The notes under the pieces are model-generated. The model did no database searches. It was given only the letters and a program-made list of their open reading frames with translations, and was not told the DNA's origin. A DNA stretch of 64,000 nt from Ruditapes philippinarum. Taxonomy: Eukaryota. The translations under genes were made by a program, and so were the position numbers. Below are positions 1 to 64,000 of the stretch, one piece after another. The first letter of the stretch is position 1, and every line of letters begins with the position of its first letter. The stretch lies in NCBI RefSeq assembly GCF_026571515.1, contig NW_026853658.1, positions 1 to 64,000 on the forward strand. The letters are read 5' to 3'.

Positions 1-949
1 TCTCTAACATGAGATGCGTTGAGTTCCATCTCGTTGGCACATCTTGAATAAGTTCATGTTCAGGCACTTTGAACACTTTCTGTCTAATTTCTCATCTTTG
101 ATGTTATGGTTGTGGAATGTTTAAAGTGCCCAACAAGTTTTCTACTTTAAGCCGATATTTTACTAGCATTTGGTACATGTGTAGTTCAAGTGCGGAGTTT
201 TACGCACAACTGAAGCGTATGTCAAAAGCAGCCCGTCAACCCAATCCTCGCACTTTTCACTAGCACTTTGCATATTTCTCGCGTTATCATGTACACTCGA
301 CCCAACTTTTCTTTCTAATCTGAACTCAGATACACAGTCCTTCATTTTATTTGAGAGATTTTCACCGGTGTGTCTCTCTTGCATTTCGCGAGTCATCAAC
401 ACGTTAGATTCTATCATCCAGTCATCAATTAGATGGTGTTCAGTAATAGTCATGTAACTGTCAGTAGTGTTAGATGTCCATGTATCAGTGATGACAGAAA
501 CTGATTGACACTTTCTATGTTTTTGACAAGAGACTCTCTTTCGTCATCGTATCTCTTCTCAATACGCGATTTTACTGTGTTTCTACACGGGACTTTGTAC
601 TCTGGCACTACTCTCTGCATCAAATTAAGAAAACTTCACTTTCTACTATATACTTAAGGTATATAGTCCTTTACAATCATGTTTGCTATAGCCTGTGGGA
701 TTTTTTCACTTTGCGTTGTTTCTTTTTTTTATTTTTTTATTTTTGCGTATTCACAAATATGTCCATTGAGTGTTGTTTCTGTGCGTCAGAGTTTTTGTTT
801 TCAGAAGGATGCTTTAAGTGTAAATGATTTATCATGTTTGTAGTACCACCAGTATACGTCATTTCGCAGCTACATAATGTACATTTAACAGTATTGCTAT
901 CAGCACAGCGTTTGAAATATTTCCAGGCATTAGATTTTGCAGGCGGCAT
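1..949 (-). pseudogene. Frameshifted hAT transposase (BED zinc finger plus RNase H-like DDE domain)
   Basis: 737-949 encodes a BED finger (W..F..C..C...GGTTNM..HL..KH). Downstream minus-strand frames give TDTWT, RHTGENL, HDNARNM, GCF*HTLQL, LVGHFKHS and LIQDVPTRWNST. These frames are broken by stops and frameshifts. Confidence 0.9.
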
Positions 950-1530
950 TTTGACTCTTATGGAAATTTTAATATCTTATTCTAAGCAAAAACTTTATCA
1001 AGATATAAAAAAGAAATGATATTTCTGGATTTATATGCTTAAGGAAGAAAAGGGAGTTACTCTCCTTTATTGAGTAAAGAAAAACAACGTATAATTGGGT
1101 CTAATTACAACCTTTAATCTAACATTCATAATAACAATCCGGCCCTTTACTGTTTTCAAAACGGTTACCTTAAAACAAGTTTCGGCTACAAACTGTTACA
1201 CAATTAAAGGTCATTAAATATCATAAGAGGCCGAATGATGTAAGCGACACAGGTGTTCAATCCCATGCGCGTGTCAAACTGTTGATCACTCGTTATGTTT
1301 ACGATATAATTTTCGCACCTCTTCAAGGATGTTTTTATTGCATTTTACAGGTATTTATGAAGATACATGTATATCTCCGAATTTCTAAACTAATTGGACA
1401 CCAATCTCATTAAATCTAAAATAAATAGAAATTTTATTTTTTTTCCGAGTAATCGAATATCAATTTTGTTAACCGATATTCGGACGTTCGATCGAGTACT
1501 CGGTTAACCGAGTACTCGTTGCCATCCCTA
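1..1530 (-). mobile_element. hAT-superfamily (ZBED1/Ac-like) DNA transposon, 5' portion; continues beyond window start
   Basis: The minus-strand terminus TAGGGATGGCAACGAG at 1530 is a typical hAT end, flanked by TATATATA. A perfect 26-bp subterminal palindrome (cgagtactcggttaaccgagtactcg) lies at 1493-1518. Transposase remnants lie downstream. Confidence 0.9.
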
Positions 1531-1538
1531 TATATATA

Positions 1539-2231
1539 TTAATAATGATTACAATTATTTGCTCTGTAATTATTATATTTTGCGTGATTTTGAGAATTAG
1601 AAAATTTTACTCTGGCAGAAAATCTAGCTCTGAAATTCTGTTCATTCATTGCGCAAGTAATTGCTTCTTGTAAAGTTTTTGGCTTTTCTCTCATAAGTTT
1701 AAGTTTTAAATAATTATGCGCTAAATTATCCGTAAACAATTCTATTAACTGAAGTTCAATTAAACTATTATCTCCTAGTTTATAATTTTCATAAGCGGTT
1801 TCAGCACAATTAATAAATTTTTCCCCAAAAATTTGAACACTTTCTCCCAAATCTTGTTTTAAATTTCTCAAAAGATAAAATTCATGATGTAAATCTTTAA
1901 TTTCCCCAAATCTAGTACTTATTTCTTCTTTTAATTGTTCCCACGAATTACGATGATTATCACGCAAATATCTACATATAAAATCGCTTACAGTCCCTTT
2001 ACTTGATTGAAATGCGACTAATTTTATTTTATTATCATCCAAACCTTTTAAAATAGCATATTTTTCTATAGATTTTATCCAGTCATTAAAATATTTAGAA
2101 TTTCCATCAAAATTTTGTACTATTTCTGATAAACCCTGTGTACCTATGATAGTTGAAATATTGTTCAATTTATCTGACAAATTTTCAAAAATTGTAGCTA
2201 TTTCTTGATCTGACATCTTCAAAATTAGCAA
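1539..2231 (-). CDS. gag: Ty3/Gypsy-type retrotransposon Gag-like ORF, probably truncated
   Basis: 230-aa ORF with gag/capsid-like motifs (FDG..F.DW, W..LK..I..RF, L.Q..GESV..F, F..L, P.TL.EA..A). It sits directly downstream of an LTR and PBS, and stops 8 bp from the hAT end. Confidence 0.8.
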   Translation of the reverse strand: MLILKMSDQEIATIFENLSDKLNNISTIIGTQGLSEIVQNFDGNSKYFNDWIKSIEKYAILKGLDDNKIKLVAFQSSKGTVSDFICRYLRDNHRNSWEQLKEEISTRFGEIKDLHHEFYLLRNLKQDLGESVQIFGEKFINCAETAYENYKLGDNSLIELQLIELFTDNLAHNYLKLKLMREKPKTLQEAITCAMNEQNFRARFSARVKFSNSQNHAKYNNYRANNCNHY

Positions 2232-2324
2232 ATTACTGGTATATTAACGATCACTCACCTTTAATTTTCTGTTACAGGTACTTCGTTGTGTCCCGCTATC
2301 CAAAATCGTCGCTTCGACATCGCT

Positions 2325-2338
2325 GGTCTTAGGCGCCA
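2325..2338 (-). promoter_or_regulatory. Putative tRNA primer-binding site
   Basis: TGGCGCCTAAGACC on the minus strand just after the LTR end. The TGG is complementary to the tRNA CCA end. The priming tRNA was not identified. Confidence 0.6.
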
Positions 2339-2348
2339 AATCAACCGT

Positions 2349-2727
2349 TGTCGTATAACGGAGGAAGAACTCACGGATGTTACATACTTTTAATATACAA
2401 ATACAAACACACATGTGAACGAGTGGAATACCAAAGTCGAACTCCCCTACTCTGACATTTGAGAATAGTATATATAATATCAACCTGTCCTAAGGACATT
2501 TTATAATGTATATAAATACACACGTTTTAGAGTTACATATATTAATCATCCTGACATAAGGTCAGTCCGTATGCATCTCCTGCACTATAATACTCATAAA
2601 TCATGTCATGTTCCATAGTGCACATTAAGAAATAAAAACCCTAATATATGTATATACATGTTGACTTGTCATTCTTTTTTAATATAGCGTGTATGACTCA
2701 TTAGCCTGTGCAACCAGCTATACGACA
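2349..2727 (-). mobile_element. 5' LTR (~379 bp) of a Gypsy-like element
   Basis: Inverted termini TGTCGTATA...TATACGACA follow the TG...CA rule. On the minus strand the LTR is followed 10 nt later by TGGCGCC (PBS) and then the gag ORF. Confidence 0.8.
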
Positions 2728-3879
2728 CTGTTAAGAAGATATTTGAAATTTTATACATATAATATATATTTGTTAAGCCCATACAAATTGATAGATTATA
2801 GTGATGAGCCTTTGTTCAACTTATACGTAAGAATTCGGTGGCTGATTCAGCCAAACACCTGCCCGTTGCCTTGTTTTGCCTGAATATTAATCAATCTGAT
2901 GCCCTACATGTTTACATTACATTACTTGTCGCTGAATTTTTTTTTCTATAACATGATTATGAAAAATCAAAGATAATGACTTTTTGCAACTTGATGTGTT
3001 TACCAATACTTCACTACATGTGAAATTTGCTTTTCGATTTCAACTGATTAAAGACCGTTTACAAACCTTAATAAAATTGTATATGAAATCCTTAAACATT
3101 ACAATGTTCGTTGCAAGTAAAATATTCGAAGACGAACAGCTGTAAATTAGTTTATTGTTAATATTCTCTCACCTAGTGAATCCATTTTATCTGGAATCAA
3201 TCCGGTGCCATGAATCCAAATCAGTTCTGGAAATATTCAAAATCAACCCGGAGCGATTACATGTCGTGATATAACCTCGGATTAATATAATTCCACTTAT
3301 TAAAATATGCCCTTATTCACAAAAAAATATCACTTTTATTTAGAAATTCATAAATATTGACATAATTTTCAAATAAATGACCGACAAAAATGTTCTATGC
3401 TGAAGATTTATATCAATTTCCAAAGCGTTTCCACGTGCAAGGTTTAAAAAATATAAAGTAAAAACCGTGGACATGATTACGCCCATGCGATACCGGAAAT
3501 ATATACTATGTCAAATCAACACTTTCATCTTCCATGTACACTATGCTTTTCCGTAAAGATGCTCAAACTTTCGGTTTGCCCCGGAAATCTACATTTTTGG
3601 ATTTCTACAACTAAAAACTATGTAATATGTTTATATCAACATTTACAAACAGTTTTATTTCCCTTGAACTCAGCTCATAAATAAGATTTTAGATTAATTA
3701 GACTGTATGTCTTTTATATGGTTGTTTAATTTTGAAAATGATTTATTTGCTTGTTTATTTTATAACACCCCAACAGGTAGTAGTCGGGAAAATATTGATG
3801 ATCAATCTATATTTAAAATTCTACTTGATTATATGTTGAATTTTGAAAATATGTACAATAATAAATGTAATTTGATTAG

Positions 3880-6070
3880 AAAAAAGCTAGGCTTTGTAAT
3901 GCTAGGTTATATTAGAAAATGTTAAGAGGCTCTGTTTCTGAAAATAATAAATGTAAGCTAACCACTTGAGATTTTCAAACATAATTTAAGTCTATAAATG
4001 ATTGGGAGTCTGTATTTTGTCAAGCTGATGAAGATGTTTTATATCTTAACGATAGGTAGAACTTAATGTTCCTTTCACTGGTACTGAAATTATTAATGCT
4101 TGCAAATAGTTAAATGTTGGTAAATCAGCTGGGCCTAATAATTTACTAAATGAGTGTTTTAAGTTTGGTCACATTTTACAGGTTATAGTTTCTTTGTTTA
4201 ATCAAACGTTTGATATAGGTTATTTTCCATCAAGTTGGACAGAAGGTTTTATTGTACCTATTCATTAAAATTGGATATAGACCCTAACAATTATAAGGGT
4301 ATTACTCTTCTTAGCATCTTTAAGGAAACGTTTTACATAAGTAATAAATGAACAATAAAAATTGTGGGCAGGCGGGATTAAGAAAAATACAACATGAGCA
4401 CTATTTATTATGTCTTTATACTACAATGTACTATATGGTATTATAACACATTTATGTAATAATAAATAAAAGTTGTATGCTGTTTTTTGCTGTTGTTTTT
4501 TTTATTTCACTAAATCTTTGATTATTATGTGGTATAAATTAATAAAATTTGGAGTGAAAGGTTAAATGTTAAATATAATTAGGTCTATGTATGGGAAAGT
4601 TAGATCAAGAGTAAAATACAATACTACTATTAGTGAAGAGTATATATATTACTTGGGAGTAAGACAAGGCGAATCCCTTTAGCCGTTTTTATTTTCCATG
4701 TATTTAAATGATGTAAAAGAATATTTTATGTTAAATGGGAATAAAAGTAGTGATTTGCGTATTTTTAAGAATTTTTATTTATTGTTATATGCAGATGATA
4801 AAGTGATTTTTATGTCTGAAGGAGGGCTTATAAAAATGATTATTTGAAATATGTTGTGATGGGTGGACTGTGCAAAGACAAAGGTTTTGATTTTTAGAAA
4901 AGGGGTAGACTTAGACATAACTTCAATGATATTTATTGTAAAGATTAATAACTTGAAATTTCGAAACTGTTTACATATCTAGGCATTGATTTTTCTGTAG
5001 ACGGATCTTTTAATATGACTTTTGAAACACTTTTTGGACAAGTATTGAAGGCACTGTATAAACTTGAAAAAGCACTAATGAGATTTGCTTGTATGTTAGT
5101 TGAAAATAAACTGAATCTATTTGATAAACTTATTCTACCTTTTTTTAACTATGGATCACAAATATAAGGATTTCTTGATAATACTGAACAAGAATATATA
5201 TATTTCAAGTATTGTAAGCAGTTGTTAGGAGTTGAAACACAATTACAATTTCTTTTATCTATGGTGAACTAGGAAGGACATCAACAATGATAGCTTTTAA
5301 CGTTTTAAAATACTGGTTAAAAATGTTCCGTTAAGTAGTACAAAATATATCAAAGTTGTGTGTGTCATATTTAGAACTTAAACTAAATTCAATGTCCTGG
5401 GATGTCTGTTATGTTTTTGTTACAATCTTCAATGAAGTATGGGTGTTGAAAAGTTCAGGAAATCTTAATCACATTTTAGTACTGCTTCATATAGATTAAA
5501 AGTAGAAACTGGTAGATGGCATAAACCTGAAGCAATTCCTTTTAATGAAATGAAATCAAAATTGAAGATGTATCATTAGAATGTCCACAGTACAATGTTT
5601 GGAGAAAATGTTTATATATTAAATATTTTTTGGAAAAAACCAAATATACTAACATTTATTGAACTGTTAACATCTCAAAATGAAAATATTATCAATGTGT
5701 ATCTTAATTAATAATCTTATGTTTGAATTAAGAACAAATGTTGAATACTCGTAAATTATATTTACCTAGGAAGATAAATGTAATGGTTTTTAATTGATAG
5801 CATTATGTAAAACATGTTCTTTGTTAAAACCTTGCTGTAATATGATTATTCTGTTAATATTTAACCAAACGTTTGTCTCAAATATGCAGTAAATGTTTAA
5901 TATATGTACATATTTAATGTCTGTCTGTCTGTATGTATGTTTTTATGTATTTATGTTTGTATGTATGTTTGTATGTATGTTTGTATGTATGTTTGTATGT
6001 ATGTTTGAATATATGTTGTGTACTCTTGGGTATAATACCCACATGTATTTTGTAATAAAATCTGAATCTT
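3880..6070 (+). mobile_element. Decayed non-LTR retrotransposon (LINE; CR1/L2-like), RT pseudogene plus 3' UTR
   Basis: RT motifs LGVRQGESL*PFLFSMYLND (~4652-4712), LLLYADD (~4780-4800) and FTYLG (~4970-4985), with many stops and frameshifts. A tail-like aataaaatctgaatct lies at ~6054-6069. The 5' boundary is approximate. Confidence 0.85.
5918..6007. repeat. Compound (TGTA/TGTT) microsatellite with 12-bp higher-order unit gtatgtatgttt
   Basis: Directly visible. It generates the spurious ORFs 5893-6192 and 5943-6188. Confidence 0.95.
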
Positions 6071-6261
6071 TATTATTTTGTCCGTGGGCTTTCGTGAATA
6101 AGTTTCTGCACATTAGAACCTCATACTTAACCATTACATCTTCAAATAAACATGTGTCAGACAGAATAGCTATTGTTAACTCGTGCATTTAATCCTATTT
6201 AACATATATTATGTTTACCCTTTGTTACTTTAGCAACTAACATTCATTAATCTTATTTCAG

Positions 6262-9200
6262 ATATATTTGGACCTGCGGTTACAAGTGATAAAAAATGTT
6301 TGGCTTTTGATAAATACAGTGAAACGTTTTGGCAATCCTGTAGTTTACCATATAAAAGTGTCTGCAAAACAAAAAGTAAATATGCTTAGCAACTTTCAGT
6401 ATTATTCCAATTCATGCGAAAAATTCAATATATCTATTAACAATTAGTTCCCACCTGCCTGTCATTTTTTCCGATAAAGCTTTGCCAACCAATCAAAACA
6501 TCCATTACATAGAAGCAGTTTTACAAAATAATCAACATCCACAAAGTCGGACAAGTCGTTAATTTTACGTTACAAAAAGAAATTTACTTGGAACTGAGGA
6601 ACATAAGATTCTATCATTGTTCGTATCTGAGCATCAATTTCAGGTTATATATTTAAAGCAGCACGCCTCCACATTTATCCTTATTTTCAAGAAAATTTTG
6701 AAACTGTATTTAAAAATAACATATTGTGAAATGATCAAAGAAAGTAAATTAACACATTGCAAACGGTACTTACAATAATTATTTTAAATTACCAAAAAGA
6801 GGGCAAAATATGCATAAATATCCCTTACTGCGTTAGTAACGCAGCAGTAGAAATATGATAATCAATACTGCAAAATCAGTCATTCGCAGCACATAAGATA
6901 GTACTTGAATTTTGAATCTTTTTATCATTCTTACAATCTTAGTTATCTTTCCAAAGTTGTATTGTCTTAAAATATTTTAGCTCATCTGGAGGCATGCATC
7001 TTTAAAAAAATATGATGTATGTATATGTATTCGTAATGTCTAGAAATCATGAAAACACTTTTTTCTCTCTCCAACTGTTAATAGGAGATACTGATACACT
7101 TTCAAGAATGCAATCTAGCGGCTACTGAATGGCTGATTGAAAGGTCATGAGAAGGAAGGTTATTGGTGACTACCAGTAATTAAAAAGCATTAAATATGTG
7201 CTGTTTGAACCAGACTGACCAATACTGGGAAAGGCGCAAGTCGAATCCAATTTTTTTAAACTGTGTACGAGTCCAATGGAATCAGAATCAGTTTTTTTTA
7301 AGAATCCAATAGAATTAGTTCTGTATAAGTCCAATATAATCAGTATCATAACCTATATTCACTGCTTCAATTATTTGCAAATATATACTTTGCAGTACTT
7401 TGTTCATTTGAGTACAATTTATATTGTATACGAACTCATATGGACTGTGAAAATGAAAACTTGTAAAGCAATAACATTGTTTGCATCTTTTTTTAATTCT
7501 AAGATGGAACATACATAAGTGGTTTCGCAGGACAACAATCGTTACTTTCATGGGCATCATATATCAAGCAGTGTTTTAAAAACATCTGTTACCCAATCAC
7601 TTTGGAAGATGTCCAAAACAGACCACATCAACTTTACGAGCTTGCAACAAGCTTAACATGGACACGTCTTACACAAAGCACTGTAATTTATGGGTTCAGA
7701 GGTGTGTTTGTATGTTCATTAAAACATCGTGGCAAACATTTTCCAACAAGAAGATAATTGTATATATAAATAGACTTGGCTGATCAATTATAAACGATTT
7801 CTGTATCGATTTTGCTTTAATGATTAGAAAATTGCAGTTCAAACATACTCGTATGTATAGCAGGTAAAGCAGGCGTCTGTTTAGTATAATCATGTTTTGT
7901 TCAGTACTACTCAATGCATCTGCAAATGAAATTTTTGATTTCCTTAAAAACAGAAAATGACTTAAATCGCAATAGTTTTATAGTTGATAACATTTGTTTT
8001 TTAATCTTATCATTTTTTGTTACATATTTTATCATATGATCATTTGTACGAATACACGCGATCGAATGATCGACTAATGAAAAACTATTTGACAAAGTCC
8101 TTTCATATTTTTTATACAAATTGATCGTACCGTCATTCACTTCTGTTAAATTCATGTTTATTCACTAAGAGTAATATAAGTGTGCATCTAAGGCCATCCA
8201 ATCCGGCACCATCATAAATGATTTATAGCTTCTGAAATAATTATAATCATTTCTCATTTTAATATAAAAACAACCTGGCAGTATTTTTTAATTTTATAGA
8301 AAGACACAAATCATTCTTTGGTCAAAATAAAATCATATGGTAGTTGACAATATTTTTTAGAATGATATGATTATCACTTTATATATTTTCATAACAGAAT
8401 TCAACACAACAATGAACATATCATACGGCTATCTTAAAAGACAAGGTGAACATGTAAATATGCTTTTTACAGAAGACGGTAATGTAGCTAAACGAACCCT
8501 TTTTGAATCACGTGAGTACATTAAAATGAAAGGATTACGGGAGTTATACATGTTATATAATTTTTATGATATAAAATGTGATGAGAAGAAATTTATTAAA
8601 ATGTTCTTTTTATTTGCTAAGCTGTTAATCAAATTACAACAAACTGTATTTCAATTATGCGTTACAGCGATAAAGCACGATTTCGTGTGAATGTGAATGA
8701 CAAGACCAGTGTAAATGTATAATTGACCTTTAACCATATTCGGTACACGCAATTTTGGATTGTTAAGCTATCATCAAACATAAAATATTGTTAAAGCGAA
8801 ACTACAGTAATGCTTCAGAATTATTCTATTTTGTTTTAAAATGATATGAAGTCCATATTGTGATATGTTTGAAATTTAGCTGATGTAAAAGAATCATCAA
8901 CATCCGTATCTCGTGAATCATCAACATCCGTATCTCGTGAATCATCAGCATCGAAAACCTCCATAGGGTCATTCGCATCAGAGACAACGAGCGTTCCGAT
9001 TAAGGAATCACAGATGGGTCAAAGTAAAATTACCTTTATAATTTACGAAATGATAGAACATTTTCTTTCTTGTGTTAATATTTAGACATAGGTTATTCAT
9101 TTATGAATATTAAAATGCATATCTTTCGGCTGTAGCATCTATCATAATAACATTTAATGAACTGATATTTTGTTGAAAGTGTTGTTATGTCGTTCGATTT

Positions 9201-11790
9201 TGTAATTATTTTACCTGGCTTGATATTTTTTTTATTAAAATACATTCCTTGGGACGACTTTCGGGTTTAATGAAGGTTTATTTTGTTCAGTTTTGTTTAT
9301 TGTAGCTGACTTACATGTCGATATATTTTGCAACTTATGTGATGATACTTACGCAGCCCCTAAGGTGACATTCTCGTTTTTACGAAAAATTAATTCGTTT
9401 TTACGAAATATTAATTCGTTTTTACAAAATATTAATTCTTTTTTACGAAATGTTATTTCATAATTGCGAAATAATAATTCGTTTTTACGAAATATCAATT
9501 CGTTTTTACGAAATATTAATTTGTATTTACGAAATATTATTTCGTAATTACTAAATATTAATTCGTAAAAACGAAATCTTATTTCGTAATTACGAAATAT
9601 AATTCGTTTTTACGAAATCTTATTTAAGGTCATTGTGAGCTTGACAAAGAACCTACTAATCTCACTTATGGGTCATTTACAAGCCTATATCAACCTTGCG
9701 ATTATGAGCCGAATGGTACTCAAAATTATTATATTTAAGTGAACTGGGTTATTTGAGTGGGAAGTCATTCTCTATCCAAAATGGCCTCTTTTCCCCATTG
9801 TCAAAAACATATTCCTATCAGCAATGTTTTAGTATTTGTGGCAATTAATCAGAAAAACAGAAACATGCTATATTATTCCTTTCTTTTATCATATATTCGT
9901 ACATTAGTAAAACTAAATGGGGGGGGGGGGGTCTCCGGCCTTTCACTAATCAATCAATTTAAAACGAATAATTCCTTACATTTAATGTATGGGTACCGTG
10001 CGATCATAAAAACATAATATTTCATTTCAAAACTCAATAATTTGGACAAAACGAAAAAGAAAACCATGTCCGTGTTCTTAACTAAATTTTCCTAGCGCGT
10101 GTACTATCACGACTGTGGCTCAACGCGACTGTTCTAGTTTATATACCATGATAGTGTTAAGTTAACAAAACTTGGGGAAAACAAAAATTTATATTACATG
10201 CCTTATTTTTTTCAGTCAGGAACTAAGTTTTGAGGCCTTATTTATAACTATTTCCAAAACTTTTTGAAACCCTAAAAAGATTTAATTCGTTTTTACGAAA
10301 TATTATTTCGTATTTACGAATTATTATTTCGTAATTACAAAATTATATTCCGTTAATACGGAATAATATTTCGTAAAAACGAATTAATATTTCGTAATGA
10401 CGAATTAACATTTCGTATAAAAGAATTAATATTCCGTAAAAACAAATTAATATTTCGTAATTACAAATTAATATTTCGTAAAAACGAATTATTATTTCGT
10501 AATTACGAATTATTATTTCGTAAAACGAATTAAGTTCCGGAAAAAAAGTGTTGAAAATGTCACCTTAGGGGCTCCGTAGATACTATAGTAAACATTGACG
10601 TTAATGTGAAAAACAACTCATTGTCGTCATACGAACTTAAAAATCATTCATTCGGCGTTAACTTTGGTTAATTTAAGGTCTTAGTCTACTGCTATAGCTA
10701 TTCAAAGTTCAGATCTGGTGCTAAAAACAACACTGTATTTTACTTATTAATAATATACATTAAAGTTGTAAACAACAAAATGACTTGAGTATATTTCAAC
10801 GAACCTTGCTGTTTTATTTATTGATGTCGTCATGTCATTATATGTCATTAAGATGTTTATTTATCTCAAATCCTGCTTAAAACGAAGGTATTGTGTGGCT
10901 CCATAACTTTGTATAAGGAAACATAGGGGCACATGTATACTAAAATAAAACAAAAACTAACGTATGGTCACAGACTGAAGGCACTTTTCTGAACTTCATT
11001 TGCATAAAAATCGCTTGGACCCGTAAAGTATAACCTGATCCAAGATACAACTTCCTTTTATCGACTAAACTGAATGAATAATAGTCTAGTCTATCCATAG
11101 TAAATTGTGTTTTCAGGCTCCTCTATAATCGTTCCGGTAGGTGTTTCGTCTATTGCTGTCACTGTCGTTGTGCTAGTTGTGGTACTCGTCGTATTAAAGA
11201 GACGGTATTGTATTTCTATGAATACTTGCCTATTTTACATGTTTAGCAAATATATTAAAAGACAATTATAATTTTCTAAAGTGAAAATTTTAATCAAACC
11301 ATTGTAAATTGTATGTGTCTATGTGATGACATAGGAAGTTTTTGTTTTTACTATTATACAGAAACTGTTATTAATGAAAATGAAAAAAATATATTAATGA
11401 ATGTAAACATGAACTAACCAGTTAAGTTTAAATGATGAACACAAATAAAAAGGGGTATTAACAAACTTGTGATACAGATTCAATCTAAATAACGTATTGA
11501 AAGAATTTATTTTCCTTTTCAGTGGCAAAATCCCACCCACATGTTTCAGAAATGTTCAATCTGATTCTTCAGAATATGCCACACCAGAAATTCACCGAGT
11601 TGATCAACATGACTACGCTTCTTTAGGATTAAATCAGGGTCAAGTTAGTGGGATAGAACTTCCTTCAACGACCTACACTGATTATAATGCCATTCATGGA
11701 AATAACGAACATACGTATTCTGAATTAGAAACACATGCAGAGGCATCCAACACTGATGCAAACATTGAAAGTCATTATTACAGATACTAG
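6262..11790 (+). CDS. Receptor A (5'-partial): CTLD1 C-half, CTLD2, stalk, TM, short ITAM-like tail
   Basis: Phase-compatible GT-AG exons: 6262-6375 (KKCLAF..TFWQSC..SVC), 7504-7701 (SW..QC..YP..TWTRL..VIY), 8398-8511 (YGYL..), 8880-9023 (Ser/Thr stalk), 11117-11204 (TM IIVPVGVSSIAVTVVVLVVVLVVLKRR), 11523-11790 (tail). AATAAA at 12083. Exons 1-4 were not found in the window. Confidence 0.85.
6657..7001. mobile_element. Non-autonomous TTAA-flanked DNA transposon (Kolobok-like MITE)
   Basis: TTAA|AGCAGCACGCCTCCA ... TGGAGGCATGCATCT|TTAA. Related sequence recurs at ~42731-42990 and ~41959. Confidence 0.7.
9352..10576. mobile_element. Foldback-type non-autonomous DNA transposon with TA target duplication
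   Basis: TIRs TA|CGCAGCCCCTAAGGTGACATT ... AATGTCACCTTAGGGGCTCCG|TA. Subterminal arrays of a ~21-bp unit (ttcgtttttacgaaatattaa) lie at ~9374-9625 and, largely inverted, at ~10283-10535. Confidence 0.9.
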
Positions 11791-14456
11791 ATATGAACAA
11801 GAGCGAAACAACATGCGTATGGCACTTTGTAAATGAAAGCTTTCAATTAAGTATAATCATAAGTTATGTACGTTGTAGACGTAGTGAACAGGGATATATA
11901 ATCTACATGAGATAAATTTAGTTACGGATGTCGACCTCCAAGTCTGTATTTCCGTTATGCATATTTATATTAGCTTTAAGACAAAGTCTGTTAACAAAAT
12001 GTTTTTACAATGTCACATTTTTTATATTTTACAAAATTTATTCTTTAAGTTTTTTTAAATCGTAAAGAATCTTTTTTAACCCAATAAATGTTTTCATTTT
12101 CATACTTTGGTGTCTTTTTCAGTGTTAACGTTTCGCAAAAGTCATCACGTATATCTTAATGTCTCACCAGACAGTCTTCAAAATGATTAAAAAGATTTAT
12201 AAAAAAGAATGCTTTAATCTGCCAAACCTAGAATGAACGCTTCCTGCATTTTAATTTCTCTTTATCTTCGTTGTAGCTGCATATTCATCGAGGTAATTCA
12301 GTGAGTTTCGTGACAATATATTACATGATGCATTTCTATTGTTTTTTATTTGAAATGCACGATAGTGGAAAGTTATATTGTGACTATTCATTATCAGCAC
12401 AAAACCTCAACATTAAGGTTAAGAAATTGAGCAAATATCAAACTTTTTTTCTAGCATTCGTTATATTTGCTATGTCTAAAATAATAAACGATACAAATAA
12501 CTACACTATTCAATAAACTATTGTAAATAAAACATTTTCGTGTAGAATTCAATTTTCGTGACAAATTGAGCATATCAGATCTTTCCACGCTTTTTGTCTT
12601 AAGTAAAATATATCTCTAATTTAATAAAAAAAAGTTTAAAGGTAAGATAAAATCCCTCTGCTTACTAAAATAATGACATTGAACAGGTCTTTTACATAGA
12701 AATTATCAAAATCATATTAGGCAAGTCCCATGCATATTGAATTAGTATTGAATCTACACAAATATAGTATTTTATTTACATATCCAACATAAGAACGGTT
12801 TACATCTAACGTAGTCATTTTTCAGTGGCGCGCCTATCGCGCTATATTTGTATATAGCATTTTATTTAATGTTTTTTCATACGAAAGTGTGATTGTTTTT
12901 ATTAAAAGGGTTTATAACAATCCTGTGTCATGGTTAATGCGGCAAATATTGTTTAAATATATGATATAAGCATAAAATTTATTGAGAAAATCAATATTCT
13001 CACATAGAACAGCAAAATATATTATAATGAAAATCAATGTTTACTGTTCACAAATAGCATATTCAATTCATCGAACCACTTATCGTAAACGAAATTGCAA
13101 AATTTCCTTTGTTAAAAGCACTATTTACATAAAAATACTAAATTACGTCAAAAAACATAAAACATTTATAATGCTATTAAAAACATCATACACATTTTTT
13201 ACAAAAGCAAAATATACAGCAAAACAAACTATTTATCAAACATTTGATCTTTTGTAATATTAATACACAATTATAGCTGTCAACATATTAGCAAATTTAT
13301 GTAACTATATTTCTCTATCTTTTATATAAAAGATATCTAAATTATGGCAAAGAAAAACATTTCTGAATATTGATGAACAAGCTATATAGAAATAACTGAG
13401 TATCATTTGCTATATGGTTATTTGCTTTTGCTGTTTATGAATAGTCTTAAAATATAAGAAACTGGTAAAAAAGCATTTAATTCAAAAACAACAAAATGAA
13501 ATAACATGAAAATTGCAGACTCGGTTTCATTGAGCACACACATGAGGGATAATAAAAAAGTGCAACATCGATCATGTTTCCTAGCAAAGCACCGATTTTA
13601 GCGGTACTCAGTGTTAAACTTTAGAAAATGTTGGAATCAATGATCGCAAAGGATCACTGGTTATAAGAAAGAATATTAAATAGAGAAAATGACAGGTGCA
13701 ACATCTAACGCTAAAACAAAATTTATTTTTCAGTTCCTTATCCAAATTCATGAAGTAAAACAAAGCATCGAATAAACATCGACAACTGAAAAAAAGAAAA
13801 TGTTAAGTGTTTTTGAATTAGTTTAATTCAAATAAAACAATTATTCGTCATCAAACAAACAATCAATCAAAGCCTTCAAAAAGAGTGCCAGCTTTTTGCA
13901 TGGGAGTGTTTTCCGATGACTCTTGAAAAGTATACATGATGAAAGCATTTATATGTAATATGTCGTTATTGTTAGCATACAATAGTGACAACAGTTTATT
14001 TTATATAGTTACATACATAGAACTATAACGAGAAACATATTGTACCAAAAAGGCTCTAAACATTTTAAAATCTGAATGTTTCAACAAATGAATTGACGTT
14101 CTTAATAAAATAAAAGCCCTTTAAAAAACTATTAAAAACTGTTTTAAAAAACAGATTTACGGTATGGGAGTTGTCCTTCTTTTGATACAAAGTCATTTTG
14201 TTCTTTTAAAAGGGAAAATGTTAAATGTTCAAATTTCCCTGTGGAAGGGTTTGGGGAATCATAGGTTTTGATCAATATTTCTGCAATAGATTAATTTTAG
14301 GTTAACGGTTTTGTTTTTTTAATGTAGAATATTAAACTTCTTTTACGGTTGTACTTAAAATGCAACAAAACACATCAATGCAGTCCATTTGATATCGAAA
14401 CTAAATAACCTTATTATGTACATTATAAAAAGTTAGTTTTATCGTAGTTTACTTAC

Positions 14457-14978
14457 CTTGCAATGTGACTTTATTACTCATGGCGTCGTTGTTAGGTTTG
14501 ACACTGCTTCGCGTAGTATTTTTATGTGGTATTTGACTAGTGGATGACACCAATTCATTATGACTTGTTGATTTTGTGCCAAGAACTGTATTTGAAGTTT
14601 ACAATATGTTGAGAAAGAAGAAAATGGTTTCCCAAAACGAGTGATCAACAACATATTTCTATCGATATTAATTAAAGCAGTGTTGTTCAAAATAATTATA
14701 GTCAAACAACAATAAAAACGCATAATACGCTTTCAGACAAAAATAGCTCAACTTCTATGGTTTCTTTGTTAAAGCATACGTCATCATCAAATGTAAAAAC
14801 GTTTAGGGGGCGTCAATGACCGAGTTGCTACTGTTATTGTATTAAAATCATTTGCAACTCGCTGCTGTTTGCCAGGAACTTTGGTTTGTGTTATATATGA
14901 GAAAGCTGTCCAAGAAAACTGAGAGAACGTTGGTGGTTTTACCCTTTGCCATTTAAAAATGATTTTGAGGTATTTCCC
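14457..14978 (-). pseudogene. Minus-strand exon remnants: decayed CTLD-like exon and open Ser/Thr stalk exon
   Basis: 14457-14585 is an open 129-nt phase 1-1 exon (tacag|...caag|gtaag) encoding LGTKSTSHNELVSSTSQIPHKNTTRSSVKP.... ~14730-14978 follows a strong acceptor (ttttctatag) and gives SWTAF..., DDDVC and SYFCLK across frameshifts. Confidence 0.5.
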
Positions 14979-15294
14979 TATAGAAAAGAACTTACAGACA
15001 GAAATTAAAATATTAAATAGTGTAAGGAGTACATGTTGAGAGTTCATAAACAACAAGACAATTTTCAATATAGGTCTGCATGTACACAATTATATTTTCA
15101 TTATGAAAATATAAACACAATTTAAGTAATGGAACATAGGGGTTCGAATTTAAATAAATAACAGAGATGCCAATATGCGATTGAACAAGTATACAATTAT
15201 ACAAGTAAGTTATCTAAGTACGTCAGTCTTACTTAATTAAAAGTCTTATCTTATTTAAATCAGAACAGATTAACTGTATGTCATTTGCACTTTT

Positions 15295-16295
15295 TCATAT
15301 GTTGGAGTGTCTGTGGGAATTTCGGTTACTGTTATTAGTGTCGTCGCAAGCGTTATTATCATTGTGATATTAAAGAGACGGTAGTATACTTTTATAATTA
15401 CATTGATGTTGGAAGTACTTATATTTCTATAAACTGTTATATTCTCAAAAGTTTCATTTAAGTTTACATCTCTTTTTTTCGTTTTGGTTAAAACCATTAT
15501 AATTTTAATTTCTTTCAACGCAAACATGTCATCAAATCCAATTTGAAATGCGATGTTTGTCTATTTTTAAAATCTCTTAACACAAGCTCTTAAATAAGTG
15601 TGTGTAGTTTTAAATATGGAGAACATTTCACATAAGCAAAACCAAAATAGTTATAAAATAGAAAACATGCTTTTTGTAAAAAATACTTTGTTGCTTTTTT
15701 CAGGAGGAAAATTCAAATGAAGTGTTTCAGAAAACCCGAATCTAAATGTTCTGCATATATTTCCAAGGAATTACATCCCAACTTTAAAAATGATAAGCAT
15801 GCCTACGAAATGTCTTTATGTTCTCCTTATGATCAAATTGATGATTTAGGACTCCCATCAGAACGTTGCTCTGATCATGAACGAACTGATAATGTCATAA
15901 GCGGACACACCTACCTTATCTTTGAAAAACATACATGGGAATCAAAGACCGATGATAACATTGAAAAAAATACGAAAACAGAAACAAGCAATGTTTATAA
16001 CACACTGAACTCAAATGGAAACAACAATGGGAGTAATGAATCTGGAAAAACGTACGATACAACTGAGAAAGTAGCCATGAAAACGAAAGCTCAGCACGAT
16101 AAGAATATAGGTGACGATGCGACAGAAAACACATATATTCATACGGGTAGTAGACTAGTTAAGAAAGTCAAAAGTGACAACGTATACGGTGTTCTTAACA
16201 ATGTTGAAGGTGAAAACGATGATGTTGATACAAGAAATAAAAAGTGCCAGTTTAATGGAGGAGACACGTACAGTCATACCATGAAGAAATATTGA
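15295..16295 (+). pseudogene. Receptor B: orphan TM exon (acceptor lost) plus intact Tyr-rich cytoplasmic exon
   Basis: TM VGVSVGISVTVISVVASVIIIVILKRR ends at a phase-2 donor (15380/15381). The terminal exon 15704-16295 is homologous to the D/E/F tails (SPYDQI, HTYLIFE, NVYNTL, TYDTTEK, DNVYG, DTYSH). There is no usable acceptor for the TM exon: the nearest AGs are followed by an in-frame TAA at 15271. Confidence 0.75.
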
Positions 16296-16776
16296 ACGAT
16301 TGTAGTGAAATACTACGACTACGACTAATTCAAACTTAAAGTCTGACAAAATAACATGTAATAATTGTGTATCTATTTTCTTTTGATATACTTTTAATGA
16401 TCAAATGGTTTTTGATTCAATAATATTTAATCGATTGCATATTTGATGTGTAATAAGATTGTTACGTTTTATGCATTTGTTTTGCGTATACATCAACTGG
16501 TACTTTTGAAGTATTTCTACAGGCACCTAATTTTCTTAATATAAATGATATTTATCAAAATAAATTCAATATTCGGATTAAATCTTGTGTATCGTAGATA
16601 TAATTAATAGATATACCTTTGAAATGAGGTGGATCCATATGACATTGACAATATCTAATACAAGGAAACTAATAATGTAACAAATGTTTCAAATGTAGCA
16701 ACGACCATAACGATTCTGCTGTAACAATTGTTTATTAATTCGAATCTTTAAATTTTAAAGATGGTTTTTTTGTTAT

Positions 16777-17060
16777 ATTGTTATTTTATATAAAATATCT
16801 TAAAAACTATTAAACTTTGTTTGATTGTTATTTTATGCCTAAAATATTTAAAATTGTTGGCTAACCTTTATTGTTGTTTATATCTAAAATCTTTAAGATT
16901 GTTTGTGTTGCTGTTATTGTATAATTGTATAAATCTTTAAAATTGTTTGTTTTATTGTTATTTTATATCTAAAATTTTAAAAATTGTTTTATTGTTATTG
17001 TATACATAAAAAATCTTATGAATTGTTTATTTTATTGTTATTGTACATGTATATCTAAAT
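16777..17060. repeat. AT-rich minisatellite, ~40-bp unit, ~7 degenerate copies
   Basis: Repeated attgttattttatatctaaaatctttaaaattgttt. Confidence 0.8.
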
Positions 17061-18756
17061 CTAAAAGGTATCTGAAAACCAATAAGACATATGAAAAATG
17101 TGAACAATTCCATCCAATATTGGATTTAATACAAAGGTGATCACGATATTTAGAAATTTTATTGTCTAAATGTACAGTTCCCAAGCAATTTCATGACATA
17201 TCTAAATTTAGATAAAAATTTCATTTTCATGCTTCTAATGCAACTTGCAGATCAATGCTGTGGTTACTTAAAGGTATGTTATCAAAGCAAAATAAAGCTT
17301 TTCACTTCATGTAATCAATTTACAAAAAAAAAATATATATATATATAAATGAATGGGCTTTTTTATATATAATCTATTCCTTTGAATCTAAGTAAATATC
17401 AAGTGACGATTATAATACATAATATTAAATAAACAAAAATAGTTCGTTTATAAGTTCATACCGAAATTGCTAATATGCTGACTTAAACGATATGTACAAG
17501 GACATGTAACAACCTTGTCTTAGTTACTTCATTTGAATGCAATTGGATCACAATCTAATGCTTTGTTAAATGCAATGCATCAATTGTATTATGTTATATA
17601 GAAAAACAACTCAAATTGAACTTTATGTGACTGTTTCTGACTTATTTTATAATAACACAAAACATTAAAGACAAGTATGGCCGCGCCATGAAAAGACAGT
17701 TGCACTTATGAACTATTCCAGATGAACATACTCAATCAAACAATTTCTGCAATTTTCATTTTATATTGTTGTATTCATTATTTTTATAGGATCCCTGTTT
17801 TCGGATTGTTTTCCATCAGTAACGTATTTTATAATAGCAGTTGTTGATATTGACTGAGGTTCCTCATTCTATGTAGGGAGACACAGACACACTGTTTGTT
17901 TCTTCGTTTTGAATTTTTCATTTATTATCCTATTAATGTGCTGCAAATGAATACACTAGGCAGTCGAACACACAACTTTCCTCCTTATCTTATTAAGAAT
18001 AAAATAGTGGTTTCCTAACTTGACCCGCGTTGGTCAGGTTAGAGCGTTAATATTTAACAATAGTTGTCACGGTGAACTCTGGAAACGTTATATAACATGT
18101 AAAATGAATGGCTTAGACTTGTTTCAATCGTGCAATATCCATGTGTTGTTATTTGTAAATTTAAGGATTTGTTCAATTCACATAACTTGTTTTAAATTTA
18201 CTCAGTGATTCTGTCGGCGCCTGGATCTCGTTCAACATATATAAATATATATACGCTTCCAACCAAACATATATAGAATTTATACAGACATGTATTATTG
18301 GACTTGAGTACATAAGATTATTTTAATATTTTTGTCATTAATTTTAATTTTAAAAGTATCCTTTTATCAAGTATGGAAAGTATTGTTTTAGTTATCCAAG
18401 AACAGTACGTGTTATTATAAGATGCATTTTTCCTAAAAGGCTTTCCTTAAAATGTTTTAGGTGTATTTATTTGATCAAAGTTGCTGATATGACACACTTT
18501 TCTTGCATATTAGACTGGCGTTTCCGTTAGTATTACCCATGCCGGAAATTTCATCTGGCATAGGGGATGACAGATGAGTCGCGTGCTGTACAATGTCACG
18601 CTTTTAGGATGACGTAATTTTACCGTTATGAATGAAGTTGTAATTTCATACGCTGTTGTACGAAAATAGTTTCGGTTGTAATGCCATAAATTCCCATTGA
18701 AAATTAAGATAAAGAATTCAAAATATAATGTTAAATAGTAAAATATGCAAGAAAAA

Positions 18757-18903
18757 ATATCTGACATATGTTTGCGGTTCGGATCGGAATATCCGTCCCT
18801 CGGTAACCCGCCCATGTGCGGTAACTCGACAGCCTCGTTACCGCCCAATGGGCGGGTCACCTTGGGACGGATATTCCGATCCGAACTGCATATATGACAG
18901 ATA
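18757..18903. repeat. Long GC-rich imperfect palindrome (hairpin repeat element)
   Basis: atctgacatatg..gcggttcggatcggaatatccgtccctcggtaacccgccca pairs with tgggcgggtcaccttgggacggatattccgatccgaactgc..atatgacagat. Confidence 0.85.
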
Positions 18904-21087
18904 TTATTATTATTTTCTAAGGTTTTAATCTAAAATTATCAATATAAAATACCTACTGGTAAAAGTGTTTGGAAGTAACGTAAAGATAAAGTCACATATT
19001 GAGTTTAAAAATGTGACATTTCAATTTTAAGCATTTCTAATGCCCATCTGTGCATGCATTCAAAAATATGTGTACTGATATAGTACTACATGGAACTTAT
19101 GACACACTTTAAAAGTTTGCTTATATGAAAAATATCATTAAAGTGATTTGTGAAACAAATGTCTCAACTATGCATCTTTACCTTTAACTTGTATACATCA
19201 CAGTGTCATCAGAACACTTTCAAGATCGGGCATACCCATTGGCTCTGGTGTGTTGATAAAATCTGTAACATAGAAATTACTTCAAGTTAGAAAGGATTAG
19301 AATCTTACTTTCATATTTACGTGAAACAAGGTTCTATAGAATACACAGATGTTTTTATTGTTACATGTATTTGCTTAAATTTGATTTTAAAAGTGATAAA
19401 ATTATACTATATTAAACTTAGGTGTGCATTCCGAAAGAAATACTAATATATCGCTGTGAATTAATCTTATACACGTAATGCACTTTTTCAAATTCGCGCA
19501 GGTGCTATTGTATGCATAAAAGATTTTCTTTTAAATTATGGTTCAACTGTGCATGTTCACCTTGAACTTATACACATCGCCAATCATGAACCATAACTAG
19601 AAATTACGTTTGTTTATTGATAAATTTTTCATGTCACCTTTTCATGTATAAATTTCTTCTATGTCTATTAAAAACTGAAAATAATTTCAGATATATTGAA
19701 TTATGCATACGACGCTCTATTTCATCCATGTTTAATATTCACTTAAACTAGTAAAAGATAATGTTTGATATTTGTGTTACATATGTAAAAATATTACAAA
19801 TGTAAGCACAGGAAAGCAAACTTACTCATTCAGTGTACATATAGTTTACTGGATTTTTTTTATTTTCAAAATCAATGAAGACTACCTCAAAGCGGTACCC
19901 CTGAAATAATAATAACATTACATACTTTATATATGTAAAGCAATTTTAAAAAAACTATTAAAAAATACAACCAAAAAACAACCTTGAATACACATTTAAC
20001 AATAAAACATGATAAAAGTATTCAGAAATTATTTAAGGTAATTCGTCATAATTAAAGTGATAATGGCGTTCCATAGTTTAAAAATACTGTCGAAATTAAC
20101 TTGTTTTAAATACACATTTTTAGGCCGTTTTTGAATGTTTACTAAGACAGGAGTTAATCAGAGTTGTAATTTATATAAATTAAACTGTTTTCCATGAAAA
20201 GTATAATACAGATCGCTTGAAACACCTGTTGACCTTCAACGGATAACGAACTGGTAAAGCAAGTAATAATTTTCAACAAATACTCATAATAAACTTACGA
20301 CCCCAGATTAATAATTGCTATTATGATCTGTCATATTTTAAGGAAAATATACCAACCCACTTTACAATGTACTTTACTGACATTTATTTTGTTTACACTG
20401 ATTTTGTTGTTGTTGTCGCCATTATGCAGTCGCTATTCTGAGTATCGGAGACGCTTTGTTCGCCTATGGAAGACCGTTGTCGTCAGAAAAAAATCACAAA
20501 AAATAACGCGCTAAAAACCCGTTTTTTTTCTATGTTGCGCAACTTAGATTTTGCTAGACTTTTGATATGATTCATGTTATTCCATATACTTTCTATACCA
20601 GGTAAAATATTTTCTGTTGCAATTTGTTTGAGGTCGATTTACAGACTGACTGGACTATATTTGAAACAATTCGAACGTCTTCCCAACTAAAGGTCCGGAC
20701 CGTCGATATTATCTAAGCCGGTCAAAACAGTACCCAGGTAATTGTAAATTGATAATTATTACGTATGATAAATGTTTTAATTCTGGGCTTCTCCCTGCAG
20801 TGATTTTTGTATCATAATATTCAACAGATTTACCTTGCAAAATACCAAATTTTAGACATGTTCACTGAATATTATTCAGTCCCCCGAGCTATGTAAATGT
20901 TATTGATATCGATTAAAATAATATGTCTTTTTATATACAAAGTTTAATAAATCAAGAATCAATACATTCAAATCAAGCTACTTCACCGATATAAGTACAT
21001 ACACATATAGCAAAGGCCAAAAATATACGCAGATATGTTATAAATATATACCTCAACTTTTGCTAAACACAATAAGATATAGAGGAT

Positions 21088-22245
21088 ATTTGTTTGTTTG
21101 TGTGTAAGATGAAATTTTATTTCATCGAGTGAGCTTTAAAAACAGTATTCTCACGAGTGGCGTAGCCACGAGTGAGAATACTGTTTTTAAAGTTCACGAG
21201 ATGAAATAAAATTACATCTTACACAACAAACAGACAAATTTTCTTTTTATTTTATGCTTAAAAACAAGTTAAAACGAAATTTCCATAATTTTAACGTTAA
21301 TATTAAAATCTGTTTCCCCCATTGAGAGCCCCATTTAGACGGAATTTCTCATTTAAAACAAGAAGTCTTGAGCTGAAAAATAAGTCCGCCAATCAAGGTT
21401 AAATGACGGTGATATTTATTCATTTTATTAAAAAAATATGAATGATCGCTTGTTTTAATCATAAAAACAAACAATTCTTGCAGGAGAAAATTCCAACCAT
21501 CCATCCATATTTCTGTTACTTACTGCGAATTTATATTAGACCTGGCTTTCTAAAATGTAAACGGCAGCCATTTTTTAAAGTTGTGTATTTCATGGGAGGA
21601 AAATAATTGTGTAAGATTCAGAAGGATATAATTTGGATTTGTTAGTCATACACCTTTTTAAAAGAAAGAAAACTTATTTGAGGATTGTAACAGACAAAAA
21701 ATAAGTGTTGACAGAAGTGAAAACATTCAGAAAAGGAGCTAGAAAAATGGAAAAATTGGAAGCTTGCTGAAGGAACGCTGGGTTGTTTTAACTTATTTTA
21801 CGAGTGATGGCTGTCAATGCTTTTCAATTTTTCATAAAGCATACGGCAGTTATTGCTCGTAGGATACTTTAATATGCCCAAATGTCATCAAGAGCCCGTT
21901 TTGCATGGGGAAGGAATGTATTTTTCAGACTGTAAAAACGAAACAAAAAAAATTTAGAGACAAAATTTGGTGATTGGAATTTGAAGGAATAGAAGTAAGT
22001 TTTCTCTCTGTGTTACTTTTGACATTTAAGTTATTTATCTATTTCAGCTTTGCTATTTCTTTTAACAGCCTGACATTGTCAGAATTGTCGGTAAAAATAA
22101 AATTGAGGTACCACATGGGGAAAATCTTAAAAAGTAGTTTAGTCATTGAAAAAAGTGAAATTATATTTTGATAATTTTCACTGTGAAATTATCAAATATA
22201 ATTTTCACGGATAAATCAGTAATCCACTGAAAAGCATAAAATAAA
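21088..22245. mobile_element. Hairpin-headed non-autonomous element (possibly Crypton-like)
   Basis: ~150-bp near-perfect palindrome at 21088-21240 centred on gtggcgtagccac, followed by ttttattttatgctt (~21245) whose inverted copy aagcataaaataaaa is at ~22232-22246. The family assignment is inference. Confidence 0.6.
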
Positions 22246-22269
22246 AATTTTATATCACCACAAGTGTAG

Positions 22270-22495
22270 CGTATAAGACAGATCAGCGATACATAGACGA
22301 CATCTTAGACAACCAGGCTCTGTTGTATGCTGGATCATTCGGCAATTAGTTCATTTTAATGGACGGTAATGCTCGCCCCAATATGACCAGGGTGATCCAT
22401 GACTACCTAGAAAAGGAGTCTATTGAGCGCATTGATTGGCCAGCTCGCATACCTGACTAAAATCCAATAGAACTCATGTGGAATGAGCGTCAACA
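22270..22495 (+). pseudogene. Tc1/mariner transposase fragment
   Basis: Translates to RYIDDIL...FILMDGNARPN...IDWPARIPD*NPIELMW, a degenerate QDNA.PH / WP..SPDLNPIE.W motif of DD34E transposases. Confidence 0.85.
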
Positions 22496-24659
22496 AAAAT
22501 CCAATTAAACAAAATTTTGAAAACACGCTGCATGTTCTGAAATCTTCAAAGAGAGGGTCAATCCTTTTTTCTGTAAAACTCATTTATATGGTTAAATTCG
22601 TCCTGCAAGTGAATTGATAAAACAGTAAATCAACATTTAAAACATCTTGCACGGCGTTAATAAAATTATCCCAAAAATATTCTCACTCAAACATATGGTG
22701 CTTAGCAAAAGTTGAGTAGTATAACTGCATATTTTAAATGATAAACAATAATCTAAGCATGGTGACGATAAATCATACAGTAAAATGACAGAGTTGACAA
22801 CCTTTAATAAGTATCCCAGTAGAAGCAGACAAAGTACTTTGGTTTATTGTACATGATAACGAGAATATTTATATACATTCATATTGTGTTTTTTGACATC
22901 AATAGTAGATAAGTGAAATTCTACGAAAAACAAACTCGATCAATCTATTAAAAAACATTTCTTATTTTGAAGAGTTGCAAAACTATCAAAGCCGATGTAT
23001 TGTGTTTAATAAAGCACATAGTAAAACGTCATAATTTAACAGTAATGAGCAACATTTTCAATTAAGAATTGCTTATTTAAAATTCTAGAGCAAACTATGT
23101 TAAAACTTTAGGCTATCAACGCCATTTCATGTAAACTATTTAGACTTATCAATTTTGACTGAAACTTATTTGCATAAGCCTAAAATACGTACAAACTGAA
23201 CTTGTTAATCTTTTTTTGTTTATTTAATTATTTAACTTATTTTTATTTTTGTATTTTTTGTGAATTTTGGAATTAAATTTCAACGAGTTGGCCCTGCAAA
23301 CAGTAATCTCGCAAATTATACCACAAACAAACAAAAGTTCTGTTGTTATATATTTGTTTTTTTTTTTTCAAATACATAACTGAAGAATACAATTAAATTA
23401 AATAATTCTAAATAATTGCGAAATACGAGCAAACATAAGATTACGGATCTATAGTGCAAGAAATTCCAGACTGTAAATTTACAGCTTATACAATTTGCAC
23501 AAAATAAGGAATGTACTTAAGCAAAATGCTTGTCTCTAGGAAATATTCCACAGTGTCACTAAACATATCATTTAACCTCTTTTACACTTATACAAATCAT
23601 GGATGTTGACATTGTTATGTTGTTGCTCGATGACTGCATTTTCAGGAATAACTACCAAATAAAGATTTGAGTTAACCAAATTTTACGTTACGGTACATGT
23701 AAAAACACACTAATATTGTTTTGTTTCAGACTGCCTTGCAATTTTTGAGTTCTGATTTCTCGTAAAAGAACCATCATGTTATTGACTTTATCCCGTTGTT
23801 TTACTATCGTTCTAAAAAATGCATAGTTTGTCGATGAACGTTATTTATACATAATTAAAAAGATCTAGGTCTGATAATAAATTTTATTACTGGTGACTGA
23901 TTTTTTTCTTGGCTACTCAGACTACCACTGGCCGTACATCATATTCGGAAAGTTTTAAGTAAACATGTATGTTACTCAACATAAATTGTGATACCTAATA
24001 CTCATTAAATTTAGAATTATAAAATGTCTATTTAACGAAATACGTAAAACTGTTACCTTTTAAACATAACGATAGATAACTATGATGGCAGTCGCTCCAC
24101 CAGAGTCTATAATTACTTTCAAAAATTAAGCACTCTTCATTGTCCTTATTTCTTCCTACATTCATTTCTGAAATTCAAACAAACCTCAGAAAAAATGTAG
24201 TAGACGTTTGATATAATAATATCCAAATATTATTCAAAAAATTACAAAGATCGACATAAGACATTCAGCAGGACAGTGGAATTTACCCAATTTCCTGCTG
24301 GCAAGTCATTTTGCAGGACATTAATATTTTACCGAATGATCTGCTAGTAGGACATTCGGCAGAAGTGGATGATTGTTTGCACTGACAGTACCGACGATCA
24401 ACAGGCTCAATCAAAACGAGCCTTTTGTTGTTTTGGACTTCCTTTAGGGATTTTTATTTTCTCTATTTAACAGAATATCCTGCTTACTTTTGAATGTTCA
24501 TAATCATTAATACAACTTATAGTCATATTATGACTATACGTTACAACACTCAAAATAAAAAGAAATACTAAGGTGAAATGTTATACCAAAGAGCACATTC
24601 CTAACAAATAAGCAGTCACATAATATACATACATGTAATGCAGAACATAAAAACTTTTG

Positions 24660-24805
24660 ATGTTTGTTAGTTTGTTTCATTTCACGCCCTTTTTCCAACA
24701 GTATATCAGTCATATAGCGGGTAGTTTCCCAACCATCGTTCCTGGAGAGTTACACCAGTACTAGACTACCTTATTCCGCGCTAAATTAACACAACATCTC
24801 CCGGG
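24660..24805 (-). mobile_element. SINE fragment (Meta-SINE-like)
   Basis: Microsatellite-like tail plus cagtcatatagcgg...gttcctgg...accagtactag core. A similar core occurs at ~34990-35060. Family recalled from memory, not searched. Confidence 0.45.
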
Positions 24806-26933
24806 AAAAAAAACAAAAACAAAGTTTTGATGCTTAACTTAAATGAATATTTAGCTTACCTGTCTTCAGCCTTTCGTAAATTGACATATATTCACTGCCT
24901 CCGCCAGCTACCCAAGTTCCATTTGGTGAAATATCACATTCGGGCAAACTTATGTTCTCAATTGGTTTTTCTTTCATACAAAAGCACTATAACAAGAAAA
25001 GTGTAGAAAGAAGTTTCATTTTTACCCGCAGGCATTGCAAAATACTATTATACATATCTATACTATTGTTGTATATATATACGACGATGAATTGACCATG
25101 ACAAAACATTCCTTAATGTTTATTATAATGAAAATCAACTTAATGTTCGCAAAACATAATGCACATTGCCATAACAATAGAATATCAAAACAAAGCGATT
25201 GGGAGTATTGAAAATACGGTATTTGCTTCTGTAATTTTGAAAGCTTACCTTATCCTTGTTCAATCCAATATATTGATGGTAATACTTATTGCACATCGAA
25301 TAGCAAAGACCAGGTGAATTTCTAGATTCCGGTAACAATATTGTGGGTTTTGCATTGTTTATAAAGCCACATCCTGAAATTTGTATCAACAAGTTGTTAT
25401 ACTTCATTACTGTATTAATTACCGTCACAGATTTATCATTCCGTATATGTGATTAAAAAAGACAACTCAATAATTTGCTCCTAATGATACTTAAAAATTG
25501 TATATAAGATTATTACACACATGTCAATTCTTAACGTACTCCTACTAATATTTTTAATATTTTTATATTTTATCCTTACATATGCTTCAGCTTCAGCTTC
25601 ATTACTCGCTCCTTTTGATATTTTTAAAAATCGTGTTTTCAATGTTGATACATATGTCAACTTTTTCACTTGCTCCTATATATACATTACAAAGTCTTGT
25701 ATTAAATGTTCACCCAAATGTATAAACATTTTTTGGTGAAAATGTTAATTTAAAGTGACATTATGCTTATATTTTCAAAGTCAAGCTGAGCTGAATAGAC
25801 TTTATATTTCAAAAGATTGACTGTCAAAATGGTGTTTGACCAGCAGTTGATATTGGAAAATGTTAAGGATAAAATTATAAATCTGGCTTAAATATAAAAA
25901 GACTGCCCCACTCTTTTTATAAACTTAGCGTTATAGGTAAATTATAATGGATATTTAGGAGAAATTTCGTTTGGATCTGTGCATTATTTATTATTTATTT
26001 GAGCTTGATTATTAAATTAAAAGGAATTATTGCAAAATGAAAACTTACTTTGACCTTCACCAGTTCACTCACTTTATACCCTTGGATGGGCATAATGTCA
26101 CTTTAACGGAAAACATTTAATTCATTAACATAAAAGTTTAAACGCAATAAAGTATGTTTCGTTAGAATTATATATCGAGTATAACTGGCGTAAACCAATA
26201 CCCCCTTTAAACACCTAATTATGAAAATACATTCTGCATCAAAATAGTAGTATGACAGTAGTTTGTCACGTTTTCCCCTTCCTTCTGAAAAAATAAAAGC
26301 TAATTACCTTAAAAGTTGATCATCATTCATTTATACAAACAAAATTTATATCAAGTTTATCTTGTCATATATTTATACAAAATGTTATTGTAGTTCAATT
26401 GTGTCAATTCAGTTGATTTAAATAATTCTAAATCAGATTGCTTTAGTGCGGAATTTTTGCAAAACATAATTTGTACTCACCAATGTACGCAAATGCCGTC
26501 CCCTTTTTAAAATATCCAACCCACACTTCCTCGTTATCATTTAGGTCTGTTGATATATTTACGATAAATGTTGAACTATTCACTAGTATGTTGGGTGTTG
26601 CAAAGTTACCTCTTCCCTTTGCATCAAACCATGTCATGCTTTCATTTGAGAGAATGTCAGCTGAGACTATAATAAACAAATTTAAAGATTAAATCTTAAC
26701 ATCCTCTGTACTAAAATATGTTGCCGCATGACTTTTGTTTCAGTGTCTTTATTATGCGTTCCAAAGATATGATGGACAGGCAGCGTAACCGACGGAGCTA
26801 TGCTAAAAGCTAGCTTGACCTATCTCTCCGGTAAGATATAAAAATGCACATGTATTATATCCTATAATTTTGACAGTATGTGCATAACATTTTTCGCAAT
26901 GTCCATATGAGTTTGTATTAAATTACATTATTT

Positions 26934-27332
26934 CTTATTCTAACACGACCCGCATTTATCCCTATTAACCAAAAGTGTGTAGTATTTTGCAATAAAATCA
27001 GTGTTTGTCGTTCTATATTTAGACATGTGACGTAATTATTATACGTGTGACGTAACCACTAAAATTTGACGCGCTGAAAATAAGTACGGAAACAAATCAG
27101 GCGCTGTTTAGTTTTATATCAGGTACGGCAGCATTTATTTGTTGGTGTCGTGTTAGAATCGAAATAACTTATCCAAATCGATGATTTCATCGCTTGATAA
27201 AATCACTGTCGTTCTGATCCGCATCATTATATCACCCGGGCTACGCCCTCGTGATATGATTCATCGCATCCGAACTCCAAACAGTGATTATATTGAGTAG
27301 TAAAATCACTGTTTGGGATTTATTATTTCTTA
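26934..27332. repeat. Hairpin-containing repeat element in intron 1 of receptor C
   Basis: Inverted pair attctaacacgac (~26937) / gtcgtgttagaat (~27147), plus a hairpin atatcacccgggctacgccctcgtgatat (~27229-27257). Confidence 0.55.
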
Positions 27333-29291
27333 ATATAAATTTTATGTTTCAGTATCAATTTCTAATTTTAGTGTTTTATTCATTTCCTCGACAATATATT
27401 GTAATAACGTATTATGCACGTTTAGATAAACGCATTAAAAGGTGTCAACGCTCACGATGATTGATGTTGTTTAATGTTGTCGTAAATTAAAAATGTAATA
27501 TCAAAAGAAGATACATTACCAGCCCAAGCAGCACTCCATAGAATAATCCAACATAAACATGATTTGCGTGACATTTCAAATCTTTATAACAATGCTTAAA
27601 CTTACATCGTTAGTTGATTTCTTCCTGATTGGAATGAATCAAGTACGTTATAAACTGAAGTTTAAAAGAAATATGTGCATAGCCAAAGTTACACAAAACT
27701 GTATTGATTTAAAATACTGTAGTGTATTTGAAAAGGTTATGAGTGGCTATAAAAAGGTTGTACATTATGCGGGTGAAAGGAAGAACTTGTCGCCTATATT
27801 TAATCATGCATTTTTAAAATATCATACACTTCAAAGAGATAATGTGGTTATAAGAATTTTGCAATTAAAGTACCAAATACATTTACATTGTAATTACTGG
27901 GCAGCAAGATGACAATGTTATATTAATATCACAATGGTATTATAAGAGTGATATAGATGTTAATATTAAACACGAAATAAGTTTGTTTATCTATAGTCGC
28001 TGTATTTAACTACCTTAAAAGAAGAAGGACGACTGCGCGAGCAAGCGCCACCTCAAACAAAAATGAGTTGACAGACAACCAATGAAAATGTTAATAATAA
28101 TAATAATTGCGGTATTACAACAAGACAACAGGCAATATACAGAAAAATAACAAAAACAAAAACTCAACTTATTGTCGTCCTAGTAAATGTGTGTGTGACA
28201 AGAAAATGTAAGATTACAAAGTGAGGGAAATGAACCCTCTTTTACCTTTTTTTAGTTGTTGTAACTTAACACTTTCAACAAGGACAAGAATTTGGTTTAT
28301 GAAAAATAATTAATTCCGCCGTCATACTTCCAAAGGAACAGATCGGAGCCACACAACGACAATGACCCAACCTAATTCGGTAAATATGACAATTAAAAAA
28401 GCGTGGTTATAGTCGGAAATGCCGTCATTTTATATTGTTGTGTGAGGCAAGCTGATTTTCCTTCCTGCAATTCTTTTGAAAATGTAAGAGATGTTTAGAT
28501 AGAAGACAGTTTATCTGTGTACATTATTGTTCATTCAAATTGTTTAGTCCTTTTATATGTTAATAAGTTTTAAAGATATATTATGCTCATCCTAAAATGA
28601 AAAAATGAAATATTTTAATAACAGACATTTATTGAAGTCTATTAAATTCGTACTAAAGATGTCTAATTTGAATTTAAGAAAAGAATGTATGATATTGATG
28701 TTGCGTTACCTATTACAGGTTAAGTTAAGTTGAAACTGCCACTCTTTTTTAATGACACTATATATATACATATTGTGAAGACCTAAGTATTGTGTGTAGA
28801 TTTTAAAACGTAAAATAATTTCTATGTGTGAAATCAAAAAAGTTTATTTCATATTAACAAAAATATTTTTTTATCAATTAACAGGATTTTCTTATATCAA
28901 ATTTGAGCATAGTATATCTTATATACAGAAATAAAACATATTTTTAATAAAGTAAACGCACTAATAAGAGAATTGCGTCTATATCAAATTACAGAATGTT
29001 ATTTTACCAACAATTTATTTTATTTATTTTTCCTTGTCTAGGATGAGGTCGACACCAAGATTATATCAGAAATACGGAATTTATTTTCCCTATCAGTTTT
29101 CTAAATAATAAGAAAGAGGTTTATGATGCATAGTAAAGTAATTTCATGTTAGTAAATACGTATTGTATTTGACAATCACTCCACATAAAGGATTATTTGT
29201 TCAGATTTTATTTTAGTTTTAAACTTTATAAATTCCTTGTAAATTAGACATGGTAAAGGTAGTTAGTTGGTAAACTACAAACCTACAGAAA

Positions 29292-29346
29292 ATGTCGGAT
29301 TTTACAGGTGTATTTTATATCTTCTTGTGGATATCTTACACTACAG
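29292..29346 (+). CDS. Orphan or alternative signal-peptide exon of the receptor family
   Basis: ATG...G|GTAAAT, 55 nt, phase 1, encoding MSDFTGVFYIFLWISYTT. It has the same length and phase as exon 1 of C and F and shares the LWI motif with D and F. Confidence 0.65.
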
Positions 29347-30939
29347 GTAAATTATTTTTTTATTTCATCTGTAAATAAGATAAGACGTTATATCATCTTT
29401 ATAAGCAGGGCCTGTATTTTAATGTTTTCTTCCAAGGCAGTAGGAACCGTAAAATATATTTGTTATTTATCTGGTTGCACATGTAAATATGTATTAGACT
29501 CCACATAACTTAAATAACTTAGATATAGGTTTAACAAAGACAAAAATAAGTTTAAAAGGCTTAATTATTCACGTCGCATATGTTCGCAAAGTATGTTACT
29601 AAGTAAAATAAATTTAATTTAAACAATTAATTATCATTAAAATTTAAAAAATTAATTATCATTACAAGAAAAACATTAGAAAATTCGCGTTTAGACGATA
29701 TCTATCACCGTATGTCACAACTGTGCACTTTTCTCTGTTTTTGTTACCAAGACACACAATCATCCGTGTCAGAATTTGCGAAACTACTTTTACAGTACAG
29801 AACTACTGCGCATTCACTTTACTAACTTGACTGCTTATGCAGTGTAATATTTACGGCGTTTTATTACGTTTCGCTCGTGGATAGAACTCTAAGCTAGCAA
29901 CATCATTTGTTGAACTTGTGGTTTTAATATCAACGTCTTCTTATTATTCAATTTAATTATAATTTATACCGCTGTATAACACATGAGATTGTGCAAGTCT
30001 ATAAAAACTAAGGTAAAGGCTAACTGTACGCTGGTTAATATTACAAAAAACGCAAAATAATGACCAACATGTTTAGTTTAAACATATTTTATTGCATCAG
30101 ATACATGTCAAATATTACACAACTGATGAGTATAATTATAATATTGCAACGAAAAGCAAATGGGTTGGGCAACAAGTTCTAGCAACATAACATTAAGCCC
30201 TCCCAGATGCCGCCAACATATGCGTGCATAAATGTTATTATTCTATCTCTTAAAACATAAGCAAAAAAAAGGAATATATCCATATCTATCCATTACAAGT
30301 AAAAATGTAAAGATCACCCCCACGTTTCAACAAATAGTGTATTAATACATTCCCTGCCTTTTTACTGTTATCGTAATATACCTTCGTTCAAACCTAACCA
30401 CTGTTGTGACGTGTGACATGTTGAGTAAATTATCTTTTCTATTTATATCGACTACTATAACAGTCCGGTTAATCGGCCACTAAGAAGACCACCAAAATTA
30501 ATACAAAAATACGAAACCGCAACTGAATCAGACAAATTGTGTTTTAAGGTAAGCTCGAAAATATGGTGTTTTTTTACGAATATTTATACAAATTATAGCA
30601 ATGAGAAAATCTCTCTGACATTTGACATTCGTTAGGACTTTAGGCCTTATAAGGTGTAAAGAAGACCCTCAAATTAGTACTAAAACGAACGCAACGGTAT
30701 CAGACAAATGATGCTTTAACGGTTAGCCTAAAATTATGCTGTTTTTATACAAATTATTACACACTTTATATACAGAAAGAACAAATGTACAAACAAACGA
30801 CCATTCCACGCGGAAGTCTCCCGGACATATTACTAAGGTTAAGGCTTTGGTCCTAATATTGTGCAAAAAAAATCTCTCCAAAGTAGTACAAAATAGAATT
30901 CGTCACGGGATGAGAGAAGTGATGCTTTACGATTGGCTC

Positions 30940-31205
30940 ATGCTGTAGATCTATATAGTTATTGTGTATTTAAAATACTCATTTATTCAGTAATTTTTGA
31001 TAACTTATGAAATAGATCTTTATTATAATATTGTATTTAAAAGGCACGTTTATTCAGTATGTTTGTAATAACGTATGCTGAAGACCTATAAAATAGTAGT
31101 GTATTTAAAAGACTCATTTTGTTTTCAATTAAATAACTTATGATGTAGATAATTGTGTATTTGAAGGACTCATTTTTCTTTCAATATATTTTAATTACTT
31201 ATGAT
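30940..31205. repeat. Minisatellite, ~65-bp unit, ~4 copies
   Basis: Repeated atg(c/a)tgtagat...ttgtgtatttaaaa..ctcattt...ataactt. Confidence 0.8.
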
Positions 31206-33180
31206 AAAGGTTGGTAAAATATATATGTGATCTTTATGATTATCATTGTTTCCTTGTGTATGAAATGTTCATTTTTATAGACGTGTTGCAGCATGAAAAG
31301 CTAATATAGTTTTGTTTCATGTTTATAATGCTGTTCTAGTGCAATGTTTTAACAAATGCTTCACAAATAATTACTGCATTCTGTCTGCAAACAATTATTT
31401 ATCAAAACTATTTTTTTATGTTTCCGCTTCTTCAAGTCCTAGTAAATGTTATAATGTTTACTATTTACAAATACGCATAAGCATCGATTACTTTTAAGTA
31501 TAGACTATTGTGTTGTGATAAGGAATTTAAAGTTTTAAAAAAATGTTTAACGTAAACAAAGTTGCGTGTGTCCTTGGTTACATTTCTAAAGTCATCTATA
31601 TCTAGCTATCCTAAAATTTATTTGTAATTGACATGCTCACACAATAAGAAAACAATAATTTATTAAAGTTGTTATAGTTCATATATAAAGTTCAACCCTT
31701 AACACATGTATATTTCCAGTTGTTAACTTGAAAGAAATAACTATTTAATATTCATAACTATGATAGACGATTACCAAAAAAAGAGGATTTACAAGATTCC
31801 TGTTTGTTGGTGAATTTTGCCATTTTTTGTTATAGAATTCAAGGGACGTGTTATGCTTCATATAAGTAGTAAATCACACAATGAGCAGCATCTGTCACTT
31901 TCACATTTACCATCCCTAAGATCATCATAATTGAAATCAAAATGGTCGAACAATTGACCATTTCAAGACAAAAAAATGAAAATGACAAATTATAAATGTT
32001 GCACGCTGTGTGACAGTAGTAATAAATGCATGCATGATATTATCTACTTTCACTTAACAGAAACCGACATTCAGATATGACAATTGCTATACTTTGAATT
32101 GAGAATCCTCATATACGTAACTACATTTAGCGTAGAACGTAAGATAGAATGAATTCTAAAGAGGATCGGAGCAAAACTCGAAGGAATCTTACTAGAAGCA
32201 ATAAGATCAGACTTTAAATACAAAATAATGCAAAGTCATACGTGTATAATGGTAAACTGTTACAGTAGTTTAATTTTACCACCACGAAATTTTCGCAGTA
32301 CAAAACATTAACAAATTATCAGTCTGCGTAATTATTATCTATTCTTTGGACCGTAATTATGTATTAAATAACGATTTATAAAGAGTAACAGATTCTCAAC
32401 TGCAGTTAATTACGTTTTTAAGACTCAAAGGTTAGTTGAGATGGCTTTGTGGGAAAACTGACTTTTTATCCCAAATTCCAAAAGTACTTAACCCAATTTC
32501 CAACAGAAATTAGATAAGACTTGTGTAAAATATATTTGATTTAATAATCGCCCTAGTTACTAAACCATTTCACGATCGACTGAAACTTTGTACAATGCAG
32601 CATTTCTAATATTCGGTCTTTAATCATCTAATAAGGCCAAGAGAATTGAACCGATTTTTTAACTGATAATTAATTTAGTCAAAGTAAGCCTACTGCAACA
32701 TACAAAAGGGAAACAACCAAAGTTTAAAATGTTTGTTGAAATATGTGCATATTTTCTGTTTCCTTCTTCTCTTGCAATCATTACTACTCTAATCATAAAC
32801 TTTGTTCTTCATAACGTGTAAAAAGTTTCTCACAAGGAAAACTCTAATCTTTCATTTTCCCAAGCCAAACATTTTTTACTGTATAAAAGCATGGTGAAAT
32901 CATTTAATATTTTTCAGAATTTAAAGCAATTAAATAGATGCCCATTAAATTTTGTTTCAATTCATGACCTAGTTTGTGAACGGTTTATTTCAAATTCATA
33001 CGATACATAAATTAGTGTATAGATTTATTACATTTTTTACAAAGAACCATTCAACCGCCAATAAAGTCAACGGCTGTTTACTGATTTTTTTTATCTGAAG
33101 CTTCTTAACGTAATTTATAACTTTCTTCTTCAGCTCAATAAAATATAAACGTAAAGGAAGTTACATAAAAGTAAAGTTAA

Positions 33181-36100
33181 ATGTTCAAAATGGTGCACAC
33201 TTCTGGTGTATACATGTATTTGATTATTTTATGGATTTCATTATCTAAAGGTAAATAAATCTTATAATTAATCTTACCGGTCTTTTTTAGTGTTTCTTTT
33301 TTTTCCCAAAATGTATAAGATGAATCACTGTCGACTTAAATAAGACACTGATTCAGGTTTAAGTTGTGAAAGTGCACTGTATATTTTACAGAAATTCAGC
33401 AAGCGTCTTTCAGAAGAAATGTATGTGTTACTCATTGTTGTATTGCAAAATTGACCGTACAAAATGATTAATATATTCTATATACCTGTATTAGACTTGA
33501 AACTTATGACTACTTAAGCCTTTAGCTTGCGGGTGGCAATTGCTTTTACCCATGCGACCAGTACATATCATGGTCTGAGCTGTTTGCTATTCAGTCTCTA
33601 AATATCTTGGATTTTCTTCAAAATTGATTAAAAGTTTCGCTCAGATTGATGGAAGATGAGTCCATTTAAGATTTGTATCGTGGCAAGTTAAATAAAAATG
33701 TATGGGATGTTTCATTACCAATAATATTTGGCTTGTATCATGTGCCGCATTTTGTTAGATAATGGTAACAAATAATTCGATAGCGTATTGTAATGAATAT
33801 GTGGAATATAAACGTCTGAAATAAATACTAAGATTACGATAGGAATGTACAAAATCGAAAAGAATATATTACATCAATTTACATTAATTTACATAAATTA
33901 ACATAAATTATTAAGTATCACCCAGAGGTTTAAAAACGTTGTAACTTCAGATGTTCATTATAAAGACTACTAACTATCGTTTTGTTGTGTTGTGTTATAT
34001 GATATTTTGATTTTATGTTACCGTTTAACGAATGATACTCTTCAACACAAAAAGAATATCGTGTTAAATAGCTACATTAAGTTTACATTTAACGACATGA
34101 AACCTTACAAATGGTATATGGTAAATGTTTCTTTTTTCTTTTTTTTTGAAAGTTTTATATAAAAAAGTGAACCGTTTTATGTAAGGAAAAATAATTTCAT
34201 GAGATAGTTATAGTGTAATATGGACGTTTCTAACTTTGCATTATTGACATGAACATGAACTGATTTAGCAACATCAGTCGTTCTGTCATCGTTTGTAAAA
34301 TCGTGTATGATAAAATGATGAAGATAGGGTGATAAAATGAATAATGATAGACCTTATCACTGTCTGAACGCTTCGGCGTTAGGAGCTTGCTTTGCAAACA
34401 AATTTCAAATTCCATAACCTGACTGTCTAGATGCCTTTTAATCATGATGACAAAAAACACAGAAGTATGAAAATTAACTTCACGTTGTAGGTACTGAATT
34501 TATATCTCAAAATGAGACAACATGGAAAGATATAACTACAATTTGCCAGGTTGCATTGCCCGAGATAAATTACAAGGCATTCATGAACGGGAAGGAATTT
34601 CTTGTAGACTATTCTGGAAAAATTGAAGAGCAAAATGGTGTATGGGTGGGCTACTATCTATCTGCTGCGCCGTTTGAGTATATTGGTAAATATGAATGCT
34701 ACTTAATTTCACTGCTTAAGTTGTAGTAGATTGAGGTCGTCAAAATCTATTCAATGGGTATAATGTAAGAATGTTTCGTTTCAAATTATCTGTGTACCAA
34801 ATATAAAATATACTCTTTTGATTTAATTAAACTGTCGGTTTTACGTTATAGAAATAAAGACACATCTTGGAGATAAAAAGAAAATCAATGTTATTTATGC
34901 TGTCGTTTTTAAGTAATGTAAATGAGTAGTTGTGATGTTGGAAGTTTTCACTCACGACATAAACCTACATTTACATTTTCCAGAACCAACAAATCGCTCC
35001 TGGGCAGGCTGTCAAGCAGTTTTCCAGTACTAGTTGCCTTCACTTTCGCAAGCGACCGAAATTCTGTATATTACAGAGCAGAGTTACAGTGCGGGTGACC
35101 GTGAAAAAGCCTTCATTATCGACCGATTAACGATACAACGATCTATTATTGAACAAACCGGACTGTCTGTAATGAAAATGATCGATGGCGTGATGAAAAT
35201 GAAGTTTAAAAGATTATAGGGACTTTTGATTTGTTCATACAAGCTACCAAGCTAGCTAACGGAACATTGGTCGTTCTACTCAGTTGCCCGTCTGTGCCTG
35301 AAAAAAATGGATGGAGTAGCATCTGAGGTCTACTTCCACGTGTAAAGCTGGAAAATTGCCGTATGGTATTTACAGTATTGAGCGACGTTAAACCCAACCA
35401 AACACGGAATACATTTCTATATGCAACAATTAGTACTGAATACTAAACTACATTTTATGTTGATTTCACGGAAGTATTCTTTCAATGTTTTTATTCCAAA
35501 TTTAACTGATTTATTATATCAATTGCAGGCTGTTCTATTCTTGAAAAGGGGACAGCATTAGCTCAGTTCGATCGAAATACACCAGGACTGTGCTTTTCGG
35601 CTTGTCAGAAGAAAGGGGTGATAGGTATTAATGATAAAAAGGTAGGAATTTGTTTTCAAACAGTGATTTCATAATAAGCATTAGTTGTGTTATTAACAAA
35701 TTGGACGATGAAATGTATATATTTACCAAAGAAGTACTTTTTGTACGGCAAATTCATGTATCACTTGGATCAATTTTGTTAACATTTCAGTGCTTTTGTT
35801 TGAACAGTATCAGCGGATTAGACATTTTTGCTACAAAATGTAATACAGAATGTAAAGATCAGTCCAATATTGAATGTGGTGGAGAAGAGCATATGTCGCT
35901 ATACAAACTCAGTATTACTGGTGAGTCTTTACACCCTCTCAAAAGAAACATTAGCAATATGAAATCGTAATAACTAAATACAAAGGAAATTTTGGAGAAA
36001 AACAAATGTTTGAGGATGACAGGTAGTTTTGGGGTTACAAATCAAGACATTCTGATTCTACTATATTTGTTTTTTATATTTATATTCATTTAACTAACAT

Positions 36101-39100
36101 TGACTTTTTCTGTGTTGTCGTTCCTTGTCTATATTTAGCCTAGATATCGCATTTGCCGGCAGATGCATTACCAAGAATATTAATGGCACGTGTGTTTTGA
36201 ATTACCTCACCAACATAGCAAGATCAAGCAAACGCTTTCCTGTTAGTTGTATATACACGTAATAAACATTTATAACATTAAACAATTATTACATTTACAT
36301 TTAACATTTACTAAATTCAACTAGCTTTAATTAGGCAAAATGTTGAGTTTTAAAAAGAAATCATATTTGTAGAGTTTGAAGCAAAATATGAAGACGATGT
36401 TGGAGTGTGTCTGTCGTATCAGATAAACAGTAACGTACAGAGTTTCTATTGGAATAGTTGCGCAATAACAATTCAGACAATATGTGCATCGAGTAAGATT
36501 CAGCAATACTTTTCTAACAGGACAGTATATTCTATCTTTATATATTAAATACTTTTCAACTCATCTTCCTCGAAAAAAAAGTAAAAAACTGATAACAAGA
36601 AAAAGGATAAGTGCATATAAACAGTATTATGAAACAAAAAGTCAATAGCCTTCAAAAACGTTCATAAATTAAACATTTCAATTGTGATGTAATATTTACT
36701 ATATTTTTTTTTCATTTATATTAAGATAACGGATCCGTTCAAGAACTTTCTAGTACTACTAAGACTACATCAACAAAATGGAATTTGGCTATGAACTTAT
36801 GCTTGCAAAATTCAATGACCCCAACGACAATTACGCAACTAGAACAATTTAAAGGACGTTACAGACTTACACCATCATGGACAGGGATTATTTCAAGTGA
36901 TGTTATTTATTCAATACACGGTGCGTGGTTCCTTTAGTTTATATATACCATGTTATTTTGTTTGTTTGCCCTGACGATATAAAAACCTGTCGGGATCATA
37001 TTAAAATGAAAAATGTTTGTTAATGTTAATATTAAGTATAATTTTCTTGTTATGGTTTTTTAGATTTACCTTCGCTATTTATGCATGAAAAGTGTTTACG
37101 CATGATTAATTTTAGCCTAGATCAACGATATTCAATCTCGGTAAACTGCAGACGGTTGAACAGTCCATTATTTGTTTACGGAGATAATTGATCATCGTTT
37201 ATCCATTTGAGGAAAATGTAAATAAAAATGCTTTGCAACAAAGCAAGAAATTTTAAATTGGTCCTGAAGTGTAAAGCTGATGAATGTGAATGTTTTAATA
37301 TACGACTCGTAAAGTTAATCGTGTCATTCCGCAATAAATCATGCGAATTTTTTAAAGTTCTAAAGGACTCAGCTGCTTTGCAGCCGAATTATTCAGATTG
37401 ACGTTACCTTCAATTTGTTTGCTCAAGATAGGTTCAGGATAACAAACTTATAGGAGTCAGCTGTTCATTACATTTATACTCTATTTGAATGTATAGGACT
37501 TTTTCAAATATTAGAAAATGCTAGGATCTTACTATTATAGATGACAATTCGCCTTTTCATGTTTGCCAAATTTCTAATAGACGTGGCAAAGTAAAGGATT
37601 TTTTTGCACAAAATATTGTTTTGAAGAAATCATTTTATTTTCCAATTTGACTTATAAAATTAACAAAGTGACGTGAGCAACAAAAGATTAAAGATTTTCA
37701 CACTTTTTTTCATCTTATAACATTTGAATATCCATTATCAAGAATCATGAAAAGTACATCTATTCAAACAACAATAATCAGTCCAGTTTGTGGGATTAAA
37801 CAAGTCAACGAAATATAAAACACTTTACCAGTTTAAAGGATTTATGGCTATAACACTTCAAATTTAAGATATATTGAATGTGATGTTTTTAGCATGCGTT
37901 TCAAACGTACATTATATTGTATTTTTGTAAATCATTTTCTCTATATTTGAAACATTTTTGTTTTGTTTAATGCTAGAGAAAAATTGTTTATATTATATAA
38001 GTAAAGCCCAAACCCTCTCACACCCTAAAACAAAAATAATTATTTTATTGATGTTCTTTTTCAACAGATGCTGCTGCTACACATAATAATTCCAGAAAAC
38101 AGTTCGGTTATCTTACGCAGAAAGGAGATACTATCCTGCTACAATTTGATGACAAAGTCTCTTCATCAAGAAAAATTCTATGTAAAAGCGGTAAAATAGT
38201 TTTTCTCCTTTAATGTCACTGTTACATTAAAATAATTAAAAAATGTATATACATAATCCTTTGAAGCTCTAACAACAAAGCGTATTTACGGGCAAAGACT
38301 GCCATAACCTCTTCTACATGAAATGAAATCATGATTTTTCTTAATTCGTCTTGTAATTGACGACAATTGCACTCTTTCGAATTATTGACAACACTCCTGA
38401 TAAGTAAAGGGACTCCACTGAGGTCAAAAAGCCTAAAACATATCATTTGAATTTCTTTCGTAAATGAGCCGGGGCACTTTAAATAGAAATATTTGAAGAG
38501 AAACTTAAGAAATATACTTTGAAATTAATTGAAAATCGTAGTTTTATGCTCTTCTGAACCCGATTTGAGTGAAAAACGTTAAAACGCTTTTCATTTTGGG
38601 TCATTTTTTTACATTTTGAATAATTATTCTGAAAAAAAAAAAACGAAGTGAACGAATGATCTGAAACTTTGCACAAAGATTAGTGGTCTAAACCTACATC
38701 AAATGGTACATTTATCAGGAAAAATATTTTCAGTCCCATCATGTCAAAAAACCTCAGTGGAGTCTCTTTAAAACTTTGTTTGGTTAGGATAGACTAGTTT
38801 CAGTTTATATGAATTTATTATTTATCCTAAAAGCCATAACCAGTAATAAGCTATGTAAAAGTTTCTTGCTCATGGAAACAACAGCTTGACCATGACAGGG
38901 TTTGAACCCACTCCGCCAGCAATCCTTAGAATACTACTTTTAGCCACACCGCGATTTATTGTTATAATATGTATGGTTGAATACTATAAGAATCTTACAG
39001 ACCCGAATATATTACTCGAAAGTAATTGTTAACCGAGAACTAGATAAACGCGTCCGTGACAACAACCGGTGTTTGATTCTTTTTCTTGCATATTACATAT

Positions 39101-41007
39101 AAATCATATTTTTAAAAGAAATTCTTGATGTAATATTTGAGCTTAGCATATTTCTTATAGAGGCGCATGAATTTCCAACTTCATTCATAGTGGCAAAATG
39201 ACATCATTTTAACGCTATTTATCCATAAAAGGCGCGAGAGAATGGCGTCTTTTAAATCACGGAACTTCACTCACACGAGGGGAGTAAGGCAGGGATTTTA
39301 GCACCACTGTAAACCGTAGATAATCATGTCTGATATATCAAATTCCTTTAAGTAAATGCTGTAAACGAAAAGCTTGTTGGATATGGCAAGGGTTGGAAAT
39401 TGAGAGAATTAGTTGAAGGTCACATTGTAATTCATGTAAGACGCTGGTCACACTGTTGTTTTCATATTTTGATGTTTCAGGAAAAACTAAAAAAGAATCC
39501 AATGGTAAGAGTTTAAGAACGGAAATAAGTATATTCTTTCCATATTTTTTCTCGAAAAGTAAATTACGTTAAATGGATGTGTGAAAGCAAACATAAGAAA
39601 AATTTGCTTTTTAGCAAGATTCAGATATTTTTAATAATGATGTGTTAAACGCAAATGAAATATAAAAACAATTTTGAAGGATATATAATACACTTTTGTA
39701 AAAGTAACAAGTTGAAAATTCTCTTTATGTTAATGTTTCAGTTGATACGTAACTATTAAGATTTTTTGAAAGAAATAATGTGCAGTTAGTGAACAAGATA
39801 TACTTTACTAGCCGAGATAATATACAAGTACATTATTTCAGAAATAAGTTCATGCAGTTGTTATCAAGATAAGCATTTGAACATTATGTTTTGTCCTCGA
39901 TAGGCTCAAATGTCGGAGTAGCTGTTGGCATTTCAGTTGTGATGGTTTTAGTTATAGTAGCGGTGGTCGTAGCAGTTTTTATTTTAAAAAGAAGGTAATG
40001 TTTGATTTCAAAATCTGTTTCCTTTTTCAATGAAATTCATATACATAAATTGATGATTTAGAAAAACTACATTTTTTAAAAGTGATTGTGATATTTGTTA
40101 TTCAACTTTTATTTATTTCAAAAAAACATATGATTCGGAATATAAAACATATTAGTTAGGTATGGATATGGTTAACATATCTACCGAAAAAATAAATATA
40201 AGTTGATAGTTTGAACCAATGCTATTCGTGTAACATTGTTAGTGCTGAAAACATTTGTTGTTTAGAAACTCAATGTTTGGTACGAGTGTAAAGACTTTTA
40301 ACTAAGAACCTCAGTGTCTTTTGCGATATTATGATAGATAAGTCACGAGAGCTAATATATAAAGACAGTAATAAGATATTTAATCCATTTGCATGTGTTT
40401 TATTTACAGAGGAAAACTTGAAGGCATATGTTTTAAAATGCCTACAAATACTAAACCAGTACAGCGAACACAACATTTATCAATAGTTCACAAAAACACT
40501 TACGAAACGCCTACTGATTCTCCTTATAACGAGATTGATGATGCTACTTTACAAAAGAACAGCGATACAAAAAATGATACCTTTGAAAGTAACGGACATT
40601 ATGCTCACACTTATTTTGTTTTGGAAGGCCAGGAATCAGATCCTAAAGTAGAAAATGGCATTGCTAATTCTAGACATGAAGATAGTAACAGCGAGTACAA
40701 CACATTGAGTTCAAATATAAAGCGTGGAAACAATACTAACAATGCATATGACACGACAGAGAACGCAATGAAAAGACTGAAAGATCAACATGATAAAGGC
40801 ATTGATGATATGAAGGGTAACAATTCTGACGACATTGAGGAAGATGCTTACACTCATATTAGTGATGCAGCTCTGAAGAACAAAAGAACAGATAATTATT
40901 ACGGTGTACCATCGAGTTGTGCTGAAAACGAGTATGGTGATGTCAGAAAAAGTAATGGAAATGCTCAACAAGGTGACGGAGATCCATATAATCATATTCA
41001 CGTTTAA
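33181..41007 (+). CDS. Receptor D: complete CTLD[WSC]-CTLD type I membrane receptor with Tyr-rich tail, 552 aa
   Basis: Ten GT-AG exons: 33181-33250, 34491-34685, 35529-35641, 35791-35920, 36373-36492, 36726-36920, 38068-38190, 39481-39504, 39904-39994, 40410-41007. They total 1659 nt in one open frame (alternative start at 33190). Signal peptide, VWVGYY, 8-Cys WSC, WNSC, SWTGII, TM GVAVGISVVMVLVIVAVVVAVFILKRR. Confidence 0.92.
35215..35402 (+). mobile_element. SINE 3' half (V-SINE-like)
   Basis: ggtcgttctactcagttgcccgtctgtgcctgaaa...gcatctgaggtct...aaagctggaaa...gcgacgttaaacccaac resembles the V-domain SINEs of bivalves (from memory). Confidence 0.6.
38408..38767. mobile_element. Kolobok-like MITE
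   Basis: TIRs AGGGACTCCACTGAGG ... CCTCAGTGGAGTCTCT, flanked by GTAA and TTAA. Confidence 0.8.
38850..38952 (-). mobile_element. tRNA-derived CORE-SINE-like fragment
   Basis: tcttgctcatggaaacaacagc...gggtttgaaccc, with a B-box GGTTCAAACC on the minus strand. Confidence 0.5.
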
Positions 41008-42539
41008 TATTTACGTAATAAAGAAACGTTATTATCTAATGAATGTGTTGGGTATCTACGTGTTTAATAACAAATATTTATGTTTTCAGATATTTCTTAG
41101 TTGACTGATATTCAATGTCATCTTTAATAAAAGATAAAATACTGAGTTGTTTCCAATGACATGGTATAGTATTGATCAACAATCTGTATTTTCAATTTTT
41201 ATCACTTTGAAAAACAAATAATATAAAGAAAGAAAAGAGGCAAGTTACATGTTTCGCTTCGCTAGATACTGAAATAATAATTGCTTGAAACTAAAACTGA
41301 AATTGGTATAATTGGTTTGTTGTCAAAACATGTCGAAGGTTCTGCACCATAGTGTGTTGCTTACATGCAAAATAGCCAATTGTGATTAACCCATTCAAAT
41401 AAAATGAAACCAATCGGTAATTGCCTTTTATAAACGTTTTCTTCTGAGCTTTGTCTCGAATCTCAGGACTTTTATGACTCATTTATGGATTTGCTTCAAT
41501 TGGTCAGTTCAGTGACCATTTTATATTAGTTTCAGACCAACAAAATACCTTAGCTGAGAAATTTAGCCTCGGACCCTGATCAGACATAAATCTAAAACCT
41601 TCTGAACAGTAAATAAAGATGAGTTTAGTAAACTTGAAAGCAAACAAATTTGAATAAATATGTCGTACAATTATAATCAGGATAATAACATATCAGATCT
41701 TATAAAATGAAAAGGCCCACTTTTGACCTATAAATAAGCTACGAAGCTGTAAAAAAAGTGTATACATTGACACTCTGTTATTGCTTGCCATCACGCTCTA
41801 GTGCTATTCCTTAAAAAGAACGAGTTATTTAACAATTTCTTTACTTTTACTGGCTGGAGATACATGATATAATGTGGTTGGCTTTTAGGATTAGGAGTGT
41901 TATATGTAAGGATGTCATATGTTTTTTATGACTGTTATATTGTTTTTAGGATTGGTATTTAAAGTGACACGCCTCTAGATGAGTAAAATACAAAACATCA
42001 GACTAAAGTTTAAATAATTATTATTTGCAAATTATATTAATAATATTTACAACCGATGTAAAACTTAGAATGTATTGAGTAAAATATCTATTAAAGTTAC
42101 TAGTAGATTAAGGAACAATTCTGCGTACGTTGACAAATTATAAATGTTTTGTGGTTAAAAATATTGTGCCTTAGGCCTGGCACTTACAGTTCGTACACTT
42201 GACAACCTATTTACTCTTAAGAGCAGTTTCTAAATTTTTATAAATATTAAAGCATAATATTGAGAAAATGTTACATAGAATAGAGAGAATAACGTAGCGC
42301 CCAACCTTCATGTTGATAGTATGCTATATACATTAAACGTTCGGATGTGTGTAGGATCTGCATATATCTGGGCGTTTATCGGAACACTGTAAACTTGTAC
42401 ACTGCTATAACCATTCAAATCTTACAACCAGGAATATCAACACAAACTACACAGAATTTCAACTAAAATAAATACAGTCTGGTTGTCTCAACACTTCACA
42501 TAAATTTAAAAAAGAAAATATACTTGGTTTTATTTTTAA

Positions 42540-42729
42540 GTAATTTTGTAGATATGTCCTGTATGTTAGATTTTGTTGTAAACTTATGTATAGTCTCTTA
42601 TAACTCATCTATGAGTGGCATTTATGTACATGTACAATGTCGTAGGTTTTATTGTGTATTGTTTTAATATTGTACACGATGATGAGACTTTAATAAACTA
42701 TCTTATCTATCTTATCTTATCTTATCTTA
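42540..42729 (+). repeat. Probable LINE 3' end with (CTTAT)n tail
   Basis: aataaa followed by (atctt)n at 42699-42728. Confidence 0.5.
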
Positions 42730-43083
42730 CATTAAAGCAGCATGCCTCTAGCTTCGCGCTAAGTATAATAGTGTAAAGGGAACATAGAAAGTAATTTAAT
42801 ACATTGTAAACGTTACTAACAATCCGCGTAAACTGTCGAATAGAGGTCAAAATATGCAAAAAGACATATCTTATTGCGTTAGTCACGCAGTAGAATTATG
42901 GTGAATTATACTGCAAAATCGGTTATTAATCGCATATAACATATAAATTTGTACATTAATCTTGAATCCTTTTACTTTTATTCTTAGTAAAAAACAACTA
43001 CTGCAAGTTTTATTTAATTCTTTTCTTGATAATATATAAGAAAAAGGTTAAACACAAAATCAATTATTCGACGTTATTAACAC

Positions 43084-43571
43084 TACTGATCTTCCGATTG
43101 TCGCAAGGCTTCGATAATCAGTTACTGTTTTGTAAAGCGACAATAATCGATTCACAAAAATTTGTTCCGCGACGTCGTCAAAAATGTTTAAAGTATCAAA
43201 GGGAATTAATTCTTACGGTAATTTCCTTTTAGGCACATCTCACCGATCGCAAAGAAAATATCTCAGAGACAATTTTGAACAGGATCAATACGGGATGTAA
43301 ACAATAGTTCTATACTGTGATGTGAATGTTATTATTTAACATCCATTGGAAAATAAAAGCTTTTTCGTAAAATTATGACTATATAAGGTTAAAACTGTGT
43401 TGAAAAGTGCTATATGAACTTCACGTAACTGAATATAATAAAGTGCCTCGGGAAGAATTGTTTCTTCCCTATTTCTTTTTAACGCGACTTTATTCGAAAA
43501 GTTATCGATTATTTCCCATCCGATTGAACCGATGATCGATTGGGACAAAGATCATCCGATTTCCATCACTA
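43084..43571. mobile_element. Degenerate hAT-type MITE just upstream of receptor E
   Basis: Ends TACTGATCTTCCGAT and (reverse complement) TAGTGATGGAAATCGG. Subterminal ATCGAT/CCGAT motifs are clustered at both ends. The target duplication is imperfect. Confidence 0.5.
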
Positions 43572-43685
43572 ATTAATTTAACACTTTACAAAGATAAAAT
43601 GTTTATTTTCCTCGTCCGGTTGATTTACCATACACACAAACTGACCAGGAAGTGAAAATAAAGAAAATATGAAAATAGTTTGAAA

Positions 43686-46600
43686 ATGGCAAAAATGGCT
43701 GACATAGTTTTAATCATTGTATTTTGGATATACATATATAAAGGTAATGTATTAACTTATTTTATCTTTTAGATTATAGTATTTTGTAATTCATAGATTT
43801 AAGTACACGTATAACCTTCTGTAACATAAGTATAATAATTAAAATAGTAATTTGTAGAGTTAAGTACAAAATGTGAAAACTTCTTTAAGGCTGGCGTATG
43901 TTGGTGATTTATTTATTCAACATGGAGTTTAGTACACATTATTACAGATTTTACATGATTAAGCTAATGACTGTATGACACTAATGGATTTGAAAATAAT
44001 CACTTGATGTGAAATGTTTAATCGGTTGTTTTTGTTAATTGACAATTACATGTTGTTCTTCATATGTTAGCCTCAAACAATTTTTAAATAGTGTATCAAA
44101 CATTCTGGCTCATAAGTATGTGTATCCTTTACATACATAAACAATGGCGATTTAATCGGATGCGCAATTTCCATTTTTGTATGAATTCTTTCATTTCATG
44201 ACTTTCTACTATTGTGTGTCTGGTGAGAATTTATAGAAGATGACAGAAAGCGTGTAAATCGCAATAAAATTTATGTTTTATTTTATTATTATAATGTAAG
44301 GGTTTACCATCACAAGTATATCTAAGATACATGTATGAAATCGTACTGTAAATATAAAATAACCAGTCGCTAAAATACTACCTGACATAATTATTGCCCA
44401 ATAAAACCAATATTTATGAAGTATAATTTACAACATATATTATTAACTTCTCGTTGCTTTTAATGATTGCAAAAAGTGATGGATTGTAAATGTAAATTAA
44501 TTAAAATATTTGAAAGTATTTGATAGTGCGAAAATATGCTGTGGAACTTTAAACAAAACAAAAAGAAATTACATCATTGGTTCGCCCGTTTCGCTCAATA
44601 TTGAGATCATCGGTTTATTTTATTTATTTATTTATTAATTTATTTCATTTTTTATTTATTTATTTTGAGGCGCTGGTTCGATCCTCGGGCGAGGCGAAAT
44701 TTCTCCATAACAATTAAACTCAGACCATGAGTCATATTGTCATTTGTCTTTTGCCCTGATTCAGAAATCATTTAGGATAAAAAGTCAGTCAATTACAGTA
44801 AAATTAATATTTCTGGTTGGTTATCTGGTAAAGATGCAATGGTGATCCAAACGCCGATATATGACTAAAATGTGTTATAATCGGCGTTAAAAGCAAAACA
44901 AAATGGTTATTGAATGAGTGCAAGTTTAATACTGAATTTATTGAACGAGTTAAATAAAATAATATTATGCCAGCCTCTTGCATAATATTATTTTATTCAA
45001 CGAGTTCAATAAATTCAGTAATTAACTTACACGAATTTAATATTCTATTTATCAAATACTAAAAAATAAAGACCGCCTGTAGTATTACGCTAAAATTAAA
45101 CGCGTCTTAACGCTATGGTTGTATCATGGAAATGACGTCACGTCGAATTTTTAGGTAGTCGCAAAAACAGCACGGGTATTTGATAAAATAGAGGATATTG
45201 AATGAGTGTAAGTTCAATACTGAATTTATTGCACGAGTTGAATAAAATTATATTATGCGAGCCTCTGGCGAGCATAATATTATTTTATTCAGCGAGTGCA
45301 CTAAATTCAGTAATGAACTTACACGAATTTAATATTCTATTTATCACATACCCAAAATAAAGACCATTTAAAGTGAAATAAAAGTCATTTTTCATTGACG
45401 CGCTTATAGTATAACGCTAACATTTAGCGCGTCTTTACACTATGTTTGTGTAACGCTAATGACGTCACGTCAAAATATATGCACGGCCGTGCAATACCAT
45501 TTTTACGGAGTCGCAAAATCGGCACGGGTGTGTGATAATAGATGATATTGAATAAGTGTAAATTTTATACTGTATTTATTGAACGACTTGAATTATATGA
45601 TATTATGCGCGCCTCTGGCGAGCATAATATTAATTTATTCAACAAACAAGTTCAATAAATTCAGTAATGAACTTACACAAATTAAATATTCTATTTATCA
45701 CAGACCGTTAGAAGTAAAAAAAAGAACCATTTTTCATTAAATGTGTCAATAGTTGTCTTCGTTGTCGAAGAAATAATAAACAAAACAACAACAATACATT
45801 ATCAAACAAAAAATTTTAAAAGCCTGAATTGTGGCTAGTGACCCAATGAACAAAAACAAAAACCACGTGACAAACTTCTATTTGTCATCTTTCATTTGAT
45901 AATATTGATAAAGAAGTAAAAATACATCATTTATTCAGTATTTTAAGATCATTATCTCCACAAAATAGAACAGTTAATTATACTTAACAATAAAAAGATA
46001 TCTGAAAAAGCAAGGTCCCGTGAAAACAAATAAAGGAAATATAAATTATTTAAATTCTCTGACGCGACTTTATTTATTATCTTTGATGCACGATAATTAT
46101 TAGTGCAAAAATTCCTAGACACCTAGGCACCGACGTAAGCGGTATTCAGTGTCAAAACTATAAGTTTTTGATCCCAAAAGAAGCAGAAAATATGATAATA
46201 GATTTTACAACTAAACACAACACGTAAGACCTAATTGTATTATAATAAAAGAAATTGCATCATCATTGGTATAATATTTTGTCTTGCTTTGAAAGGAGCT
46301 GCATTTATTACACAATATAACACAACTTGGGAAAATGCAATTAACAATTGCACAATGGAAACGCCTACAATCATGTTCCAAGGAACAAAGAAAGATTTAC
46401 CCGTAGCCATGAATGCTAGTATTATTGGAAACGAAGCTGTGTGGGTAGGATATTATCTAGCAGCTACAGCCTTCCATTATGTTGGTAAATATTAAAAAAA
46501 AACAAAAAAACAATTAATACATTAAACATGTTAAAATCTATGTTTTCGATTGAATTATGTAAAACAAAGAAAATTGAAAATGAAAGTAATTTATTAACAA

Positions 46601-49600
46601 AGGAGACAGATAAGGGAGATGTAAGGGTCTATGCATGTTGACTTGAACAGTCCTCGATTAGTTTCAAGGTTGATAGAATCTGTAAATAAATATAATAGTA
46701 CAGTCTCTTTATTTTTATCAAGTACAACATTTTCCAAGTTACTGAAAACCAGGTTTTAACAGGATTATTACGTGTACATAATTATTTTGGGAAATACCTT
46801 AAACCGTTAAATTTTTTCTTAAAATTCTAGGCTGTATAAAAAAGGAAAATATGGCTGCAACAACTGAGTTTGAGTACAACACTCCGGGCTTATGTTACTC
46901 TGCATGCAACAAGACATATTTGATAGGTGTCAGCATGTCAAAAGTAAGCCTTACTTTATATCGTGGATCAAGAAAGTTTATTTATTATTTAAAACACAAA
47001 CACTCATATTTATTACTTATGATAATAAAAGGTTAAGTTATAAATGTATGATTGCATTTGACGTAAAAAGAACTTTTGTGTAGAACCATTTAAACAGATG
47101 TGATCGCATTTACAATAAAATAGTATATTTCTAGAAACAAAAAAAATGGTTCTGAGCAGTCCTTTTTCTAAAGCTTTGTAATAACTAAAGTAAGTAACGA
47201 TGAGAGAAACACCTTTTCACGGCATATTTTAGAAAAAAGTGTACATCAATCAATATAGCGAGTGGATGTAACTTCATATACAAATAAAATGTACGGGCCA
47301 TAAATCCCTAATGCATATTTTCCTTTATAAATTGTAACCCTTTCGAGATGTTAAAATAGTACAAAGCAAAAAAAAAATGTGATTTTACAAAATTATTTTT
47401 TGTCATTCAGTGCTACTGCTTTAACAACACTATTCCATCAAACAGGGCATATCACTTATGTACTCAGGGTTGTAAAACGCAAATGAATATTGCTTGCGGC
47501 AGCAACAATTACATTTCAATGTACACTACTTACTCGTACGGTGAGAAATTTACAACTTAACTTGAACAATTGCATATAACACATATATAAACATTATTCA
47601 AAAGTAAGAATAAAAAAATGACTTTATACTATACATTTATCGTTGGACGTTAGACAATGGTCAATCAAGTAGAACGATTTAAAAACACCTTCTGCCTTAA
47701 TGATGTGCATAAAGTTTCGTGTCTATAAAATCTTAACACATTACGAAAAATCATGTAACATTATACGCATAGGTATAATACACAGATGTTCCTAATGTAG
47801 TTTTCATAGAAAATTGCATTGTTTCTTTCTTAAAACTTTTTTTCAGCAAATCTTTTTCAGTGGAAGTGGAGGTGTCTTCAATATGATTCAAAAATTATAC
47901 GTCCACATGGATGTGGGAAAAACTGGGATCAGAAATAGATCAATATGTAGATTTAGTTGAGAAACAAAAATGAAAGCATATTTATTACTTATAAAGGATA
48001 GTTTAAATAATCTAAATACATACAAATGAAAATATTTTTAATGTAAAAAAAAGGTAAATAATTAAAAGAATTTAAATTGATTATACTATTTGTTTTTCTT
48101 TATTAGTCAAAATTTTAGACTAAAAAAATGGTACGGAAAAGTATTCATTTGTATTTGCAACCATTTTCAAAAGTTTTTAAAATAAAAATCTCTATTTTTT
48201 CCAAGATACGTATTTCATGAAATATAAAGGAAAATGGAAAAAATAAAAAAAAAATGGGGAACCATCAAAGAACGAAATTTTTAAATTGTCAAAATTTTCC
48301 AACATCACAAAACCGAACAAAATTTAAAGAAAAAATAACCTTGGGAATATGGGGCTGGGTCATTTCAAGTACTTTTTACAACGGGGGTTAATTTATATTT
48401 ATTTTTAAGGCAAATAAGTATGCTATGGAAATTATTGTGAATCATTTTAAAGGAAGTAAAAACACACGTTGAAAAGAAGTTAAGAATTAACTATAAACTA
48501 GTTTCATACTGTGCCTCCGTAAATATTAAAGAAATACACTTCTTCAAATGATAAGAAGTACCGCTGTGATGTAGTAATTGTAGCAAAGGACAAATTATTT
48601 CATAACAATTTCAATTCCTAAATGTCACTTCAGATTTAAAAGGTTGTTCATAGGCGTGAATATCTAAGATATTTGTTAAATGTGTAATATCCATTTTAGA
48701 AACATATCTCATATAACAAATGATAATACACATTATTTTCTTGTGAATAGATCATAAACCTCCAAACATAACCCCGAAAAGGTTTGGCTACCTTCAAACA
48801 AACGAGGCAAATGGCACAGTATTAAAATTTGATAAAAATAGCACAAGCCAAAGATACAGCCTTTGTCAAAATGGTAGGAAAACATGATTATTTTATTTAT
48901 AAATGAATACCTGGATGATTTTGTTATATGGAAAAAGGTAATTACAACAAAAATGAATTATGTGTAATCAGTTTTAAAACCTGTCAATCATGTATCTTGT
49001 AATTTACGCATTTTTTTAATTGTTTCTGTGTTTCCACAGTAAATTGTTGCTACCAATCATGACATTTACTGATAATTAAATTGTTATTTTTTTTATTTTA
49101 TTTTCTTAATAAATCTTAATAATACAAATCGTTTCAATGCCATCATATGAAACCTCTTTTATATAAAACCACAAAATGTTTTAAAACTACAAGTCAAAAA
49201 CTAACAACAATGACACGTGATAATTATACTGTAGAATCAACAAAAAGTCCAGGTGATGATGAATCTAGTCCGATTACCAGTGCTTATTCGCAAAAAACTA
49301 CTATAGAAACAACGGCACCAGGTAGAATTACCCAATCAAAAACAGACCAAGCTAGTGCAACAAAAGGTAAAAATGATGTTTTAGGAGGCCATTTCTATTA
49401 TGGTAACGTTGGAGATAGATACACTTTGTGAAATAAATAATTATTTATTCATCGTTTCTATTGTGGCTTCTATTCTGGATTATAATTAAACTGATTTTGA
49501 TACATATATTCAATCAGCCGTTGCAAAAACAAATACAGTTTAGTATAAAGTCATCGAATCTATGATTTATTTCAGACTCAGATATTGGCATCGCTGTTGG

Positions 49601-51290
49601 TGTTTTGATTGCCACTTTCATAACTGTTGCTACTGTCGTTGTAGGAGTTATTCTTATAAGAAGGTAAAAATTCTGATAAGTCTTTATTTTATCTTTGATA
49701 GTATGCATCAAGTTGTATCTGCAACTTGGATTTCATTCCTAAGGATAAATTTAATGGCAAACATAGCATTGTATCATAATATTAATACGTTTAGCGATGA
49801 CATAAACATTTCTCGATTTTTAATACAGTTCACTTATTAAATAACGGCTTTTATTTTGCGTCTTTCAGTTAAGATTTAAATGTAAGCTTTTGTATTTTGA
49901 AAGATCATTTAATATCTTTTTATGAAAATTTTGCGCTATAAAATGTGTGTTTTGTCAATTGTAATCTAAACGAGCGAACGAACGAAAAACCTTAATAGAC
50001 TATTGTCATAATTTCATGATACAGTGATTATATCATATGTTTAGAGATCTATGTTTATTCCGCTGTAGCGTGCAGGAGGTCAATTCAGAGAAATAGTGTA
50101 TATAATAAAGGAAAACTTGTTTCACTAAAGTAATTACATATATTAACACAGTCACATTATCTCATGTGGATTTCACTGAACAGTACCTCTTGTCGTGTTC
50201 ATGTTCATGTTCACAAAGTAGAAAATCTCAAATTCTAACACTTTTTCATTCATGATCGTATTTAAATGTGTGTGAAGAGATGGATTATACATCTTAATGT
50301 GCATTTTTTGCGAGTGAAAACAAAGTGGAGATGTTAGCAATTAATCTATTCTAAAGCATTGTGCGGTATATACCGGAATAAGGTATTGAGTGTGGTGCTC
50401 CAACACTTTCTAGCCTCATTTATGACATGATATTGTATAGCTACAAGCATCAAATTCAACCCCTTATTTTGTGATTCTAGAGAAACGGAGAAAGTCAAAA
50501 CTGTTCTAAGAACCCAAACACATTGTTTACACGATACTATAGTTTAGCAATTAATTTTAGTATTTTAACTATTCAAAGCAATATGAATCCATGATATTTA
50601 AAAATAAAAACATGTTTTGTCTACAGAGGGAAGGTTCCATGTATGTGTTGCAGAATATCATTGCATGACAAATCGTCAAAATGCACAATGAACACATCCC
50701 TAGTTAACAACTCCAACACAATACCTCTAGATTGTCCAAATAGAAAGGTTGGCGAAGTTGTTCCACAAACAAACATTGTATCAGAAGATGATGTCCAGGA
50801 AAATAACGGACATCTTCCACATGATTACTTTATTCTTGAAAAGACTGAAGCTGATAGAAATACAACAGTAGTTCAAGATGAGGTAAATGTGTATAACACA
50901 TTAGCGTCCAATGTAAAACAAGAGGCTAACTTTGACAATACATACGATACAGCAGAGAAAGCAGCTATGAAACTGAAGACCAAACACAGAGTAAAGGATG
51001 ATTCCGATGCGAATGAAACGCTTGAGGATGAAGATCCTTACAATCATTTAAATGAAGGCGAAAGACAACTGAAAACTGTCAGAACAGATAATGTTTATGG
51101 TGTAACACAAGATGATGAATATGCAAACTGTAGAAAAACTCACGGAAAATATCTTCAGGATGTTGAAGACACGTACAATCATACAAATATATTGCAGGAT
51201 GCTGAGGCAGTTGAAGACACGTACAATCATACAAATATATCTAAGGATGTTGAAGACGACACTTACAATCATACAAGTCCAGTTTCATGA
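43686..51290 (+). CDS. Receptor E: full 10-exon paralog; exons 5-6 disrupted by indels (pseudogene or assembly error)
   Basis: Clean exons: 43686-43743, 46296-46484, 46831-46943, 47411-47540, 48751-48873, 49235-49366, 49576-49663 (TM GIAVGVLIATFITVATVVVGVILIRR), 50627-51290. Exon 5 (~47847-47955) and exon 6 (~48206-48410) are recognisable only across frameshifts. Confidence 0.82.
44668..44902 (+). mobile_element. tRNA-derived SINE remnant
   Basis: B-box GGTTCGATCC at ~44675 and a 3' end ccgatatatgactaaaat...cggcgttaaaagcaaaacaaaa. Confidence 0.55.
44905..45702. repeat. Three tandem copies of a ~150-bp palindromic unit with spacers
   Basis: Units at ~44908-45056, ~45192-45348 and ~45540-45700: tattgaatgagtg..tactgaatttattgaacgagtt.aataaaataatattatgc-loop-gcataatattattttattcaacgagttcaataaattcagta. 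The spacers share atgacgtcacgtc...gtcgcaaaa..gcacgggt. Confidence 0.9.
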
Positions 51291-51310
51291 TTTTGAAGAC
51301 ACGCACAATT
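51153..51310 (+). repeat. Coding tandem repeat of EDTYNHTNI units at the end of the receptor E tail
   Basis: gttgaagacacgtacaatcatacaaatata occurs twice, followed by a third variant, with a fourth degenerate copy just past the stop codon. Confidence 0.9.
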
Positions 51311-54300
51311 GTCAAGGACTTAAAAGACATTTATTAAAAAAAATATATGCCTTCTTTAATAAGAGATAATAAAAATGTAATATATGTATATATGTATTTG
51401 AATGTTGTGTCCTATTTCTGTAATAAATCAATTCATGGATTTTAACAGTATAGAATGATTTGTATTTAGAGTCATTAACAATTGTCAACATATCACATAA
51501 AAAGAAAGCAATTGCTAGATAGTTCTTCCTATGAAATAATGCAATTCTTTGATAATAAAAAAGTTAGAATTTATTACAAGTATGTTTTTTTTTATTTAAG
51601 TAAGTACAAGGATATTTAGCAATAACAACAACAAACAAAACACCAGGCATTATCACTTTTTTGCCTCTGCATTTCTGCATTTCAAAAGTATTTTAAAATT
51701 AATAAAAGCATAAAAAGAAAACCAGATGGCAGTATAGAATGATGGTTCTGTAATATTTTAATATCTATCTATTATATTAAGTACCACTCCCTGTTTTGTT
51801 TTGGGTTATGCTCTGGATAAATAGAGAAAAATTAAGAAAATACGAAAGGCGTTTCATTATAATGAAACACTTTTAAAACCTGCTTAATTATTTACTCGCA
51901 TGTGTTTTATTGCAACTGATGCCCTATCCATGGGAATATAAATTATCGTGTTTTATAATACATTGAATTTAAAAAGAGGTAATTTGAAAAAGAACCAAAC
52001 AAAATTACTGTGGTTGGTAACTGCACTTCTGTATGTCGTCTACTATTTTAAAGTCAATAACTAGTATTGCCATTTAGCTGTAAAGAAAATGAAGGTGGAA
52101 AAATAAGTATAGCATCAGATAGAGATACGATTCTTTAACAATAACATTTACCTATATTCCAAAAATGTTTAGTTTTCTACTTATGGTCCGTGCAATGAAT
52201 TGTTTTAAAGATAATTATAAAAGGTGGCATTTACAAATCTTGACTTAAAAGAATAATGATTCGTTGTCACTGCACTTATTTTAGTTTCCGCATTTTCATA
52301 TTAAAGGTTTCAAGTAAACAGTCAATCTAAGACAGGATTTATGTTATTATCCAGACCAAAAAGTAGACTGACGAACAGAGGCAATATTTTAACCCCTCTA
52401 CCTTGAATGGCAATGAGTGTGACATATTTAATGTATAATACCACGGTGTTATTATTTTCCTCATACATATAGATTTTTATATTTGACATGTATACACGCT
52501 ATGATATTTCGTAGGTTAATGACTGTTTGATTTTTTTCGTATCATTTACCAAAAATGTAGTCATGTTGATGTTTTCTTAAATTGAACTACATTTAAATTG
52601 AATATATGTTTTAGGAATGTCTGAGGGATAATCTAATGGTAACATTTAAAAGTCACAGTTTCTTGGTTAAATAGAGAAAATCTTAAGAATGTCAAAACGG
52701 CAAAATTGAAATTGTTACAGCCCCGGATTAAGTGTACCAGTTTCTGAATGGTACTGGAAAGTGCAAGCTCCACGTAGCACAGGCCTCGGAAAATTTTATT
52801 TTTTACATGAAAAGATTAAGTTTTAAATTTGGGAACATCTGCAGATATGTTCATACAACAGTTATCATAGGACGTTCAATGATACTTGTTTGTGCCAGTG
52901 AAAAAAAGCTGCGGATGGTCCCCGTATAAAATAATGTGTGTGCCCAAAACGAAACACCAAAGGCTAAACTAAATATTATGGAAAGTTGAAAGGGGAATCT
53001 TAGGTAATGACGCCTTTATATTACGGAACGCTGTCAAACACATTTAAAACACAGGCATCATTATCTCAGGGTGATTATACTGTATTCAAGCAAGAATTTA
53101 TTTATCCACCAATTTTTAAAAAAGCCAAATAGCAAATACCAAAAGTACCTTTAACACAATAATAATGTTTTGCTGGACGATCACTAACCACTAACCTCAA
53201 GATGGTAAAATGAAACATGAAATATAATTTCAAGAGAAAAGTTACCATATCGTGTTTGTCCTTAGCATAAGCTACGACGTTACTAATGCGATAGCAAACA
53301 TAAATAGGAGAAGATAATTTTTTGACACAATAAACAACAGTGATCCGGAAACGGAAAAAAGCCGGTATACGGTACGCCTGGGATCGTATATCAACTTTCG
53401 CTTAAGTTTAAATGCGTACATTGGTCATCAAATATATGATATAATTAATCAATTTTAATTTAAGTGCCAAAAACTACTATAACTATTAAAAACAGAAGCA
53501 ATTTTTTGTTTCCTTCTCAGTTTGATACGATCCCGGATTTCGGGCGTTCCGGACCACAGATCGACTAGAAAAATCCTTGATGAAATAATTCTGTAGGAAA
53601 ATAGAAGAAGGTATTTCCTTGACAGAAAAAACGAACTGTTTGTTCTCAGAGCAATAATGTTTAAATAGGAATATTTTGAAGTGTTATTTCGATTTCCTTC
53701 ACCTCTATAATGTTTTAGAAGAAGGATTTTAAGATAGTTGTACGACGGAAGTTATTCTGTTATCTTCCGGAGGCTAGCTCTTTAAGGATACGATATAATA
53801 ATTATCTGCTAAAATCTCGAAAAAGACTGACCCCTCGCAAAATAGAAAATGTATTTCAAGTTATTTGGGCATAATGTTAAAGCTTAATTTTAAATGTTCA
53901 ATGATATTTTTCATTAAATTAAACAGCACTAACATTTAACATGCTTTATAAAATTTAATTGTTTGTCCAAGCGTATAGAGCTCCCATTCCACAAGGGCAA
54001 TAAACTTAAATCCTAGGCAATCACTTCTCGGTTTTATAACTAAATCAAATAAAAACAAGTATTGTTTCAGCCTTTTTTGTACTGAAATAAAGTCAATATG
54101 ATATTTTTTTATTCAAAAGAGTTTCAAATAAGTAAGAAAAAGATACGAAAATTGTCACGTTGTCCCAGAGCAGTCATTGGAAAGGTAAGCAAAATTTCAA
54201 AAATAACTCGACTCGTGTATACAAAAATGGTTGAAAGTGTAAAACATGAAGCAAAATTGGACAACGAGTACACATTCATACCTAAATGTTTACGGTTTAA

Positions 54301-55202
54301 TATTGTTTAAACGATACTATTATACTAGTCCAATAGATTAGACGTTACAGGCTTGTTATAGTTTTATGTTGGTCAAGCCTTTACGTCTAATAGTTATTGC
54401 TCAAAAACGCGTAGCATTTTGAAAAATTAAAAAAATGTCTGTTGACTTGCCTTTCAAGCTTTATTCAAAAGCTTATCTTCTGTTCTTTCAATTGCATGGT
54501 CTATCATTAACAAAAACTTTAAAACAATGTACTTATCAATTAAAAGTAAAATATAAATATCAGTCTATTTCGCTCATCGGCCATACTGGTTAAGTATATC
54601 GTTTTACAGATTGATTCCAATTTTTTGAACGGAAAAATATATTTGAACACACTGACGGTGCATGGGCAATTATTTCGTTGAAAAAATATTCCGTTAGAAA
54701 CTTTTGGACTCATTTAAACGCTTGCATTTGAATTAGCCAATCAGATTTCGCGCACTGTATGGCGGCCATTTGTATATCAGCTGTACAAAGAATTTAATTA
54801 AATGAGAGGATTTAATCATGACTTTTCGGTTGTGACAGTTCAATTATTTTGTTTAAAGGTATTTATTTTTTAGTTTTGTTCATAAATAGGTCAAAATTAA
54901 TGTAAATACACGCTGTTTTAATTGTTTAAATTCATTAGATCTAAATCGATGTCTAATGTCAATTTTTTTGCTACACGATTTTGCAAAGATCTGTTAAGAC
55001 CTAACGTAACATGGAAAATGAAAAATGTAAAATATCAGATTAATGAATGATAAATATGAAATAGGTTACGTATAGGTCTTATAATTAGGACTACTATTAT
55101 ACATGTTACACTGAAGTGTATCCTGTTTAAACTTCCTTGGACGATTTAGTTACATTTTAGTAAACAGTAAGGTACAAACTGTGTAAAATAAATAGTTTCG
55201 CC

Positions 55203-58200
55203 ATGGGGTTTATGTTAGAAACATATTATCTTCTTCTATGGATTTTAATTGATGCAGGTAAAAGATTCATATTCAATTAAATTAATATATTTAACGGTCA
55301 CATTTGTAAAGTTTTTGTTAAGTAAAATAGAAAAAAAAACGATTGTAAATAAATATTTGCATTGTATAGTAATAACAGTCTTTACTTCTTGTCAAGAAAC
55401 TTAAAAGGAAGCTTATTCCTTCTTAAATAATGAACGTTCAGCATATGTTCTCTTGCTTTGTTTTTTTAAATTGATTAATGGATTCATTCATTCATTCATT
55501 CATTCATTCATTGAATTGAAAAACAAAGCAAGATATCATATGCTGAACTTTAAATAATTTAAATTTCAGCTTGCACGAAAATGTTTAGAATATAAGACCG
55601 TTTAAGTAATCATTCAATAAACTGTTTTGTAAAATTTTGTTATGTTGAATATAACGAAACACTTAAATCGTCTTTAAAAAAGATAAATCCATTTTTATAC
55701 ATAAAAATACGCTGTATAAATATCGGGTTGTAAATTATTAGATCTTATGTAAAGAAATTTTATGACATACGCTTATAAAAAGATATAATATTACAGATTT
55801 GATCACACTCGATCAATATCTCTCATATTTAATCTATTTACTTTTATATATTTTGATATAGTAAAGTTAACTTGTATGTAACAGTAACATATAAATGCAT
55901 TATAAGTATATGTAACATATCATCAAATCAAATATCAAAAGCATCATGCCGAAATATCTTGTAGAGACATTTGCCAAATGTTTTTCCCTAAATGATGAGG
56001 AAATCGTTAGTCGTATAGTGGTACATGTACACAGCAAAATATTTAAAACAAAACGGGTTTGCTATGCTAATCGTTTTTCTTTTATTCTTTTTGTAAGTTT
56101 GCCGTTGCTTATTTAGCACAAAAATATTGCTTTGATGTTAGAAACATCGATTTGAATGTATAATATTAATACACAAATTCACAAATTATCGTAGATGCTA
56201 CATTTATAACGGAATATAAGACAACATGGAATACAGCTATAGACAACTGTACAATGGAAACTCCTACAATTATGTTTGAGGGCAAAGAGGCTGATTTACC
56301 CGTTAAGTATGATTTGGCGGGAAAAGATGATGTTTGGGTAGGATACTATTTAGGAACAGCACCATTCCTTTACATTGGTCAGTACATCATTGGTCAAATT
56401 ATTATTCAAATAAACAAATAATATTCCTTTGCTTAAATTAATTATTTTTCTTGAAATGTGATGCTTTTTAATAAACGAAACAAATAATAAGAACATATAA
56501 AATGACTTGTTTAAAAATTGTCTTTAATCATCAAAAGCATTACCTAATTCAAGCATTTTTTCTCGATCTTATCATTTTCATTTTTAAATGAGAGCGTTAA
56601 TTACTAAAATGTCTTATCATAAATGAAGATCTGTGTCCTCATTTTTTACTTTGTGCCATTTATAAAAAGTGAATACATAGCTTCTGCATGATTTATGCTG
56701 TAAAACTTAGGTTATATATTCACGTGTTGCATTAACCCTGTTTGTTTTTTACCATCCTTACGACCCAAGAACACGTGATTAATTCATAAAATTCAAACTT
56801 TAAAGATGATGATTTTTAAAATATGTTGATTAATTAATAGGTATGTTATACATCTAAGGTTGTTTGCATGTGGAAGGTATGAGTGTAAAAGCAGAATTTG
56901 ATCACAACACTCCAGGCCTGTGTTATTCCGCTTGCAAGAAGAAAGGCTTGGTAGGCATTAGCCAAACAAAAGTAAGAAGAACATTTAATTTTATCTAAAA
57001 TAAAAAGGAATTTAAATACAGCAATGTTGTTTTGTTTTATATTCTGAATTTATTTCGTTACTTAAAGCGGTATCATTTATTTTTAGAAAAAAAAAATCTT
57101 TTATATTGTTTGCTTTGGTGTCTTTAAATTAATTTATTGATCATGGTTGCTATGATTTAAGAATCTGATGTTCGTTTTTGTAAATTTGCGTGTATTTACG
57201 TATTCCTTTTCTACTAGTTCATTTTATGGAAGTTTCTATTTTTGTCTGGTAATTCTTTTTTAAAATCTTCCAGTGCTTCTGTTTGAATGATGCTGATCAA
57301 TCAGAGATTCTCAACAAAGAATGTGACAAAGGATGTAAGGATCAAAAACATATTGCTTGTGGTGGTGATAACTATATGTCAATTTACAGAATCGAATCAG
57401 CCGGTGAGAATTTATCTTTACAAACCGAGGACAACATAATTATAAAATGTCTTTTTGAGTTTATTTCTTTTGTTACCATAGCTTATGTATTTCCTTACAT
57501 TATATAATTTAAATGAAACGTTACAGAAACATTTATTTTCAAACATACAGCACAGGTCTACAATGGAGAAAAGGATTGTTTACTCTTTGAAACAAACAGT
57601 GGCGGACCGAATCCACAGTGGGCGGACTGCACGAAACCTCAAAGAATCATGTGTACATTAAGTAAGTCATTATTATTTTACAGCATGCTTTTGGGTTCAA
57701 AGTAAACACATCAGAAATGATTTATAAAATAAAAAAAAACCGTATATATTTGAACAAAGTAAATATTAATAGACTATGAAATTATCAGGAATTTGGATAA
57801 AATCGTGATCACTATTGGTATAAGAATATTTAATCAAAATGCAAAATAATACAACCTGCAATGCAAAAGTAAGTTCATAGTCTTTTTAAAATATAACTCC
57901 TCACTTAATGTTTATTTTAAGGCTTTGACAAACATTTCATCCTTCATTATGTAAGTCTATTGATTCTTTTGTTTTGAAACTTTACGGTGTTAAAAATCCA
58001 AAAAGTGTTAAAAGTGTAAAGAAGTTGAAGCAATTTTGGGAAACTAAACACGAGAATGTCGAAAATGCATTATTTGTATATTATATGCATATTCATATAA
58101 TATGAAAGTATATAAAGACTATTACAGATGCAATGTCGTGTTTAATAACTCCATAGTCTACTTGAGCGCATTTTCTTTTAAGTTAATTATGCTATAAATG

Positions 58201-61200
58201 TTGTACAATATGATTTTAGCACAATATTGTTTTTATAAGAAAGTCTTTTTTCACAAAAACGGAAGCTTACCGTCAATATTTGTTGTAAAATGTCTGCGTT
58301 GTTTTGTTGCTGTCGTCTTAAATAGAATCATGTATTGTACACTTTCCTTTATTGCCATCAAATTCTTTATAATTTTCTCGTTAGACAATGGCACAGTTCA
58401 AAACGCGCTTGATAATAACGGTGACATTCAATACAACAGTTGGAAAGAATCAATGCAGATTTGTTTCGATCTTCAAAGGGCTCCTGCATCTCTAGAAGGC
58501 CTGAGAGGATTAAACATAATTACACCATCGTGGACAGGATTGATAAAAAGTGATGTAATATATAGCTACGGTAAATTCTTTTTGTTCTTTTTTAAGGGTG
58601 GGTGAGAGTGGGGATAAATCACAACGATACTTGCAACGTTCCAGCGAAGACTTGAAAAAACAATGACGTTCTGTACGTTTATTACCTCCCTCTATTGAAA
58701 TAATGAAAAACAATACTCTGGCGAGATTTGAACCACGTAGATAAACAGAAGTTGAATAATGAAATACTGTTAGACATCTAATACTCAAAATAGAAATACC
58801 ATACAATTATGTATACCATCAAGAAACATTTATTTTAACATGCTGTTATGTCAATTAAATTAGATACAAAATAATAAGATTCATTTGGATAAGGGCAACT
58901 GGTATTTTAATCAATAATTTTTCTAAAGAATCAATTTGTAATGAAATTATATGAATTGTGCATTTTGACGTTGCTCGATAATCGCCACTCTCGTGTAAGT
59001 ATCATTACTTTTGCTGCTCTTGTCGTATAAATTACTTATTCTTCATAAGTTTTTAAGTTGACAGTGCTTATGTGCATATATTTTCCTCGCATAAGTGTGT
59101 GAATAAAATAAACGGTGCAATCAATGAATTATTTAATTATTTCGCTGCAAATAATCGAAAATGACACTACCCGATACACTGTTAGTCATATTGAGGTCAA
59201 TTTTTATTTTACATTAATAATGAAAACAAGAAAAAATCGCAGCGCCAAATGACCGGCGAATAAAGCGGTTGGAAAACTAGAAAACAAGTTTCCGGTCTGT
59301 GTTTCAAAAAAGCTGCATTATTCATGGATAAAGCATAAACTTCGAAGTCGAATTACAGGTCTACGTTTTGCAAATTTAAACATGTGCACTTCAGACATTT
59401 TCCCAGTTTTTTGTTATGTATCTAGCTTTTTACTGGCTGGTCTTTAGGGACTATTACATTGAATTTGAACAAATGAAGCAAGTTCTTCTCTCATAAATTT
59501 TATCACCATATTCTTATTCAAAACTCGATATTTGAATCAATGTGTTCTTTCGCAAATTAGATGAAGCAGTAACTTCAAGCGTATATAAAAAGTGTGGATA
59601 CCTTGACAAGAAAAAGGGTGAAACCGTCTTAAAATTTGAAGACAATGACAAAGAAAAAAGGATTCTTTGTAAAAAAGGTAACTTTTTAACATATCTCAAA
59701 ATCACTACAAGAATAGATAACGTGCGAGTAGTAGCAACCTATTTTATTAGGAAGAAATATATGCATACGAAAAAGTTTACGTGTTTATATGTTTCACTAT
59801 ATTTTAATGGACAACTGAGACCACTTTATCATTAAGTTGACAGCGTCAAAGAAATAAAATTTGATTCTTTATGGAAACGAAATTTACACATTGGGTCCTG
59901 ACCAAGAAGACAAGTTGACATTTTTAGAATCAAGCTTTGCACTAAGTTTCTTGTTAAAGTAATTTTTAACTAAAAGTCAAATTGATATCAACATAATTGC
60001 TTTTTCGGCAAAAACATGGCATTACTTCGATCGTTAAATGTTAAAAAATAAACTGAAAGTTCACATACCCTTTTGGTTCACTGAACTTCTGTGTCCATTG
60101 ACAGGTTACTATATTTCAGCCGTCATTGTCATTTCTTCTTTTATTTTGACATTATAGGAAAAGATATCAACAAAACTATAGCAGATAGCAGTGGTGAGAA
60201 CTTAAATATGTTAATAAAAAAGGAAAATAAGTATTTATTCAATGATTTTAAGTATTAGTAAGAAACAAGAATAAGGTTTTTAATAAAAAGGTTTTAGCAA
60301 ATGTTATTATTCATTTCAATTACTTTTGCAATTATAGATTATGTCCAGTATAAAAGTTATAAAAGTATTTGAAAAATGATAAGTGTGAAAGGCAAATGAA
60401 AGAGTAACGGATAATTTCTAAAATCATATATGCCAAACTTTTTAAAATCTGTATTTTTGTACCTTACTGTTGTTTTATACCAAATCATTCAAATTGCGTG
60501 GCTTATAAAAATAACAGCTTTTAAAATATGTTATGTCTATAATAGGCTCAGATGTCGGACTAGTTGTGGGAATGTCATTGTTAGTGGTTTTAGTTATAGT
60601 AGCGATCGTCATAGGAATTTTTGTTTTAAACAAAAGGTAAAATCAAGTTAACATTTTATTATTGAAATAATTTACACGTTCTTATGATTAATCTGGCATA
60701 ATATTATTCAAAATGGACGAATTAGTTACCACAGGTCTGTGAATAAGAACATTTAATTTGACTCGGAAATATTGACAATTCGTAGTTTGTTAACTTCAGG
60801 TATATAAAACATATCATATGATCTTTCATTTGCTAACAGTTCTGATTGATACGCAAACCATATGCCTCAACTATCATTAGGTCAGTTTAAACAGTTCATT
60901 ATAAAGACATTAAATTGTCCCACATATTTGAAAAAGAATATTTTTTCTCGAGCTTTATATTAAGCATTTAATATATGAGTTGCAAACAACTATCATTTGA
61001 CGGATAACTGTTTTACTCCTATCATTTATGTCAATTTCAGAGGAAAACTTCAAGGTATTTGTTATAGCATTTCAACGCCCAAAACAACAGTTCAAACGCA
61101 AAATGTATCTGTGGTTCCAGACACGGCCTACGAAGCTCCTTCTGATTCTCCTTACAATGAAATCGATGACACAGCTTTGCAAAGGAGCACGGATACACCA

Positions 61201-61632
61201 GATGATTTCGATAAAGACAACGGAAATTATGCGCACACTTATTTCGTTTTGGAAGGCCAGGAATGGGATCGTCAAAAAGAAAATGGCATTGCAATGTCCA
61301 GACCTGGAGAGTCTGGCAACGAGTACAACACCTTGTGTTCTAATTTAAAGCACGGAAATAACACTAAACATACATATGACACGACAGAGAAAGCAGTTAA
61401 AAGACTGAAAGATCAACATGATAAAAGCATTGATGATATAAGATGTAACATGTTTGACGACGTGGAGGAAGATGATTACAACCACACAAGTGGTGAAGCA
61501 CTGAAGAACAAAAGAACAGATCATGTCTACGGCATACAAACTGGTGGTGAAAATGAGTATGGAGGTGTCAGTACAAATAATGAAAATGATCTTCTGGGAG
61601 AAATGGACACCTATAATCATATACAAGCTTAA
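55203..61632 (+). CDS. Receptor F: complete CTLD[WSC]-CTLD type I membrane receptor with Tyr-rich tail, 537 aa
   Basis: Ten GT-AG exons: 55203-55257, 56195-56377, 56859-56971, 57274-57403, 57551-57661, 58385-58570, 59561-59677, 60158-60193, 60546-60636, 61041-61632. They total 1614 nt in one open frame, with the same phases as D. Confidence 0.92.
55436..55548. repeat. 30-bp inverted repeat enclosing an (ATTC)n microsatellite
   Basis: gttcagcatatgttctcttgctttgttttt and aaaaacaaagcaagatatcatatgctgaac (2 mismatches) flank (attc)7. Confidence 0.85.
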
Positions 61633-64000
61633 TATTCGCATTTTAATGGAATTTTATGAGTTAATTAATGTATTCAAAACCTTTTCTTTTTTTTTAATTT
61701 TCAAGTCTGGTACAATCATTGTATACGCTTGTAGTATATGAAAAATGTTACCATTCAAACGGTTTTAGTTTTGAAATAGCTTTGCAAAATCTATATTACT
61801 GTTCAATTTCTATAATGAAATGCCATTTAGAATACCATATGTTCATTTTAAGAAAGAAATAAAGTGTATTGAATAACCTATGTCTTGTAACTAAACTTGA
61901 ACAAGTCATCATGGATAAGTTATGAAGACATGTCAAATTTTTGCATCATTGATTGATTGGTTTCAATCAGATGGTAACGAAATTCCTAAAGCAAAATGGT
62001 ATACATATTAATCTCTTATCTGTGATTAAATTAAGTCAAGTAAATCCGGTCCATAAATAAGTGACATTATAAAATTCTTTTGCTAAATAAAAAAAGATGA
62101 GACCATTCAAGCCTACAGGTTGTTTTAATTACATACAAAAAAAACTTTAATCAGGAGAAATGTGTCTTTATCATTCTCATGACACGTAGAAGAAATGATA
62201 TCGAATTCGTTGAAGAAAACAATTTTTGCGCTTGATAAAGATTATGCTTTTGCACTGATGGAATATGATGACAAAACTGTGATCGGCTGATTAAAAGGAT
62301 AAAGTCTGCATATAAGCACACGAATCAGTTTTGTCCAGTAGTATTGAATTAAATCGACTCAAACTGCCGAAGCCTGCGAAAACGGAAGAGGTAATGAACT
62401 GGCCAGTATCATTTTTGAGACTCTTGCTGTGTTTTATAGGATGGATATAGATTTGACGTGGTCCGTCCTGACGTTTTTTTCTGCTGTAGCTATTTTCTTC
62501 TATCTGGCTTGAAACAATAGAGATAACAAAAGAGTGGCCAGATAAGTAATCCTCTCATTTAAACGCCTGTCTTGCATTAAGCGTTGGTCTGTCACTAATT
62601 GACTACAGTCTAGAAAATAAAACTTCATATTTGGTTACATGTCATTAAGAAACAGTGAATTGCGTTACATTTCTCTCTTTTACTATACCGAAGTTATTGC
62701 CCCTTGCAATGTTTCATATGGGGCATTACACCATAAGAAAGTGAGACATTAGCTTGAAACTTCATTTGAAAAGAAACAGAATTTGATATCTTGAGCAAAA
62801 GCATACTTTAAATGAATGGATAAATTACAATGGTATAGTTTCCAAATATTTTTCAATTATGATTAAATTTTAAAAGTACTTTTGTTAGCCACCGTTTATT
62901 GTGTAGACTTTGTGACATATTAATGTTCTGAGGCACTATTGTACTAAGAGGACTCAAAAAAACTTGCATCATTCTATGCATGCATATGAAATTGTGTATT
63001 GAGCGAAACGTAACTATGTAAAATTGATAAGGCAATTGATAAATAGGTTCATTTTGTCCGACTTAGACACCTTCAAGATAATTTAAGAAACTTGTCTTAA
63101 TTCTCTTCTCTTTTTGCATTAAATTTACAATGGAAAACCATGAAGTTAGACTTGTATAAGTTGTGCAATGTAACTGTAGTTTAATCAAAGATCTATTTAT
63201 TTCCCGAACATATACATGCAATTATAATACAGTCAAGTCAAATCAATTACTCAAAGAAAAGGATAAGAACCAAAATCTAGTTTATCTATCATTTATGTGG
63301 AGTTATATACCAATTGGTTATTTTAAACTGTGGCATAAGTGTTCAACCAAACAGTTTTGAAGATGAATAAATGGGCATGACCATTTAACACGTTCTAGCA
63401 AGCTCTACTGGATTCCAGCTGAAAAATTAAAGTGCATAGCTCGGCGTACACCAAGGCTCTATGCAAACATAATGAAGAATATCTTACTTAAAAAAATCAC
63501 AACACTGATTTCTTTTTATAATTCTTTCACCTTATAATTTACAGCTCATTAAATTGCCTACATAACCACGTATACCGCAGCAGGCATAGGGGAATAACTC
63601 TAAATCAAGCATATATATAGCAAATTTTGTCATTTTTAAAGAAATGTTTATAAAATTTTACGTTGTGTTTTTTTCACGTCCGGTTATTACATTTTTTTAC
63701 AGTTTCATATAATTTCATGCATTTTTGTATTTGCTTAAAACTTTCTTTTCCAATTTTACAAATTTTCACAAGTCTCAAAAGATGGCGTACGGCGCGCCGA
63801 ACATTTGTTAGACAAAAATCGCTCTCAAAAATAATTAACTCCTTCTAGTTAGATTTCTCATGAACTTTGAAATTTGAAGCATTTATGTTGGAACTCATAA
63901 GGTATGTTTTCGTGACATTTGTAAGGAAATGTTCCGAGTTTTCTTTATCTTTGACACAGCTTTATTGCTTGCATATTCACAAATATTTTAAAGTATTGTT

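Follow-up and report, generated by a model that had tools for sequence, protein, structure and literature searches.

Six copies of a multi-exon gene family in the window

The window analysed here, a stretch of 64,000 nucleotides at the start of a Ruditapes philippinarum contig (NW_026853658.1), contains six copies of one multi-exon family within 55 kb, and a seventh copy lies just outside it. Comparison of its six-frame open reading frames with one another recovered the tail exon five times and exons 2, 3 and 4 four times each, and per-exon HMMs mapped all six copies with E-values as low as 1e-85. The features are listed below in window coordinates (e, exon; TM, transmembrane).

6279..11790, + strand: copy A, partial; e5 6279-6368, e6 7539-7694, e7 8403-8501, TM exon 11116-11205, tail exon 11524-11790
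15295..16295, + strand: copy B, comprising only TM exon 15295-15381 and a full-length tail exon, 15708-16295
24064..26658, - strand: copy C, an inverted 5' part; e2 26482-26658, e3 25249-25374, e4 24873-24986, e5 24064-24147
29292..41007, + strand: gene D, intact (LOC132737467, XP_060580741, 547 aa), 10 exons; e1 29292-29346 (from RefSeq), e2 34491-34685, e3 35529-35641, e4 35791-35920, e5 36373-36492, e6 36726-36920, e7 38068-38190, e8 39481-39504, e9 (TM) 39904-39994, e10 (tail) 40410-41007
33181..33250, + strand: second candidate signal-peptide first exon of D, from a first-exon pattern scan
35529..35920, + strand: predicted WSC domain of D, e3 and e4, split by a phase-0 intron (Pfam, Cys pattern, AF2, Foldseek)
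40410..41007, + strand: cytoplasmic tail exon of D, with SPYNEI, HTYFVLE, EYNTL, AYDTTE, EDAYTHI, NYYGV, EYGD and PYNHI
43686..51290, + strand: copy E, broken (LOC132737474), from the HMM map and a three-frame reading of 47350-48900; e1 43686-43743, e2 46295-46483, e3 46830-46943, e4 47411-47530, e5 remnant 47843-47893, e6 absent, e7 48753-48872, stalk 49183-49365, TM 49578-49664, tail 50628-51290
55203..61632, + strand: gene F, intact and transcribed (LOC132737468, XP_060580742, 537 aa), 10 exons; e1 55203-55257, e2 56195-56377, e3 56859-56971, e4 57274-57403, e5 57551-57661, e6 58385-58570, e7 59561-59677, e8 60158-60193, e9 (TM) 60546-60636, e10 (tail) 61041-61632
56859-57403, + strand: predicted WSC domain of F, equivalent to that of D

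Both intact genes could be rebuilt with AG/GT at their exon boundaries and the intron phases 1,1,0,1,1,1,1,1,2. The rebuilt gene D equals XP_060580741 from exon 2 onward, and the spliced translation of gene F, obtained by a junction search against RefSeq XP_060580742 (P0023), agrees with that protein letter for letter; RefSeq labels both proteins 'uncharacterized'. Database and fold searches were queried with exons or with these identical RefSeq proteins. The candidate first exon at 33181..33250, which the RefSeq model of D does not use, encodes a Met and a hydrophobic stretch with LWI, ends in a GTAAAT donor in phase 1, lies 1.2 kb 5' of exon 2 and joins it in frame. For gene F, all eight junctions from e2 to e10 were recovered from the spliced contigs of three studies (runs X1, X2 and X4), each with GT..AG at the joint, and a single 1598-nt transcript contig covers e2-e10. 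A raw-read RNA run (X21) contributed 14 reads only, too few for level or strand. The first-pass annotation had made its case depend on transcript support of the junctions, and the case stands for F.

The remaining four copies are partial or broken. Copy A was mapped by per-exon HMM matches, open frames and splice contexts; no exons 1-4 were found upstream, and its short, divergent tail exon, which matches the 197-position profile only over its first 85 positions, carries YNAI-x7-YSEL. Copy B has intact splice contexts and HMM matches at E=3.9e-6 and 2e-34, and its tail is 71% identical to RefSeq LOC132757453; no ectodomain exons were recognised upstream of it on the + strand. Copy C, whose nearest RefSeq protein is XP_060569428, shows open frames, AG/GT contexts and HMM matches at E=2e-19, 2.6e-9, 3.3e-9 and 8.7e-4, and its exon 6 through tail are absent from the minus strand. 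In copy E the three-frame reading revealed a frameshift and the loss of Cys in exon 5 and confirmed that exon 6 is missing; its RefSeq model (P0005) comprises the C-terminal 302 aa only, and an intact relative, E' (P0027), lies on another contig, C3599.

The annotation's count of about six paralogs is thus correct, but the exon number and phases that it gave as common to them are intact in D and F. Likewise, its layout for every copy, with a signal peptide at the N terminus, then ectodomain and stalk, and a TM before the tail, holds for D, F and, before its decay, E, but not for A, B or C. The mixture of intact (D and F), broken (E) and inverted (C) copies was as it had described.

Exons 3 and 4 are predicted to encode a WSC domain

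The Pfam WSC profile (PF01822) matched seven of 15 family members at E<=0.01, with a best value of 3.3e-6. Scan scores of 19-24 bits fell slightly below the 27.8-bit gathering score, and PF01822 is assigned to D in the database's precomputed Pfam column. Across the 15-member alignment, six of the WSC cysteines are invariant (C82, C102, C106, C119, C121, C135) and two near-invariant (C139, C147). AF2 modelling of full-length F from 11 sequences gave an unusable model (pLDDT 31) in which the TM helix was the only confident helix, and a 348-aa member modelled from 15 sequences (pLDDT 46) was usable in the WSC part only. The WSC region reached pLDDT 61-78 and was the sole confident part of the head; the flanking segments considered as a possible CTLD stayed below 50. 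When this part was submitted to Foldseek, the fungal sensor Wsc1 (7pz2, TMt 0.68) and Kremen came out on top with probabilities of 0.99-1.00; superposition on 7pz2 gave an rmsd of 2.7 A over 89 columns (TM 0.68). The structural neighbours of a separate Atlas model were seven different WSC-containing families. Profile matches, the eight conserved cysteines and the model comparison agree, and at the level of sequence and model they confirm the WSC fold named in the first-pass annotation, with exons 3-4 predicted to encode a genuine WSC domain.

The rest of the head and the C-type lectin question

The C-type lectin-like domain (CTLD) of the same annotation fared less well, and what was found of it is a short N-terminal motif. 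Lectin_C (PF00059) gave no match at E<=1 in seven members, nor at E<=0.01 in 15, and the pair of EPN/QPD-type and WND motifs was absent from all 14 family ectodomains examined; among 20 canonical clam CTLDs used for comparison, the EPN/QPD-type triplet occurred in 18 and the WND-type motif in 16. Since both the Lectin_C match and the EPN/QPD/WND residues are lacking, canonical Ca-dependent sugar binding through a CTLD is unlikely.

For the N-terminal segment of the head, the best sequence match among solved structures was CD69 (E=2e-4). The alignment of the N-half with the 20 canonical clam CTLDs by hhalign had a probability of 74% over only 23 realigned columns (reversed controls, <=2%), and the exon 2 segment, which would correspond to the beta1/alpha1/alpha2/WIGL half, contains an invariant WVGY, a WIGL-like motif. 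Exon 5, the C-half with the pattern C..W.DC..C, falls in the right register against the clam CTLD profile, but at a probability of 1.3%, the level of the reversed controls. The second small domain (exons 6-7) reached at most 1.3% against either that profile or the first domain, not above reversed-column controls. Neither exon 5 nor exons 6-7 was called as a CTLD, because hhalign did no better than these controls. An Atlas model of the whole ectodomain (pLDDT 0.60) aligned over 180 residues with a multi-CTLD protein (TM 0.42), and the model limited to residues 19-200 had no CTLD neighbours. The exon 2 and exon 5 segments on either side of the WSC domain resemble the halves of a C-type-lectin-like domain of non-canonical type; judged by sequence, the C-type lectin label is weakly supported.

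Stalk length and composition vary in the family. The stalks of D and F are very short (8-12 residues), and many members have Ser/Thr-rich stalks, with 40-48% S+T over the last 60 ectodomain residues in P0025, P0035, P0008 and P0033.

Type I topology and a tail with eight conserved tyrosines

The N-terminal signal peptide, the TM helix followed by KRR and the C-terminal tail together indicate a type I protein. The tail is acidic, about 200 aa long and without any catalytic domain, and it carries eight conserved tyrosines in a fixed order that is kept between Ruditapes and Mercenaria, in agreement with the non-catalytic, Tyr-motif tail proposed beforehand. An alignment of 25 tails has eight Tyr columns at >=70%, and Tyr accounts for seven of the 31 columns with >=80% identity.

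Motif counts in these 25 tails were compared with shuffled sequences. The hemITAM-like form [DE][DE]xYxx[LI] is present in 17 tails and occurs 0.96 times per tail against 0.03 after shuffling, a likeness at the motif level only; the strict form DEDxYxx[LI] is found in nine, and the conserved array includes DEDxYNH[I/L]. The hemITAM consensus is DEDGYxxL, to which the acidic YxxL/I of the clam tails is similar. YxxPhi occurs in every tail, at a mean of 4.96 versus 1.90 (2.6-fold). Canonical ITAMs (Yxx[L/I]-x6-12-Yxx[L/I]) were found in 0/25 long tails, and ITSMs were absent from the same set. ITIM forms ([S/I/V/L]xYxx[I/V/L]), mostly SPY(D/N)(Q/E)I, are present in 12 of the 25 (mean 0.64 versus 0.31), with two in D, one in F and none in E. 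A Grb2-type YxN reading of YNTL and YNHI was rejected: the conserved motif is YNxx, with Asn at position +1, and YxN occurs less often than after shuffling (0.40 versus 1.27).

Conserved tyrosines of this kind could also serve sorting or structure.

Family size, range and evolution

Tail exons in the genome number 33 or more, spread over about 15 contigs, and 23 of these exons are free of stops. Our estimate of the family's range rests on an exhaustive tail search, which returned only 22 matches among 1.84 billion representatives, the named ones all from Ruditapes or Mercenaria; word-indexed protein searches proved too narrow for this purpose (seven proteins with the F head, 13 with the family profile, one with a Mercenaria head). 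The database relatives are all 'uncharacterized' and come from two venerid clams, no paper on the family was found in the literature, and the earlier failure to match it to any named family therefore holds. By sequence, this appears to be a large, venerid-specific multigene family whose known relatives are limited to those two clams.

The array is present as three collinear blocks with about 79-83% nucleotide identity. Between F and its counterpart F', dS per exon ranges from 0.10 to 0.59, and omega in this one pairwise comparison is below 1 everywhere, at 0.38 in the ectodomain and 0.57 in the tail; the suggested check of dN/dS in ectodomain against tail thus yielded no ectodomain excess. D and F are mosaics whose per-exon similarities are discordant, which backs the chimeric members reported at first. 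Partial, broken, inverted and mosaic copies together with block duplicates bear out a tandem birth-and-death cluster of diversified receptors, and the family has grown through duplications, both in tandem and of whole blocks, alongside mosaicism of exons and the decay of copies.

We also considered the C3599 block as an allele of the present one, a reading weakened by the existence of three mutually diverged blocks (~80% identity).

Discussion

The observation of a clustered receptor family at this locus is confirmed, and its earlier interpretation is partly supported: the tandem birth-and-death cluster of single-pass receptors stands, and an immune or allorecognition role is putative. On balance we lean towards a family of type I, single-pass glycoprotein receptors at the cell surface with a WSC-containing, ligand-binding head and an SH2-docking tyrosine tail, acting in recognition by haemocytes. 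An intact member comprises a signal peptide, a Cys-rich head, the second small domain of exons 6-7, a stalk, one membrane span and the tail. The head may bind carbohydrate or another extracellular ligand through its WSC module; clustering of the receptor would lead Src-type kinases to phosphorylate tail tyrosines, above all the two (E/D)DxYNH(I/L) hemITAM-like sites, and the phosphorylated tails might recruit SH2 proteins such as a clam Syk/Shark kinase. Pattern recognition by haemocytes is the likeliest of the putative biological settings.

The closest parallels to such a pathway are CgCLec-HTM and CgCLec-TM1 of Crassostrea gigas, in which a lectin-type head is coupled through a cytoplasmic hemITAM to Syk-ERK and on to IL-17/TNF, and of which CgCLec-HTM has its TM on the C-terminal side and is type I (PMC12842671, PMC13027682). 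As in these lectins, Yxx[I/L] sites preceded by acidic residues are found in the tails of the clam family, as DEDxYNH[I/L] (17/25). The likeness is at the motif level, however: each oyster lectin pairs a single canonical CTLD with a short, one-motif tail, whereas the clam proteins combine a WSC domain, and no CTLD recognised by Pfam, with an eight-Tyr tail of some 200 aa.

Comparison with the vertebrate NK-complex/Dectin-1 cluster (CD69, CLEC-2, Dectin-1) is similarly mixed. Both are clustered and fast-diversifying, with intact, broken and rearranged members, and the clam heads, like NK-type CTLDs, are without the Ca/sugar-site residues. The resemblance drawn by the first-pass annotation nevertheless fails for orientation, since the NK-complex and Dectin receptors are type II and their short tails are N-terminal; the clam proteins, of type I, have a WSC domain and a long tail at the C-terminus. 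A more elaborate version of the immune reading, which we regard as doubtful, would place the WSC domain in the long loop of an NK-type CTLD, followed by a second minimal CTLD, in a venerid type I immune complex with graded or opposing tails acting via Syk/Shark and phosphatases. The tails in this joint proposal would be the eight-Tyr D/F type (hemITAM-like), an E type with extra EDTYNHT repeats and the short ITAM-type tail of A, and the locus would then have arisen independently as a type I equivalent of the NK/Dectin clusters of vertebrates.

WSC domains also occur in other animal and fungal proteins. Polycystin-1 combines a WSC and a C-type lectin domain within one ectodomain, and the WSC domain of Kremen1/2 matches the clam model (5fws, probability 1.00) in a different, Kringle-WSC-CUB architecture; unlike the clam family, Kremen and the 11-TM polycystin are without a tyrosine-array tail and are not tandemly expanded. 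Fungal Wsc1 resembles the clam proteins in having a WSC head, a Ser/Thr-rich stalk (as in many clam members), one membrane span and a tail in the cytoplasm. Its tail binds Rom2, whereas the clam proteins have extra head domains and a tyrosine-motif tail; the WSC domain is the only domain common to both.

Four explanations compete with a signalling receptor. The tails might belong to an endocytic, phagocytic or scavenger cargo receptor whose head takes up glycoproteins or glycosylated particles, their YxxPhi motifs (YNTL, YFVL, YNHI, YDQI) serving unphosphorylated as internalisation signals of the AP-2 type and not as SH2 docks. The 2.6-fold excess of YxxPhi in 25/25 tails would suit this, as would type I topology, a lectin-type head and a tail without kinase or other catalytic domain. 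Yet one or two sorting signals are usually enough, three of the eight tyrosines (YDTT/A, YGV and YGD) are 84-100% conserved without a hydrophobic residue at +3, and the acidic DED context better suits kinase/SH2 recognition; we consider a cargo receptor unlikely. A Wsc-type mechanosensor, or a matrix or adhesion sensor, in which a WSC head on a glycosylated Ser/Thr-rich stalk would register contact or strain at a layer of extracellular polysaccharide such as mucus, chitinous shell matrix or biofilm, seems quite improbable. Although the confident part of the model matches the Wsc1 sensor domain best (7pz2, TM 0.68), the head-stalk-TM-tail order is that of Wsc1 and many members have stalks with 40-48% S+T, the stalks of D and F measure only 8-12 residues, no likeness to fungal sensors extends beyond the WSC domain, and some 30 fast-diverging copies with pseudogenes are more in keeping with a family used in recognition than with a sensor of housekeeping type.

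The pattern of divergence itself invites a reading as a self/non-self or gamete/larval recognition locus, with the blocks as old haplotype lineages and the variable heads as homotypic or conspecific partners. Collinear copies of the array are 15-25% divergent, introns included, gene content varies (E is broken here and E' intact on C3599), and exon similarity is mosaic. Three mutually diverged blocks, however, occur in one assembly, more than a diploid can carry as alleles at a single locus; one or more of them must therefore be a paralogous duplication. The omega of 0.38 for the F/F' heads also speaks against it, a need for colony-type allorecognition is not known in bivalves, and we give this reading very little probability. 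That the copies are decaying duplicates or annotation artefacts, and no working family, is barely credible: of the window's six copies, four are incomplete or damaged, but D and F are open across 10 exons with canonical splice sites, the tail motifs are kept in two genera with omega <1, and the idea is refuted for F by its correctly spliced transcripts in three studies.

Bivalves rely on enlarged repertoires of innate receptors, yet very few of the membrane-bound ones have been tied to an intracellular signalling route. The clam family offers a defined set for this purpose, consisting of about 30 venerid-restricted genes; their WSC head is verified, the architecture of the head is unusual, and eight tail tyrosines are kept across genera. 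If these tyrosines are SH2 docking sites, the family would represent a new class of receptor in invertebrate immunity and the first animal WSC domain used in a tyrosine-motif receptor, and it would provide a natural case of receptor-cluster evolution via block duplication and exon mosaicism. The family also matters to the annotation of commercial clams that face Perkinsus and Vibrio disease, in which these genes are now listed as 'uncharacterized'.

Organization of the receptor cluster

A six-frame comparison of the window with itself grouped five tail exons, every one on the forward strand, into one family, and revealed three families of ectodomain exons with four members each, three copies on the forward strand and one on the reverse. 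Gene D was read base by base and its exon boundaries were then fixed, giving nine exons (34491-41007) with AG/GT at every boundary and intron phases of 1,1,0,1,1,1,1,1,2, exactly those proposed in the first-pass annotation. A junction search against a database protein gave gene F the same structure, and its spliced translation is XP_060580742 with no difference. D agrees without difference with XP_060580741 from exon 2 onward. The first exon of D in RefSeq, at 29292-29346 (+), shares 94% identity with the first exon of P0004, a very different paralogue with no body in the window; the match hints at capture of a first exon or promoter. A second candidate signal-peptide first exon for D lies at 33181-33250 (+). 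Per-exon HMMs built on 14 family proteins yielded the following map, in which exon 9 encodes the transmembrane (TM) segment and exon 10 the tail.

Family copies in the window
6279-11790, forward: copy A, exons 5, 6 and 7, TM and short tail
15295-16295, forward: copy B, TM and tail, nothing else
26658-24064, reverse: copy C, exons 2-5
forward: gene D, intact
forward: copy E, exon 5 degenerate, exon 6 missing
forward: gene F, intact

These six copies agree with the earlier estimate of about six paralogs, and also with its description of intact, broken and inverted members, since D and F are intact, exon 5 of E is frame-changed and C lies on the reverse strand. The claim that each copy has all parts holds for D, F and, before its decay, E, but not for A, B and C, whose exons are in open frame and keep plausible splice sites. 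Three-frame reading of exon 5 of E showed a change of frame and loss of the cysteines, and the RefSeq model of E covers the C-terminal 302 aa alone. Shortly past the window end, a seventh family member is recognizable from exon 2 to the tail (66,946-72,712, +), and an additional tail exon is found at 139,368 of the same contig; the cluster therefore reaches well beyond the window.

A 154,845-bp contig in a 1.41-Gb assembly begins with the window, whose 64 kb contain zero N and are AT-rich (~30% G+C). The proteins encoded there agree without difference with RefSeq entries of Ruditapes philippinarum, the Manila clam. Transposon remnants occupy the contig start (163-2231, reverse), where the absent exons 1-4 of copy A would be expected.

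Transposon-related open reading frames
740-949, reverse: BED zinc finger (E=1e-11)
1542-2231, reverse: Ty3 capsid-like gag (E=1e-6)

A simple repeat at 5893-6192 lies directly upstream of the first recognizable exon of copy A; translated, it gives repeated FVCM in one frame and, from the opposite strand, repeated NIHT. The dispersed repeats at 44905-45753 and 18499-18909, which contain internal copies in inverted or direct orientation, are found again with 88-94% identity on contig C3599 of the same assembly, at a non-collinear position (87.0-87.8 kb); they probably represent a mobile element.

Gene F is transcribed and spliced

RNA-type runs from nine studies each contained about one fifth of the words sampled from the F region (exon 2 to tail), the size expected of the exon-only portion. 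Four RNA runs were aligned to F. Contigs from three of them, representing three studies, joined exons 2 to 10 precisely where the gene model places the junctions, every one of them GT..AG, and a single 1598-nt contig covers exons 2-10. The possibility that the junctions would lack transcript support is thereby removed for F.

The family is expanding by block duplication

In this genome the tail exon has 33 matching sites, spread over about 15 contigs; 23 of the sites are free of stops. When 1.84 billion representatives were searched exhaustively with the tail by HMMER, 22 proteins came back. The four weakest matches are repeat proteins unrelated to the family, and every named protein is an "uncharacterized" one from Ruditapes or Mercenaria. 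A collinear D'-E'-F' array lies on C3599 (48-83 kb), with 70-87% nucleotide identity to the window, introns and spacers included, and a third version of the block lies on contig C10698 (155-175 kb). Since the three blocks share ~79-83% mutual identity, non-coding DNA included, at least one must be a block duplication. E' is intact, whereas E in the window is broken, and F' has the ten exons that F has. Overall comparison of F with F' gave a dS of 0.24 and an omega of 0.46 (omega of the head 0.38, of the tail 0.57); by exon, dS ranged from 0.10 (exons 1-2) to 0.59 (exon 5). This mosaic points to exchange between copies, a reading with which per-exon identities agree: the F head groups with G/N-type paralogues (62-76%), and the F tail is nearest to D (59%; others 36-43%).

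The head carries a WSC domain

The first-pass annotation had labeled the head lectin/WSC, and the WSC part is confirmed. WSC was the sole Pfam match to the head. Single scans scored 19-24 bits, below the 27.8-bit cut-off; 7 of the 15 family members matched (best E = 3.3e-6), and the eight WSC-typical cysteines are invariant or almost invariant across the family. AF2 gave full-length protein F a pLDDT of 31, too low for use, and the WSC stretch of a shorter member 61-78; in Foldseek the latter matched Kremen and the sensor domain of yeast Wsc1 with a probability of 1.00. Structural neighbors of the ESM Atlas model of F were seven WSC-containing families.

Evidence for the lectin part is thin. 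A family profile matched CD69 over exon 2 (E=2e-4), and in hhalign exon 2 matched a profile made from 20 canonical CTLDs of this clam genome with 74% probability (reversed controls ≤2%), of which realignment left 23 columns spanning the beta1/alpha1 "W..A...C" motif. Neither exon 5 nor the second domain (exons 6-7) was significant in hhalign, Lectin_C matched none of the 15 members scanned by Pfam, and the EPN/QPD and WND sugar-site motifs, which nearly all canonical clam CTLDs have, are absent from the family heads. Given the invariant WVGY and the C..W..C..C of exon 5, a WSC nested inside a CTLD is plausible on sequence grounds.

A conserved tyrosine array in the tail

Alignment of 25 tails from Ruditapes, Mercenaria and the window showed eight tyrosine columns with 76-100% conservation, and tyrosine is the most frequent residue among the 31 columns with at least 80% identity. 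The contexts are, in order, SPY(D/N)(Q/E)I, HTYF(V/I)LE, NxYNTL, TYDT(T/A)E, (D/E)EDxYNH(I/L), TDNVYGV, (E/D)YG(D) and (E/G)DTY(N/S)H(I/T). When motif counts per tail were compared with shuffled tails, the hemITAM form, an acid-preceded Yxx[L/I], occurred in 17 of 25 tails (0.96 per tail, compared with 0.03 after shuffling), and YxN was depleted. The ITIM form was present in 12 of 25; ITAM and ITSM were found in none of the aligned tails. The tail of copy A (11524-11790, +; 88 aa) is short and diverges past its first third; within the cluster it alone shows canonical ITAM spacing (YNAI-x7-YSEL), and it also has YASL. E-type tails have additional EDTYNHT repeats. At the tail end of copy E (51189-51290, +) the last motif is repeated in tandem as additional EDTYNHTN units, and a relative in a metagenome record has at least six units of this type.

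Functional interpretation

As functional precedents, two transmembrane lectins of the oyster come nearest: CgCLec-HTM and CgCLec-TM1 signal through hemITAM and Syk (PMC12842671, PMC13027682). NK-complex and Dectin receptors differ, as the clam family is type I and contains WSC. YxxPhi reaches 4.96 per tail against 1.90 in shuffled tails; that the family serves as an endocytic sorting receptor nevertheless seems unlikely to us. A matrix sensor resembling Wsc appears improbable: fungal Wsc sensors have the WSC module and general layout in common with the clam proteins, and nothing more. Allorecognition, raised in the first-pass annotation, we hold to be very improbable.

The cluster belongs to a receptor family, expressed and expanding, whose members are type I proteins with WSC in the head and a conserved array of tyrosines in the tail. 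The head would sense a ligand, probably a glycan, and the tail would signal by phosphotyrosine.

What the first reader, a model, noticed from the sequence alone, without database searches (positions are those of the whole stretch)
11523..11790. Receptor A has a different, short tail with a canonical ITAM: possible activating member of a paired-receptor set
Seen: A's ~88-aa tail does not align with the ~200-aa tails of B/D/E/F beyond the RGK...C start. It contains YNAI-x7-YSEL, exactly the ITAM spacing YxxI/L-x6-8-YxxL; the first Tyr also fits the ITSM pattern TxYxxI. It also carries DYASL and EYATP. The long tails carry ITIM-like SxYxxI/L motifs (SPYNEI, SEYNTL, SPYDQI). Established: ITAMs recruit tandem-SH2 kinases (Syk/ZAP70, Shark) and ITIMs recruit SHP/SHIP. 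Inference: homologous ectodomains are coupled to different signalling outputs through terminal-exon replacement.
Basis: partly seen in the sequence, partly recalled or inferred. Interest (0 to 1): 0.78.

Follow-up and report, generated by a model that had tools for sequence, protein, structure and literature searches.

The report
Clam receptor tail with ITAM-like motif
A Manila clam cell-surface receptor gene ends in a short inner tail with two tyrosine signals spaced like the "on switch" of vertebrate immune receptors; the tail is a shortened version of the long tails of its sister genes, and its signalling role is plausible but untested.

Summary
Window 11523-11790 (+) is the last coding exon of an expressed, spliced Ruditapes philippinarum gene, LOC132737462 (XP_060580734.1, "uncharacterized").

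One claim is wrong. The 88-aa tail does align with the long tails. It matches the first ~90 aa of the B-type tail (BLASTP 1e-11), and its second ITAM tyrosine is the family-invariant H-x-Y-x-x-x-E. So A's tail is a truncated, diverged long tail, not a foreign exon.

Three short-tail loci exist in the genome. With two database fragments, 5 of 5 short tails carry an ITAM pattern and none an ITIM pattern. Of 10 long tails, none has an ITAM pattern and 9 have an ITIM-like one. The exact A motif is kept in 4 of 5; the C12995 copy has Tyr->His. These are only about two independent lineages.

The stalk/TM/short-tail module is shared (88% nt) by two genes whose ectodomains are about a quarter identical, so 3' module exchange did occur.

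A Syk/ZAP-70-like gene and an SHP2 gene are present. No orthologue outside this species was found. Function is untested.

The scan has also noted ITAM/ITIM-like tails in other receptor clusters of this genome.

The parts
6261..6375 (+). Ectodomain exon of gene A (P0001 residues 163-200, the end of the first lectin-like/WSC-containing domain). Its 5' boundary is not fixed to the base.
   Evidence: Joint 6375>7504 (GT..AG) in contigs of runs X1 and X3. The translation is a substring of P0001.
7504..7701 (+). Ectodomain exon (P0001 about 201-266, second lectin-like domain).
   Evidence: Joints 6375>7504 and 7699>8396 (cut +2). Matches P0001. 57-62% identical to exons of long-tailed paralogues on C8549, C2028 and C2145:135738.
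8396..8511 (+). Ectodomain exon (P0001 267-304).
   Evidence: Joints. Substring of P0001.
8880..9023 (+). Ser/Thr-rich stalk exon (P0001 306-352). An alternative joint to 8915 is seen in run X3.
   Evidence: Joints 8511>8880, 8515>8915 and 9023>11117. Substring of P0001. 75.5% nt identity to the stalk region of A'.
11117..11204 (+). Transmembrane exon (SSIIVPVGVSSIAVTVVVLVVVLVVLKR). No charged residue in the membrane span.
   Evidence: Joints 9023>11117 and 11203>11522 (cut +1), both GT..AG. Substring of P0001. The only helix with pLDDT above 50 in the AF2 model is 364-381.
11523..11790 (+). Terminal coding exon: the 88-aa cytoplasmic tail plus the TAG stop. This is the finding.
11572..11586 (+). 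EYATP. The Tyr is conserved as S-x-Y in B-type long tails and in the C12995 short tail.
11611..11625 (+). DYASL (a YxxL). It aligns with AYEMSL of the B-type tails.
11683..11727 (+). ITAM-like motif YNAI-HGNNEHT-YSEL. With the preceding T-D it also fits TxYxxI. The second Tyr is the family-invariant HxYxxxE.
11791..12444 (+). 3' untranslated region. It is transcribed at least to 12015, and DNA homology with A' runs to 12444.
   Evidence: Run X1 record 5 reaches 12015. BLASTN 11023-12444 versus C2145:116466-117871 gives 88.1%. No remnant of the distal long tail was detected.

Best explanation
The stretch is the last coding exon of an expressed Manila clam gene (LOC132737462). The gene encodes a type-I membrane protein with a lectin-like/WSC-containing ectodomain, a Ser/Thr-rich stalk, one TM helix and an 88-aa Tyr-rich tail.

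Shown:
- The tail is a truncated, diverged derivative of the B-type long tail of the same family. The proximal ~90 aa are kept. The distal ~110 aa with its further Tyr motifs is gone.
- The ITIM-like SPYDQI is lost (it reads NQGQV in A).
- A Tyr not present in the B-type tails (TDYNAI, against TDNVI in B-type) sits seven residues upstream of the family-invariant HTYxxLE. This creates YxxI-x7-YxxL.
- This short-tail form is a small clade of three loci. It shows moderate purifying selection.
- Its stalk/TM/tail module also sits on a second, very different ectodomain (A').

Inferred:
- After ligand-driven clustering, Src-type kinases phosphorylate the two tyrosines.
- The doubly phosphorylated motif docks the tandem SH2 domains of the clam Syk/ZAP-70-like kinase.
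- This gives an output different from that of the ITIM-bearing long-tail relatives, which would recruit SHP2.
For: Gene, splicing and expression:
- GT..AG joints appear in contigs of two runs. One contig spans stalk, TM and tail. Raw RNA-seq reads of run X21 lie on the tail exon.
- The tail is identical to the NCBI protein XP_060580734.1.

Homology with the long tails:
- BLASTP against the B tail gives 1e-11. The match to P0007 runs through TM and tail.
- H63, Y65 and E69 are invariant across five tails.

Short-tail clade:
- Only three short open frames (105, 96 and 99 aa) appear among the 10 and 9 own-genome matches.
- A and C12995 stop at the same aligned position.
- dN/dS is 0.31 for A versus A' (dS 0.096) and 0.37 for A versus C12995 (dS 0.70).
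- By my count of the differences, the coding part of A versus A' is about 96% identical. The block that includes the intron and UTR is 88% identical.

Motif partition:
- An ITAM(6-8) pattern is present in 5 of 5 short tails and in 0 of 10 long tails (also none at x6-12).
- An ITIM-like pattern is present in 0 of 5 short tails and 9 of 10 long tails.
- By my count, the block 45-71 that holds the motif is the best-conserved part of the short tails: 17 of 27 columns are invariant in 5 sequences.

Effectors encoded in the genome:
- C560 carries SH2, SH2 and tyrosine-kinase exons on one strand within 16 kb. The best PDB hit of the first SH2 exon is the ZAP-70 tandem SH2, followed by SYK.
- An exon on C10217 matches PTPN11 (SHP2) at 7e-43.

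Precedent (passages read):
- The oyster receptor CgIgR has an ITAM in its own tail and co-precipitates with CgSyk (PMC6994640).
- Oyster CgCLec-HTM and CgCLec-TM1 signal through a hemITAM and Syk (reviews PMC13027682 and PMC12842671).
Against: - The motif rests on four residues in a tail with 8 Tyr in 88 aa. 1.6% of shuffles give it, or 3.5% with the wider spacing.
- One of the two tyrosines is ancestral and is also present in every long tail. So the ITAM may be a by-product of a single added Tyr.
- The reference C12995 copy has lost it (HLHSDV). It fits the pattern only through another pair, YISL-x6-YDQI. That may simply show how easily such tails produce the pattern (2.6% of shuffles).
- The 5-versus-10 partition has only about two independent lineages on the short side. 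A and A' are near-identical. P0004 and P0011 are close to C12995.
- No Pfam family matched the tail at E up to 10, so Pfam's ITAM model did not match either.
- The acidic residue before the first Tyr is at -1, not at -3 as in the D/ExxYxxL form quoted in PMC6994640.
- YxxL/I also fits the YxxPhi endocytic sorting signal typical of lectin-type receptors (recalled).
- Tissue of expression, phosphorylation and binding are all unknown.
Confidence: 0.4

Rival explanations
1. The tyrosine motifs act one by one, and the ITAM-like spacing is incidental. They would be single SH2/PTB docking sites, YxxPhi endocytic or sorting signals, or a TxYxxI switch-type motif. The short tail is then simply a reduced version of the family tail. 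It keeps the core HxYxxxE site and a few others.
For: - The second Tyr and its H/E context are invariant in short and long tails alike.
- EY.TP and DY.SL are also conserved between A and C12995.
- The C12995 copy lost the second YxxL yet keeps an open frame and the TDYNVI site.
- Shuffles give an ITAM pattern in 1.6-2.6% of trials.
- No Pfam family matched the tail.
- Lectin-type endocytic receptors commonly use YxxPhi (recalled).
Against: - 0 of 10 long tails, each with 6-11 Tyr, show an ITAM pattern, while 5 of 5 short tails do.
- The x7 spacing and all four key residues are kept between A-type and the P0004/P0011 type at 58-60% overall identity.
- The ITIM-like site was lost in both short-tail lineages by different changes.
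Confidence: 0.35
2. The short-tail receptor is a decoy or dominant-negative form. It binds the same or similar ligands but lacks most of the signalling tail, so it dampens or diverts signalling by long-tail relatives. This is comparable to short-tail isoforms of other receptors.
For: - The distal ~110 aa, which hold most of the conserved Tyr motifs of the family, are missing. No remnant is detectable downstream.
- The TM segment has no charged residue for adaptor pairing.
Against: - The remaining 88 aa are under purifying selection (dN/dS 0.31-0.37). Five tyrosine positions are conserved between A and C12995. That is more than a pure decoy would need.
- A's ectodomain is only 56-62% identical per exon to long-tailed genes, so shared ligands are not evident.
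Confidence: 0.15
3. The short tail is a decaying or neutral truncation with no function of its own.
For: - The family is large and fast-evolving. It includes broken members: the tail on C8549 is cut to 122 aa, and B has no annotated protein.
- The C12995 copy has a Tyr->His change in the motif.
Against: - The gene is transcribed and correctly spliced.
- The stop is at the same position in lineages separated by dS 0.70, and dN/dS is below 0.4.
- The module was retained after transfer to a second gene, which has four annotated isoforms.
Confidence: 0.07

Closest known systems
CgIgR of the Pacific oyster (ITAM-bearing receptor that recruits CgSyk; PMC6994640, passages read)
   Same: - A bivalve type-I membrane receptor with an ITAM-pattern in its own cytoplasmic tail.
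- A Syk-type kinase with two SH2 domains exists in the same animal group. A candidate is found here on C560.
   Different: - CgIgR has five Ig domains and a YxxL-x9-YxxL motif. The clam protein has a lectin-like/WSC ectodomain and x7 spacing.
- CgIgR-Syk association is experimental, while nothing is tested for the clam protein.
- No sequence comparison with CgIgR was made here.
Oyster transmembrane C-type lectins CgCLec-HTM and CgCLec-TM1 (hemITAM, Syk-ERK; reviews PMC13027682 and PMC12842671, passages read)
   Same: Bivalve lectin-type membrane receptors that signal through a tail YxxL and Syk.
   Different: - They carry a single YxxL (hemITAM), while the clam tail has three Yxx[LI], two of them at ITAM spacing.
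- Pfam does not call a C-type lectin domain in P0001. The only hit is a sub-threshold WSC match (E=0.002, 18.7 bits against a cut-off of 27.8).
Vertebrate paired receptors whose activating member has an ITAM-like motif in its own short tail: CEACAM3 against ITIM/ITSM-bearing CEACAM1 (PMC5112662, abstract in the search listing only). FcgammaRIIA/IIB is recalled.
   Same: - A short tail with an ITAM-like motif against a long tail with ITIM-like motifs.
- The members belong to one clustered, fast-evolving family.
- There is evidence of exchange of gene parts between members.
   Different: - Ectodomain identity between the short- and long-tailed clam genes is 56-76% per exon. This is lower than I recall for vertebrate pairs.
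- The ectodomain fold is different.
- This would be convergent, not homologous.
Hydractinia Alr family (PMC9546547, passages read)
   Same: - A lineage-specific invertebrate receptor family in which some members have ITAM and others ITIM patterns in divergent tails.
- Syk/Shark and SHP homologues are present in the genome.
- The motifs are defined as Yxx[I/L]x(6-9)Yxx[L/I] and [I/L/V/S]xYxx[I/V/L], the same patterns used here.
   Different: - The Alr proteins have Ig-superfamily ectodomains and come from a cnidarian.
- Their tails are too divergent to align. In the clam the ITAM-type tail can be traced by homology to an ITIM-type tail.

Membership tests
ITAM (immunoreceptor tyrosine-based activation motif) | Two Yxx[L/I] units separated by 6-8 (at most 9-12) residues | tested here: met
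   YNAI-x7-YSEL at tail residues 54-68, window 11683-11727.
ITAM (immunoreceptor tyrosine-based activation motif) | Lies in the cytoplasmic part of a membrane protein | tested here: met
   It lies downstream of the TM exon 11117-11204 and is spliced to it. The order is signal peptide, ectodomain, stalk, TM, then tail in P0001. Residues 364-381 form the TM helix in the model.
ITAM (immunoreceptor tyrosine-based activation motif) | Acidic residue upstream of the tyrosines (the D/ExxYxxL/I form quoted in PMC6994640) | tested here: inconclusive
   The first Tyr has D at -1 and no acidic residue at -3. The second Tyr has E at -3 (reading).
ITAM (immunoreceptor tyrosine-based activation motif) | Both tyrosines, the +3 L/I and the spacing conserved in relatives | tested here: inconclusive
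   - Kept in 4 of 5 short-tail sequences: A, A', P0004 and P0011.
- Broken in the C12995 copy (Y->H, L->V).
- No orthologue from another species was found.
ITAM (immunoreceptor tyrosine-based activation motif) | Match to Pfam's ITAM profile | tested here: not met
   No Pfam family matched any of 5 tails at E up to 10. This is a weak test, because the profile is short and built on vertebrate adaptors (recalled).
ITAM (immunoreceptor tyrosine-based activation motif) | A tandem-SH2 kinase of the Syk/ZAP-70/Shark type is available in the organism | tested here: met
   - C560 has SH2 exons at 172292-172483 and 178719-178865, and kinase exons at 184156-188250, all on the + strand.
- The best PDB hits are ZAP-70 (7e-6) and SYK (2e-4) for the first SH2 exon.
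- For a kinase exon the best hits are PYK2, SYK and ZAP-70 at about 1e-8.
ITAM (immunoreceptor tyrosine-based activation motif) | Dual tyrosine phosphorylation and binding of the tandem SH2 domains | not testable with these tools
   This needs biochemistry.
Paired activating/inhibitory receptors | Very similar ectodomains joined to tails of opposite type | tested here: inconclusive
   - A versus long-tailed genes: 56-62% identity per exon.
- A' versus the long-tailed gene on C10388: 66-76% per exon, with an unrelated TM and tail.
- The ectodomains are related but not near-identical.
Paired activating/inhibitory receptors | The inhibitory partner carries ITIM [I/V/L/S]xYxx[I/V/L] | tested here: met
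   9 of 10 long tails carry S.Y..[IL]; E does not. 0 of 5 short tails carry it. This is a pattern match only.
Paired activating/inhibitory receptors | The activating partner has a charged TM residue to bind an ITAM adaptor, or has its own ITAM | tested here: inconclusive
   There is no charged residue in the TM segment SSIIVPVGVSSIAVTVVVLVVVLVVL. The tail has its own ITAM pattern.
Paired activating/inhibitory receptors | Genes clustered in one region | tested here: met
   A, B, D, E, F, A' and the gene at 131-139 kb all lie on contig C2145, which is 154,845 bp long.
Paired activating/inhibitory receptors | Opposite signalling outputs | not testable with these tools
   This needs reporter or haemocyte assays.
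C-type lectin receptors with hemITAM (Dectin-1 / CgCLec-HTM type) | A C-type lectin domain recognised by profile | tested here: not met
   - Pfam gives no Lectin_C hit for P0001 or P0002 at E up to 1. WSC scores 18.7 bits, below its cut-off of 27.8.
- The Atlas feature search lists WSC/Lectin_C clusters at scores of only 0.79-0.87, which are leads and not tests.

The most novel reading that the evidence does not exclude
A clam-specific lectin-like receptor family has convergently built a paired-receptor system.
- An ITIM-type long tail was converted into an ITAM-type short tail. This took truncation, loss of the ITIM-like tyrosine site and gain of one tyrosine beside an ancestral one.
- The resulting stalk/TM/short-tail cassette is portable. 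It has been copied onto a gene with a very different ectodomain (A'), whose closest relative keeps a long tail.
- Ligand recognition and signal polarity would then be shuffled independently, with Syk and SHP2 as the opposing readers.

A bolder and less likely extension: the ectodomain-less B TM and long-tail exons, 3.5 kb downstream of A's stop, serve as an alternative 3' end of gene A. One ectodomain would then be made with either tail.
Probability: 0.22. Interest if true: 0.7.

Novelty: new variant of a known kind. Interest (0 to 1): 0.5.

Why it matters
Whether invertebrates balance activating and inhibitory receptors the way vertebrate NK and myeloid cells do is still open. Bivalves have huge, fast-evolving receptor families whose signalling is almost unknown.

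Here the ITAM-type tail can be traced by sequence homology to an ITIM-type tail in the same family, and the short-tail cassette has demonstrably moved between genes. That gives a concrete system with few variables:
- Two tyrosines, Y54 and Y65.
- One lost ITIM-like site.
- A Syk-like locus and an SHP2 locus in the same genome.

With these, one can test how signal polarity evolves.

If the motif turns out not to bind Syk, the finding reduces to a truncated tail variant in an uncharacterised clam gene family. That is ordinary.

Tried and rejected
Tried without result:
- Orthologues in other species.
  - phmmer of the A tail against 1.84 billion representatives gave 7 hits at E<=0.001.
    - Four belong to the family: P0001, P0002, P0004, P0007.
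    - P0003 and P0005 were read and are unrelated repeat proteins.
    - P0006 was not fetched.
  - Word-indexed searches:
    - P0001 residues 360-470: 2 of 2,312 candidates.
    - P0001 whole: 2 of 3,488 candidates.
    - P0007 tail: 3 of 880 candidates.
    - All hits were R. philippinarum.
  - The metagenome scan matched 206 stretches by pattern and none was confirmed. The tool warns that records near the window's own genome may be left out.
- Structure. AF2 on P0001 without an alignment gave mean pLDDT 35 and is unusable. No fold search was run.
- Remnants of the distal long tail downstream of A's stop. tblastn gave nothing better than E=2.5. blastn found only the coding block already known.
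- Pfam on the tails gave no family.
- The ectodomain of the C12995 short-tail gene could not be found. The contig ends about 2.8 kb upstream of the tail exon, and only the TM exon is seen.
- Papers.
  - No paper holds the locus or protein accessions.
  - Searches for molluscan or bivalve paired ITAM/ITIM receptors returned only vertebrate work or unrelated hits.
  - PMC12943528 matched only an author's surname.
  - Supplements were closed and not requested. Figure S2 of PMC6994640 and the SI figures of PMC9546547 may hold motif alignments that I did not see.

Considered and rejected:
- "Foreign terminal exon" for A: rejected by the homology.
- "Pseudogene": rejected by splicing, the conserved stop position and dN/dS.
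- A Fisher-type test on 5/5 versus 0/10: not used, because the sequences are related.

Not tested:
- Whether the B TM and tail exons are spliced to A's exons. The single read-laying run covered 6100-12090 only.
Full report
WHAT IS THERE

The window is the first 64 kb of a 154,845-bp contig (C2145) of a 1.41-Gb genome. Protein look-ups identify the organism as the Manila clam, Ruditapes philippinarum.

Positions 11523-11790 (+) follow an acceptor AG at 11521-11522. The split codon CG|T joins the upstream exon, which ends at 11204 and is followed by GT. Read that way, the exon encodes 88 residues and a TAG stop. The 88 residues are identical to residues 383-470 of XP_060580734.1 (LOC132737462, "uncharacterized protein", 470 aa).

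- EYATP at 11572-11586.
- DYASL at 11611-11625.
- TDYNAI at 11677-11694.
- YNAIHGNNEHTYSEL at 11683-11727, which is YxxI-x7-YxxL.

IS THE GENE REAL?

I laid two contig-type runs and two raw RNA-seq runs on 6100-12090. Contigs of X1 and X3 skip introns with GT..AG ends at these joints:
- 6375>7504
- 7699>8396
- 8511>8880 (or 8515>8915)
- 9023>11117
- 11203>11522 (cut +1)

One 686-nt contig joins the stalk exon, the TM exon and the tail exon, and runs to 12015. X1 and X3 are not on record as RNA, but spliced contigs can only come from transcripts. Raw RNA reads of X21 also lie on the tail exon, at a depth of about 3 with 4% of the run read.

Each exon, translated on its own, is a substring of P0001.

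A high-depth X3 contig over 11537-11699 carries E->D and R->Q changes like the paralogue A', plus I->V. None of the differences shown lies in 11683-11727, though 44 rows were not shown.

THE TAIL IS NOT A FOREIGN EXON

It does.
- BLASTP of the A tail against the B tail (window 15705-16292) gives 34 of 90 identities, E=1e-11, over the whole length of A. The all-against-all search gave 3.4e-11.
- The NCBI protein P0007, a B-type gene on contig C87, aligns with P0001 continuously through the last ectodomain exon, stalk, TM and tail (40% over 214 aa, E=9e-28).
- In a five-tail alignment, C7, H63, Y65, E69 and Y86 of A are invariant. So the second ITAM tyrosine (HTYSELE) is the family-wide H-x-Y-x-x-x-E motif: HTYLIFE in B, HTYFVLE in D and F, HDYFILE in E.
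- A versus D, E or F is not significant by BLASTP at 1e-5. A belongs to the B-type branch.

Compared with the B-type tails, A shows these changes:
- It keeps S-x-Y near the start (EYATP against AYISK).
- AYEMSL has become DYASL.
- The ITIM-like SPYDQI is lost (NQGQV).
- It has TDYNAI where the B-type tails have TDNVI.
- It stops about 5 residues after the conserved NIE.

The distal ~110 residues of the long tails are absent. These hold the YNTL, YDTT, Y.H., NVYGV and TY.H motifs. No trace of them is detectable downstream of the stop.

A SMALL SHORT-TAIL CLADE

Searching the whole genome with the A tail gave 10 matches. Searching with the C12995 tail gave 9. Both find the same three short open frames:
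- A.
- A', at C2145:116950-117213 (94% aa identity; P0002, LOC132737469, four isoforms with the same tail).
- A copy on C12995 at 23465-23737, minus strand (53%).

A and the C12995 copy stop at the same aligned position.

Two 48-aa fragments from JGI/IMG contigs (P0004, P0011) are 58-60% identical to A and close to the C12995 copy.

dN/dS for the tail is 0.31 for A versus A' (dS 0.096) and 0.37 for A versus C12995 (dS 0.70). This is moderate purifying selection for a disordered tail.

Within the short tails, the block E45-H71 that contains the motif has 17 of 27 columns invariant in five sequences. It is the best-conserved part (my count).

CONSERVATION OF THE MOTIF

- YNAI-x7-YSEL is identical in A'.
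- P0004 and P0011 have YNAI-x7-YSDL.
- The C12995 reference copy has YNVI-x7-HSDV, so the second unit is broken. That copy still fits the pattern through another pair, YISL-x6-YDQI.

I scanned every tail in hand with the patterns used in the literature: Yxx[LI]x6-8Yxx[LI] and [SIVL]xYxx[IVL], as quoted in PMC9546547. The scan gives a clean split:

| Tail type | ITAM pattern | ITIM pattern | TxYxx[IV] |
|---|---|---|---|
| Short (5) | 5 of 5 | 0 of 5 | 5 of 5 |
| Long (10) | 0 of 10 (also none at x6-12) | 9 of 10 (E lacks one) | 0 of 10 |

I dropped one ITIM-like hit in L006 (VKYECV). It lies in intron-encoded residues of the open frame that I had passed whole.

Caveats on this split:
- The short tails are one clade with about two independent lineages, so it is not a statistical test.
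- Shuffles of single tails give the ITAM pattern in 1.6% (A) and 2.6% (C12995) of trials, and in 0.7-1.0% for the long tails.

No orthologue outside this species was found by any search.

MODULE EXCHANGE

A and A' are 42% identical overall, but the identity is very uneven.
- TM and tail are nearly identical.
- The stalk is moderately similar.
- The ectodomain is about a quarter identical (my count from that alignment).

At the DNA level, only two blocks of the 13.5 kb around A match the 20 kb around A' in the same orientation:
- 8745-9037, the stalk, at 75.5%.
- 11023-12444, which covers the TM exon, intron, tail exon and 3'UTR, at 88.1%.

A third match, 6657-6776, is a 120-bp inverted hit in a high-depth repeat.

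The closest relative of A''s ectodomain is a gene on C10388, with 66-76% identity in six exons. That gene has a different TM exon and a ~155-aa tail of another type. tblastn with the A, B, D and E tails and the A and A' stalk-TM finds nothing there at E<=0.01.

A's own ectodomain exons are 56-62% identical to those of B-type long-tailed genes on C87, C8549, C2028 and C2145:131-139 kb.

So the short tail arose within the B-type lineage, and its 3' cassette was later placed on a different receptor gene 105 kb away. It does not support the specific claim that A's terminal exon was replaced.

EFFECTORS

Contig C560 carries two SH2 matches (172292-172483, 178719-178865) and three tyrosine-kinase exon matches (184156-188250) on one strand.
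- The first SH2 exon hits the ZAP-70 tandem-SH2 best (7e-6), then SYK (2e-4).
- A kinase exon hits PYK2, SYK and ZAP-70 about equally, near 1e-8, which does not discriminate.

I take C560 as a Syk/ZAP-70-family candidate.

Contig C10217 carries two SH2 domains followed by phosphatase-like open frames. One exon matches human PTPN11 (SHP2) at 7e-43.

HOW IT MOST LIKELY WORKS

Shown:
- An expressed type-I membrane protein.
- A tail derived from the long tail by truncation.
- Loss of the ITIM-like site, and a Tyr at ITAM spacing from the ancestral Tyr that the B-type tails lack.
- Purifying selection.
- Cassette transfer to a second gene.
- Candidate reader enzymes encoded in the genome.

Inferred:
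- Clustering-dependent phosphorylation of Y54 and Y65.
- Docking of the Syk-like tandem SH2.
- An output distinct from that of the long-tail relatives.

I put this at about 0.4. The main rival, at 0.35, is that the tyrosines act singly as SH2 docking, YxxPhi sorting or TxYxxI sites, and the spacing is incidental. A decoy role is at 0.15 and neutral decay at 0.07.

COMPARISON WITH WHAT IS KNOWN

- ITAM-in-tail receptors that bind Syk are described in oysters. CgIgR has the motif YxxL-x9-YxxL and co-precipitates with CgSyk (PMC6994640, passages read).
- Oyster transmembrane C-type lectins use a hemITAM with Syk/ERK (reviews PMC13027682 and PMC12842671, passages read).
- Families with both ITAM- and ITIM-bearing members exist in the cnidarian Hydractinia (PMC9546547, passages read).
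- In vertebrates, CEACAM1/CEACAM3 is the closest functional parallel (PMC5112662, abstract from the search listing).

The clam case differs in three ways:
- Its ectodomain. Pfam gives no Lectin_C call and only a sub-threshold WSC hit. The Atlas gives leads to WSC/Lectin_C clusters and a 60-member molluscan cluster.
- The ITAM-type tail can be traced to an ITIM-type tail by homology.
- The cassette transfer is demonstrable.

I found no paper naming these loci and none on molluscan paired ITAM/ITIM receptors. The library does not cover most subscription journals.

Earlier notes of this scan report ITAM/ITIM-like tails in two Ig-type receptor clusters elsewhere in this genome. Such motifs are therefore not rare in this clam.

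VERDICT

- It is a new variant of a known kind: an ITAM-like short-tail branch of a lineage-specific lectin-like receptor family.
- Interest is 0.5.

Noticed in passing
window 1-6260, and P0001 residues 1-160: The first ~160 residues of the NCBI protein for gene A (signal peptide and most of the first domain) are not encoded anywhere in the window, although the window starts at base 1 of the contig. No 100% match turned up in the whole-genome search either; the best was 58% on another contig. A 508-nt RNA contig carries 195 nt upstream of 6261 that lie outside the stretch I laid. The contig probably begins inside an intron of gene A, and the annotated 5' end comes from transcript data.
   Followed up: partly
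window 15293-15381 and 15705-16292 (receptor B): B consists of a TM exon and a long-tail exon. No annotated protein was found for it: 3 of 880 candidates matched, none from this locus. Compared with the 83%-identical paralogue on C11813, a 6-bp gap removes the AG acceptor just before the TM exon. B lies only 3.5 kb downstream of A's stop, in the same orientation and the same splice phase. It may be a dead remnant or an alternative 3' end of gene A.
   Followed up: partly
window 9239-10564: The 2.1-kb intron between A's stalk and TM exons holds tandem and inverted copies of a repeat that translates as FRKNELIFRN... in both orientations. RNA-seq reads cover it at modest depth with many loose ends, so it behaves as a dispersed repeat.
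   Followed up: no
window 6700-7100: This is a very high-depth element in all four runs (summed word depth up to about 1,900 in X3), with many odd joints and loose ends. It sits in the intron between exons 6261-6375 and 7504-7701. An inverted 120-bp match (84%) lies next to the stalk exon of A'. It is probably a highly expressed or very abundant repeat.
   Followed up: no
window 163-453 (-), 1539-2231 (-), 4110-5164 (+): There are open frames that look like transposon remnants: a hAT-like dimerisation region, a gag-like 230-aa ORF, and reverse-transcriptase-like pieces. They lie upstream of the first A exon present in the window. This is judged by eye only.
   Followed up: no
G000:C10388:59081-68200 and G000:C856:9587-14500: Two near-identical genes are the closest ectodomain relatives of A'. 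They carry a third tail type (~155 aa) with repeated [NE].Y[ND][KT]. and ETYD motifs. That tail has neither an ITAM nor an ITIM pattern. It is not matched by the A, B, D or E tails at E<=0.01.
   Followed up: partly
G000:C8549:9592-9852 (P0013): A B-type long tail is cut to 122 aa by a stop (…GKTKNVRNS). This is a second, independent shortening of a family tail. It keeps SPYDQI and has no ITAM pattern.
   Followed up: no
G000:C5835:52997-56873: Three strong SH2 matches lie within 4 kb on one strand. This is an unusual SH2 triplet or a tandem gene array.
   Followed up: no

Follow-up and report, generated by a model that had tools for sequence, protein, structure and literature searches.

A WSC domain nested in a divided C-type lectin fold of a clam receptor gene

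The C-type lectin domain (CTLD) is among the most studied animal recognition folds. The question raised by gene D in our window (a stretch of 64,000 nucleotides from Ruditapes philippinarum) was whether such a domain can enclose another one and, if so, which parts of the chain complete it. A sequence-only reading of this DNA had proposed that exons 2 and 5 formed one CTLD around a WSC domain encoded by exons 3 and 4. We found that a WSC domain lay inside a split CTLD fold; the domain-in-domain arrangement was thus borne out, in a more elaborate form. According to predicted models, the ectodomain was likely to be a swapped double CTLD in one chain, with the WSC domain in one of its hinges. Our literature search returned no description of a domain nested at the long-loop position of a CTLD, or of a permuted or half-swapped CTLD tandem.

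Exon structure of gene D

The exon joints of gene D were read from spliced contigs of two public runs from two studies (X1 and X2), together with the translation. Searches with gene D used its single exons, and the whole protein, for which no identifier was recovered, was represented by paralogues from the databases. All exons of gene D were on the plus strand, and two RNA-type contigs joined exons 2 to 8 in frame with GT..AG ends. Exon 1 (33181..33250), which carried the start codon and the signal peptide and ended in phase 1, was placed by the loose end of an RNA contig (before 34489) that matched positions 33223-33248 with one mismatch and was followed by G/GTAAAT; the in-frame ATG was at 33181 or 33190. 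The positions proposed earlier for exons 2 to 5 agreed with the translation and the RNA contigs. The domain account given with them stopped at exon 5 and overlooked exons 6 and 7, which appeared to encode a second N-half and a second C-half.

The introns between exons 2 and 3, 4 and 5, 5 and 6, 6 and 7, and 7 and 8 were in phase 1, and the intron between exons 3 and 4, within the WSC domain, was in phase 0. Thus, the WSC cassette was of the 1-1 type, and the contig joints confirmed that phase-1 introns bounded this block. The position of the phase-0 split in the WSC model was common to other WSC genes of the genome.

Downstream of the ectodomain, exon 8 (39481..39504) was a 24-base micro-exon for a short stalk, into which the RNA contigs continued from exon 7 and which had AG and GT flanks. 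Exon 9 (39904..39994), with a transmembrane helix and a KRR stop-transfer signal, and exon 10 (40410..41007), with a cytoplasmic tail bearing conserved tyrosine motifs, had boundaries set by homology only (for exon 9, tblastx against paralogues E, F and B). The tail encoded by exon 10 was 62% identical to that of paralogue F over 152 residues (tblastx), and an alignment with the tails of homologues from the databases was also made. A signal peptide, a transmembrane helix and conserved tyrosine motifs were seen in the family alignment, as would suit a type I immunoreceptor with Yxx(L/I/V) motifs in its tail.

Sequence evidence for the lectin halves and the WSC domain

Exon 2 (34491..34685), delimited by an RNA joint, contained the motifs TW..C and VWVGY, which would correspond to strand beta1, helix alpha1 with its cysteine and the WIGL strand (here WVGY). 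In a PDB search with the exon-2 profile A1, the best 14 matches were all CTLDs in the correct register, the first being CD69 (E 0.0014). Against 20 canonical CTLDs of the same genome, exon 2 aligned in register with a probability of 84% (hhalign, E 7e-6). Moreover, in a library of 1.84 billion proteins profile A1 matched P0027 (8 Lectin_C domains, E 8.8e-8) and P0035 (4 Lectin_C domains, E 9.2e-7). Judged by these three kinds of profile match, exon 2 is a true CTLD N-half, as had been suggested.

The Pfam model Lectin_C (PF00059; gathering cut-off 22.6 bits) matched none of 10 full-length family members at E <=1 and none of the single exons of gene D at E up to 10; the sole match in the exon-by-exon Pfam scan of gene D was a weak WSC hit in exon 4. 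The expectation that standard scans would report WSC and miss the split CTLD was therefore correct for the Pfam scan of full-length members. Since the CTLD was missed in every full-length member tested, CTLD censuses based on such scans are likely to overlook this family. The ligand loop with its EPN/QPD site had been claimed to be gone, and neither CTLD unit had a long loop or EPN/QPD: the WIGL strand led directly to the WSC domain in one unit and to a 12-residue linker in the other. Exon 5 had only a W.x.C motif in place of WND.

Exons 3 (35529..35641) and 4 (35791..35920), both delimited by RNA joints, encoded the first half of the WSC domain with Cys 1-3 and the second half with Cys 4-8, eight cysteines in all. 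Exon 3 matched the family HMM (E 8e-20), and exon 4 alone matched positions 50-82 of 82 in the Pfam WSC model (PF01822; E 0.0097, 16.5 bits). At a Pfam cut-off of 27.8 bits, P0026 reached 28.2 bits over positions 1-82 and other members scored 14.8-23.9. In the model of paralogue P0003, the WSC part matched yeast Wsc1 (7pz2) with a Foldseek probability of 1.00 and TM 0.70; in VIA it matched Wsc1 with Z 11.6 (rmsd 4.0, 93 aligned) and Kremen with Z 10.8 (rmsd 2.5, 83 aligned). By cysteine count and by these matches of a paralogue model, exons 3-4 encode the WSC fold that had been read from the sequence. Two further points of that reading were supported, namely that the WSC domain stands where the long loop departs from the CTLD core and that the CTLD is discontinuous in sequence. 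A Foldseek search of the PDB with the whole P0003 model returned WSC matches only, and the split CTLD was not detected.

The next three exons were all delimited by RNA joints. Exon 5 (36373..36492), with the motif C..W..C..C, would be a CTLD C-half with strands beta3 to beta5 and Cys 2, 3 and 4, belonging to a putative inner permuted CTLD. Exon 6 (36726..36920) would be a second CTLD N-half with a W..AM..C helix, a second helix and an SWTG strand, and the probable partner of exon 5. Exon 7 (38068..38190) would be a second C-half (FGYL, LKF, ILC) that, together with exon 2, probably completes the outer CTLD. By hhalign, exon 5 aligned with columns 99-128 of 134 in the CTLD profile (P 0.0097) and exon 6 with the alpha1 region of CTLDs (P 0.0054), so that similarity was weak yet in register. 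Searches of PDB sequences with the exon-5 and exon-6 profiles gave no relevant match. For exon 7, no resemblance to CTLD C-halves could be detected by sequence (P 0.18 to 0.33), and its hhalign comparison with exon 5 gave no signal.

When the exon-2 and exon-5 columns of database homologues were joined, they aligned with the CTLD profile from one end to the other (93 columns, E 7.5e-6). The joined columns scored no better than exon 2 by itself, which carried the signal. Because column scores of half-domains are additive, joining them could not distinguish how the halves pair.

Pairing of the half-domains

The pairing was examined in predicted models, on which all structural conclusions here depend. 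They were of paralogues about 40% identical to gene D in exon 2 and were read through residue ranges, pLDDT and secondary structure. The alignments behind them were shallow (29-32 sequences), and the AlphaFold2 and ESM models have common training data and possibly a common bias. The AlphaFold2 model of P0003 had a pLDDT of 85 and a pTM of 0.77, and its exon-6 part had a pLDDT of 91-97 (residues 201-250) and 93 (residues 251-260). In VIA it matched about 45 CTLDs (Z 7.5-9.0, 85-110 residues aligned) over residues 13-300. The model of P0030, a natural isoform without exon 6, matched about 45 CTLDs over residues 18-250 (Z 7.1-9.1), most single-domain matches having an rmsd of 2.4-3.1. In the match lists of both models the CTLD rows stood directly below the WSC rows, and in both the outer N-half had no helix alpha2. 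The inner domain of the P0003 model contained all the CTLD elements in the order beta3-4-5, beta1, alpha1, alpha2, beta2.

In a fragment test without alignments (ESMFold2), the exon-7 half was offered to the exon-2 and exon-6 halves together and scored 0.60, against 0.02 for the best control; docking fell from 0.60 to 0.00 once the exon-2 half alone was replaced. The runs agreed in at least 82% of contacts, and the partner pLDDT was at least 69. The tool graded this result as weak support; in its calibration, from which the present job differs, 51 of 78 solved pairs and 2 of 108 mismatched pairs came up to the mark. When parts of the P0003 model from the ESM Atlas were searched, residues 164-262 (exons 5 and 6) matched CTLD-type clusters with TM 0.66-0.74 over 79-91 aligned residues, whereas residues 200-303 (exons 6 and 7) gave only TM 0.42-0.44 over 51-54, and these matches were confined to the exon-6 part save for one row that reached residue 270.

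Both CTLD units had cysteines at the C1 and C4 positions, and C2 and C3 were present in exon 5 only. P0016, P0073 and P0076 lacked both the exon-2 and the exon-7 cysteine and kept the last exon-5 cysteine and the exon-6 cysteine. The exon-7 cysteine was also missing from P0077, which belongs to this clade and is truncated at its N terminus. All of about 20 members that had the exon-2 cysteine and an alignable exon 7 had the exon-7 cysteine as well. Since this clade was a single one in the tree (SH-aLRT 99), the co-loss counted as one event. A second independent loss was sought in further genome copies and none was found; L072 was a pseudogene with stops, and locus L071 yielded neither exon 5 nor exon 7. 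From the co-loss and the models we infer the bonded pairs.

The two AlphaFold2 models, the fragment test, the parts of the ESM Atlas model and the cysteine co-loss suggested together that the most likely partner of exon 2 is exon 7 and that of exon 5 is exon 6. By the refuting condition set with the earlier proposal, the pairing of exon 2 with exon 5 in one CTLD failed in the models and was probably wrong. The gene D product would then be a type I membrane receptor whose ectodomain consists of six phase-1 exon modules: a CTLD N-half from exon 2, the WSC domain from exons 3-4, a C-half from exon 5, an N-half from exon 6 and a C-half from exon 7, in that order. Exons 2 and 7 would form the outer CTLD, with its N and C termini adjoining the stalk, and exons 5 and 6, connected by a hairpin of two residues, would form a circularly permuted, inner CTLD-like domain. 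Both crossovers would occupy the site of the long Ca2+/sugar-binding loop of a normal CTLD, with the WSC domain in the first and a linker about 12 residues long in the second. The outcome would be two CTLDs without long loops and with swapped C-halves in a single chain.

It was also conceivable, but unlikely, that the WSC domain sits at the long-loop position of a single CTLD made of exons 2 and 5 and that exons 6 and 7 form an ordinary compact neighbour. The exon order is most simply read in this way. Judged by sequence, exon 5 resembles a CTLD C-half more closely than exon 7 does (Cys 2, 3, 4; W.x.C), its columns join those of exon 2 in the alignment described above, and truncated database models, P0015 among them, stop directly after exon 5. 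However, in the P0030 model exon 2 was ordered with exon 7 (pLDDT 89-94, with 89-93 for the exon-7 half), and exon 5 was poorly ordered (45-58) though exon 2 was available to it. The CTLD matches of both AlphaFold2 models finished in exon 7 rather than exon 5, exons 6 and 7 did not act as a unit in the ESM Atlas model, and in the fragment test docking of the exon-7 half required that of exon 2 to be present. The clade with lost cysteines would, moreover, be left with two unpaired cysteines in different domains, and the joined score did not exceed that of exon 2.

A departure that we considered quite improbable was an exchange of halves between two chains, for example in a half-domain-exchange dimer, or a switchable pairing. 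CTLD-like snake venom proteins form dimers by long-loop exchange, and one of them (1iod) was among the matches of the P0030 model. Database isoforms skip one half-domain exon (exon 6 in P0030, exon 2 in P0091), and the orphan half would be free for pairing in trans. On the other hand, the monomer model of P0003 had the pTM given above and a high pLDDT across the ectodomain, and the two-residue hairpin between exons 5 and 6 favours pairing within the same chain. We gave hardly any credence to the view that there is no CTLD and that the WSC flanks are lineage-specific cysteine-rich segments with chance CTLD-like motifs. It fits the silence of Lectin_C on the full-length members and the weak or absent profile similarity of exons 5, 6 and 7. 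Against it stood the whole-library matches of the exon-2 profile to canonical multi-CTLD proteins (E 1e-6 to 1e-7), the PDB CTLDs as its best matches in register, and the CTLD matches of two models; the ESM Atlas structure search with exons 5 and 6 also returned Lectin_C, Xlink and FGE families.

Known relatives and the bivalve family

The swapped double CTLD with a WSC-bearing hinge can be compared with several known systems. In fold, its outer domain resembled canonical CTLDs (PF00059) of the Ca2+-free NK-receptor type such as CD69, LLT1, CD94 and KLRG1 (VIA Z 8-9, rmsd 2.3-3.5, 78-94 aligned), with which it shared the W..A..C helix, the WIGL-type strand and the cysteine pair from the helix to the last strand. 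Unlike them, the clam domain was split by about 180 residues (WSC and the second domain), had no long loop, no EPN/QPD and, in the models, no alpha2, and was undetected by Pfam. Those receptors are type II membrane proteins, whereas the clam receptor is predicted to be type I. The Link module and intimin/invasin are compact CTLDs that also lack the long loop, and clusters bearing Xlink were among the ESM Atlas matches, but these domains are continuous and unpermuted. The clam WSC domain had the eight cysteines and the fold (Z 10.8-11.6) of those in yeast Wsc1 (7pz2), KREMEN1 (5fws) and polycystin-1, although its Pfam scores lay around or under the cut-off (14.8-28.2 versus 27.8 bits). Polycystin-1 also combines WSC and CTLD in one ectodomain; in all three proteins WSC is a separate bead, whereas in the clam it lies inside a CTLD, in the hinge between its halves. 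In the snake venom heterodimers (factor IX/X-binding protein 1iod, EMS16), two CTLD units likewise swap a segment with the long loop as hinge. There, the loop alone is exchanged between two chains, whereas in the clam the whole C-terminal half (three strands) is apparently exchanged within one chain, with an extra domain in one hinge.

This may well be the first example in nature of two CTLDs in one chain that exchange C-terminal halves, with a permuted CTLD and a WSC domain nested in another CTLD and with halves that are phase-1 exons, as the ligand-binding head of tandemly expanded, bivalve-specific receptors with tyrosine-motif tails. If so, the long-loop hinge can take up whole domains, and the re-pairing of exon-sized half-domains after duplication would show in a clear natural case how a fold can evolve by exon shuffling. 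The rigid double-CTLD body would keep the WSC domain, the likely glycan-binding part, off the membrane, and the tyrosine motifs of the tail may relay the signal. Commercially important clams would possess an uncharacterised receptor family with a likely glycan-binding head and a predicted signalling tail, which is directly testable. A tandem, fast-diverging array suits a recognition receptor that serves innate immunity or the sorting of particles.

CTLD proteins that are specific to bivalves, carry additional WSC domains and are suspected of an immune role have been described (Saco et al. 2023, PMC10140915). They share with our family a lineage-specific combination of CTLD and WSC, but their CTLDs were found by domain scans, with WSC as an addition, whereas the family of gene D is invisible to Lectin_C models. 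The latter is a tandemly expanded family of uncharacterised receptors of heterodont bivalves, including R. philippinarum, and its members bear only database names such as 'uncharacterized' or 'WSC domain-containing'. At least 41 copies of exon 2 were present in the R. philippinarum genome, the order of exons 2-3-4-5 was kept at about 18 loci (exon 5 conserved in 18, exon 6 in 17), and full-length homologues occurred in five bivalve genera, so the arrangement was not due to chance. The same order had been claimed for the neighbouring paralogues C, E and F. This was true of C (on the minus strand) and F, but paralogue E kept only exons 2-4 intact, its exon 5 (47834-47970) being split across two reading frames.

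Exons and domains of the gene D ectodomain

The window was AT-rich (about 30% G+C) and belonged to contig C2145 of a 1.4 Gb genome. A sequence-only reading of the receptor gene D had proposed that a WSC domain (exons 3 and 4, 35529-35641 and 35791-35920, forward strand) was nested inside a C-type lectin-like domain (CTLD) whose N- and C-halves, the parts before and after the long-loop position, were encoded by exon 2 (34491-34685) and exon 5 (36373-36492). On translation, all four intervals were open, exon-sized and carried the motifs described for them. Spliced contigs from two public sequencing runs of two studies (X1 and X2) contained the joints 34685/35529, 35641/35791, 35920/36373, 36492/36726 and 36920/38068, all with GT..AG ends. 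About 0.23 of the sampled words occurred in these contigs, matching the exonic share of the stretch, and since the contigs were free of introns they spoke for a spliced transcript, both runs being presumed to be RNA. The sequence together with the joints put introns 1/2, 2/3, 4/5, 5/6, 6/7 and 7/8 in phase 1 and intron 3/4, inside the WSC domain, in phase 0. Thus, the exon pieces and the WSC cassette with 1-1 boundaries had been observed correctly. Within intron 2, about 130 bases (34924-35054) were covered in all four runs at a depth 100-fold over the exon level (the first three gave 1696, 323 and about 250), and many reads continued into dissimilar sequence at both edges; this was probably a dispersed, transcribed repeat.

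The assignment of exons 3 and 4 to a WSC domain held, given their eight cysteines, the match of exon 4 by itself to positions 50-82 of Pfam WSC and the WSC fold in the model of a homologue (P0003, below). It had also been anticipated that standard scans would report WSC and miss the split CTLD. Accordingly, WSC was the sole relevant Pfam match in full-length family members, at or below the cut-off (28.2 bits in P0026 and 14.8-23.9 bits in the others), and Lectin_C was never matched in these scans. In a survey of bivalve CTLD proteins, WSC was listed as one of the additional domains in architectures specific to bivalves (PMC10140915). However, the proteins in that survey were found through their CTL domain, which was a different situation from that of the gene D family. 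The WSC genes of the genome often had their split at the model position that separates exons 3 and 4 of gene D. Most WSC matches genome-wide were divided near model position 45 into two exon pieces and frequently lay in long tandem arrays (e.g., contigs C2098, C7740 and C720), and the genome had more than 1100 Lectin_C candidates.

By its profile, exon 2 is a CTLD N-half, as had been claimed. When the exon-2 profile (A1) was compared alone with PDB sequences, the top 14 matches were all CTLDs (including CD69, E 0.0014, EBV gp42, CD94 and mucrocetin), with alignments that began at the first strand, took in helix alpha1 with its cysteine and reached the WIGL strand. With hhalign, columns 2-56 of A1 fell on columns 14-70 of the 134 in a CTLD profile built from 20 ordinary single-exon CTLDs of this genome (probability 84%, E 7e-6). 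The whole-library search with A1 also matched P0027 (E 8.8e-8) and P0035 (E 9.2e-7), in which Pfam found eight and four canonical Lectin_C domains, respectively.

Paralogue conservation and the joints revealed two further ectodomain exons that were absent from the sequence-only reading, exon 6 (36726-36920) and exon 7 (38068-38190). Exon 6 is a second N-half since it had the W..AM..C helix motif and the SWTG strand, and exon 7, with FGYL, LKF and a final ILC, is a second C-half. Against the CTLD profile, exon 6 gave a weak match (P 0.005 across the alpha1 region) and exon 7 gave no similarity. After exon 7, the spliced contigs continued into a micro-exon of 24 bases (39481-39504, forward strand, phase 1-1). 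This was a very short stalk, at a place where other family members had long Ser/Thr-rich stalks.

Pairing of the half-domains

With two N-halves and two C-halves in the ectodomain, the question was which halves paired. The ectodomain probably consists of an outer CTLD N-half (exon 2), the WSC domain (exons 3 and 4), an inner permuted CTLD (exon 5 followed by exon 6) and the outer C-half (exon 7). Such a chain would contain two long-loop-less CTLDs with exchanged C-halves; one hinge would hold the WSC domain, and the other would be a linker about 12 residues long. No nested, split or permuted CTLD came up in full-text literature searches.

For structure prediction, database paralogues stood in for gene D, and all statements on fold and pairing are predictions on these paralogues. 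P0003, from a locus about 80 kb along the contig and with about 40% exon-2 identity to gene D, gave an AlphaFold2 model with mean pLDDT 85 and pTM 0.77 from a shallow family alignment of 32 sequences. Foldseek matched the WSC domain alone (Wsc1 7pz2, probability 1.00, TM 0.70). In a wide search with VIA, WSC rows (Z 10.5-11.6, residues 70-162) were followed by about 45 CTLDs (Z 7.5-9.0, 85-110 residues aligned), and these always ran from residues 13-20 to 300-301, i.e., they began in exon 2 and stopped where exon 7 ends. The idea of a domain within a domain was sustained. Only two residues separated strand 195-198 at the end of exon 5 from strand 201-204 at the start of exon 6, a spacing that fits the predicted beta5-beta1 hairpin of a permuted CTLD. 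In the ESM Atlas, which has a separate P0003 model of its own, residues 164-262 (exons 5 and 6) matched Lectin_C-, Xlink- and FGE-type clusters with TM 0.66-0.74 and 79-91 residues aligned across the entire part. Residues 200-303 (exons 6 and 7) reached TM 0.42-0.44 at most with 51-54 residues aligned, and, apart from one row that extended to residue 270, the alignments stayed within the exon-6 part.

The pairing of exon 2 with exon 5 in one CTLD, as originally proposed, now appears improbable. By sequence alone exon 5 was the better C-half, and the joined exon 2 and exon 5 columns of database homologues did align with the CTLD profile from one end to the other (93 columns, E 7.5e-6). However, the joined columns scored no better than exon 2 alone and were thus uninformative on pairing. 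The ambiguity was removed in P0030, a Mercenaria isoform without exon 6 that had one N-half and two C-halves. Its AlphaFold2 model, also from a shallow alignment, had pLDDT 92-94 in the exon-2 core (residues 21-40 and 61-70), 89-93 in the exon-7 half and 45-58 in the exon-5 half. The CTLD matches of P0030 (Z 7.1-9.1, with 75-93 residues aligned at rmsd 2.4-3.1 in most single-domain matches) covered residues 18-250 and ended in exon 7.

Independently of any model, the cysteines also spoke against the pairing of exons 2 and 5. Those of exons 2 and 7 were both absent in P0016, P0073 (gene A of the window) and P0076, which retained the cysteine of exon 6 and the last one of exon 5; P0077, known from its C-terminal part only, lacked the exon-7 cysteine too. 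About 20 members combined an exon-2 cysteine with an exon 7 that could be aligned, and every one of them had the exon-7 cysteine. Since the proteins without these cysteines formed one clade (SH-aLRT 99), the co-loss counted as a single event. With exons 2 and 7 paired, it would be a clean loss of one disulfide; with exons 2 and 5 paired, two cysteines in different domains would be left without a partner.

Docking of exon 7 on exon 2 received weak support from a fragment test with ESMFold2, run without alignments, in which the exon-7 half of P0003 was the partner offered to its exon-2 and exon-6 halves. This combination scored 0.60 (0.57-0.61 between runs, with at least 82% contact agreement and a partner pLDDT of at least 69), and controls with a replaced partner gave 0.00 and 0.02. 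The mark of this test was reached by 51 of 78 solved pairs versus 2 of 108 mismatched pairs. When the exon-2 half was swapped out and the partner retained, the score was 0.00 and partner pLDDT fell from about 70 to 28; thus, the exon-6 half alone was predicted to be unable to hold the exon-7 half.

Possible origin and function

One separate phase 1-1 exon encoded each half-domain, and a two-exon 1-1 cassette encoded the WSC domain. A two-exon compact CTLD may have been duplicated in tandem, with later entry of the WSC cassette into the first intron between N- and C-half; this would yield the present exon order, as would insertion of a block of WSC, C-half and N-half into a single CTLD. Crosswise pairing would be favoured by the tight hairpin between exons 5 and 6 and by the bulky WSC domain that separates exon 2 from exon 5. 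With symmetric phases, exon skipping leaves the frame intact. Besides P0030, a second database isoform skipped one half-domain exon, P0091 (isoform X2 of gene F, 56879-61629), which lacked exon 2; P0030 was itself annotated as isoform X2. Splicing of the symmetric phase-1 exons could yield heads in which one half-domain has no partner.

The termini of the outer CTLD would adjoin the stalk, so that the WSC and inner domains would point away from the membrane. Both CTLD units read as long-loop-less, in line with the suggested loss of the EPN/QPD loop. Since the ectodomain had no Ca2+/sugar site of the C-type kind, the WSC domain would be its likeliest glycan-binding part. The tail carried conserved tyrosine motifs. 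Gene neighbours were 30-40% identical and formed fast-diverging tandem arrays; arrays and motifs together would suit a putative recognition receptor.

Family members and paralogues

Among the 75 proteins that the A1 search matched in 1.84 billion representative proteins were type I receptors of full length (350-840 residues). These came from Ruditapes, Mercenaria, Mactra, Dreissena and Mya, and every one bore the name 'uncharacterized', 'hypothetical' or 'WSC domain-containing'. Short repeated stretches of the giant He_PIG/HRM-domain proteins P0001, P0005 and P0066 also matched A1 (profile positions 5-33), which may be spurious.

At least 41 exon-2 copies were present in the genome. The order of exons 2-3-4-5 was conserved in about 18 fetched loci, usually with exons 6 and 7 next; the arrangement is that of a family rather than chance. 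The same order had been reported for paralogues C (26664-24046, minus strand), E (46295-47542) and F (56194-59676), all located in the window, but in gene E the equivalent of exon 5 (47834-47970) was spread over two reading frames and had lost its third cysteine. Its database model, P0093 (LOC132737464), was a truncated protein of 169 residues that stopped after the WSC domain. Gene C, from the clade without the exon-2 cysteine, had exons 2-5; exons 6 and 7 were not found downstream on the minus strand, so it looks truncated or rearranged. Another family copy, L072 (G000:C11813:9500-19499), had in-frame stops in exons 4 and 6 and was likely a pseudogene.
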